DNA of 64,000 nt from assembly GCA_051362555.1 (NCBI GenBank), contig CM120640.1:9114001-9178000 (forward strand), given 5' to 3'. The notes under the pieces were generated by a model. It did no database searches. It saw only the letters and a program-made list of their open reading frames with translations, and was not told the origin of the DNA. The translations under genes and the position numbers were made by a program. This document shows positions 1 to 64,000 of this stretch, piece after piece. The number at the start of each line of letters is the position of its first letter. The first letter of the stretch is position 1. This DNA comes from Lingula anatina. Taxonomy: Eukaryota > Animalia > Brachiopoda.

Positions 1-2171
1 CTCTTCTTTATGGGCAGGGCAGCCCAGTTTCCTTTTTTGCTTTCTTTTCCACATCATCTTCATATGGATATATACAAAAATGCAGTACTAAGAATGTTGA
101 ACTATAAAGTCTGAAATCAGCCTTGAAAAATGCAAAATCCACTTTTCACTGTTCATTTTGGCAATGCCTTCCTCTAGATGTCTAATATACTGTTTGCTAT
201 ATGGCCACACAACTGACTTCCTGTGCCTTTGCCAGTAACTCCCAAGAAAGAATAAATTTAAATGGATGTTAAATGGATTTAGAGCACTTAAGGGAATTTG
301 TGTACGATTTGTAATATATTTGTTTACTTTGCCAAAATATACTGATTCATCCCTTCCGTATATCTGTCAAGACCAGTAGGTTTTTTTTTTCTCAGTCTTT
401 TTCAAGTTACGTCTTTGCCTATCAGCCTATCTGTGAACTGTTATAAAGTTGGTTTGTTTGACATGTAGGCCAGCATGGGGTCCAGTTTGTATATAACACC
501 TTTGTTACTAAGAAACCTGAAGCCGTACCACTGAAGTGTTTTCTCAGTTGGCCGTTCCATTACTCTCAACCTCACTCTGTAGTGGGTAGGAGCACATGGG
601 AAGGCGAAGCCACAATTCCCACTTTAGAAGATCCCAAATATCCCACACCACCACATGGGTTTAGAAAAGAATAAGACAGAAGCCATGGAAACCTTTGTGA
701 TTAGCTACAGGAAAGGGTTGGCCTCTGGTCACACACACTAGGAGAGAACATAATAACATTGTGTGGTGGGCAACACGTCTGGTCAGTGGTGAGAGGGTGG
801 TCAGTTTTGTCTGCTACATCCATGCATATCACTCAACACTATGGTTTAGCCTTTCTTTGGGACCCCAGGAATCAATGTGGTCAGTCCATCTGCCTCTCCA
901 CACCATTCCATACAGCACACAGAATATTGAGGTAGCAAGGGACTATATGGACCTGAAGATTTACTCGGATGAATGAACATCATGTATCTGTTCTAGGAAA
1001 ATGTTTGTGGAAGTAATTTGATTCGCACTCAATGTGAGCATTAATTCCCCTTAGGTGTTTTCCACCAGTACAAATTGGCTGTGGTCAGAGGGAGGAGGCA
1101 TCTGGGGTTTTTAAAGTTAAAATATTGGTAGAATAAATGAAAGGGATTGCGGTAACAGAAGCGGATTATCAAGCTGCAGTATTAAGACCAAGATGAAGTT
1201 ACGCAAGGAGGTGACTCCAGCCACCTGATGTGTGGCCATGCACTGGAAACTTCATCAGAAAATCCAATTGAACACAGTCTAGCAACAGTGCAGTGATTTT
1301 CAGTGGAAAATAGGATTTATCCAACTTGGCATTGTGTCTAATTCAATGTTGCTCTTGGCGTTAGAAGTGTGCTTGCCTCTACATGACTGGTTGAGGAGTG
1401 ATTTGGGAGATGTCATTAGAGCAAAAGAAACTAGTTGAATATAGCCACTTTATATGAAAACGGGGCAAATATTTTTGCTGCATATCTTGCAGACTGCCCA
1501 TGCCCAAATACCCTGGAAACTAGCAAGATTTAGGAAGCTAAAAAGATTTCACATGATGGCCTCATGCTAGTTTTACTTGGCTGAGTTTGTTACGCTTGGG
1601 CGTTTATAAATAAATGGAATTAGGCACAGGAGTAGGACAAATTGGATCTTATTTCAGTGGAACGAAGGAGAACAGAGTTGTCTGGGAAGGTTAACTTTAC
1701 AGCATGCTAACATTGAGTTTAATTGCTTTGAATTATACAGGCAGGAAAAATGCTCCGGTAAAACAAGAGAGGATTGCAACACACAACAATGTGAAACAGA
1801 GCCACATATGACTAACAATTTTTTTGGCAGCCAATTTGTCAAGGGATTGGTGAACCAGCTTTCTGTTTCCATAGAATTAATGAAGAGATCAACCTTATTA
1901 ACTTTGACATGGTTTCCTATCTTTTTTATATTGTCACCCTCTGAGCTTCAACATCAGGAAATGACAAACTGAGAAAGTACAGTAGGAGCCTTTTTGTCAC
2001 CAGATAGAGGAAGTGTGTTCCTTGCAACAAGAGACAGTGCCTTCAGACTAATTACTAATACAGAACATTAATTCCCTGCAGGAAGTTGTCGTGATATTGG
2101 AGACATTACTGTGGACATATTGTTTTAACCATGACAGCAATACTAACATTATTTCTGATCTTTGCTTTCAG

Positions 2172-2218
2172 TACCAGTGCTGCCAGGAGTTATGAAGACT
2201 TCCAGCCCGCAAGTTCAG
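2172..2218 (+). CDS. Candidate 47-nt upstream exon of ROR (TSAARSYEDFQPASS)
   Basis: Strong acceptor (tttgctttcag) and donor (CAG|gtgagt); open frame ends in phase 1, matching the phase-1 start of the 8496 Ig exon. No homology support. Confidence 0.45.
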
Positions 2219-5200
2219 GTGAGTAATGCAATGGTTCCAGGGTTTTGTGACCCTCTTTGTTCATGTTGAATAACTTGAAATTGAAGTAGGAAATGGGGTA
2301 GATGATGCTCACATTCTAGGATTATCCCCTTTCCCCTCCTCCTCCCCCTCCCTTACCCCAAAGAAACGGAACACATCCTAAAATACTCCATCCCACAAAT
2401 ACCTTGACTCCAGCAATCAAATGCATGCAGGTACATGTGTGCACAGATGGGGGCACTTTTATACTCCTAGGGTCTGTTATCCAAGGATCTGCTGTTCCAA
2501 AGCCAATGCCCACTATTCTGAGGGGCCCCTACTTTGAAGGCATGGCAAACTGCAATAAGATAGCAATCCCTTGCAGCAGAGTACACATGTACAGCCCTAT
2601 ATGTATTATGCCCCATTTTGCTATCTGTACGCGTACACATAAGCTCAAACAATGATTGTTTTCAGATCAAAGCTCCTTTAATTTTTGGAATAGCAGACAG
2701 TTGGAATAATGGACCCTCAGACAAGCATGTGAATGAATGCAAAGACGCACACACACACACATGCACACACATGCAGGTGCTTTTCAGAAACCTCTTTATC
2801 TCCTCTTTACAACTATAAATACTTGGCAAACTTTTCATTTTTGTTGGAATCACTTCAGTAGTGCTTCTTTTTATGCCTGTCATGGAATGCCACCACAGCT
2901 TGACTTAAAATTTAATTTAATTGGGTCTCATGGGGAAAACTGGAAAAAACCTTATTACTTTTTTATCAGCCTTAATGATAAGATAGGATAAGGGCACTTT
3001 AAAAAGTGGAGTCGTACAAAGCCCTGTTGTTACTTACAGTTGATGAATATTGGATATGATGTGGATGATTGAAATAAAAAATGTCCATGATTTAAGCAAA
3101 CTCCTCCAGTATATTTGGCACTGCCATAGCAAAGATTTGTGACTGGATCCTATTGGTGAAAAAGCAATTACAAGATTAGAAATCATTTGTTCTTTTCTGG
3201 TTTCCATGTACTTAGATGCTGTTAAACTGTTGAAGTTGTTGCAACTGCCTGCTTAAGGTACCCACATGCCAGATTGTGACATTGATCACCCCTTAGATCT
3301 AATACAGATTTTAAGAAGTCACACTGACATAACCATGGGTGGTAGAAGGCTACAACTCCAACAGCTTAAAAAGTTGTGTCAGTGTTATCTGTGGCAGAGC
3401 AGTTCTGGATCATTGGGGACAAATTGCCATGGACTCCTCTAACTGGCAACATTCAGTATTAGGCCTGACAAGCTCTGTCAGTGATTGATACAGGGAAAAC
3501 TGTTCTCTAGACTTGAACCAAACTTCAAAAGCATTGTTTTCCCATTTGTTGTGTGTGTTGTTTTTGCACCCTTCGTTGATAGTCTTGAGAAAGTTTAGGT
3601 AGAAAAAAGGACAACAAGCTGCCCTTGTCAGTACCTCATCACTCATCCAGAACATTTGGTGAGACTTTACACCCCTCTGGCATATCTGACTTTTAATGGC
3701 TCAAAATTTAAATGAAAGTGTGCATTGTTGACTTTGATCACTCTATGGATATCTGCAGTGCCTGAAGGCAATGGGTTAAAAGGAGACCAGGATGATGGTC
3801 ATTAGCTGCCATGTTGTTATCACCTGTGAGGGAGAGACTGTCTCACCAGGAGAGGCAGTCCTGGCCATTGTGGTCTTCTTTTGGAGAACATGTTCTGATA
3901 TCTGTGAACTTTGCGGTTTAAAGTTCAGACATATGTCTTTTGAGGTACATTTAGGAAAAGATTGTGATGTATCTATTGTAGCATTACTTTGGACAGGGTT
4001 GTGACCTAGGTCAGAGGGGGTTAATGAAAGTATGACCTTGGGTTTGGAGATGAAAAGTGATTTTTCACTGCATTATGCTCCTACCCTCCATACTGCAATG
4101 ACTGTAGTCATCAAATTGATTAAGTTATCAGTTGTACTTATGCAAGTTATTGAAGAGATTTCACAGTGGTTGAAGAAACTTGCTGTTACTAATGGCAAGC
4201 ACTATGAAATTGAACTATTGGCTGGCAGTCCTCAAGACTAAAAAATTCTGTGCCTCTGTTTCATTTTCTGTTCAATATGCTGTTTTGATTTATATTGTTA
4301 ACTCATTTAATTGTGCCAGTGGAAACTGATTTTACATCCAACAGCTATGAAAACAAAGCCGAGGTGATACTTTTTACCAAATGTCAGTGTTTTCCATATT
4401 TGAATTCTGGCCTCCATAATCAGACAAAGGAGGCTTTCAGTGAAAGGGCAGATTTTCATACCAGATCAGTGTTTCCAGCCTTATCTCTCTGCCTGGGTTA
4501 GACTAGATCATGTGGTCAATTGAAATTCTTTTGATCCTGAAAATCATTCCCAGGCCTCAAAAATCTGTTAAGAATTGTAGATTTTGCAAGAACAACATTG
4601 CTCTGGTTTTGTTTGATGATGTTTATATATCTTAAGAAGCTAGAACCAAAAACATTGTGTGGTTACATTGACCTGCATGAAGGATCCCAGCGTCTATTTT
4701 AAAGGAAGCTTTCATAGAACCATGTTTACGGGTAGCCCATTAGCACAATTTGATATAATCATTTGGGAGCCTGGTAAAAAATGAATGTGCAGGATCCACT
4801 CTAACACGATTCTTATCTTGGCGATATTACAGTTGTTTTTAGCCAGTAATTTTTGCAAGTTTTATTTATTTTATGTTTGTTTTGTATCATAGAAATCTTA
4901 AGACTTTGTTAATAGGTGTCTCATGTGATATAGGCTTCACTGAAATAATTTGAAAGAGAAGGGTCATCTCTGGGGCATGGTGTTGTACTGTATTATGAAT
5001 AGTATACACTGTCATGGCCATCTTTGTACTTGTCATAGTCATCACTTCTGTAATTAATCCTCATTGGTGTGGTATCATCTGTACAAATTTACTGGCTATG
5101 AAGATACATGGCCATAAGTGAGAGAGAGTTTGAAATTAATGACTTTATCAGAGTCTGAAGGAGCACCATACTGTATTACATGTTAGTGAAAAGCTTGAGA

Positions 5201-8200
5201 TTCAGAAGAGACATGGTGAAACTGGATTTGGGGGGGGGGGGTCAAGGGGAAGGTCATGACAATTCTTCACGTTTTATTATATTATTCTCACCAGCTTTAA
5301 CAATAGGGGCTATCTACATATTGTAGACCCTTATTCATCTATTGTAGACATTTTTTTAAATTATGTTTTATGGAGCATGATTAAAAAAGTTCTAAATGTA
5401 ACTTTATCCCACTTAAAATATAATGTGTTATTTACTGTTTCCAAGAAACTGATATTCTTCTTTGAATGTGCATTGTGATTTTCAGAACATTAATTTTATG
5501 AAAGTGTTCAATGGGGGTTTCCACATCACATTTACCCTAATGTCGCTAAGTGTTCAAGCAGTGGGAAACTGCTCCATTGTTTCTCACACTTGAGAGCCAT
5601 CCTATACCGTTCCATTAATAAAAAGGGCAACTTTGTTGTGAAGAGGCACTTTGTCAGAAAATCAGCTGTAAAGGAGGTTTTTGTAATACACTTAAAATCA
5701 ACTTTATCAAAGGAAAGCAGGTGAAATGAAATGTTTTGATAAGGTGAAGTGGAAATATCTTGATTATTGTGACTGTTAAATTGATTAGGGAAAGAATAAA
5801 TAAATAATCTCCTGGAGAGAGATGTCCTCCCCTGAACTGTATTAAAACTCTCTAAGTCTCAAGAGCAATATAAATTTGAGATGTGGACATTTTGAATTTA
5901 CTTACTGACAATTAATAAGACCAACTTTCTGTCAAAATGCCAAGATTAGAAGTTTTCAAAATCTTGTTAGCCAGGGGCTGGTAATTTTCAAGACGGGTTA
6001 TTCAATTTTGCCGCGTGCCTTGTAAATTTGATTGCAGAATAGTAGTATTTTGCGCCATTATTCAGTTGTTGCTGGCTAAAAGCATGTTATTCTCAAGTGC
6101 ACATAACCACTCAGGATTTCTGAGTGTACTGAAAACCATGCAACCTCAATATCATTGACATGTCTTTGTCGCAGATGCATGTTGTCTTTATGGTAGTTGG
6201 TTTTTCAGTGAATTCTAAAACTCAGGGTGGAAGAAGTGAGTTTTACATAACTGATCCTTTTAGTAAGGTCAGATAAAAAATGCGTGTCTCTCTCTCACCC
6301 TGCTGTAGGTCTGGAAGCCAGCAGACCTCGGCAGTGCCACCTGGCGTGGAGATGACATCCTATACCTCTTAATAGGCAATAAGTAAATAATCCATGCACA
6401 GTTTTATCCAAGTTATGGCATCTCTGTTTGTTGATTTATCCTGGAATTTTCCACCTGATATGTGTAAACTTCTTACCTTCTCTGGTGTGAGTTATGATAC
6501 CACTTCATCCCCTCCTGGTCTCAGGTGGCTCTGTATTATGTAATATAGTGTAAAGGAAGCAGCATTTAACACAAATATTTGGGGGTCATTTTGGTTCAGG
6601 TTGGTGGCTGAATTCCATGATGCCATTCATGAACTGTCTTGTCCTTGGTTAATATAGGATATTTGATTATTATTGGAGAAAATAACTTCTTCCTTGAATT
6701 CTGCTGATCCATATACATACTAGTACACATTTTATGTATATGGTTGGCTCCTGTTTGGTCAGCTTATATATGATTATCAGTTACTGCAATAATAATTTGA
6801 AGAAGATTTTAAGACATTTTCAATTTAATCAGAAAAAAATCATAAAACTAATCTATTGTTTGCTAACTACTAGAATTCTAGCAAAATGTAATTGTAGGTC
6901 AATACAGCCATGCACACATGCACATGCATGCATATATATATATATATGGCCACACATAATATACATAAATGTTCAGACAAATAGTTCGTATAAAAGAAGA
7001 TTACAAGTCCTAAATTAAAAAGACTACAAGCTGCTGCAGCCATTATTCTTTCTTGATGAAAAAATTACTTTTGAAACCAAGTGTAACATGTTTCTTTGTT
7101 GGGAGTAATAACTAAAGTCACTGTAAAACAAGGCGGGAAATTGGTTCTGCCAGGTTAGCCCCTCCTTTCTGATGTTAAGGAAACTTGGTGGTTGTTTGAA
7201 TGGAATAAATCTTTGTTAGAGCTGCATGAGTTGAGAGAAGTGTCCTTCCTTTTCATGTTCCAGTGCATTTTGTCTGTACGCAATCTGATTAATCCCATCT
7301 GTCTGTAGTGATACTGGCGTCTGTTGACTTGTTTATGAGAATTCTTTTGTAATGTTTTAGGAAACTTGTTTTTATATATTTTTATCATCTTTCTGACAAT
7401 ATTTATTCAAAGAATGTGTCTGACTCTATGTGTTTATTTGTTAGTCACTATGTTTGTGTGACCTAAGTATGATTTCATAACATGTTTTGAAATTTGCATG
7501 CTCTTGAACATTGTCCCAAATGAAAGTAAGAAAAAAAAAAAAGAAAATGTTACGTAAATTATAAGGCAACACACTTGATTTGATAAGTGCTAGCTTGTTT
7601 TAAGCTGTTTAAAAGAAAAAAAAATATTGGTCATTGAACCATCACTGATGCATTTTAGAGTGAATGTTTTGACTGGTGTGTATAAAACTGCATGTAGTTG
7701 TCTGTGTGATGTTGAAAGGTGCGGGAGACAGGTTCTGGTAATCCAATCGGAAAGTGTGGAAAAAATGGCATCATGTTTGCAAGCTAAGGTACCATGTATG
7801 GAAGACTTGTAGGGTTTGAAGGGCTTGTAATTCCAGTTTTTCTTCACTTTGCATGGCTGGTGAATTAGCTAATGTGGTGATTATTTACTCAATGAAGTCA
7901 CCGTTTAAACTTCACTATTAGGTAACCAGACCTTAAAAGCATTGTGCATGCAGGAGTGCTTTCCAGTAGGATGGTGTGAAATCATGTTTCCTTTTTTTTT
8001 TTGTAAGGTTTAATGAATGATTGATATGAAGTAGAAAATAAAAACACATCAATGAATAAATTATTGATAAAAATTGATCCACTGCCATTTAAACTCTCGT
8101 TATCTTAGTCCAAGGAGATAAAAGAAGATAAATCATGTTTTAGTTCTCCACTTTGATGGTCCAGGTTTAATGACCCATGGATGCTTTACAAATTATTAAA

Positions 8201-8495
8201 AGAGAAGATGAAAAATGAACAATTCAGCGTGTTTGGTTTTTTTTTAAAGGGGGTGGGGTGAATTTTGGTGATAATGCCTTCCAAGACAAAAATGCCTTTA
8301 TGCCTTTGGTTTTAACTGTTAAAACATTGTACCATCTGGTTGCATACACTTAAGATTTATCAAGAAGCTCTTTGTTTCCTGAGACCTTTGTCAACATTTT
8401 GTTTCTCTTCCCCATTAGCATAACCCTTGAGGTGTATGTTTTTAGTTGTGCACTGGTTAAAAAAATTACAAATAAGCCTCAATTTTCCTTTTCAG

Positions 8496-11400
8496 ATGGG
8501 TTCGTAAGAGTGGATCGTCCAATGGAAAACCTTACCAAATTCACCGGAGAAAATGTGAGATTACGCTGTGAAATCTCCGGCTCTCCAGTCCCACGCTACA
8601 CCTGGTTCAAGGATAATGTAACAATACAAGAGAGCAGACACAGCAGACTGAATGCCAAAGATACTTTTTGGGGATCAAGGTATTGTATGTTTCTCTGCTA
8701 AAGTTGCACTCTAAGGAGCAGGGCGTTTGATATCTCATTAAAACTTGGTCTCAGTCCTAATTGATGGTGTTTCAGTAGAAGATTTTAATGGTACACTCAG
8801 CTTGAAATGTAAAATGAAGTCTTTCTAGTTTATTTAAATTAATTACAATTTTAGTTTTACTGTTTAGTTCTACTGATGGTTTAATGAGTTGTGCTGTAAT
8901 CATTTATGCAATATTACAGGTTACGTATAAACAGTGTTCAAGAATCTGATTCTGGTGTCTACTCCTGTGAAGCAACCAATGTGTTTGGTAGAGAAAGAGC
9001 CAGTGGAATGCTGCTAGTAAAACCCGGTAAGTAGACAGAGATTTGTTTTCATTCCAGTGTATAATGACATGATTCTCAGAATTCGAAGTAATTGACTGTG
9101 TGAAGTTGGTATATAAATATAAGTCTATAATAACCACAGGAAACCTCAAGGGTTGTATTACTACATGGGATCAATAATAATGCTATAGACTTCATGTATA
9201 TTGTAAATGTTGCATTGCCTCCTTTTCACATACTTAAATGTTATCCATGCACTTTGTGTTAATGTTACAAAGAATGATGGGCGTGGATTGTTGGTTTAGA
9301 ATACTCCATGAAAAAAAACTGTTGTTTTCATATAAAGACCTGCTTCGACAAATATAGTACTTGATCCAATAAGCCAGATTATTAATTGTACTGCTGGCAA
9401 TATGTTGAAAAAAATTGTATGCTTCCCCAAACAAATATATCAGTATTATTCTCATATATTTTTCATACTTCGTCATTGCCCATATTTGTATTGAGTTATG
9501 GTCTTGATTTGCAGGTCGTCCTCCTAATTACACTCCTAGGACAGTAGAGGTGGATCCTTTCCCGAGTGGTCCGCCAGATGAGGAGACCCCCATACGACCA
9601 CCTGGCTTTGATCCATTCGGTACTGCAGCTTTCCCTAATTTCAACTACAGACCACCAGGGACAAGGTATGTAATGTAGTAGACTGACTAACTGGTGAACA
9701 CACAGCCATTGGATTATTTTTTGAGTTTTTACTCTCAGTGAGCGCAACCTTAGCTCCCTCTGGGGGCTTGTGGTTGGGATCTTTTAGATATACATGGCTT
9801 GAGACTAGTCCTTCTGTTGTTTTGGCCATATTGGAACCAAAGACTTTTATCTTGTTAGGCTTACATAGTAAGATGATGTTAAAAAACTCTTTGCTGTCCA
9901 TTATTCTTCTTTGACTTTCTTTACCAAAGCAAAAATTGCCATCTGGTTGTAATAAAAATCATTTATGAGATCTCTGTGTTCTTGGTAATATTGGGATGAG
10001 AATATCTGTATTTTGTCTTGAAAGAGAAGTCTTTTATGTCCTGTTTGATTGCAGCTGCCTGGTTTTTGGCAATGGAAATAAATATAACTTCTTTATCAGT
10101 GTGTGTATGTGTGTGGCCTTCTGCATGTAACTTTACAAACTATTTGAGCCTGTATCTTCTTTTTTCTCTACTTCCAGAGATAGCCAGCCAGGCAATGGTT
10201 TCTGCCAACCATACAGAGGAGTGTCGTGCTCTAGATTTGTTGCCAATAAAAGTATTTATGTCCTAGACAACTTCATGCAGGGCCGAGTGGAGAATCAGCT
10301 GTTAGGTTAGTCTGCAGAGAATATCTCAAAGATCTTCACAGACATCCTGGAGAGAACTATACAAATCTCTGTGCGAAGGTTTTAATATGTCTTGATTTTG
10401 GTGAAAAAAATGGCATTATTGGATTAATGGCATCTAAGTTTTCAAGTGTAGTTTAGCATTTAAAAAAAAATTTCCTCTGTTTAATGTTTATGATACTGAA
10501 GCTACAAAACAAGGAAAAGGTTTTGACTGGGGAATATTTTTATATTTTAATTGTATGAAATACTTGAAAGAAAGAGTTAAATTGAATATATATGATTTAG
10601 TTAATAATTTCCGACTGTTCACTTGAAACTTAACTGATAAACAGCACAAAGCTAGTTGAAAACAACGCAAAATCCTTAATACAGTGAATTCTCAAAATCT
10701 ATAGATCTGTTTGTAAGTCATGTAAACCATAATAGAAAAATATTTGAAAAAAAAAATTAAAAAGGGGGTCAGAGAGTATAGTATTATATATTTGAATAAT
10801 AAGTGCTTTCTAAAACTAAAATCTTCATCTCCTTTTTCAAGCTGCCATCACAGTGATAGAGCAGACGACGGAGATGTCAGAGAGGTGTGAGGAGTACGCC
10901 ATTCCCATGCTGTGTCACTTTAACTTCCCTCTGTGTGACAACAGTGGTGTGGAGCCACAGCCACGACAGATTTGTCAGGAGGAGTGTAACATTCTCATGA
11001 CTGATATGTGCAAGACTGAGTACGTGCTGGCTAAGACGCAGCCAGTGATTGGTATGTAGACGGAAATGTATCTTAATTTTAATTCAGACATAGGTTAAAA
11101 CCATTTTGGTCCTTAAACTAGTTCTAGACAGACATTTCTCACCAGCAGTGTAGTGTCTGTGTTTTTGGAGAGTGGTATTACCCAGAGACCCCACTGTGGC
11201 TCAGGCATTGAAATTTTCCACAAATGATTTTAGTTGTCTTGTGGTAATTTAAAACTGAACCTCGTTTTTACTAAACAGACCTCTGACTTACAGATTTGAA
11301 CATATGAGAAAGTTGAAAAGACTGATATGTGTTTATGGATATTTTTGTCTTAAAAAAAAAATTATAATAAGATTTAAACATTTAAAGGCAATGTTAGAAT

Positions 11401-14381
11401 ATCTGGGATAAAACTATCTGATACTAATAAATGTTTCTTGTTCTTAATATCTACTGAAATTAAATATTGAATGCCTAGGGCATTTTGATCAATTGTGCTT
11501 TACATGCATTTCACATTATTGTCTTTTCAGGTAACAGTTTATTACCCAGGTGTGAGGATTTGCCAGCCAAAGGAACGCCACAGGCTGCTAATTGTGTCAG
11601 CATTGGTCTACCTAAAGGACAAGTGAAAGTAGACACAGGAAGCCATGGTATGATATTTATATGACTCCTCTAAAATTTGGATTGAAATTTCATTTTTTTT
11701 TGCCTGGGCAGAGTTATGTTAAGTAATAAGTCATATATGCACAACATTCTGTTTGTACACTTTCTCAATGTAGGACATTAACATCCCTACCTTTCTCTCT
11801 TCTCTCTGTGTAGGTCACTCCTGTTATAATGGGACAGGCATGTCATACCAGGGGACAGTGAGCTACACAAAGTCAGGACTCAAGTGCCAGAAGTGGACCT
11901 CAAATAGCCCCCACCTTGTTACTCTGTCACTTGGCCAGTTCCCACTGCTACAGGGTACGTATAGACAGCTACAGCTACAGGAGCTCTGCAGTTAAATTTT
12001 ACCTTATTATTTCTTTTTTCTTTATGCCATTAAATAACTCACTTTACACAGTCTGAAATGTATTGGCACCAACAGAATTATTGATCATAGGCTCTCAAAG
12101 ATTGATGATGTCACTAGTGAGACTTTTCAATACTAAAAGAAGTAAGAAATTTTAAGTTGGTGATCCTAGAATTCTAGATCCTCTAACAGAGAGAAAGAGA
12201 GAGAGAGACAGTGTTAGTGAAGATACGCAAGTGGGTCAGATTATGAATATTGCCCAGTTATATGCCTTAAAGAAATGTCATTTGTAAAATATGTCCCTGT
12301 ATTTATAACAGGAGGACACAATTACTGCCGCAACCCAGGAGGACGCAAGGAAGCACCTTGGTGTTTCACAATGGATAAAATGGTGCCCACAGAACTTTGT
12401 GATATACCAAAGTGTCGTAAGTTTTATTGGCTATGCACATTTATATATTAAGGATATTGTTAGTTTGATTTGATGGAGAGTATTAGAAGCATGTATTCAA
12501 TAAGAAAAGGTGTGTATTATTAAGACAGATACTAAAGAACTTGGCTTGCAGTCTACTTGGTTCATGAATTTAAATAAATAATCTGTAACTTAAAATTTGT
12601 AGCAGTATTTAAATTACCAACTTTTTACCCAAACTTGTGGTTATTAGCAAACTTTCACAAAGAGAAAAATTAGTAAATTTGATTTAATTTTGTTAATTTT
12701 TAAATCATAGCTTTTTGTACTTCTAGCTGACCTAGTGAAGACAATAAACCAAGTGACATCTGATGCATCAAAAAACAGCTCAAACCTCAAAGAGATTCTG
12801 ATTATCGTCCTGCCCAGTGTGGCCATCCCTCTCATTTTGGCCCTGATCATTACTGTGATATGCCTGTGCTCCAGACAGAGACGCAACAGGCAAACTCCAC
12901 CAGAAGCCGCAAAATCTCCAGAACAACCAAACCAAGACATGGAGATGACTGCTCTAATCATTAAGAATCCTGTCAAAGCAAAAGAGTTTCCACGATCTGC
13001 AATTCGCTTTGTTCAGGAACTTGGAGAAGGGGCATTTGGAAAAGTTTACAAAGCAGAAGTGATTGGATTATATGGAGATAACACAGTTGGTACAATTGCT
13101 GTAAAAACATTAAAGGAAAATGCTTCACAAAAAATAGCTAGCGATTTTCGTCGCGAAGTTGAATTGATGTCTGACATGAGACACTTGAATATTGTGTGTC
13201 TGATTGGAGTTTGTATGAAAGACCAGCCATGGTGTATGCTGTTTGAATACATGCCACATGGAGACTTACACGAGTTCTTAATACGTCATTCACCACATTC
13301 AGATGTGGGTATGAATGAGGATGGCCTTGTACCGCGCCATCTTGACACCTCAGACATGTTGTACATATCAGTTCAAATAGCAGCAGGGATGGAGTTCCTC
13401 TGCAGCCACCATTTTGTCCACAGAGACCTTGCAGCTAGAAATGTTCTGGTTGGAGACAATTTAACTGTAAAAATTTCAGACTTTGGTCTTTCAAGAGACG
13501 TGTACTCATCTGATTATTATCGCTTGCAGAGCAAGGCCCTCCTTCCAGTGCGCTGGATGGCACCTGAGTCCATTCTTTATGGGAAGTTCACAGTAGAGAG
13601 TGATGTGTGGTCCTATGGAGTGTTACTGTGGGAGATATTCAGCTATGGACTCCAGCCTTACTATGGCTATACGAATCAAGAAGTGATAGAAATGATCCGA
13701 GGCCGTCAGATATTACCATGCCCTGATGGCTGCCCCAGTAGGGTATACACCCTGATGGTAGAGTGTTGGCATGAAATGCCAGCCAGGAGGCCCACATTCA
13801 ATGAAATTCACATGCGTCTAAGGCAGTGGCGTGGGGAGCTGATTGCAACCCAGTTCCCACAACATAACCTGGCTCAGAGCCATTCTGGACACTCGAGTAG
13901 TACGCAGCATAGCAGTGGCCGCAGTCAGCAGAGTCACCATAGCAGCACAGGGCCCAGTAATAACACTACCACTACAGGACTCACAGGGAGTTCAGGGAGG
14001 ATGACTGGGGGGAACCAGCCACCCCCAGGGTTCCCACCCATCCCCCCTCCCCCTGTAGGCTATTACTCAACTCCATATAGTAATGTCCCATCTCAGGGAT
14101 ATGCACAGACTGGGCAGGCACCGCCACCCCCAGGATTTGTTCATCACCCTGCTATGTATAAAAAGCCCTCTCCACCCGGCTCTGTAGCCAGTCATAAGTC
14201 ATCAAGCCATAGTTCAAGATCATCGTCCAGTAACTACAAACCCAACATGCAAAATAAAGTGCCAACCAACCAGCAACACAACGTCCAAAGCCCAGTGCAT
14301 GTCAATAATTCCATAAACGCCCGGAATGAAATGATTAAAGACAGCATGTTTATAACAGAGCCAAGACAATCAGAAATATAA
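8496..14381 (+). CDS. ROR: ROR-family receptor tyrosine kinase (Ig - Frizzled-like CRD - kringle - TM - kinase - Ser/Thr/Pro-rich tail); first/signal-peptide exon not identified
   Basis: Phase-compatible GT-AG exons: 8496-8679 and 8920-9026 (Ig: [30 protein letters not shown]); 9515-9665 (Pro-rich linker); 10178-10305, 10842-11051, 11531-11647 (CRD: [25 protein letters not shown]); 11814-11954 and 12312-12416 (kringle: [25 protein letters not shown]); 12727-14381 ([64 protein letters not shown]; TAA at 14379-14381). Confidence 0.95.
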
Positions 14382-17300
14382 GGCCTCTATTTCTATAATA
14401 TGCAAGTAGTGTATAACTTGCATTTGTGTTGTAAGTGATGTGTATATATTTGGTCTCTTAATACCCAAGTGCGTACCAAAGTTTGCAATTTTGTATTGCT
14501 CCCTGTATATTACTGACAACATGGATGTATTCCCAAAGAAGTGTGATAGAACCAGTGAAAGATGGTCTACAGAATTTCTCATTATCAGAGGTGACCTTGA
14601 AAGGTCCATTTTTTGTAAATATAATTATTCATACAAATTGTTAATTTTGTGCTTCTGTCTGTAGTCACTTTGCTTGCTTGTGTAAATGACTAGTTACTCA
14701 TGTTTTACTGAGATAGAATAACCCTTGAAAGAGCCCAGAGGTCGGGCTCAGAGACAAGTCATTAGATGTTTATACTGCAATTATGGCTTCATTTTTTAGT
14801 AATAATGTTGATAGGAAATGAAAATGGATCTTGACAAATGCAAGTGTATTTTTGCAATTTCAGAAGAATTATTACTTCCATGTTGTCTGTCTGTTTTACC
14901 CAACATTACTTTGAAATGATATTAATTTTACAATGGTTATCAAGTTTTAACTTGTTCTGTGGTTATTAAATGAATGGTTCAATTTAATTCTACATATTTA
15001 CTGACAATAAACTACTTTATGGTAGTTTTCATGTGTGGATTTTTAAAATTCCATGATAAATTGTTTCATTTCTAAGCCAAAGGCTAACTTTCAATCATGA
15101 ATTTATCTTCTTTCACCTTGAATGTTAGCTTTTTGTTACAGATTTATTACATTGTTGCCAGTAAAGTATTTGTTGAAAATTATTGAGGAAATTATCAATT
15201 CAGGTAAATGTATTGTGCCCATTATTAAACTCTAATGCCAATTCTAAAGGTTTTATTTCATTGTCTGTTGTAAACTTGTTAACAAAAAAGGTGCATTTTA
15301 CAGAGGAGCTCCAGCTTTGTTCCAATTTTTTGTCTGAGGCTTCCCTCACACAGGCTTCTGAATCCAGTCTTTGTAGCATGGCAAGCAGTAGATTAGATTT
15401 ATTCTGGATATTGTTCCATAGCTTTATTGTCTGTTAGGTAATAAAATGACAGATTGTCTTATATCAAACATACTCTTCGTTTGACACTTATTTGATTATA
15501 ATCAATTTCTTAAATAAAGGCAGGCCAATGAGGGGATTATTGAGGGTGTTCCCTGCTTTCTCACCCACAGTTCTTTAAACCATGGAAATGCAAAACCAAC
15601 TTTTTGCTACACTACGTGGTGTGCAATTCAGATAAACATTGACATTTTCACATAAATATATCGAAATTGATGTAGTTTCTCAAAATTCTATATTTCTCAG
15701 TCATTTTCGATGGAAGACGATACTTATCCATTTTGTAATGACAAATTTCCTTTGCTTATCGAAGTACATTTGATTTTGTAAGTTTAGCAAGTGCCATCTT
15801 GAATTGCCACTTGGACGCTTGAAGAATGAGGGGATTTTATAACACATTCGATATGCATCAAGAAAGAGCGTTTCCCAGAGAAATAAAAATAATAATAATA
15901 ATAATTCGAGTAAATATGAATCAAACTTTATTTCAAATTTAAGTGAGAAGTACAACTTGAAAGTGAAAGTAGCATCAGAACTGCCAATATTATAAAGAGG
16001 TATAATGAGATGCAATAATTGCATCATAAAAATACCTGCCTATAAAGTTTTTGCCAAGGTATTTATTGATGCAGGCAAGATAAGATGGACCAAGCCAGCT
16101 GAAGCTGACAAATGTACAGATGACCTTTCTCAGTCTGAATACTAAAAAACCTTGTATACTTGATAACTGCACCCACTTTTAAGCCTTGCATATCTGAACC
16201 AAGAAATTTGAAAATGAAAGATTCTCCATCTTTAGAAATATTGGAAATTGAGCAAAATTGATAAAAAAAAAGTGGTTTTTCAAATTTAAAGAGATTAAAC
16301 AGGGAATGAGGCAGGATGTTTTAACCCTTTATCAAAGGACTTTGGTCATAAGACCAACTGGTTGATACGAGCTCCAGATGCTTGAATGTCATCCACATAA
16401 AAAACTATGCTGTAAACAGTGATGGGGCCAGCAATATGGCAATATATACTGAAGCAATGAATGATAATCTGAAACGTCAAACTATTCAAACAAGACTATA
16501 TACTACCACTACATCTTCACTTTATGTGCATTGCAGCATTTTTGCACATTATTCAACTATGAATTGTGCATTGTACAATATGCAAAGGCTTCTTAACTGG
16601 TCTTTACAAAAAAAAGCACCACTGTTAAATTAGCTGACACTACTATTATAGTAACCTTTAATACTTTAAACTTTTTAAAGTCAACAGTGAAATAAAAACT
16701 AAGAATATAACTTAACTAGAAACCAATGTATATCTTAAATGAAATCTCATCTTGAGACTTTTCAAACTTAAAAGTATAAATGTAACTAAAAATAACTAAA
16801 AATATATCTTCTCTTGATCAAAACAAATTATTTACATGTATAAATTGCCCACTGCTAATAGGAGGCATAATTATCAAAGCATATCCTTAAATGTTAAACC
16901 GAAAAAAAAAAAAATTCTTTACAACCAAATATACGCATATATTCTAAATAACAGTTTTGGAGGAAAAAGCCACAGAGTTAAGCAACGTAATAAATTCAAA
17001 TGAAAACTACTATTTCTTTTTTTAAAAATATGACAGTTTGGCAGCACAATTATGAATATGCTTTGGTAATCATTTGTCATTATTCAAAACTAAACTCCAA
17101 CAAGAATTTATGTTTAACAACTCATCTACTCTACTGTTTAACAGGACTAAATCTACATAAATTGTTAGTAGAAAGTAAGGAATGTTAGTAAAAAAAGATG
17201 ATAATCATTTTCCCATCAACAAATTTCAACAAAATTTGACAAGATTTTCATGGACAAATAACAAGGGTCTGTAAAGCTATGCAAGCTATCAGCCATTTCA

Positions 17301-18477
17301 AAAATGTTCTGAAGGCATGTGTTAAACATTACATCTCCACAAATTCTTTACATTTCATAAACAAAAATCACATTTGCCTGAAATGCAACCAAACCAAGTT
17401 TTCACTTTTTAAATGAAAAATAGTTGTCCAAATTTACAAACTCCAAGAAGATCATATATGGCATATCTTGCAATTGAAATTTATCAAAATTTCTCTTATC
17501 AGCAGAAACCCATTAAAATAATAGACTGTTAAGGTAAGGATTAAATTTTTAACGAGTCAGAACAATCCTTTTTAATTAACAAGTTATGTGTTACGTTTCA
17601 TCGAAAGTAAACATTAAAATACAAACTACTCACAATAGACAAACTAGACAGATTTAATCAACAGAGACACTATGACATAAAATAAATGTTAATTTTCACA
17701 TAATACTCAACAAAAATGAATTTAAGACATTATTTTTTAAATGATTGATTCATACTGTTATAAGATATTCATCATATAATCAAAATTAAGATGGAGAAAG
17801 AGAGGGAGTGCAAGTTACCAAAGACAATAGTTTTTTTTCTAAGTGTAGCCTTTTTTCTTTAGCAAGACCCTCTCTTTAAACATTTTTATAAGCACCTTTT
17901 AAAAAATCTAGCTACCATAGTTCAGGAGTCCTCTCCTTTTTGCAGATTTAAAAGGCCAAAGTAAGATTATTTCACAAATAGTATGCCAGCATACTTCTAT
18001 CAAGATTTATAATTAATGTTAAATAACATCTTTTTCACAAATATCAAAAATGTCATTATCAAACAATATCTTCCAATTTGTAACATGTAGCTTAACTTTG
18101 CACTAAATACGAATCTCAATTTGTCTTTTTTTCTGGCAGCATTTTACACAAACATCCTCAAAATGACATGGATATACAAACAAACAAACAAACAATAGAA
18201 TTTGGTATATAATTTTGGGCAATAATTGAAATTTAATGGAGCACGTCTCATTAAACCTTGTGATGTACCATTTTTTAGGTTGAAAGGAATCCACCAAGAC
18301 CTCTTCACACATACCACCCTCTCATTAAACGTTTCCTTAAAACCACATAAAATGTAAAATGCAGCTCATCTCTTTTAAAGTTATCCTAAATTTTAAGACA
18401 AGATTACATAAGACATATTATTTATGATGGTTCCTCTTTAAGAATCAGTGCACCAATACTTGCTAAAACAGCAGTGC

Positions 18478-21090
18478 TTAGAACAGCTTTTTCATCACAT
18501 TTAAACGCAGCATCTCTCCACACCGAGCACAGCGCGGGTAAGCCTTACTTCCTTTACGAGGGATGTGCCAACAGAAACTGCAACGCAATCTGTACTTTTT
18601 GTATCTACAGTAGAAAAAAAGGAATAATATTTAAAAAAATGAAATATTTTTAAAATTAATTTAACATCCATACAGATAAGTGAGTGACGTTTCAACTTGC
18701 ATCAAAATAGTACTACACTTAACAATTAAAAGGTGTGCCAAATGTTTCATATACTTGTTGTAATAAATTAGCTTAACATAACTTTACCAATTCATATTAA
18801 AAAAAAAAACCTTAACAGCAAAAGACGTGCAACAAAGACATCATTCTCATTTGCACAGATTACCTTATACCACATGCATTACAAAGGGGTGTTCCATCTT
18901 CTGCATCTCTCCACAGTGGAGTTTTCCTCGTGTTGCAGGAAGCACACTGTTTACCTATAAATATCAATGCAAGATAGTCCGGAAAAATAGTGTTCACAAA
19001 CTTTCTTCCTTATTTGGCATGAAACAACTAATTCACAAAACAAATGCCAAGTAAAATCAACTTATCTGTAAACAAGGATCTGGATATAATTTTAATATGA
19101 CACATAATTAATAAACAAAATATAAATGGTACATAAAAAGTCAACATAAATCATACTGGCAACCAATCAACAGAAAATGAACTAAAAAACACTCACCAGA
19201 GTGATGTGTATAACACTGGTATGGAATTCTGGTATATTTGCCCCGAGGTTCATCAGATTCGGAATCTGTAGCTGACTCACGGCTTCCACTGCTGTTATGG
19301 TGGAAAGAAAACACCTCAGCTTTGGGCCTTAATTTCCTACGATTTGTTTTGCATGGGCTGAAAAAGTACAATTTGTATCAATTTATCTTATTGGCATTAT
19401 ATCTTATAGTGCTCTTGACAATAAATTCTTAAATCGATCTTTATGAAGCATTAGTATCATACTGCCTGGTGAAAAAAGGTATTGTAATATTATTTTGCAA
19501 TACTAAAAAATAAAAAATGCCCAAAATCTAAAGCCCACCTGAAATCGGAGTCTATTTTGAGTTGGACCAAGCCTTCTTTAAACTCTGTTTTCAGACTGAA
19601 CGTTATTCCTCTGAAATCTGGGTTAGTCCTTTCAGCACTCCTCTGAGGTTTCATAGGTTTTCTTGGTGTCTTGTTCTGAACCCTTTTTTCCTTGTGACAC
19701 ATATCCTCTGGCTCTGATATGTCTTCAATTTTTTCAGCATCAGACCCCCTGTTTGAAATATGGTCAAACTGCAAGTGACTACTGAAAGGCTCAGTCAAGG
19801 GTGTCCAGCTTCCAGTCCTCACCTCGTTCTGGTTCCTTTTCAGCACCACTTCATAAGATAGATGTGAAGAAGGCTGTGACTGGTGCTGGGTACCCAAACC
19901 ATGTTTGTTGTTACTGACCAAATGCAGGTCTTTTGGGGCAACAACTTGGCGCACAGGTTCAGGAATACTTATATTTGACCAGCTAGAACTGCTGAAATTT
20001 AATAGTATTACCTAAAGGTATGCTATAAGTATTTCAAAGTGTCCCATATTTTCTATGTCTATATATTTTGCAAGCTATTCATCTTTCCCAATTTAAGACC
20101 CGAAAACTATACAAATCACTCAAATACAAGTATCTGACATTGATATTTTCCTTCTCAAATATGCAGAAAGACAACTATCAAAATTTCTGTCCAGACATTT
20201 AGAACTAAATTATATCATTAGAAGTGTTAGAAAATGTGCAAAAACAGGACAGGTTAGAGCACTGAATCTTTAGCAGGAAAAAAGCATTTTGTAGAGGTAA
20301 CTTTGATTTGATGCAAAATCATAGATAAGTATTAGAAAAAATAACTCGCTATCAAAAATATCAAAGTAAAGTGGTTTGAATTATGCACATAACTATGCAT
20401 TTCCCTAAAAATTCATTCAATAAACTCTTTAGAAAATCTGAATGTTTTGTTTATAGCAATATTGTTAATGGTGCTATCTACATGATAAGTAGCTTTTATC
20501 AGAAAACAATGAATCTTTATTCCTGAAATGTCTGTGTATAACTTATAAGCAAAATATTTCATGGAACCTTTCACAACTACCTCTGGGTACATTTCGAAAA
20601 TCTGCATCTAAGAGATGTGTTATGTTGATTCACTTAGAGCATTTTTGTTGTGAACATAATCAATTGGCGCAATTTAACAAAGAGCAAGTTATTCGTAATG
20701 CATTTGCCTACTAATTGTTTCTCTTTAAAATCGAGTTGTGACCGCCGCAAACCGGTCAATTGCGTCTGTAACACTGTAGTAAATACCCTGGGGATTTTAA
20801 CTCATTATATATAAAAATAAAGATAAAAATCGATGCATATCTTAATGAAATAAAAAACATTACCTTTGATTGAGCCATGGGAGATAAATAAAGTTTCCAT
20901 AAAATATCCCCGAGGCACGATGACTTGAAGGACTAGTGCTGGAGTTCAAGTTTCCAACCGTTCTTGAATCGTTGGCGAATACGTTGGAAAACCCTCCGTT
21001 GTTGCTTTGATTGTCTTGTGCACTTGTTTGTGAACCATTTGTGTCGTCACTTAAGAAGGAATTCCCGGTTATTTTAATTGCATACACCAT
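18478..21090 (-). CDS. ZGLP1: ZGLP1 (GATA-like zinc finger protein 1) ortholog, about 352 aa, 5 coding exons
   Basis: Exons 21090-20864, 19991-19539, 19357-19197, 18954-18864, 18604-18478, all phase-compatible. Encodes RKPMKPQRSAERTNPDFRGITF (matches the ZGLP1 RKQ..DPxFxGVT motif), the GATA finger CASCNTRKTPLWRDAEDGTPLCNACGIRYKKY, and a second C4 motif CSFCWHIPRK..RCARC. Start ATG (21090) is tentative. The finger exons are absent from the ORF track. Confidence 0.9.
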
Positions 21091-23359
21091 ATTTACTACA
21101 ATATCTCTGATACAATCACTGATGCCAAATCGGTTTTTCAAACTTCGCGCACTTGTGAGCTGATGCGGTGACTAACGCCTTTATAGGTCTTCGCAGGCCC
21201 AATTTAGTCAGTTACGCACTATTTAACGCGTCTTGTCACTTTCTTACATAACTTTGTTCCAGATGCTTCTTTCGTGCCCCTTCGATCATTTCCATCAGCC
21301 GTGAACATAAGTACTAAGGGCTCATTCCCAATAAATATATCGTTCTACGTATATCGATCCAACTCCGCGGGAACTCTCGCTGAATGCAATCAGACTAACA
21401 TATTAACACGCCTCCTCTTGTTTCCAACGTACTCGTATTATCACCAGGTTTTCTTTATTCTACTCAACGCCAGGAGGAAGCATGTTAATCTGGCTGCATT
21501 CAGCGAGTCCCCGCGGAGTTGGATCAATCTACGTAGAACGGCAGTTTCATTGGGAATGAAGCCTAAGACTACTAAAGTGAAAAAGGTCGTTGACAGTCAT
21601 CATTACCGAACTGACCGTGGAGAAATTGACCTAGTGTCGTTCAGCATATGTCACAGTATGTAGCAATTGTTTTTTTTTTTTTTTTTCAATTATCTTGATT
21701 GTTAATAGCAGCAAAAAACATATGATTCCTATATTTAATTTCGATCACAAGTAATAAAACAAAACAAGTTCACGACATTGTATTGACACAAAAGTTACAT
21801 ATCTGTTTACGTCCCCTTATCGTTACTCTCCACAGGTAATATAATGCGACACATTTTTTTTTAATTTTGAAATTTACCGTAAATAACAGAATTTTCGAAT
21901 TGTCATTCTAAAACCGCGTGACTATCAGACAGTAACAATGCGGAGAGGTTCAGAGATGACCCCAAAGCATTCTGAAAAAAAGTAAAATAGACCTGTCTAG
22001 GTAAGCAGTAATACATCCAAATACACCTTTCTTAGAGGGCAGCTGTATTTTCAGTTTTAAATCGTCTAATAAAATGTTAAAGATATACTACGCGTCTGTA
22101 AGGTGCACTGTAGGTGACATGCTTGAATGCAAATTTTCATAAACAAGTTAATTTAATTGCCAAACACGGCTCCAAACTGCTTTTTTATCTTAAGCATCTC
22201 AAAGAAAACCATATTACCTATGGGAAATGTTTGAGTTCGGATCTGGACGGAATGATGGTCCATCAATATTATTAAGCAATGACTGAGAAATTTGATGTGT
22301 TATTTTGAGGTTGTAATGTACTGGTATGTTGACTTCAGGCTATGATACGACAACGACGCAGGAAAAATATTACATAAAGTGAAATTCAGCTGTTTTTTAT
22401 GAAATCATTAGATTTATGACCTGTGTTTTGGTGACTGTTGAATTACAACATGCAGTCTAAAATGTCACATCATTTGACGGTTGTATTATCATGTTCTTTA
22501 TATATTTACAACCAATAATTCCCAGTTGAAAAAAAAACTTTTAAACTTGTTTGAGTACAAAATAAAAGCTGTAATAAAGAAAGATCGCATGCTCTAAAGC
22601 AAATTTGCTTGTGTCTAACACAAAATTATTCCTAAAAGATTTTTGATCGTGCTTTTGCTAGCTAGGCCTACCTTTTCATTATTGTTATAGTTTAACTTCG
22701 ATTTCTCTGAGCAATCTATGCAAATATGTTTTTTAGTTCACGATCCTTTTAATAATCCCCACCTAATCTCGCTACATAATAAGGCTCCCTGGGTGATCTC
22801 ACATTTCAATTTTTTCACAACTAGCGAAGTATTTAGTTTTATGTATAACACATTCAAGTCCCTAAACGCTAGCCCTAAACATAAATGTCGCTTCATTTTG
22901 AATACCCCACCCCTCGATACCATTGAATTTCAAGTAAACAAAAAACGTGAACGTGTGTATAATTTCAGTTAGAGAATGTCGCCATTTTGAACTCTTTCAT
23001 CTAACTGGAGAAATGAAAATCATATAAGATCTAACGATGAATCATCTTCTTTTAGGCTTATTAAGTTAATTCTTATCAATTTGATTTGTTTGACATGTTT
23101 TTTTTTATTTTGATATACCAAAATTCATCGCTTTTAAAAGAAAAATAATGAATTTTAATTTCTGATTGCCATCTTTTTTGTCTTTAGACCTATTTTTATG
23201 TTTTTATTGCAATTTAGCTTTTGACGACTTTTCCTCCTTGCATTTGGCTCAACAGATAGGCCTACTATAAAATAATAATATATAAAATTTAAAAAACATA
23301 ATAATGGTATTATTGGATTTCAATAGCGCAGAGTTATTAATTACGTTATCATATAACAG

Positions 23360-23720
23360 GCCTCCACTTATATTTGCATGATTTATTTCCTATCAGATAT
23401 TCCCGCCATCCATATTCCTCTCCATCCGTGACCGTTCACACCTACACAGGAAACACTTAAAATGAGCTGAGCATGCGCACATATGCGTTGTGAAGGCAAA
23501 CTAAAATGGAAGACTAGTCGAAAATCAGAATGCATCATTTAAAACTCTTTTTATAAAATACGGGAAAGGTGGGTGAAAATAACAAAACTTATAGAGCTTA
23601 AATATATCAGTATACACTAATAACTGATCTAAATGTCCATTGAGATTCTTCAACTTGTGTTAGATAGAATCGATGCGCACCCGCCGCTGCATTGCAGAGA
23701 AACCGAGAAACAGTATAATC
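23360..23720. promoter_or_regulatory. CpG-rich candidate promoter / 5' UTR region of UBE2U, head-to-head with ZGLP1
   Basis: Local CpG enrichment, NRF1-like GCATGCGCA (~23471), octamer ATTTGCAT (~23371), donor-like AAG|gtgggt (~23568). The UBE2U ATG lies immediately after an acceptor at 24521, implying an upstream non-coding exon. Confidence 0.4.
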
Positions 23721-24521
23721 GCTGTAGATTATAATGAACTGAATCTTAAGTTATGGAATGTTATAACTCAGTATTCCGCTCTGAACTAAGCAACGGATTG
23801 TGGGCTAGCAGTAGATTTGTGAAGGTGATTTCAGTCTGTGATAGTTTTTGCCTTGCTGCATGTAAAAAAGAGGTCCTTATTGATTGTTTCACTGTAAAGT
23901 GGCTGGAATCAGTTAGTCAGTTGCAAAGCTGTTGGAGATTTACCTTCAATTTTAGGCTGGTCTGTGGTGAGAGAAAGAGAGGGGATGGGGGGGGGGGGTT
24001 GACATCTTTTTCTTCACTTTTATTTATGTGTGGGCAAATTGATTTTTTTCATTGAATACCTTTGTCAGTGTATTGTCGAAGTATAGTTGATAACCATCCC
24101 TAGCACTCCTGTACACATTTTTAATATACATTTTTGTGCCAGTGTCTGATATATATTGGTAAAGTTAAGATGAAAATGATATATTCTGTTCGTTTGTTGT
24201 GCACCACCTATATGAGTTTTCCTTTAATGTGCCCCACACTGATAACAAGGCATTTGATGTTGGCCTCTTTTAAGCCAATTTTTCAGAAAATCCATCAATC
24301 ACTGTTACAACAGCTTCTAATTAAAATTATCTGTATAAAATATATGCACCTATTTTCCCATCCAAAGCAAAGTTTGAAGCATATCACTCACCTTATCTTA
24401 ATATCTGACTATCCCGTGATCAGTATTTTGAGTAAATGTGAAAGAGAGCAACAGAGCCAGAAACTATTATAGGATGTGTAACTGCAGCACTATCATTCAA
24501 TTGCTTTTGTCTCTATTGTAG

Positions 24522-24836
24522 ATGTTCTCCAGGCCTCATTTGCTGATTGAGAGAGATCTTCAGAAGATACAAAAGGATGACCTATGGGTAATGATACATA
24601 TGCCATGTAACATCAGTGATGAGTAATGATTGAAAAAAGCTCATTGTTTATTTCAGTAATATATTAATCGCTGTGTAGCAAGACTGCATTTTAATATTGT
24701 TATGATATTTAGAATATTTTAGTTCTTTGTACTTATATTAGTATTTATTACTGTTCTTACTCATTTATTTAGTTTACATTGTTCACAGCACTGAGATGCA
24801 TTTGAAGTGCATTCATTGTTTTTTCTTTATAAATAC

Positions 24837-24882
<46 letters not shown>

Positions 24883-27657
24883 CCCATTTTTCTTCTTGTC
24901 AGTGAAAAAAAAATGGTCATAGTTTGATCATTTTGCTAGATCCAAGTAGAATCAAGTATATTAAGAACCCAATAAGTCATTGATCCCTACAGTAAGAAGC
25001 AATATAAGAAAACTTAGGACTCTGTATATTCTGACTAGTTCATTATTTACCTAGCAACAAAATAAAATCTTTCTTTTGTAGGGTATTGAAGCTTATCCAC
25101 TGACAGATGAAAACATATTTGAGTGCACTGCTAAAGTTAAAGGTCTGAAGGGAACAGCATGGGAAGGTATGTTTCAATGCAAAGATGGGCTCTTATAAAA
25201 AATCTATTTTAATATTTTCTTATTTTTAGTTTTTTATGACTTGTGCAAAATGATATGTCTACTACAGGTTAGTGGTTTTTATATTTGACAGTGTATGTCA
25301 TCTTGATTAATTAATGGTTTTGTAGGTGGAATATTCAGATTGTACATTCGATTTGATGAGCACTATAATGTGAGACCACCAGAGGTGTGCTTTCACACTA
25401 TACCCTTCCATCCTAATGGTAAGTCACAAACATCTTGAAGCATGTTTTATATTGTTTCTTAGATGTGTAAATATGTTATATCTTACATCTGGTTCTAAAA
25501 AATTACATTTAATTCACTGGTTTAGTGAAACCAAGTGTTTACATTGGTTGCATTGGATACAAAAAATCTTTTTTCCAGTAAGTGAAGTCAAAGTTATATA
25601 TGATATACTCAAAAATTTACAACTTTTCTTGGGAAGGTTTTTAGACTGAAAGATCTTCCTTTGTACATCAGTGATTTGAAAAAAAAATTGTCCACTATTT
25701 TGGTCAATTCATTGGCATACAACACATAATTGGTTTCAGTTGATGTGATTACTGGCAGACCTTGCATAGATTTCCTGGATGACTATACATTATGGAAGGA
25801 CACCTACACCATAGGTTACATACTCATGAATATTCAGGTAATAAAGGCATATTAAAGTGGAAGAATGTACAGTCAAGTGTCACAAATTATTTTCTACTTT
25901 ATTGACTTATATTATTTTTATCATTTCAAAATTATTAGGTATCACTGCAAACATATGTAAATCAAATCACCTTTTAACATAACTTTAGAAATCTCTGACT
26001 TCATGCAGTATTTTTCTCAATTGTGTACACTGTTGATATTTTAAAGATAATTTTTGCATTTTGCTCAATTTTCCCTCAGTTATTGCTGTGCAATCCAGTC
26101 ATAGAAAATGCAGTCAATTTGGATGCTGCTGATATGCTCATAACCTCCCCACACTCCTACAGACAGATGGTGCAGGACTGTGTGGCTGCTAGCCAGAGAG
26201 TGGATGGTTAGTGCAGAACATGAGAAAGATAGCTAACTTGGTTTTGCTGCTTACAGATTTTAGTATTCTGATTTTGTATAAAGTGTCTTGGAAATCAACT
26301 ACAGGTCTGGAGTGCCCCTTACTTGCTGGCAGTGTTTTTAAAAAGCTATGGGTAGTAATACCACTTGCCAGTTAGATTTTGTACGAAAACATAAATTTGC
26401 ACTTAATTAAAAAATGTCTTGGATATATTGATGAAACAATCAAGGAAAATTCTCATAAATTGCTGAAATTGCTTAGTACAAACTTCTTTGATACAATAAA
26501 ACCAAGATGGTTGTATTTATTTGTAGCTGGTCTTAGTCCACACCTGGATCAGGACACCAGAGTGAGGTTTGGTCCAACAGAGGTCAATGACACCAATCCA
26601 CAGACGGGCAGCCAGTCCATTTCCCTACGGAAAGCAGCAAGGATATCATTTGATGATTATCTTACAACATGGACTGGAATAGCAACTTCAAAGAACAATT
26701 TTGAAGAAAAAAATCCATGTAAGGTTCTTCTTTACTTAAAAGAAGTAAAACATACTGATTTTTACACCATGCTATCTGAACTGAGAACTAGTGTTTAAAA
26801 TCAAAGAAACAGCAATGGACTGAAGTACTCTGAGTCAACTTGGTAAATTATTTAATAATTATTTTTTCTCATTTCTAGTATTGGAAGCTCTCCAAGAAAA
26901 CCCAAAACTTCAAAACATTCATTATGGTCTGACACTTCAAGAACTGGAAGAACAGATGAAAAGACAGCTTGACGAGTAAGCTTCATAATAATTAATATAC
27001 ATTTGTCATTCAATTACAATAGGAAATTAAAATGTTTCAGTTAAATCTCATTCTTAAAAAGTACGATTATTGAATTACTGGGGATGGACTTGTAGTATCA
27101 ATAGTGAGGATTTGAAGACCTATTAAAAACATGCTTTTCACACAGATGTATTCTTTTATTTCAGACACAGTATGCTCACTTATGGGAAGTTTAAGAAAAA
27201 ACAAAGTGAAGAAGAGGAAAAAGCAAAGAAATTAGCGCAATTAAATAAAATGAGAAAAATTTACCTTCCAAGAAGGACTCCACCTCCTGGTAAGGATATC
27301 ATCATTGTACTAGCTTCTAAAGGACAAATAAATTTGCTTCTATTATGCTTGAATTGCATTTCTAAGACCATTTCATTAATGTTTCACATTTGAAAATAAT
27401 GCAGATAATGCTAAGAACATCTTCATCTCACTTCTCTGTAACTTTCAGGTTCTACTAGTCCCAGTTTTCCCAGAAGTGCAACAGGACGAGTAAGTCAAGT
27501 ATCAACAAATCACCATGGGCAGTTTTCCCCAAAGAGCCCTAGACATTTAGACCCTCCCATGGCAGTGACTGGGGAGAACCCCATAGGAGAGGCTTGGGAG
27601 CATGAGGTAGACGACTTAGTGGCATGGACTATGAAGTTGGATGAAGAAGCTCTGTGA
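24522..27657 (+). CDS. UBE2U: Ubiquitin-conjugating enzyme E2 U-like, about 363 aa, with long C-terminal extension, 9 coding exons
   Basis: Exons 24522-24587, 25082-25166, 25326-25418, 25740-25837, 26080-26206, 26527-26718, 26879-26975, 27165-27289, 27449-27657. Translation MFSRPHLLIERDLQ..GLKGTAWEGGIF..PPEVCFHTIPFHPNVDVITGRPCIDFLD..LLCNPVIENAVNLDAA matches UBE2U (IPFHPN, GxPCIDFLD catalytic Cys). Ends WEHEVDDLVAWTMKLDEEAL*. Confidence 0.88.
24836..24880. repeat. (ATT)n microsatellite in UBE2U intron
   Basis: About 14-15 perfect ATT/TAT units. Confidence 0.9.
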
Positions 27658-27767
27658 TAATAATTGAAATAATGTAGATAGATGGACCCCCCCCATAAGA
27701 CAGCCATGGCCCATACAGTCACTATTTGCTGTGCTTATATATCTTCCACCAGGCATAAGTGAATCAG

Positions 27768-27899
27768 ACCCCATTCCCATAGACATGCCATCGGTGTCAC
27801 CAGGAGGATTGTTAATCTGTGTAGCTAATTGCTCTCATCAAGAATCCCTGCAGAGTTAGGTCAATCCATGTCAACCAGTGAGTCTATGTGAATGGGTCC
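27768..27899. mobile_element. Short degenerate MITE-like element with termini related to the 28105/55751 MITE
   Basis: 5' GACCCCATTCCCATAGAC and 3' GTCTATGTGAATGGGTC are near-inverted; the 5' end is shared with the 28105 element. No clear TSD. Confidence 0.5.
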
Positions 27900-28104
27900 C
27901 AACTCTGTAGTTATTCATTTTCAAGAAAAGTGAGTAGTACTACATGCATGTGACTTAGATACTAGGTTATGCAGGATATGAAATAATTGGGTTTGCTGTT
28001 TTATACCCAACTGAAGACTGTGGGAAAAAATACTTTGCATCAAAATGCAATAAGTAAGAAAATACTGCATCAGTAATGTTAAGACAATGCTACTTGTTGA
28101 CTAA

Positions 28105-28320
28105 GACCCCATTCCCATAGATATTTAGATCGATCTATCCCCCTGGGGAGTCTCACTAGATTGGTGTCAGCTTAACCAGCTTAAATGTCTGTCCCGCCTA
28201 CTAAAAGCTGTAAGGGGGTAATTAACTGTCATGCGCACTTGGCTAACAGCAATTTAGCGTGAACCCCCAGGGAGTTAGGTCGATCCAGATGGATTGATCT
28301 AAATCTCTGGGAATGCACTC
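28105..28320. mobile_element. MITE (PIF/Harbinger/Tourist-like), copy 1
   Basis: Inverted termini CATTCCCATAGAT..TTAGATC / GATCTAAATCTCTGGGAATG, flanked by TAA on both sides (28102-28104 and 28321-28323). Closely similar second copy at 55751-55975. Confidence 0.8.
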
Positions 28321-29016
28321 TAAGCTCCTGCTGAAATTCTACATGGGGACGTCTGTCATGTTCAGATTTTACTGTGATATTTTTAAAGATACTTTTTATT
28401 GAGAAACACATGATTTGATTTTAATAAAATGCAGAGAAGATTCAATTTGACAATAAAATATTTACTTCATTTTTCTGAATTTTTACAAATGATGAAATAA
28501 AAAAAACATTTTATCAGAATCTCTGTGAACTCTTTCTATATGAAAGCACACTGTGAAAAGTCATGAGACCCGTAAATTGACAAGTTGATCTCCCTTTTTG
28601 AAGAGTCCACTGGAACAAGGTTGCAAAAGCAACAGAGTTATAAATCAGATCTCTTGTATTCTGTGCCTTCTTTTTTTTTTTTTTTACTAAACTGATGTCT
28701 AGAGTATAATGTTTCTAAGATCAACAAACTATCACAATTATTAATTTTAATGCTTGTATAATACATTTTTGTGCACACCTTACTTATACATTAAAACTAT
28801 AATTGTTTGTATAGTAAATGAAGCAACATAAGTAACCAATGATACCTGAGCCTTGATAACAGAAAGACCTATTGATTGGCATTATTTACCCACTCAAGCA
28901 GTGATGAAAGAATTTTTAAATGCCATTAAACAAAAAAATTAACGTTTTTTGACAAATTTATCCAACTGAAACACTCTTAATGTCACAAAGACTTTTGATG
29001 CTATTTTCCGGAACTG

Positions 29017-31496
<2,480 letters not shown>

Positions 31497-31774
31497 TTTT
31501 GTTTACAAATGCCTTATTCAAGACTTTAGTTTCGTATCTGAAACTAACTTGGAATAAAGTGCTAGCTCTATCGTTGAGGATTTGGTGTCCAACAATGTAC
31601 GCCACATTGTGGAGGATGTTTTCCCATCATCCAAAGATAAGAAAGGGACACCACAAAAGTTAAGAATACAGGTGACCATCAGAAATTTTGTTTATGAAGT
31701 TCTAAGTCCAGATGGCCAGGTTGGTATGAGGAATATTAAGTTATTATCAAGTCAACTTGAGATCAAAATCCAAG
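31497..31774. promoter_or_regulatory. Bidirectional promoter between FDX2 and CACHD1
   Basis: Divergent start codons (31496 on -, 31775 on +) are only 278 bp apart; CpG-rich; both ATGs lie in YY1-like AAnATGGC contexts (AAAATGGCTGC; CAAGATGGCCGC). Confidence 0.75.
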
Positions 31775-34700
31775 ATGGCCGCTGCAGGTTTAGTTGTTTG
31801 GTGCAATGTTTGCATATTTCTTTTGGCTTTGCTATCTGAAAGGACTTGTTCTACACAAGATAAAGAATTTTCTCCCGGTGCTACGGAGTCTGACGCCCTC
31901 AAGTTACGAAATGAAGGATACACAAGTATTAAAACTCCTTCATATTCTAATGAGGACGAGTGGACGTATGCAAATTCAGGAGAGCAAGTTGATCCTAAGA
32001 AGATGCTAATGGGAGGAATTAACCTGCAATGGGAGGCACGGAAACTTATTTCTGCCTTTAGGAACTTAACCAACGAGGAAATGGGAGTAACATACCTGCA
32101 AGTGAGTGAATAGTTTTATTATATGATACATATCATATGACATTTCACTTATTTTGATGTAGTGACTAGTCGGCCGTGATGAGTGTATCGTTTCTAAGTA
32201 TCATCACTGTATGGTGCTTATTTCAAGTTATTATTTATGCAATTTTTGTATTTAGACTGATAATAGTTTTCAGTTGATTTCAACAGTTAAGGACAGATGT
32301 AAGGACTTGAATCCTAACTCTGACAAGTAAAGATGTTTGGGATATAATGGGGTGTAGTGGACACATAAGATTTACATGCTTCAAGGCTCTTGTCAACTGT
32401 TAATGGGTGTGGTGTGAAAACTGACTTATGATTATATCATTCATGGCCAAGTGTCATTTTCCTGGAAAAAAGAGCATAATTTCTGATAAATAACAAAATA
32501 AAATCCATCATTATAGCCAAATATTGGAATTTATATTTTTTTCACCATTTATTACTAACTGGTAAAAACGCCTTGTATTCTTTTGATAAAATATGACATT
32601 CTATTAAGTCAGTAAATTGATTCCATTTTTTCAGGGAATTTATGACTCACTGTCCTATGATACCACTGCAATAAGAGAAGAAGAAGTCATTAAAAAGGTG
32701 AATTAAATCATTTATATCAATATTTATTTTTGTATTAAGTGTACACAGAAAATAATCCAGAAAATGTGTCTTATTTACGTTTTGCTTACCAGTTGAATGT
32801 AATATTAGAATATAAAAATGCTGTATTGTATCCGTGTACACCCCATAAACAAATATTTCCTTGATATGTTTAGTGCTTGAGTTTGCATACCTTTAATGGA
32901 AACATGGCTTTTGATCTGAAAAAGCAAGGCACTTCATATGCTTTTATTAAAGAAACTATTATTGTTTGGAGGATTTTATTGCCTTGGATGTGTTTTGCTA
33001 AAATTTTTTTTCACTTTCAGCTTTCTAAGAAGTTAAAAACCAAGTTCCAGAATTATTTAGACATCCTGGATGCTGTCAAGAAGAGAGTAGAAAACCTGTA
33101 CAATTTCCATTTGCTACGCCCTATCACACAGGCTTTTGACTGTTGTAATTTGACTGATTATGGCTCAAGGTAAGTGGTTCATTTGACACGAAAATGTTAA
33201 AATTGGTAATAAGTGATGCCTTAATTGTGTTTCTCCCCATTTTCCCACTTGTTAATTTCAATCGTACATTTTGCTGCATTCTTGAAATATATTTAATGAA
33301 CTGTTTTTCTTTTTTTCAGCCCAGAGAACCCATTTTATACAAACATGTCTAAGCTAGTCACATGTGATTTTCTCCCGCCCCACTTGTCAAAAGATGCTTT
33401 CAATCCAGGAAGAAATCTCACAGAAGGTATTTTGACAGGACATGGTTGTTACCATAAACTTAGTTACATCCAGTGGAGGCTGACATAAGCAAACATGGTT
33501 TTTAACTTTGTACTAGGAAGAAAGATATCATTGGATAATTCAAGTTTTGAAAGTTAAGATTACTGATATTGAGTTTTTTTCTAGCGAGGGAAAAATGTAG
33601 CTGTCATATAAAGTTATAAACATTTCATCTATTGTATAACCTTAGTGTAATAAATAATAAACAATAATATTGTTGACACAGTATAACTTGTCCCTTCACT
33701 CTTACTTCGTTGTTTCAGTTTTCAAAGGAAATCAGAATGGCAACCCCCAACTAAAATGGCAGCTTATGTGGCAGTATTTTATCTCAGCCCAAGGTGTTCA
33801 CAATGAGTTTCCTGCACATGGAGTAAGGGAAAACTGTCCTAAGTTCTATGATGCTAGACACAGGTAAAATGGCTTATTGGCTTATGATGATCAATAGAGT
33901 AAAGTGACTAGTAGGATTATTCTGGTTAACACGGTTTAAAAACTCCTTCATTGGCAGAGGTAATGACTGGTGGGTTTATGATGATTGAAACCAGTTCAGT
34001 GACTGTTTTACTTCCACCCTTTGGTCTTACACAAACTTGCAAACATCATAAATGTAAAATTAAAATAAATAATGAACTTTAAAATAATTCTTAGTTGTCA
34101 TTGATCTAGACCAAAATTTACATTAGACTGACCATTTGAAAAGTTAGTTAAAGCAAATTATACAAGTGCTTGTTCTGTGTTATTCCACAACAGAGCAGTA
34201 AAGCTGACTTTCTAGATAGCCCATCATGTTCTGATTCTACTGTTCCAGGGACGTATATGTGAACACCTTACAACCCCAGACTAAGAATGTGGTGTTGGTT
34301 CTGGATCAGGGGAACTCCCTTAGTTCTAACCAGCTGAAGACAGTGAAAGCAGTGGCTAAACACCTGCTAGGGTCCCTGTCAGAGCATGACCGAGTAAGCA
34401 GAAAAAATTTTAGATAACATGTTGCAGTGTGTTTAGATATTATTTTATTTTAAAAGGATTATCTGAGTATGCTGTCAACTGATTGATTTATTTGAATAGT
34501 ATTACATCAGTGCATAGTTAAAGGTACATACGAACCGAGCATCGGTGGAGTGTGGATTCCCAGTAACACATGGAAACCACTTCTACTAGTTTCTTATACA
34601 ACTCAAATAAATTCGACATGCCAAGGGATAAACTGAATAGAGCACTCGATCAGCCATAAAAGAGCTTTAGACTGCTCCTTTTTATGTACAGACACAGATG

Positions 34701-37700
34701 TGTCTGTACATATAGCCATCATCTGCGTCTGTCGTCGCTGTCGTCGCCGCCGTCGCCTTCGCCGTGCACTTTTACCGATAACACGATAAGTGGAAAACCA
34801 TTTTACCTTTTGACTTGAAACTTGCAGAACTGATGAATATTCATAATACGCAGGTCAAGTTCGAAAATCAGCGTGATCGGGTCACTTTTAGGTAATTTAT
34901 GCTGTTTTTTCACTATTTTCAATATAAATGCAACACTGATAACACAATATAAGAAAAGCGGATTGGCCAATTGTAATTATACTCACAGGAGTGGTCAATC
35001 TTACTAAAACGCAGGTTGAGTTCGAAAATAAGCATAATCGGGCCATTACTTAAGAAGTTATACTGTTTTTTCACATTTCCTCAGATTCAATTGTTAGGCA
35101 TGTTAACAGTCTCATTATTTAACTAATAAGATGCCTAAAAGTGTTTGTTTGATATTTCCTGCATCTTTACAACATTGTTAGTTGATTATGTAAAAAACAT
35201 GGTAAACTTGTTATCATGTATTGTGTAATAAAGTGTCAAAAATGGAAATAAACTCATATCATTGCAGTTTGTCAGATTCAATCATCCACTATGTTCAGAA
35301 TCTCAGAATGGAGGAAATTGGACATTTAACACTGTTCTATTGATACTTTTCCCATCTCATCAATTTTCTTAGTTGGACATATAAAAATGGCAGTAAAATG
35401 TGTATTTTGTTTTATGTTAAAAAAGTGTTAAAAATGGAAATAAACCCATTTCAGAACAGTGCTGTCTTGTTTACATTTTGGCATTATCAAGGCGTGACTT
35501 TGAAGTTCCATGGGCCTGAAGACCTTTGCTAGTCACATTTTCTGAATATCTGTGATACAAATATTTTATAATTAAAAATTGATGGTCATTAAGCTGTTAA
35601 ACATTATGTAATATTGCATCAAAATTTGAAGAAACCCCCATTTTGGGCACTGCTTCCATGATGACCATTTAAGGAAAATCATGTCACTTACTGTTTTCAA
35701 ACTTACAGGATAGAAACATGGGACTAAAATACAGCTTCAGTAGGCAATGCAGTCTGTTTGGTTTTTTTTTTTTTTTTTTTTTTTTTGGCAGTTAAACAGT
35801 TTTTTGTGAAAATTTAATTTTTCACATATTGGCATTTTCAAGGTGTGACTTTAAAGTTCCATGATCTTGAAGACTTTTGCTTGTCACATTTTCTGAATGT
35901 CCATGTTACTAATATTTTATTAATAACATTTGATTGTCATTATGCTGTTAAACATTATGTAATGTTGCATCAAAATTTGAAGAAACCCCTATTTTGGGCA
36001 CTGCTCCTATGATGACCATTTAGGGAAATCATGTCACTTACTGTTCTCAAACTTACAGGAAAGAAACATGGGTCTAACATACAGCTTCAATAGGCAACGC
36101 AGTCTGTTTGGTAAATTTTTCTGGCAATTTAACAGTTTTTTGTGAAAATTTAATTTTTCACTTATTTGCATCTTTATTTTCTGTTCTTTGTCTGTACATT
36201 TGACAGCTTTGCTGCCTTGTTTAAATTTTTGGTCAGAAATTTAACCTACTTTCGTGACCTACTTTTCTGCCTCATTGACATACAGCATAGATTACTAGCA
36301 GAAAAATCCATGCAAACATCATTTTCGGTTAAAAATAAACAATGCCTTTTGGTAATTCTCTTAGTTATACTACTTCAAACTATATGTTGGCATTTGGTTG
36401 GTTTTTGTGACAAAAAATTGACTTTGTATGCATCTTTAATTACAAAACATTAAGCAGAAAAATCAACACAAGCTTAGAATTGGCATACCTTTCTAAAAAT
36501 TTTTTTTGGGGGGGGGGGGCGATTCAGCTGGATTGTATTAATCTTGTAAGTTAGATAGAAGGAACATTCACTTAATACCATGTTTACAACATTGTTTTCT
36601 AGGTTGGGCTGATAGGAGTATCTAATACAATCGGACATCCTCGGGATGATGAAGATCCGTGTGTGTCCAACAAACTGGTGCCTTTCACACTTGAAGTAAA
36701 ATACTACTTTGAAAAGTTTATCACTGAAGCTGTTAAACAAGATGGTAAGAATATTTATAAAATCCATTGACCGTATAAAATGTATTGAACTAGCAATGAA
36801 GGATCTTCTGGAGGAGCTATAACATAAGTAGAAAATTTTAACTTATTTTATGTTTGTGGGCAGTCACTTGTAAACTGAGCATCCACTAATGTTATAATTT
36901 TAGCTCCAACCAACCACTCCCTGGGGCTGGAGACGGCGTTCAGAATGATCAGAAGTACACTGCAAGAGCATGAAAATCAAACTATAAAGGGTGAGTTTAC
37001 TTTTGATTTTCAGCTTCATATAAACAAACACACATTTAGTGCTTTTATATATAATAGAATCAGTGAGGTGTGTTTCTGTGTGTGTAAGCAAGTTATACAC
37101 AGTCTCAGCATTTTTGTTCTCAACACCCCCATTGCATGAGGGTGGTTTTTAAATTAGAAAGAAATAATTGTATTCTAGAAGAAAGGCTTCTTGATATTTA
37201 TTTAAGAGATAAAACCACTTGTATATTTCAGAAGATGCAATGATAATGTATATCAGCAGAGGTCTGCTGACATCATTAACTGATGCCAAAGATGTGATGG
37301 AGGTGATAGCAGTGGAAAATGGGAAACTAGGCAATAAGGTGGTCATTAACACATATGCCGTCATTGGTGGTAAGTCTCACATTAAAACTAGTATTGCTTA
37401 CATATGTATACACTCTAATTTTGCCATTATCTGTTAAAAGATCTAACAAAGTCAAGATTTCTGACATGAAAAGGCAGGATATATTGTGCCTTCTGTGGTT
37501 TCCAGATGGCAAACCAGTGATGTTTGAGAAAAGCTTCTTGGAAAATGTGGCTAACCAGAATTTTGAGAAGTACGATGTCCAGAGCAGGCATCCACTGCCA
37601 GTTAGGGTAAGTGATTCATGTAGGCATATTCTGTCAGTTAGGGGGAGTTATTCATGTAGGGGCACCCTGCAAGATAGGGGGAGTAGTTCTTATAGGCATA

Positions 37701-40700
37701 CTCTGCTATTTTGGAGAAAATAGCCATCCTATTAATGTGCCACAAAATTGATTAATTCAAGCAATGCCAAGTCAGGTTTGAGAGTAACGCATGCAATATA
37801 TTTTTATTCTATTTACATTATTTGCATATTACCATTGACAAATGCTTCCTCTGTGTTTATAGAACACATGCCAATACACAGTGTTAATATACCAACTTTT
37901 AAAAAAATTTGCTTTCTATCTTCAGCCTGGGCAAAGCCTCTCTGTGAACACCACCGACTCTCTGAGCACAACAGTGGGTACCTTCTTCCAGGCCTTTAAC
38001 AGGTCAATAGAGGACAGGCCACGGTTCTCACTGCCCTATGCTGACCAGACAGGGGCAGGTAGGTGTGCTTCTGGGTTATCACCAGATACCTGTCACACTT
38101 TGAGGAAAAGGAACATTATCATATACAGTTTGGTTTTAGTATATGTGTTTCATTCAATCATGAACTGAGTTTGGATGATTACATAAGAATGAGAATTACT
38201 TGGTGAACATTATAAAGCCCCTTGCTGTCATACTGTCTATTACTCGAATATGACCAGAATATTCTGTGTACATATGGTGTTTTTCTACTCTGTTTTAGGC
38301 CTTGTCATGAGCATCAGTCAGCCATGTCTACACCAGGGGAAGGTGTTGGGTGTGGCAGGGGTGGATCTTCACTTTGGAGAGATGGTGGAAGACATCACAT
38401 ACTTTCAGCAAGAAGTATTTGCCTATGCATTTCTCCTGGATCAGCATGGTGAGTAGAGTTAGGGGGAAGACTATTTTACTTTGTCGTATAGACACTGAGA
38501 TACCAGTTCATGGTACACTATTGAAGAAAAATCAGAATATGATGCAAGTAGGCTCAAAGTATTTAAACTGATACTCTTGATTAAAATTATCAAAACCAAT
38601 TGCCAATACCCCTAGCCTTGATTATTTGTTGCTACAAGTAGATTATGATCTGTTTCATATTAAGCTGTATACTTAAGTGATACAGCCTGTACTGGTATAC
38701 TTTGAAAGATTGACAATTTAATTTTGGACCTATCAAAGTGTACCCCATCAAAGACCGTATTTTATACTGCTCAACCTGAAAAGGTTACATGATTGTGACT
38801 TTACTGTTCAGATTGAGCAGTATGCAGTGCAAAAACACAGACTGGAAACTGCATTAAATTGCCAGTGTCATAGTTTTATAGGATGTTATATCATGTTTAT
38901 ACAGTGTGAGAAATACCAGCACTATGTACATCATATTTTTTCCAGGTTACATGGTGATGCATCCATCCCTGTCCCGTCCCATCTTCACCAAATACCAGCC
39001 TATGCACACAGATGTCAGCCACTTTGAAAACTATGAGGGCTTTGAGAGGGTGAAGCATATGATTTTAAGGTAAAAGAATTGCATCTTGTGTGAAGCATAG
39101 TGTAGAAGAGCTAGATTTTATGGTCTTTTATACAGGTATGGAAACTGCATGTTTCAATTGTATTGTTTTTTGTCAGTCTGTGTAGTTTGGACTCAAAAAT
39201 GCTAACCCACCACTTCAACCCCTTATACAAATATTATGATAGTAAAATTGATGATGAGGATGATAATAACCTTATTTTTACTCACTTGAATTGACATTTT
39301 GTCCAAAAGAAAACAATTACATTCCAGTATATAACAGTTGCTTACTCATAAGTTTGTTAGCAGTGGTTAACCTGTCTGCTATGTTGTTCCAGTGCCACAG
39401 AGGGCAGGACCAGTCTGACAGTACACGCCAAGGAAAACACGCAGTCCAACCTCTCCCTGCTGCCTGATGGCAAGACTGTCATCTACAGATATCTGTGGAA
39501 GAGGGTAAGGAATAGAACCACATGTTATAAAGTGTAGTGCTTGCCCTTGGGACGTGACGACCACCTAAAGAATGGTGATAGTCTGAATGGAAATATTGAT
39601 CTAACAGGACTCTTTCGTTTTTTGAAATGCATTAAAGTACAAAAGATCTGAGAAACATGAAAAGACTAGCTAGAATTGTTCTAACTGAATTACAAGACAC
39701 TAATTGTTTTGGGGTTGAAAAATGTCATAGGTAATTTTTGTAACTTTTTTTCTTTTTTAGATCGAGAATACACCTTTCATCCTTGTTCTTAAGGTTGCAG
39801 TGGATTCTGAGTATTCTGGTGTAAAAAATGCACCAGGTAGGTATTATAAGTTCAATGAGAAGTAGAATCTTTATTTACAAATATATTTCTGGGGGCAAAT
39901 ACTCCCATGTATGCACTTATTCTCCTGAAATACAATGAATCAATCATAAATACCTAGCAGATTATAACATGTTTCACCTGTATTTATTTCAGTGCCCAAC
40001 TCGCTGCTATATCACCGCCTAGATTTGATTCCACATAATACCTGCATGCACCTCAAACAGCTGGCTACACTAGGTGAGAGAAATACTGGTACATGAAAAG
40101 AAAGATAGATAAAGAAAATTAATTTTTTGTCTTGTCTGAAAATTGGTTAATGAACTGGGTATTGGTTACAAAAATGTGATATATGGATTCGTAGTCTGTA
40201 GCAGTTTTAACCAACCCACGGAAATGTGTTTAATTTCTTATAGTTCTTACAATTCATATTGAAAGACAGTTGACAGAGTTTATGTATATTGAATCCTGTA
40301 TATTTTTGTCTTTTGTAGAGGCCAGCACTGTGTTCCTCTCAGCATCAGCTTTCACCAGTCCCTTTGAACATCTCAATAAGCCAGAGAATAAGAAAGATGC
40401 CAAGGAAGTGGTACAGAGTTATGTGGCATATCTTGGAGATGATACAAAACTGATAGCTAATCCAGGATTAAAGGTAATCTCCTGAACTTCTTTGAAAAGT
40501 TTCAGGATTGATCTTGTCATGACTTTTTAGATTTTAACTTAACCCAAAGAGTAAGTGTTGAGTGTAACTAACAAGTTTTGAATCAAAGTCATATGAGGGC
40601 TTTAGTGAAATTATTTTAAAAAAAACATTATTTGAAAGCAATTATCCTGTTTGCCGTGCTGCATTTCCATGATTTCTCTTTCCTCTCCTCACAGCCTGAG

Positions 40701-43700
40701 GTAAGAGATGATGTGGCTGCAGTGTCCAGAATCAACTCACAGTGGCTGCAGCAGTTCAAGAAGAGCAAGCTGAATGATTACATTGTCAGAAGGTAGGTGT
40801 TCTGTCTTGTTTTTGCTTTTAGAGATGACCTTGTAGCAGTCACAAGATCTAGCCTCAGTATTATGTTCACAGGAAATGGCTGAGAGTTTCAAGTGCATGG
40901 ATTTTAGTCTCATTACTGTATAAGAACGAAAATGATCTCATGTAGCAGCCAACACCAAAGTTCCTTACATTTTTGAAGAGTAGTTGGTGTGTTAAATTTG
41001 TATTTAATTTTTGTGTTGAATATTTCATTAAGTTTGTGTTCATTGTTTGTGTTAAATATTTTATTTCCTGTTGGATATTATAGATATGTGGCCACCCCAA
41101 GTGGAGTGTTTAGGCTGTTTCCAGGTGGTTTGATAGAGAAGAAATTTGACCCAACCAAGAGACCCTGGTAAGTTATTATCACATAGTCAAGATACATTAC
41201 TTGCATTTCTAGCAAAAATCAAGAACAGTCCCCAATGTTGTTTCCACTGCAAATGAATTTACAGAATAAAAATTTTGGGACTAATGTTTTGTGCCCAGTG
41301 AATTTAAACCTATTTTGATGACCTTCAACTCCAGGTATGAGCGTGCCATTGAGAACCCAGGCAGTGTGGTGCTGACAGAGCCCTACCTAGACGTGTATGG
41401 AGCAGGCTATATAGCCACCATAAGTCACACAGTATATGAGGGGAGGTAAGAGAATTATACATGGGCTTCACTGAACATACAGTATTGTTATATGATTTAA
41501 AATATGATTTTGTCAAGTTACTACTGTTTTGGTGTCATGATATAAGAACATAATCACAATAATACCAATGTGAAATGTACTAAACTATCACAGTACATCC
41601 AATCTGATGATTACTACTCTCTAGCATTCAAAACGAATGGCTGATTGCATTTTATGGTCACTGCTCATTAATTAAAATTCTTTTTGAAATGATCTCAACA
41701 CGACCCATCCATTGTATTGTAGACCTGGTGGCAAGCACAGTTCCTCTGACCGTATAGTAGCTGTGATGGGTATTGACATCACCATGCGGTATTTCTACAA
41801 GCTGCTCAGGGAGGCCATGCCACACTGTGAGGACAAGAATATAAGGTAGGCTGTGGGGGTTGGATTTATATGTCGCGGATTTTATTTGACATACTCATTT
41901 TCCTACAGAAATGTGAGATGTGATACACAAAAAAATTACTTAAAAGCTTTTGAGAATAAACTTTTGAGAATAAACATTCATAATTCATTTTTCAAAGAAG
42001 AGTAGCAATTGAATACACTACAGAATAAGTGCTTTAACATACTACAGTAATTTGGCAGACAATAGAAGGTTGATGGCAGCTTGCAAGTAGCTTTGTCTGC
42101 ATGGCAGAAAAAAGTACTACTCAACCCACTGGTTACCATGTGTCTATCATTTTTGGTGACTGTTTGAAACCTGGAACATTTTTCCTTTCCAGGTGTTTCA
42201 TTCTGGACAATAAAGGCTACCTGGTGGCTCATCCTGGCCTCATAGAACCCAGTGAGAATGGACCAGAAGAACAGAGACACATCACACGTATGGAGTCCCT
42301 AGTAGCCAATGATATACTACATCACAAAGGATTTGTGGAGAAGAAACTTTGTAACAGCTTCAGTGATAGGACCATTCAGAGATATTACCATGTAAGTAGG
42401 ATAGGATGGATTGTTGAAATACTTAAGAAAGGCATTTGTTAAACTAGTTCTTTTCTTTTGAGTGTGTGATTATCTTGGTAAAAAAGTCTTTTACGTTTTC
42501 TTTTTCTATTTTCAGTTTAACAAAAACATCACTGGTGTGTTGACAAATATGAAACATGGGGAACATTGTGTAAAGTATCAGGTAAATAAATTATCACTTT
42601 TTTATTGAATTTAAAATCATGTCCAGCATTTTGGTTGTGTTGTAGATAGACTATGTGTTTGCTTGTTGAAAAATATATGTGAAATGTTAATGAACTTGTA
42701 TTATTGTAATTTTTGTTCTTCTTGTTTTCTTCTTTATATTGAATATTGTAGGTACAAATCACACATAAATTGGTTGTTTCATTCCAGATAACTGCCATCC
42801 CTTGGTCTAACGCCTTCCTTGGTATTGTTAACCAAACATGTAACATGATGAAAGCTTTCTGTCCATGCAGTGTGGTAAGAAGACTGTTGTGCCATTGAAC
42901 ATAACAAGCAAAACTGGAGAATTTCATCATCATTTATTCAAAGCATCTGCACAGGCCATGTCTGATTACAGTGAAGACTTGTGGCTTCTCTCAACTGATG
43001 CAATAATAAAATGTTTTTGATCGTTAACTGAGATATTTTGCATTGGTAATGTCTTGGATTTTTGCAAAAACAACAGACACTTTCCTAATTTTTAGTTTTT
43101 ACTGACTGCTTACGTTTTTATTATTTATATATTTACAAAAAAGTTTATGTTTGTAAACTTTATATATTAAATTTTATGAAAAACTTGTGCTCCAAAAAAT
43201 ATGAATGAAGGAATGATTAAATCCTTAAATGAATAATGAATTTTCAAAAACGTAATGATAAAAAAATAAGGCAGGACTGAAGATTGTATATAATATAATA
43301 CATATGATATATTCACAAGGTTGATCGGAAATGCCTGAACTGCAAGCGTATGGAGCAGAGTGAGTGTGAGTGTCCCTGTGAGTGTAAACTAGAGATGGAC
43401 TTCTGCACTGGGGACCTGCTGAGTGATGAAGACAGGTGAGTGGTCTGATGCCTCTGAGAAAATATTCCAAATGAAATAAAAATTCGGGGTGAAATGTACA
43501 TGGACATTTGCTGATTCTTTGTTGAAAAAGGGCTTCATTAGCAAGATACAAGAAACACCAAGACATTTGAAGTAGTTATTATATTTAAGGATCATTGTTT
43601 GTCAATCAGTTCATAATTTTAGATATTAGAGTTGTTATATAAATCACCACTAATTTTATGGATGTTACAGTGCTGAAATTGTCTTCTTTCATTGAGACAT

Positions 43701-45720
43701 CGTAAAAGAACGCCCTAGAGAGCAATTCATAATGTTTTGAAAAACGTGCCAAAACGCACTCAAAACTTAAATTCAGTTGCATAAAGATTCAGATTTTGAG
43801 CAGGGACATTATGGAACAGGCCTCCCAGGAGAAAAAAATTGAAGATTGCAATAATGCACCAACAGTCCCTCATGTTTATGATGATTGAAAAACATGAGGC
43901 AGCCTTTGATCAGCTACATGATTTTTACTTAAAATGTGTAAATATATTTAAACAGTATATCAATGTATCCTGCAGTCTGTATCATTGTGTACCTTGCAGT
44001 AACCCTAGCTGTCCGCGGCATGCAGAGCCTGTGTCCCTGGTCACTATCCCTGAGGAGGTGAAGGCCAAACTGCACCAGTGTGTGCCCACCAACTGTGGGG
44101 ACAGGAAGACTGAAAAGTAAGGCTGAACTTGGGGCAGGGTGAAAAATTGTGGTGTCTTAATATTTAACAGATTAATAAGTGAAATGAAGTTATATATATT
44201 GTGTGTGTGTGTTTGTGCAGTTTAGACATGTATAGAACAGTATTAGATGCTGGTTACTTGTGTGACAATCTTTATAAGTGAATTTTTTAAAAACTTGCTT
44301 TGTATTTAAAAGAAAAGATATTAATGTGCAATATATTGATATGTTCCCAGGGACTGTTTTGGTGTCCTCAACTGTGAATGGTGTGTGAGGGAGAAAGACT
44401 TCAACACCCTGCTGAAGAAGCCATTTTGTACCAATCAAAATGTCTGCTTTGGTGGTGTGCTGGGAGCTGCCACTCCTTATGGTGATCAAGTCAGAGGTGA
44501 GAGCATTTTGATGTTTTAAATATATAAATTTATGTTCCAAAGTGCATTTTTCATTCATTCTCATAATTAAGTCTCACTGTTGTTGAATGTTAATATACTA
44601 TTACTTGGCATGGTGTATACAGTTCCCATAATTCTTTAATTTCATTTTGCTTATATTGCTTTAATTTTAAATAACCAATTCATTTAATGTAGTGTTCATT
44701 ATCAAATTCACATGGGTAGATGGCAGTATGGGCTTTTTTAGAAAAAAAAAAATTTCAGCTGTTGACAAGAACTCTTTCATCAACACGTTCATTCAGCATC
44801 AGGTTGAACAGTTAGTACACTTTCCATTTTTAGTGGTAACCCAGGAAGATGAAAGTATATTAGGTAAGACCACCCCTGTGGGTCCAGTAGCAGGGGGGAT
44901 CATGGGTGTGTTCCTGGTCCTAGTCCTGGGGATCTACTGCTACCGTCACCATGTCCACCGCACTGGTCATCAGTATGTCACTGCAGTGCCAGACACTCAG
45001 GTCAGGATGTCACAGCTGGACAATGAACCTGAGGAGCTTGAACCTGAAGAGATTGGCACAGGTAGAGTCTTTACTTTGTTTGTCATTGATCAGTACTATT
45101 TTATTGCTAACACATAACACAGTGAAGCTGAACTGTTTTCTTTTATTACTGCTATCAGTAATTCTATTTCATAATGACAAAGTTCAGAGCAGTGGTGGTT
45201 GTAGTAGGATCAGGAATTATTTCACAAATAGCGTCTCATGTGGGTTATTTATTTCATAATCATACAGTACTAAATTCCTTTCTTATCAGGTCACACCAAC
45301 ATAGTCTTAGCAACATTTGACACACCTGCCAGTATTTCTCCATATAGAGTGAACCCTAACTACAGACGACCTCCAGCAGGGGGCGATAGTGATCACGGCT
45401 ATAGCACCATGACTCCACAGGATGACAGTGAACAGGCCAGCATGACCTGCATTGAACCTCTGATTACAAACAAAGACAGAATAAACAAATACAAAGCACA
45501 GCAATATATTGGGACGAGATTACCCACAATCCCTCCGCCTCCTCAGTCTGCTCATAGGCGTAGTCGCAGCACCAGCAGAAGTCCTACACCAGCACAGCAA
45601 GGAGGGACTTTGTTACCGGACGATATTTGTAAGCCTCCAGTTAGTGAACAGACAATACTACCTCAGGATCCACACTGCGTGATAGCTCCCGTCACAGTGC
45701 ACATGGTGGATACACATTAG
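31775..45720 (+). CDS. CACHD1: VWFA and cache domain-containing protein 1 (alpha2delta-like), 29 coding exons
   Basis: Exons 31775-32101, 32635-32697, 33021-33169, 33320-33426, 33719-33863, 34249-34393, 36603-36744, 36904-36990, 37232-37369, 37506-37606, 37926-38058, 38299-38448, 38946-39069, 39393-39504, 39761-39836, 39993-40073, 40319-40473, 40695-40792, 41084-41167, 41335-41445, 41723-41845, 42193-42391, 42516-42581, 42788-42874, 43320-43435, 44000-44116, 44351-44496, 44834-45061, 45290-45720. Signal peptide; VWA with variant MIDAS (VLVLDQGNS); cache motifs FDPTKRPWY and EPYLDVYGAGY; CECPCEC; TM VGPVAGGIMGVFLVLVLGIYCYRH; cytoplasmic DSDHGYSTM; end APVTVHMVDTH*. Confidence 0.93.
34679..36222 (+). 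mobile_element. Non-autonomous Helentron-associated element (HINE / pearl / DINE-1-like) in CACHD1 intron 6
   Basis: 5' T-run, then palindrome ATGTACAGACAC-agat-GTGTCTGTACAT (34684-34711), a (GTC/GCC)n microsatellite (~34730-34765), internal tandem cores (~160-bp pair at ~34848/35010; ~350-bp pair at ~35476/35827), 3' subterminal repeat TGTCTGTACAT (36189-36199), short hairpin GACAGC-ttt-GCTGCC, and terminal TTGTTT. Confidence 0.75.
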
Positions 45721-46235
45721 CTCCAACCACAGTGCATCTGATGGATACACATTAGCTCCTACCACAGTGCATCTGATGGATACACATTAGCTCCTACCAC
45801 AGTGCCTCTGGTAGAAACACATTAGCTCCAACCACAGTGCATTTGAGAGTTACACATTAGCTCCTACCACAGTGCATCTGACGGATACACATTAGCTCCT
45901 ACCACAGTGCATCTGATGGATACACATTAGCTCCAACCACAGTGCATCTGATGGATACACATTAGCTCCTACCACAGTGCATCTGACGGATACACATTAG
46001 CTCCTACCACAGTGCATCTGACGGATACACATTAGCTCCTACCACAGTGCATCTGATGGATACACATTTGCTCCAACCACAGTGCATCTGATGGATACAC
46101 ATTAGCTCCTACCACAGTGCATCTGATGGATACACATTAGCTCCTACCACAGTGCCTCTGGTAGAAACACATTAGCTCCAACCACAGTGCATTTGAGGGT
46201 TACACATTAGCTCCAACCACAATGCATATGGAGGA
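45686..46235 (+). repeat. 35-bp minisatellite (about 15.5 units) beginning within the last codons of CACHD1
   Basis: Unit CTCCWACCACAGTGCATCTGAYGGATACACATTAG; CACATTAG (one CACATTTG variant) ends every 35 bp from 45720 to 46210. No spacers. Confidence 0.95.
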
Positions 46236-49200
46236 TTTTTTTTTTTGGGGGGGGGGGGGGTTATTGGAAAGAAAGTTGTCAAAATTGTTGAGACCCATTT
46301 GGAAAAGATGGCCTTATGAAAAAACATTCATTTTAGGAAAAAAGTTAATGTGCCTGGGTCTCATTATTTTCACAGTAGGCTTCATTATGTGCCTTAGTAA
46401 AGAATCTTTCAAAATGGTTTTCCCTTGATAAAGAAATCTTGGCCAAATGCCTGTTCTTGGAGAAAAAATGTTTCATTCTTGATCACGTTCTTCACAAAGT
46501 TGAAATCATACTTTGAAGTACACAGAGATTCTTAATGGTGGTATTGTCAGTTGAAGATGTAGTCTTGGAATATATTCAAAGTATACAGACCCTATGTAAA
46601 TCATAGTGCCATATGGAATCATTTGATAAAAATGTGTCTGATTTTACGAAGTGCCTTGCAGAGGAAGTGTGTGAACAAATTGACTGAAGTGCATGGGTTC
46701 TTTTAGGAAGTTATGAGTTGCTCTGTAGCATTTGTCTTAAATCAGAATGACTTTTAAGGTTGGCAGTTAATTTTTAAAGAGAGCATCACCAGCTGTCAAC
46801 GTTTTACATTTATTCAACCAGCATTAGAAATTATCCATAAGTTCATAACTGGCAGATAACTACATAAAATGATTTTAATTATGATTCTTTTTATAATGTG
46901 TCTGAAGCATAACTTAATTATGTAGTCCCATTATGTCTTATATTGTGTATTGGCTGTTGAAAATGATCAGCAGCATTTTTGTAAAAAGTTTGTACATAAT
47001 GTAGCTGAAAATTATAGTTTCTATTTTATTTACAGTATTTGTATCGGCGGTAGTTTTACAGTATTGCATATACAGGTGTTGCTATTTACATTTTATATAC
47101 ATACATGCTAACATGTTAACTCATCTGTATTATGTGCCCTTCTTAGAATGTGCTTCAACTACCATGTAGTTTTGATATGTTCTTTATATCATATTGGAGC
47201 CGTTTGAGTGAAAACAGATCGTTTAAACTTTATCAAATTAATGTATGAAAGAAGTCTTACTCAAGGCCAATAAACTCCTCGAATTTTGCTTGTTTGGTCA
47301 GTGCGTTCTTTGGTCTGTTTGTTATGACGGCAGATTTTTGTTATGTCGAGGAGCAACAAGCAACGTGTGCCTAACACCGTTTAACCCAACTGGCCTTGCG
47401 TTGTGCTTTTATAATCGAGACCGTGAACGGTGACCTGCGACGACCTTACACCAGTGATAACGACTCTCACGCATCGGCGTGAGGTGGTTGGCGCAGACTT
47501 CCCATGGGAGGGAGAACAAAGTATGTAGTATAGACCGCGCTAGCCATTTCATGATAAACTATAACGCTTTAGTTAACAGTATGCCCGGTACTCAATTTAT
47601 TAAACGTTGAATCAATTGTATGTTTATCGGACCTTGTAGCTAAGCTTTCATTTTATTTTGTATTTTATTACATTTGACATTTCCCAATTCTTCAAATTTT
47701 CTACACTGACGAACTACAGAGTAACTACGATCGCGCATTAAATATATTTTTATGTCTCAACATAAAATTACATTCATATTTTAATCGATGTCACGAGAAA
47801 ATAGTAGTGATGACTCAAAATGGTAACGGTTTATTAGAAATGTGTACGAAAGCTATCCGTGCAGAAAGCTGCCGTAATTTCTGTTCAAATAGCCCGCATA
47901 TACCACACTACTAGTTGCACTTCACACCTGTAGAGCAACCATATTTTTAACCAGTAATTTCACCCTTTAGAGGTCATCAAAATTTTTCATAAGCAGATAT
48001 CTTGGGTCTGGCTATTTTGAATATGAAATAACCATTTATCCCTCAAAATCTCGGCTGTAACAACTGACCAGTCGAGTCGCTGGGCATGACTTCTCTTACA
48101 AACCATCTATGTGTGTAACTGCTTGAAAGGATTTCTTTTCTCTTAATTTTTCTATTTAAAATAGCCTGCGTGCAAGCCTAAAAGAATATTACATTTGAGT
48201 AATGAACAGCTTTCAATCCGGTGTCAAAGGCTGATAAGACGACAGGTACAATGCGTCCTTCTCATGAAGACCTCTCCTGGGCTCCGAAACTCGAAAGCAT
48301 CGCGAACTGCAAATAGCAATCTTTTATCACCTTTTATTCCGAGACTATTAATATTATATGGGGCGAGTAAATCCCGAGTTATGGAATAAAGACACTTGCG
48401 CTCGGTCGGAGTTACGGAGCCCAGGCTGGCCACCGAAATTTACGAAACTGATGACGTTATTAGTGCGAAGAACATTTTCCGTACAGAAAGAATGATTGGA
48501 TACAAAAAGTGCCCCCCCCCCCTCCCTTCTTGATACCCGAGAGCCGCCAGTGCGCACTTCCTTCTTCCATAAAAATAATAAATTACGAAAAAGATTTGAC
48601 GATAGGACCCAGTGTGGGAGAGTGCTAGGGACCGTACCGCCACCATTTATACATATTTTTTGTCTAGTCATGGAAGTGATTTTCACACACGAAAATATTA
48701 TCTTGGTCATGATACCTTGCCAAACATGAGAACCTGAGTATCTCTAATGACAAATGATCATCGGCTAATGGTGGGAAAGTGGAGCGCAGGACCCATCCAG
48801 TGCTTCTTTCTCATAAATAAAGAAAGAAAGAAAGAAAAAGAAATATATAAAGGAACCACTCCTCGTCTCAAGAAACATGTTGTTTCATAATTATTTCAAC
48901 GTAACATGAATCTCAAGGTTATATAATACTGATTACTAAAAATTGCTTTTTGTGCTGCAAAAAAAATCATCTTTGAAAACGAACCAAATATTCCATCCCT
49001 ATTGGCAGGTTTTCATTGGGCGTGCGTCTGCTGTCCTCGTTTGACGATAATAAGTGATGCGCGTACAAACTGACAAAAATGTTATTATGAGATACACCGG
49101 GGATGGGGGGTTAGGGGTGTTATGTGCCCACCCCCTTCCAGCCTTTTAAAATATTGAATTTTCCCCGGGACTCAGTTATGACTGTCAATAAAGAAAAAAT

Positions 49201-49698
49201 GACATATACAAGAAAGTATATTTCATAGTGAGGATCGTATAAACAATGTCAAACAAAAAATTTACAGACATGCTTTGCGCTATATGTCGAAGACGCTGCG
49301 TCTCTCAATCGTGTCTCTCCCAATTTGAAATTGTTATTCACCGACAGCAAGTTCCGTCCATATCACCTCGACACGATCGTGATGGGCATACGTCTACTGG
49401 AGGCCAGGCAAGATACAACCACGATCTACGAACAAGTTACGGGAAATGAGATACACACCTGTCACAGTTTAAATACTATTAATTGTCTTATATCATTGAT
49501 GGACGTTTCCGAGTTCAACTGAATGTGAATATAATGTTATAAATGAATATAATGCCGTAAATGCAGTCCTCTGATTTGAGATTAGAATGAATAGTGCTTA
49601 GGTTTTTTAAACATGACATGTCCTCCAACCCTTGTATGTTCCAATAAATATCCGAAATTTATATACACCTGAGCGTTCAACTGATCAAAATGCGTGTG

Positions 49699-50376
49699 CT
49701 AGTTTGGTGGATTTACTGCTATATACTCCATTGCAGAATCACCGTCTGATCTCTCGTCTATATCCGACGGATCCACACATTGTGCTTTCTGACACACCAA
49801 GGTCGACGTGAAATCACAGACACAGAAATTACAGCGACCTACCGAGTGATCGTAGTCTTTTTCCAATTCACTACAATTCGGATAGTAACCCGAATACTTC
49901 GAACAGTCAGAGGCTGTGCACTCAACGTAAGTTGAAAAGCGTCCCACGCTCATGCACTGGCATTTTTTGCAATCGTCAAACCACGTTTCTCCAACTTCTC
50001 GCCCGTTGGAGCATAATGAAAGGCTGAGGTAGTACGACGGACTGTAGTCGTAGTTGTAGCACTCTTTATATGTGCAGGACGGTTTTCCCTTTAAGGTACA
50101 AATACACCAGTTGCATTCGTCACGCTTCCACACAGTTCCAACAGGATATATCCCGTGACATTTCACCTGTGCTTTACAAGACCAGTCTGCGCACAGTGGT
50201 GTGCCACGTTCTCCACAAATACACCATCGACAGCCTTCAAACCACGTTTCCCCAACAGCGTGACCACCGCGACAAGTAGTCGAACTGTCGTCACTGTAAT
50301 CTAACAGATTTGCTCTACCATGGACATTAACGAACAAACTAGAGAACGTGGCTAGGAGGAGGCTCACTACCCTCAT
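49699..50376 (-). CDS. Secreted Cys-rich protein with four pacifastin/VWC-like six-Cys modules, 225 aa, apparently single coding exon
   Basis: Signal peptide MRVVSLLLATFSSLFVNVHG; modules CRGGHAVGETWFEGCRWCIC..LCADWSC, CHGIYPVGTVWKRDECNWCICTLKGKPSCTYKEC, CSNGREVGETWFDDCKKCQC..ECTASDC, CSE..RCNFCVC..VCQKAQC; TATAAA about 55 bp upstream of the ATG. Confidence 0.8.
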   Translation of the reverse strand: MRVVSLLLATFSSLFVNVHGRANLLDYSDDSSTTCRGGHAVGETWFEGCRWCICGERGTPLCADWSCKAQVKCHGIYPVGTVWKRDECNWCICTLKGKPSCTYKECYNYDYSPSYYLSLSLCSNGREVGETWFDDCKKCQCMSVGRFSTYVECTASDCSKYSGYYPNCSELEKDYDHSVGRCNFCVCDFTSTLVCQKAQCVDPSDIDERSDGDSAMEYIAVNPPN

Positions 50377-50429
50377 GTCGACAAGGTCCCAAACGCCAAA
50401 CTAACCACCAAGTCCTGTGTCAACAGTTG

Positions 50430-50435
50430 TTTATA
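50430..50435 (-). promoter_or_regulatory. TATA box of Cys-rich gene 1
   Basis: TATAAA on the minus strand about 55 bp upstream of the ATG at 50376. Confidence 0.5.
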
Positions 50436-51810
50436 TCATCTAATTCACATATTAAGTCCCAGTGCTCGACTGGGACTGCCAAGCACGCGCTAATACTCCA
50501 AATGGGTGACAGATGGGCATTATTTTCAATCGCTTCCTACACGACATGACAGCAAGGCCGGTCGTAATGTGTTGTGCGTTTGCCATGCCGTACGTAGCTG
50601 GTTTGTTTTTGTGTACCACTCAACACTGAGCCGTGCCAGGAGATTAACCATTCTGTATACATAACGCGACAGTTGGCAGAGAAGAGAAATGAGAGCTAAA
50701 ATTCGCTGAAGGTTCACTTTCTTTATTTTACGTGTCCCGTTAGCCTACATATATTTTACAGAAACCATTACATAAACAGTAGAATAATGGCGGCGTTCAT
50801 TCCCCGGCCGAGAGCAGAGGACATGACAATAACAGTGCCCCTATGGATATCTTGTCGTGACAATAACGCTTTCTTGAATAACATTATTTGTTATCATGAC
50901 CATCTTAACACATTTTCTCCTTTCTCGGTTACAGAGGCGTTTGTTTCTAAATGTCCTTTAAAAAGATAAACATCATTGGAAGATGTTAAATCGTTTTCCA
51001 AATAAAAGGTACGATTCATGCGGTTTCACTGAAAAAGTAATAGCACGCCAGTATTCCGATATGTACTGAAATACTCTACCCTTTTTATTTTCTTTCCAGC
51101 TTTATGTACATTAAATTATATGTTCCTTGCAGTTTTCAACATTAACACTATCTCTTTCATCTTCTACTTAGAGGTGCATTCCATTGTCGTTAGATCACTC
51201 AATTATTTAAGGCAAAGTAAGTGAAAATCAATGTTGAAAAAAGTAATAGCATTTGTGTTAAATACATGTTATGTACTCTATAGACCATTAAAATCATTTT
51301 AACATTGGGAAGATTTAAATGTTCTTGGCCTTATCGGCTACGATTGCTAGTTAAGAAGATGGGTTAGATTGTTTCTGCTGGTTAATTTTCGCTGAACTCC
51401 CAGACTCAAATCTGTAAAAAGTTTGAAAATATCCAGTTTACAACATTTTCAGCTTTTAAGGCCAGGTGCTCTTTAGCACCAATCTCAACGAAATATAAAT
51501 TCGGTCTATTTATTAAATACAAATATGCAAAAATGAGGGAAACCCTTCGTGCGTTGTATGTATCTGAAACTTTGTATGCAGACTTGGTACCGTATATGTA
51601 CCATACCGTATATGTACCATTTCAGTCAAGACTAAAGATGTTAGATGTGGATTATCATATTACGCTGACATAGGACGACACCTTGGAATTCTGTTCAAGC
51701 CACCATGGATTATACCCCGCATTTGTACCGTTCCATGTCCTGTCATACAGAAAAACATGGACCAATCTGACTGTATAATCAAGTGTCACTTGTCTGTGTC
51801 AGGCGATTCC

Positions 51811-52906
51811 TCACGTGTCCCTCAGGCAATGTGTAGTACATACTGCACGGGAACTGTGGATGCAACTACATGTGTCACAGCCATCATGCCACCAGCTACC
51901 GAGTCCACAGTGGATGGAACGACGGACAACGGTGTGATGTCGTTGGCTCAGCATACCTGCTGAAATATGAAAATCTGGATTATTTTAAATTATACACTCG
52001 GGCAATCATCAGCGGCTTCCCAGAAGGATTATAATCATTATCTTATGGGAGCATATTAAGAGCACCAAAAGAAACGTAAATTAACTAAACACGCTATTTA
52101 ACAATAAATATTTTTATCTTAAAGCTTTTATTGAAATATATAAAAATTAAAATATAAAAATTACCGCAATTTAAACATAGAGCACATAATCAATTACTTA
52201 AAATTTAAAAAAAAAGCTGACTGGACCGAAATGCTCACACAATTTTACCTAGTTTTCTGCGTCTTGTACAATTCGGAAGCCTGTGGCAATGTGGCCTTCC
52301 GTCATTTTGACAAAGGCATTTAAAACAGCCATCTGACCATCCGCTATCTCCAAAAGGGCAATATTCCAGTTTATGGCCTTCTCTGTGACATCCAACTAAA
52401 CGGTGGCAAGAAATCTGCTCGGTGCTATTACAAATGCATTCGAAACAGCCATCTACCCATTTGGATCCGAACATACAAGCAGGCCTGTTCTTAGCACCAT
52501 GTCTGAATCTGTAGAAAGGTTTAATGATGAGATGTCTTTTTCTCCTAGCAGCTGACATAGTCAACGTCGGACAGGAATCTCTCGTGCACCGCACCTCCCC
52601 GTCACTGTCGCACGTGCATAGGTTACAGCCGTTACTCCAGACGGAATACGGACAGGCGGTTCCAGGTCTCTTGGCAGTGTTCTTCCCCGAGACGTGATTG
52701 GAATATACGGCGGGTTCATCAGCACCTTCCACGTGGTTGGGACTGGCTTCATCTTCACTGTGTGAGGGCACTAAGTAGTAAAACGGCCCCCTTTCTCGAA
52801 TCTCGCGTAGAGCATCTTGCAAAAGTTCTTCCGTGGTTCCAGAGGCAAAGTAATTGAAGAATGTGATCAAAAGAAAGATGACAAGCGTTCTTTCCGTAAG
52901 TTGCAT
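51811..52906 (-). CDS. Secreted pacifastin-like multi-domain precursor with dibasic/furin sites, about 268 aa, 2 exons
   Basis: Exon 1 52906-52249 (signal peptide, acidic pro-region, KR, CPYSVWSNGCNLCTCDSDGEVRCTRDSC, RRKR, two further modules, RRRK; donor CTAG|gtaaaa, phase 1). Exon 2 51959-51811 (acceptor atttcag, phase 1; MLSQRHHTVVRRSIHCGLGSWWHDGCDTCSCIHSSRAVCTTHCLRDT*). The unspliced ORF ends at 52235. Confidence 0.78.
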
Positions 52907-52965
52907 TTTCTTTAAGAAAATAATGCGCGTAAAAAAATTACCTAAAAGTGTAAATTTGACTTGTT

Positions 52966-52971
52966 TTTATA
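52966..52971 (-). promoter_or_regulatory. TATA box of Cys-rich gene 2
   Basis: GTATAAAAA on the minus strand about 60 bp upstream of the ATG at 52906; similar spacing to the neighbouring paralog. Confidence 0.5.
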
Positions 52972-54508
52972 CCACACCAGCAAAAGTCGGCGTGTTCGAA
53001 CTGTAAACAAAATGAGGAAGTTTTTATGTTTGCAGAGAGACATATTTCAAGAAATGCGCAAGAGCGAGCCATATTTTACATTGTGGTATTCGATAATGGT
53101 CTCCCCAGGTTTTATATCGAAACGCTGCACCTTTGGCACAGAACTCACAACATTGTTCCTTTCTCTGAGCGTGGAACCAATCATAAATATTTCTGTAAGG
53201 AGTGTGAACACCGGACAAGCACCGCTTTTCTAAAAACTCAGCACACGAATGTTATGGCTCTGCAATAAACGAACATCATATTCTGGCATTTTTAACCTCC
53301 ACCGAGCATCCTACAACGGTGAGGCACAAACTAAAGGATCATTTTCGGAATGATTTTTCAGAACGATTCGTTTTAAATAAATCAATTTCTCTCATTCTCT
53401 GGAAAGAAAAGAAGAAAAAAAAAAGAAAAGAAAAGAAAAATGAAACGAAAAATACGATTTTATTTTCATAGAAACAAACCTTTGTTAATAAGGTCTGATC
53501 TATTACCTGAAGTTAAAGTATGACATGGAATGTATGCGGGTAACCGCAAATTTTACGCAAGGCAACGCCTTTTTAAAATTCATATCTGTTCTACGTAGTA
53601 CGTTAAAATATGAAACTTTTCAGTATATGTGAGAATGAGCACTTCATTTATAGGGCAACACGACACAAAATTTGGCACAGACCCAGCGTTTATATAAGGC
53701 TGATAACAATGTCTGAAAAACACTTCTTTAAAAAAAATAAGCAGTTTCAAAGTGAACAATGACACAAGGCAAGAAATCTTAAATTCCTTAAATGGCAAAT
53801 AACAAAAAAAATTTGAAAGCATAAGCAAGGCGTAGGTATCATTTAAAATCTAACGCGTTCTGTTTTAGCCAAAGCTATCAAAGGAAAACTTAACGGACAT
53901 AAGAATATTAAGACTGCATGAAATACTGATAAAAGTAGGTTACCTGAGGCAACTTAGGTAAATCTGCTGTTTAAAATTCTGTCAACACCTTTCCCAAATG
54001 TAAATGTAGGGAGGGAGGGAAAGAGAACACATAAAAGTGTCAAGCACACTAAAACACTTGATATTATCTGATTTTGCCGATTTTCATAACCGACCTTCGT
54101 CTTATCGTACAGAAACGTCTTATGAAACCTGCACTTTACTGATATAGCCTCCTCACCACATGACCTGGTGGCCTGAGGGCAAATGGGGCACATACATATC
54201 CAACATGCAATAAAAAGTGTAAAATCTAATCAGAAATCTTATTAAGATACATGTACTGGGCTAAATTTTTGGGTAAAAATATCCCAGCAAATGTTAACAA
54301 AATCAGGCACGTTTCAACTAGCGACAGTGAAGAAAAGCAATAGTAGTGGCGACACCATGGACAGACAGGAGAAATCACAATATATTCAGACACTTGGATA
54401 AATTATTTGTATCTAAAAGAATGTATATTAAGGGTGAAATAAAGGTAACAGGTCACAACTTGTATACTGCATTTTGAATGCTGATGACTTAGTGTGGGGT
54501 TCCCTATA

Positions 54509-57500
54509 TTAGATCCATCCTCCAAACCGGATTTTGTTAGGAAGGTAGACTTCTGATAGGAAGGTTGGAGACAGGCTAGTCAGACATTGGATTTCTGCCT
54601 TCACTCCTATAGCTACCAGCAGCTCAAGCTACAAAACAAAACATGTTGATAATGTCAATGCATTACATGTAATAATCTATACCAATGCAAACATGTCTGC
54701 TGGAGACAAGAAGGGGGGGTATTTTCATAAAAAATTTGTCTTGACAGTGAATTTCGATCTCTTTGTTAGAAGAGAATACCCTTTTAGTTTCTAAATAATA
54801 TCATGATTGATACTAATCTATTAAATTCTACAGCAACGTTTTCATGCCTTAACATAAATGAACTTTACCTCTCTCTTCCATGCTTGTTGAGCCTGGAAGT
54901 AAGGTCTTTTTGACAGATCTCTAGCTTTGTCAAAATCAGACTTCTTCAGGGGAATTAACATATTCTGAGGAATCTGAAGTCTAATAAAGTTATTAAAAAA
55001 TTACACATAAAGTAGCATGAAAGTTATGTTTTAAGACATAATTGAACCATTAGAACCCCCCCCCTCAAAAAATAATTTAATTAAATAAAAAACATACAAA
55101 ATACAGATTGCTTATCTTCTATTCTAGTATTGTCCTCCATGCATGTCTAGGTGATATGATTATTTCTTTCACTCTTTAAAAACAATTCCTGTTATTGTTT
55201 TATTTGTCTAGTCTTGTACTGGAAGTTGAAGAGGACACACTGTCTGACCTATACACAGATGAGTAAGCACATGGCACTTCTGTTCACATATCTGTAAAAA
55301 CTCACCTGTGAATATCTGAAGGCAATATTCCTATCCACATAACAGAGGGGACAGTCAAGTTATGGGCCTCGAAGGAAAGAGCCTGAGTAACAATGAAACT
55401 GATGATTCATTAAAGGAAAAAATAAAATTCAAACCATACTTCTAATAATTTTATATATTTAAATGTTTACAATTAGCCCCCCAAATCTTGTTGTATAACA
55501 CATACAAGTGGGGTTTTCTGTCTAAAACCTGAAAGATCACATCATAACTCCTTGACAGGTGGACTAGATTCACTCAAACATCCTCTCAGACTTAATACAA
55601 AAAAACATTTTTTTCTTGGGATTATAAAAAGTGTCATATGTCAATCCTCTGTTTAAGTGTCACTGAAACTTATGGTGAGTTATTAGTAACATTTTTTATC
55701 TTAACCTCTATTTTGGTGTTTGGTCTGGACCCATCATACATGTTGTTTAAGATCCCATTCCCATAGATTTTAGATCGATCTATCCCTGTGGGGAGTCTCA
55801 CTAGATTACTGTCAGCTTAGCTGGCTTAAGCGTCTTTCCCGCCTACTAAAAGCTGTAAGGGGGTAATTAACTATGGTGCGCACTCGGCTGACTGCAATTT
55901 AGCGTGAAACCCCAGGGAGTTAGGTCGATCTAAATCTTAATCTCTGGATCGATCTAAATCTCTGGGAATGCACCCTAATGGGCCCAAGTTTTTGGCCGAA
56001 GCAGCAAATCAAAGCTTTGTTGATAGATTGTGCTCATTTGCCAAGGCATTGATAAAGGGATAAAAATGTGTCAATAAAATCTGGAATAATAAGGGCACCA
56101 ACACAAATATGCAAATCCAAACACACAGCAATCCAAGTATATTAATTTAAAAAAAGAAAAATCTTAAATCTTAAGAATCTTTAGCATATCAACTGCCAAC
56201 TAACATTTGACTTATCTCATTGCCATTTTGCATGATGCCAGCAATGCAGATCTTTTACCAATAGAAAACTATTTGGTTGTAAAATGTCTAGTCATTTTAC
56301 TGCGGGAAAACATTAAAAATAATAAATCAAAATAAAATGTGAATACCAAACTTCTTTTTGATAAACATAAAAATGTATTATAAACCATTAACACTGAAAC
56401 CATAAATTCTTAAAATTACAAATAAAGAAACAGGAACAGGAAATTATCTGATTGTGTAAAATAAACAAAATGTAAGTATAAATATGTCAATCAAACAAAA
56501 AAAAAAACATGACGGATATTTTACAGCACACTATCTAACAAAAACTACCAAAAGATCTCAAACATAAACGTCTTCGTGAAAATAAATGATCCATACTTTA
56601 CCTTAGATCCAAATTTATATACACACATAATCTCCATACCTGATAACATAAAACAGTAAAGAACTAGTTCTTCTTCAAAATACAACCATTTAATATGTCA
56701 TGATCCTGGAATATCAAGGTTAACCCCACACCTACAACACTTAAGGTAAATATTTGAGAAATATTACAAAACAGAAGTAGATGTCATATTACCATGAGGA
56801 TCTCCATCCACAAAGACAAATGTAGGTAAATGGAATGTGTCCCAGAGTTTTCGCACCATTAACCTCGTGTTTAAATCAGGAAAACCTTTACCCTAGAGAT
56901 AAATAGATGATTTAAAGACATTCTGCTCCTTTTTAACAACAGGAAACAAAAGGTGGTCTACAAAAGTGGATAATAAAAAGGTATGAAGACCTAAAAAGTT
57001 TGTTTCAACAAACTGTGCATGACTTTTTTAGTTCCTTACAAATTAAAAAAACTGACAGTATTTTAGGTTTAATATGATTATTCAAAAATTAAATTTAGGT
57101 ATGTTTCATCTACTCACAGTCATCATAATGCAAGGTGCTAAAGATCTGCAGATGCCATCATCAAGGAGTTTTTGGAAAGTAGCATCTTTTTCAACAACCA
57201 ACACAAACTTGGCAGTTGTACACAAATCTGATATGAAGTTAAGGGATTGAAATGCTTTACTGATCAAATTGGAAAAAGCAATATAAAACATAAAGTGTTT
57301 GTATTTTGTACTTGAAAGAAACCTGATCTTGTCACCTTAGTTTGTAATTCATTCAAATTCAAGGAACATAAGTTTTCAACATAATATTCAATTTTTTGGC
57401 AATACACAATGGCATGATAATAAAAATTATCATTACTAGTTGTAGTAGATTACATCAAAGAGATCAAAATGGCTGGGAGAATTCAATTTAAATGATAAAG

Positions 57501-60281
57501 AAAAGCCCTTTGACAATTCCTTTAGAAAATTACAATTTTGTTGACCTCCCACCAAACTGCATAAATGCAATGATGTCTTCTTATGATGTCATTATATCTT
57601 CTCTATCATGTCATCACACAAATTTTTTTCTTATTTTACAAGTTCATGCTAAATCATCTGTTTCAGCATTTAAGGGCATGTATTGGGTTGCATCATTTAT
57701 GTCTAGACACCGAGGCCTTGAACCTGAAAGCTGAAAGGGGCGTGAGAATGGGGTGGGGTGGGGGAGGGGGGACAAACAGATATTTGAAAAACCATGGTTA
57801 CTCAAGTTTTTCCTTGAAAAATTTTTACAAGTTATCTTTCTAAAGGATACTATACAAACCATGGACATGGGAAGGGACAGGAACACCCTGAAATACGTGT
57901 GTAATAAATTAGAAGAATGATACAAAGAAGAAGAATACGTACAATCCATGTATACTGCATACAACCAAGTGCTTTTAGAAGAGGCCAGACTGTCACTTCA
58001 CCTGGGTTACTTTCACACGGTCTTTGTCAGTGAAACATTGTCATGAAGTTTAAAACAAATCTCAATTTCAAATGAACAGGTATATACAGAATGACACTGT
58101 AACAGTAGCAGTTAACTAACAATACGTACCTCCTTGAAGACAGACCCTCAATCTAAATTTTACGACTTAAAACAAATGTCTTATCATCAAATAATTTTTC
58201 ATAGTCATTATTACAACTGTCAACACATATCTTTTTAGTCCTCTTATAATTGATTCAGTTTTCATAACTTTGATAATTTAACAATTTCAGCTCCTCTATG
58301 GCACCTCTGGCACCAGATTCTACTTTACTTCCAGCTAGAACTCTTGGAATTAACTACTTTGATTGATCCTAGATTTCAGCAAGGTACACTGCTTAGTTTT
58401 CCCATATAAAAGATCCGACAAACAGCGACCCTTGGCCATCTACTTACTGCTGAAGACAAACTGCAGTCCACAAAATTACCATCTGCTTCATTGAATGTCA
58501 AATCCCCAGCTATGGAACCTTTGGATGTAGCCAACTAAAACATTCAGTAATTATTTCTTAGAGGATTTGAATAATAATAATAATAATAATAATAATAGAA
58601 CATGGCAAAAAAAAAAAAAAACTGTTAAAGAAAGTGAGAAAAACTGAAAAAAAAATCCATTTGTAACTGGAGGGGGTCAATAACAGTTCAACTACTCCTT
58701 TGCTTCATTCTAATGATCTCTAATGACTTGATGGTCAGAAAAAAAAAATTCTAACTGATTGATGTTATACTTACCACATTAAGGCACCACCTTGGGACCT
58801 TCAACATACAAGATATGTTGTCAATTATTTCATCTACAACAGACTGTGTCCCAAATAGCTGTGTATCTTGATAGTACATGTCCCTATCAGAGGAAAATGT
58901 TTTCATAATTACCATGGAAACAGCCAACCGCACATAGGAACTACAGAGACTACATGCACATAAAGAATATTGATAATAACTTATCATAAATACCTAATAA
59001 ATAATAATACTAAGTTATTCACATGTTTTGCCACCATTTATTAATTTCTGTCCTACCTTTTGGTTGAGTATGTATTGGTCTTTACCAATAGGTGAATCAT
59101 AGACATCAGCTTCAAAGTAAGTGCTGAAGAGATAAAGTCTGTATTTAATGCTTAATTTAAAAGCATAGACATCAGGTTATGTGCTGAAACAAAGTGTATT
59201 AAAAAAGAAGCGCTCATTTCATCATTTAATAATTTCTACTTCCTTTCTCCTAACTGTAAATATGGAGGGTAATAAGGTTAATCTTACACACACACACACA
59301 CACACACTTCTCTAGCAGTGCTTTCTGCATAGGACTACTTACCAAATTTTGGTAAAGATACTGGGTTATCAAATCGTGTTGTACGACTCTTAGCTGCAGG
59401 TTTCATTTTAATACCCATTTCTTCTGAAAAGCTAATAAAATAGGTAAGTGATATGTCCCTTTTTTACCTTGTGAAGCAGCTTCAGCATATTGATTTTGAT
59501 ACTTTAAATTCATGAAAAACTTTTCAAATGTGGATGAGTTGCACAATAATTACACAGTATGATAACATTCCTTAATAATAATTCAAAGAAATATATCTCA
59601 ACTGATACAAAAGGAGCAGGATGAAAAACAAACCAATAAAATGAGTAGGAATTACATCTTTTTAAATAATTTTGTCAAACAATAAATACAATATCTATTA
59701 ATCCAATTTCAAATATTTTATATTTAAATACTGTGATATGAGTCAACACTACCTGGTGTTGTCCCATGAGGATCTGTCCTCATATACTAATACTGGTGGA
59801 TGTCCATGGCAGATATCTGTCAGTATCTGAAAAGTGCAGTCTTCTATTGCTCGCAGGATACTGGATCTAAATATTGAACACAATTATTGTAATCTTTCTC
59901 TCGCTCTCTCTCCCTCACTCTCTGTGCATGTGTGGGCGTTTGTCAAGTGCATGTGCATGTATAAGTCTAAACTTCAGTCTCGGTCATTAATTTGCAACAC
60001 ATTTTAAATTCATTTATGTTTTAACTTAGATCAAAGTCTCTAGACTGCTATCAAAATCAATTAATTTGGTAGTTAATTTATGATTTTTGATGTTTTTACA
60101 AGGCAGCCAAATTAAAAAGCTATATTATAGAGCTGAGGTAAATTTGGGAGTGAACATTGATCACAAAATTTAATTTGTAGGAAATAGGACAGACAATGAT
60201 CAACATAATTGACATATGACATATTTGAATTAAAAAAACACCGAAAACCAGACATGTATAAGGATGTGAATGTGTGTGTGT

Positions 60282-60312
<31 letters not shown>

Positions 60313-60576
60313 GGGGTATACTGCCTTACTCATAAATACCTCTGTCCGCAGGCGTAGGTAACACTAGATAGTGAAGAGGCATATATACAAAACACTGAAT
60401 CTCCCAGATGGAGTTGATATAATCTACCTGTCAATCTTTTGCTTCAGTGAATTTTCAGCTGATTTATCTAGTGAAGACAAAAACTTGTGGCGTAATTGTG
60501 AAATACGTTCACTTTCTAACAGAGTTCGTTGTAGTTCGTCTACTCTTTGCCAGAAGTTGCCGTCGCCTGCTGCCAT
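54509..60576 (-). CDS. SPO11: Meiotic recombination protein SPO11, about 402 aa, 13 exons
   Basis: Exons 60576-60428, 59866-59753, 59431-59343, 59123-59057, 58883-58775, 58534-58448, 57887-57851, 57227-57118, 56892-56793, 56639-56602, 55382-55306, 54980-54869, 54628-54509 (sum 1209 nt). Motifs: STKRDMYY (catalytic Tyr region), ATSKGSIAGDL, VLVVEKDATFQKLL, GKGFPDLNTR, VDGDPHGMEI, WIGILPSD, KAEIQ, YLPNKIRFGGWI*. Confidence 0.96.
55751..55975. mobile_element. MITE (PIF/Harbinger/Tourist-like), copy 2, in SPO11 intron 10
   Basis: Same family and orientation as 28105-28320; inverted termini; flanked by TAA at 55748-55750 and 55976-55978. Confidence 0.8.
57228..57850 (-). other. U12-type (minor spliceosome) GT-AG intron 7 of SPO11
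   Basis: Donor GTATCCTTTA (57850-57841); branch point TCCCTTAAC (57246-57238) about 10 nt before the AG; no long polypyrimidine tract. Confidence 0.9.
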
Positions 60577-60580
60577 GTTC

Positions 60581-60588
60581 CCGGAAGT
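60581..60588. promoter_or_regulatory. ETS-type site CCGGAAGT in CpG-rich SPO11 5' region
   Basis: Exact CCGGAAGT a few bases upstream of the SPO11 ATG; local CpG enrichment. Confidence 0.35.
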
Positions 60589-62673
60589 AATCGTCTGCTA
60601 CTGTAATTGCGGCAGTTGAGATTTTATCACATCCCAAAACAATGCGTTAAAGAGGTAAGTACGATGAAAACACAACTGCTGCAACGTTGATCTTAATAAA
60701 AACGCTTTCTTTGAAAAGAATTATGCCCAAACATATTTATTTTTCAATATCATTACGAGTTTAGGGCATTGACTTCACTCCTTGCATGATTAAATAAGTT
60801 TGGTACTTTCCACCAACACACAATTTTGATGTTGATTTATAAAGACTTTAGTATCTGTACTCCCCTAAAAGACGTTACTGGCATAGATATTCCCAATCAT
60901 CGATTCTTGAATGACAATTTACATTTTTTGCCACTTTCGGAAGGCAGATTTTTAAAACGCATTTGGAGGTTTTAATTTAAGAGTATGACTATATTTTTGA
61001 ACATCACATTCATGCCATGGGAGATGACCATGCGGCGTAATGACATTGCAGGGACATAATTTTAGAACGAGCAATTTCGAAGCCATTTGTCACAAATAAT
61101 GTACATTCTACTGATGTGATAACTAGTATTTTCTCCGATTATTTATGTTGGCCAAATACCCTATCTTAGAATTATTCATTTTTCACATCACATTTGATCA
61201 ATAACATACAGAAAGAAATCATACAACAATATTTGGTAATGACATCAATTTTATTTCCAGTACAAAAATGCCATTCCAACTACTTAGGCAATGTCACATA
61301 ATCTGCAACTACGTTTTTCCTATTCCACCTTTGGAAGGTAGAGAGCACAGCATTACATCTACATAGATTTATGTACACCAGGACTACATCTAATCTTCTG
61401 CTTTGAGGCACTCGTCATGGAAGCAAGTCAGGGTGTTAAATGCACTACACAAGTCAACTGCATGATGTTAGTCAGAAAATGAGAACAGCATTCCATATGG
61501 CCAGTGCCTCAAAGTTGAAAAAGTACCACATCTAAATTCTGGGACTAAATGTTGGTGCTTAACTGATTTTATCAAGATGCTTGCACTATGTCCTACAAAA
61601 AGCAGAGGTTTGTAAACTTTCAATTTGTCGTATATATGTATAAAGTAAAAATTTCACCACCTTGCTTTTATTACATGAAAATATGAAGCCCGACATAAAC
61701 ATTACATTTAATAACAATGACCTTTCAATCTGACATTTAAAATGCAACCAGGAGCAAGCTAATATAAACAAAAACAAGAAAGATATTCAGATAAAAAACT
61801 TTCTGTAGATTATAAGCCTCTTTTCAAAGGTTATGCCAAGTCTACATGTTTAAAATAACAAAATTAGCACATCTGTACAACTCGATTAGGAAGTTTGTCT
61901 TTTTTTTTTTTATACCATTTCAGTAATAAAAAGTTCACTCACAACTGCTTTGCTACCACAAAGTCACTGGCACTAAAGATACAGTGTTCTTGGCAATTTG
62001 GCGTATCTACTATTGATTTTCCTATATTGAGCAGCCTGTCTTGTACTTGCCAACTTACTAACCCTAAAAGCACTCCCCTGTCCTTACATAGCTTTGGTTA
62101 ATTGTTTCTAATAATTTTTAAAAGCCATGCAGTAAGAATATCCTTGCATTGAAAAATAACTCCAGAGTCCTATGCTCATTTCTCAAAAAAGGTTTCATTC
62201 ATCTTTTCCTTGATCAGCTCTTTTGAATAATATATATGTTAAAATGGTGAAATAAAAATCTTAAGCAAAATATAGATTCTCTCTCTGCTACACCACCAGT
62301 GATTAAAATGAGAGGTTTGGTTGAGTTTATGGTGTCTTTCCAAGACAGACGAAAAATGGTACATTCCTGCGCAAAGCTTTCACAACACCAGAACACTGGA
62401 AAGAAAGAAACTGGATGTTAGTAACCTTGTTTAATTCATATTATATCAAAAACTGACTTCATGAGATTAATCCATGTTTGACATTCAACTAAAAGTACAA
62501 GTTTTTAAAAGTTTCCAAGAAATCCCATTTTTCAAGTTGCAAAGCAAAAGAAAGAAGTAACATTAACGAAATCAAAAAGTGTATATTATCAATTTTCAAA
62601 TAATTGTTATTTTACATCATTTTCTTTCAGATTTCTTTTTTTCCTGTAAGTCTCACCTTACATCTCCACATCT

Positions 62674-63935
62674 TTAATCTGCTCCCACCTCCTCAGTGTC
62701 AGTCTTTATTTCTATTTTCTGTACTGTTCTATCTTGTGGAAGGTATTCAGATGTTACATTTGCGATAGCCTCAGCCAGCATCTGTGGAAAAACAAAGGGA
62801 AAAAGCTATAAAATATAGGAAGATGAAATTATTTAACTGACACCTTTTGTTTTAAAGTTATTTCTCTTTTGCAAGTGAATTATTATAAACAGACAAACTT
62901 ACCAAGTTAATCTTTGAGAAAGAACAAATAGGTTTTTAATCTTGGTTTAAGTGAAACAAAGATATCCATTTCCAAACCAAAACAAACACCAGATGGCAGC
63001 AGTTCCCAGAGGGCCATGTTACAATGAAAAGGAAGATACAGTGAGCAGCATCCATTCACCTTATCATGGTCCAGTTCCTCTCCCTCACTGGTGATAGTGA
63101 TCTTCCTCTGGATTGTGGTCTCCACAACACCATCACTCTCTGTTTTGTACTGGAAAACAAGCACAAAAAATACTAAATGTCTTTTTTTTTCTTTTTTCTC
63201 ACAGCAACACTGCTCATCTTGAGCACCATGCAATTATAATTTAGTGAAACCAATTAATTCCACTGGGCTAAATTCAGTATAGAAATAGATTGGGAGGTTA
63301 TCACTTCTTTTTAAAAACATACCCTTCAGCTGCACAACCTAGAAAATGAAAATTGTTTTTTTTTCTGTTATGACACAGGATCAACAACCTCCATGCCACT
63401 GTCACAAATAGATAGACTCCCAATGTGCAGTTTTCTTTCTCAAGGTGTCTTAGACAAGAGGATCAAACTGTGAACACGGAGCAAGAAAATGAGATGAGAG
63501 GATTTCACCATACAATGCAGAAAGAGTTACTTCACCTTGTGTGAGTCATATTTCATTTTCAGTAACCTTGCCAGTTTGAATCTTATGAAGACCACAATGA
63601 AATCTTTCGGATAACCTTTCATATGCTCATTTCCCCCCCCCCAAAAAATACATTCACTTCCTTCTTTTCTCTATTTGTGTATGGTTGGGAATGCTGGGAA
63701 AAAGAAAGATGGCCTCTACATCTCTTACCGTGGTTGTCTCTACTGTCTGACTTCGTGAAGCATGGGACTGAGAGGACACCAGCTCCCCGGGGAGGAGATC
63801 CCTTCCCCCGTCCCCTGAGCTGCTGTAAGTTACTGTACGGCTTTGTGTCTTTACAAGGGGAACATCAGTGGTACTGGTGGTTGTATGCTCAGCATTGGGA
63901 TCATATTTTACTCTTTCAGTTGGCACTGTTGGTGG
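62674..63935 (-). CDS. EPB41: 3' end of protein 4.1 / coracle (EPB41 family) gene, C-terminal domain; gene continues beyond the window
   Basis: Exons 63935-63729 (VPLVKTQSRTVTY..ELVSSQSHASRSQTVETTT), 63149-63060 (YKTESDGVVETTIQRKITITSEGEELDHDK), 62781-62674 (MLAEAIANVTSEYLPQDRTVQKIEIK..*). These match the 4.1 CTD pattern ETRIEKRI..DIDHDxALAxAI. Orthology to a specific vertebrate paralog is not implied. Confidence 0.88.
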
Positions 63936-64000
63936 CTAGAACAATACATGGATACCACTATATAAGGACTACTCTTCTCAGATAACTGTGTAATCCTATG

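What the first reader, a model, noticed from the sequence alone, without database searches (positions are those of the whole stretch)
8496..45720. ROR-ZGLP1-UBE2U-FDX2-CACHD1: an apparently intact pre-2R block that interleaves two human paralogons
Seen in sequence: ROR(+), ZGLP1(-), UBE2U(+), FDX2(-), CACHD1(+) are consecutive within about 37 kb. From established knowledge (recalled): human 1p31.3 carries ROR1-UBE2U-CACHD1 co-oriented and followed by RAVER2 and JAK1, while 19p13.2 carries co-oriented ZGLP1-FDX2 (FDX2 upstream, with a known readthrough) near RAVER1 and TYK2. Deleting ZGLP1 and FDX2 from this block gives the chr1 order and orientation; deleting ROR, UBE2U and CACHD1 gives the chr19 one. 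Inference: this is the ancestral bilaterian microsynteny block, resolved by reciprocal gene loss after vertebrate genome duplication. Its persistence suggests regulatory constraint (shared promoters, or ROR/ZGLP1 enhancers in bystander genes).
Basis: partly seen in the sequence, partly recalled or inferred. Interest (0 to 1): 0.85.

Follow-up and report, generated by a model that had tools for sequence, protein, structure and literature searches.

The report
Brachiopod block interleaves two vertebrate paralogons
In this lamp-shell (brachiopod) genome five genes sit side by side that jawed vertebrates keep on two separate chromosomes, so the stretch is likely a relic of the gene order that existed before vertebrate genome duplication split it by losing alternate genes from each copy.

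Summary
ROR(+), ZGLP1(-), UBE2U(+), FDX2(-) and CACHD1(+) are five intact, spliced, expressed genes in that order. The window is a Lingula-like brachiopod (99% protein identity to L. anatina), and ROR starts at 2131, upstream of the stated start. Orthology held for all five by best hit. The key cross-paralogon link ZGLP1-UBE2U recurs: consecutive submitter accession numbers in three amphioxus species and Mytilus edulis (4 of 9 such sets), and same-length scaffold in 18 of 19 invertebrate species. UBE2U-FDX2 recurs tail-to-tail in one annelid-like metagenome contig. ROR-ZGLP1 and FDX2-CACHD1 could not be tested outside Lingula and rest on parsimony with vertebrate orders. Published synteny pairs chicken chr8 and chr30 as duplicates of the second, jawed-vertebrate duplication, so the split is probably younger than 'pre-2R' implies. 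The block looks broken in several spiralians. The enhancer-in-bystander idea got no support; two head-to-head promoter pairs are the likelier glue, untested. This is a neat new example of a known process, not found in the papers searched.

The parts
2131..14381 (+). ROR receptor tyrosine kinase: signal exon 2131-2218, 6277-bp intron, then Ig, Frizzled, Kringle, TM and kinase exons (8496-14381)
   Evidence: Pfam I-set, Fz, Kringle, PK_Tyr; best PDB hits ROR1 E 3e-122 and ROR2 1e-118, against MuSK 8e-94; RNA joints
18478..21090 (-). ZGLP1, 5 coding exons, 352 aa, one GATA finger plus a second Cys4 module; 3' reads run on to about 15950
   Evidence: 350/352 identical to Lingula P0259, eight-cysteine pattern; top hits are named ZGLP1 or carry uninformative or generic GATA names; RNA
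20501..23568 (.). ZGLP1/UBE2U head-to-head region: two CpG-rich patches (20501-22000, 22501-23500); UBE2U 5' UTR exon ends at 23568
   Evidence: CpG o/e 0.89-1.2 against 0.38 for the window; joint 23566-24520
24522..27657 (+). UBE2U, 9 coding exons, 363 aa, E2 core with HPN and catalytic-position Cys90, plus a conserved C-terminal extension
   Evidence: 361/363 identical to P0122; best PDB hit 1yrv E 6e-37, next 1e-23; tree follows the species tree
29017..31496 (-). FDX2 mitochondrial ferredoxin 2, 6 exons, 194 aa
   Evidence: exon 3 matches only human FDX2 chains (2y5c, 8rmc) among PDB sequences; RNA joints
31497..31774 (.). 278 bp between the FDX2 and CACHD1 start codons, candidate bidirectional promoter
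   Evidence: distance, and CpG o/e 1.07 at 31001-31500; divergent RNA reads on both sides
31775..45720 (+). CACHD1, 29 exons, 1350 aa
   Evidence: one exon matches CACHD1 8s7c at E 4e-28, nothing else below E 0.99; open model

Best explanation
The five genes are neighbours here, and this order is likely the one of the last common ancestor of spiralians and chordates, which jawed vertebrates likely split by losing alternate genes from two duplicated copies: ROR1, UBE2U and CACHD1 stayed on one copy, ZGLP1 and FDX2 on the other. Shown: the five genes, their order and expression; ZGLP1 and UBE2U with consecutive accession numbers in amphioxus and mussel; UBE2U-FDX2 tail-to-tail in a second animal. 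Inferred: that ROR and CACHD1 flanked this core in the ancestor (parsimony with human ROR1-UBE2U-CACHD1); that the two surviving segments are the sister copies of the second (jawed-vertebrate) duplication; and that the order lasted partly because two head-to-head pairs share promoter DNA (FDX2/CACHD1, 278 bp; ZGLP1/UBE2U, a likely germline pair), with slow rearrangement doing the rest.
For: Intact models and best-hit orthology. Consecutive ZGLP1/UBE2U accessions in B. floridae, B. lanceolatum, B. belcheri and Mytilus edulis, 4 of 9 submitter-numbered sets; Lineus RefSeq numbers are 2 apart. L009: UBE2U(+) then FDX2(-). Vertebrate orders from PMC5618647, bioRxiv 10.64898/2026.07.26.740788 and PMC12102022. 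A paddlefish gene model fuses FDX2 (residues 57-172) upstream of the GATA finger (829-861), which fixes their co-orientation. Chicken chr8 and chr30 are listed as a pair of CLG-L chromosomes from one 1R lineage (PMC12284397). UBE2U/CACHD1 depth ratio is 2.2 and 3.4 in the two ZGLP1-positive runs against 0.8 and 0.1 in the two negative runs.
Against: 5 of 9 submitter-numbered sets are not consecutive (Owenia 781, Mactra 670, Pinctada 491, Sinanodonta 1121, M. galloprovincialis 1873 apart), and Amphiura has the pair on different chromosomes. L009 has an otopetrin and no ZGLP1 in the 10 kb upstream of UBE2U; the other 5 loci of 7 kb or more show none of the neighbours. Accession numbers give neither strand nor distance, and are only a proxy for position. 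Same chromosome is expected from macrosynteny alone. ROR-ZGLP1 and FDX2-CACHD1 were not seen in any other genome. The stored, cut part of the 49-genome microsynteny table of PMC8851819 lists no invertebrate block with these genes. Six surviving copies for five genes is what average post-duplication retention predicts (5.4), so the loss pattern needs no special cause. The expression contrast is confounded with study and rests on 4 runs of unknown tissue. Human strands, ROR2, and the location of ROR1-UBE2U-CACHD1 on chicken chr8 are recalled.
Confidence: 0.72

Rival explanations
1. The order is ancestral but held by nothing: Lingula, amphioxus and mussels simply rearrange slowly, and the block is a neutral relic.
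For: The pair looks separated in several spiralians and in Amphiura and in L009; every cross link was broken in jawed vertebrates; no non-coding similarity between the window and L009.
Against: Adjacency kept between amphioxus and spiralians is far above chance (about 2e-5 to 2e-4). PMC3514665 reports that such pairs are mostly head-to-head and argues for cis-regulatory constraint (passages). FDX2/CACHD1 start codons are only 278 bp apart.
Confidence: 0.35
2. A genomic regulatory block: enhancers of ROR or ZGLP1 lie inside UBE2U, FDX2 or CACHD1, and this holds the five genes together.
For: ROR and ZGLP1 are developmental regulators next to housekeeping-type genes; ROR1-UBE2U-CACHD1 stayed together in human; CACHD1 has a 2.2-kb CpG-rich intron.
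Against: The bystander introns are short (largest 494 bp in UBE2U, 1225 in FDX2, 2209 in CACHD1), against the long-intron prediction of PMC3514665. All four blastn matches to L009 lie on exons. The only long intron is ROR's own (6277 bp). One distant comparison has little power.
Confidence: 0.15
3. Only the core ZGLP1-UBE2U(-FDX2) is ancient; ROR and CACHD1 came to flank it in this order independently in brachiopods and vertebrates by shuffling on one ancestral chromosome.
For: No direct sighting of ROR or CACHD1 beside the core outside this genome; L009 shows neither.
Against: It needs ROR upstream and CACHD1 downstream of UBE2U, in the same order as human, to arise twice.
Confidence: 0.12

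Closest known systems
Conserved ancestral microsyntenic pairs (CAMPs), Irimia et al. 2012, PMC3514665 (passages read; supplement not available)
   Same: Unrelated neighbours kept across phyla, mostly head-to-head; the paper proposes reciprocal loss from duplicated regions as a way to dissolve co-regulated pairs.
   Different: Here a five-gene run whose four adjacencies are all broken in jawed vertebrates and survive only as skip-one pairs. I could not check whether their list holds it.
CLG-L paralogon (JAK1/TYK2/JAK2/JAK3, PDE4, S1PR, LEPR), PMC12284397 (section 7 and passages read)
   Same: Same vertebrate segments: chicken chr30 carries ZGLP1-FDX2-RAVER1-TYK2 and is paired with chr8.
   Different: That work uses gene families with surviving paralogs; CACHD1 and ROR1 do not occur in its main text. 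This block links the segments through single-copy genes.
Vertebrate ZGLP1-FDX2 linkage, PMC12102022 and bioRxiv 10.64898/2026.07.26.740788 (passages read)
   Same: FDX2 and ZGLP1 linked and co-oriented from fish to mammals.
   Different: Here UBE2U lies between them on the other strand, so the vertebrate adjacency and the fused FDX2-ZGLP1 gene models would be derived.
Genomic regulatory blocks
   Same: Developmental genes next to bystanders, old linkage.
   Different: No long bystander introns and no conserved non-coding DNA detected.

Membership tests
ROR family RTK | Ig-Frizzled-Kringle ectodomain, TM, tyrosine kinase domain closest to ROR1/2 | tested here: met
ZGLP1 | single GATA finger followed by a second Cys4 module (eight cysteines), far closer to ZGLP1 than to GATA1-6 | tested here: met
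   pattern in the window and in 103 of 120 hits; 68-76% identity over the C-terminal region to 8 ZGLP1 hits; canonical GATA fingers score about 30 bits each; no tree with GATA1-6 was built
UBE2U | E2 core closest to UBE2U, single-copy tree matching the species tree | tested here: met
   the tree held no other E2 families; 1yrv = UBE2U (alias MGC35130) is recalled
FDX2 | mitochondrial 2Fe-2S ferredoxin closer to FDX2 than to FDX1 | tested here: met
   exon 3 hits only FDX2 chains; 65% identity to paddlefish FDX2; one exon only against PDB
CACHD1 | VWA/Cache type I membrane protein closer to CACHD1 than to alpha2delta | tested here: met
   (one exon, only CACHD1 hit); full model
Ancient microsyntenic block | tight linkage in several distant phyla | tested here: met
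   met for ZGLP1-UBE2U (brachiopod, chordate, mollusc, nemertean; accession proxy) and for UBE2U-FDX2 (two animals)
Ancient microsyntenic block | whole five-gene order and strands in a second invertebrate genome | not testable with these tools
   no animal genomes were searchable; L009 ends before it could show CACHD1
Reciprocal loss after whole-genome duplication | the two vertebrate segments are paralogous copies of one ancestral linkage group | tested here: inconclusive
   literature pairs chicken chr8 and chr30 and puts ZGLP1-FDX2 on chr30; that ROR1-UBE2U-CACHD1 lies on chr8 is recalled; no vertebrate genome was searched
Genomic regulatory block | long bystander introns | tested here: not met
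Genomic regulatory block | conserved non-coding elements in bystander introns | tested here: inconclusive
   none against L009, a single distant comparison
Bidirectional-promoter pair | divergent starts under about 1 kb apart (threshold recalled) | tested here: inconclusive
   met for FDX2/CACHD1 (278 bp between start codons), not for ZGLP1/UBE2U (3431 bp, two CpG patches)
Bidirectional-promoter pair | one element drives both genes | not testable with these tools
   needs ATAC, CAGE or reporters

The most novel reading that the evidence does not exclude
A five-gene unit, intact since the bilaterian ancestor, is held by two divergent promoter pairs, one of them a germline module (ZGLP1 with UBE2U). 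It was unzipped gene by gene between the two subgenomes of the jawed-vertebrate allotetraploid, is still intact in lampreys or hagfish, and left orphaned halves of the shared promoters beside human UBE2U, CACHD1, ZGLP1 and FDX2.
Probability: 0.2. Interest if true: 0.7.

Novelty: new member of a known kind. Interest (0 to 1): 0.45.

Why it matters
It gives gene-level resolution of how one ancestral stretch was divided between two vertebrate chromosomes through genes that have no surviving paralog, which ohnolog-based maps cannot see. It suggests that the conserved vertebrate FDX2-ZGLP1 adjacency is a by-product of losing UBE2U. It also points to an old link between ZGLP1, an oocyte-fate regulator, and the little-studied UBE2U, which is testable in amphioxus, mussels and cyclostomes. 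The process itself is known.

Tried and rejected
No whole genome was held for the window, and the metagenome records could not be searched beyond the fetched loci. A single UBE2U exon query found only the Lingula protein. The search among protein representatives and the protein atlas never ran because the machines were busy, so ROR, FDX2 and CACHD1 accessions of other species were not obtained. RefSeq XP numbers were rejected as evidence against adjacency: the B. floridae pair is consecutive in the JGI set but 340 apart in RefSeq, true Lingula neighbours are 12 apart, and Acanthaster numbers mix two scaffolds. Same-chromosome matches were not counted as microsynteny. Only two vertebrates were in both hit lists (sterlet, a poison frog); both show different contigs, but ZGLP1 sits on small scaffolds, so this is a weak control. 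Accession-prefix search of papers gave two unrelated hits. Supplement searches of PMC4595640, PMC7269912, PMC9238270 (3 files not searched), PMC11136973 (1 file not searched) and PMC8851819 (cut) found none of the gene names; PMC3514665 had no readable supplement. PMC11047327 names ZGLP1 only in its references, and PMC8731227 gave only the 19p13.2 gene list. No indexed RNA holder was listed; same-species raw runs were laid instead. Four look-ups of earlier scan findings were empty. A PDB search with one SPO11 exon found nothing.
Full report
Observation. Six-frame reading and exon building gave five complete genes with canonical splice sites and no internal stops: ROR(+), ZGLP1(-) 21090-18478, UBE2U(+) 24522-27657, FDX2(-) 31496-29017, CACHD1(+) 31775-45720. 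RNA reads from seven same-species runs confirm strands and the listed joints. They add a ROR exon ending at 2218, whose ATG at 2131 opens a signal peptide, and a UBE2U 5' UTR exon ending at 23568. ZGLP1 is 350/352 and UBE2U 361/363 identical to Lingula anatina proteins, so the window is a Lingula-like brachiopod.

Gene identity. The kinase is closest to ROR1 and ROR2, well above MuSK, with Ig, Frizzled and Kringle exons. The GATA exon retrieved 518 proteins, of which 120 were listed. Their names are ZGLP1 or uninformative, apart from a few generic GATA labels and two FDX2-named fish models; none is named GATA1-6. The eight-cysteine pattern is present here and in 103 of those 120. The E2's best PDB hit is 1yrv at E 6e-37, the next at 1e-23 (that 1yrv is UBE2U is recalled). 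Its named animal homologs are called UBE2U or hypothetical (120 of 187 listed), and a tree of 34 rows follows the species tree with one vertebrate clade, without other E2 families as outgroup. One FDX2 exon hit only FDX2 chains and one CACHD1 exon only CACHD1. The first refutation test, wrong orthology, was not met.

Vertebrate side. A figure legend lists human PGM1, ROR1, UBE2U, CACHD1 in order (PMC5618647, passage). Birds carry ICAM5-ZGLP1-FDX2-RAVER1-TYK2-CDC37, on chr30 in chicken (bioRxiv 10.64898/2026.07.26.740788, passages; PMC12338730, passages). ZGLP1-FDX2 linkage holds in zebrafish, mouse and human (PMC12102022, passages). A paddlefish model fuses FDX2 ahead of the GATA finger, so the two are co-oriented with FDX2 upstream, as in the window. 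PMC12284397 (section 7) names chicken chr8 and chr30 as the pair from one 1R lineage of linkage group CLG-L and describes such pairs as products of the second, jawed-vertebrate duplication. PMC7269912 (passages) places that event after the lamprey split, with mean retention of 38.9% and 15.1% on the two subgenomes. Human strands, ROR2, and the place of ROR1-UBE2U-CACHD1 on chicken chr8 are recalled, not looked up.

Other invertebrates. No animal genomes could be searched, so I used two proxies. Scaffold length: ZGLP1 and UBE2U share it in 18 of 19 invertebrate species where both turned up; Amphiura is the miss; two hybrid amphioxus sets and the M. galloprovincialis records were left out. Most are whole chromosomes and show only macrosynteny; four are under 6 Mb. 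Accession order: among nine submitter-numbered sets four are consecutive (B. floridae XP_002601404/5, B. lanceolatum CAH1244044-47, B. belcheri KAI8509137/8, Mytilus edulis CAG2207499/500) and five are 491 to 1873 apart (Pinctada, Mactra, Owenia, Sinanodonta, M. galloprovincialis). RefSeq numbers are unreliable for distance, but Lineus is 2 apart and one hybrid amphioxus set is consecutive. Some misses may reflect non-positional numbering, others real breaks; I cannot tell them apart. Counting amphioxus once, chance co-occurrence is about 2e-5 to 2e-4. A metagenome scan gave 29 UBE2U loci. Of the six of 7 kb or more, one, L009, has FDX2 tail-to-tail after UBE2U as in the window. Its UBE2U groups weakly with annelids, and an otopetrin gene, not ZGLP1, lies upstream. 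The other five show no neighbour of the block. ROR-ZGLP1 and FDX2-CACHD1 remain unseen outside this genome.

How it likely came about. Each of the two links seen elsewhere joins a gene of the human chr1 set to one of the chr19 set, and ZGLP1-UBE2U is seen in both chordates and spiralians, so the interleaving is old. Removing alternate genes gives both vertebrate orders. The simplest history is an ancestral run ROR-ZGLP1-UBE2U-FDX2-CACHD1, duplicated twice in vertebrates, with ROR1, UBE2U and CACHD1 kept on one sister copy of the second duplication and ZGLP1 and FDX2 on the other. Six surviving copies for five genes matches the 5.4 expected from average retention, so the alternation may be luck.

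What holds it. FDX2 and CACHD1 start 278 bp apart beside a CpG-rich patch; ZGLP1 and UBE2U start 3431 bp apart with two such patches. ZGLP1 reads were present in 3 of 7 runs, all of one study, and absent from the other four. UBE2U was higher relative to CACHD1 in the two positive than in the two negative runs that covered it; tissue is unknown and study is confounded. A pearl-oyster paper finds zglp1 in female gonad clusters (PMC4082630, passages). I favour shared promoter regions plus slow rearrangement. The enhancer-in-bystander model predicts long bystander introns (PMC3514665, passages); these are short, and the only DNA shared with L009 is exonic. A neutral relic stays a serious rival, given the apparent breaks.

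Prior knowledge. Ten full-text searches showed no paper describing this block. One search listed 40 of 60 papers, none of them with a ZGLP1/FDX2 term together with UBE2U or CACHD1. The readable, cut part of the microsynteny table of PMC8851819 has no such invertebrate block. Unread supplements, above all that of PMC3514665, and subscription papers could hold it. The kind of thing, ancient microsynteny dissolved by reciprocal loss, is known.

Verdict. Real, correctly identified, and probably ancestral; the timing is refined and the regulatory part is unproven. Interest 0.45; new member of a known kind.

Noticed in passing
window 45693-46227: A 35-bp minisatellite of 15.3 copies (91% matches) begins inside the last codons of CACHD1 and repeats the stop-codon region into the 3' UTR.
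   Followed up: partly
window 28100-28310: A short dispersed repeat with 21-nt inverted arms between the convergent UBE2U and FDX2 3' ends; it draws many reads from other loci. Possibly a MITE.
   Followed up: partly
window 15300-18477: ZGLP1-strand reads extend about 2.5 kb past its stop to about 15950, almost meeting the ROR 3' UTR.
   Followed up: no
window 12990-13835: The ROR kinase keeps HRD and DFG motifs where human ROR1 has HKD and DLG; it may be closer to an active kinase.
   Followed up: no
window 49699-50400 and 52235-52966 (-): Two single-exon, cysteine-rich secreted-type frames with pacifastin/VWC-like repeats.
   Followed up: no
window 54512-58993 (-): SPO11/TOP6A-like exons (Pfam TP6A_N and Toprim; further exons): a second germline gene about 35 kb from ZGLP1.
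   Followed up: partly
window 62910-63935 (-): Exon(s) with a weak protein 4.1 C-terminal domain match (E 2e-4, below the Pfam cut-off), probably the end of an EPB41-like gene.
   Followed up: no
window 665-2218 (+): Reads upstream of the ROR start codon in CpG-poor DNA; the ROR promoter may lie outside the window.
   Followed up: no
P0200, P0205: Full-length UBE2U-like proteins occur in a unicellular eukaryote (label Nk52) and a chytrid fungus, hinting at an old family possibly tied to flagellated cells.
   Followed up: no
P0005, P0071: ZGLP1-like proteins in a scorpion and a spider, so the gene is not confined to spiralians and deuterostomes.
   Followed up: no
L009 3751-5130 (+): An otopetrin gene upstream of UBE2U, in place of ZGLP1.
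   Followed up: yes
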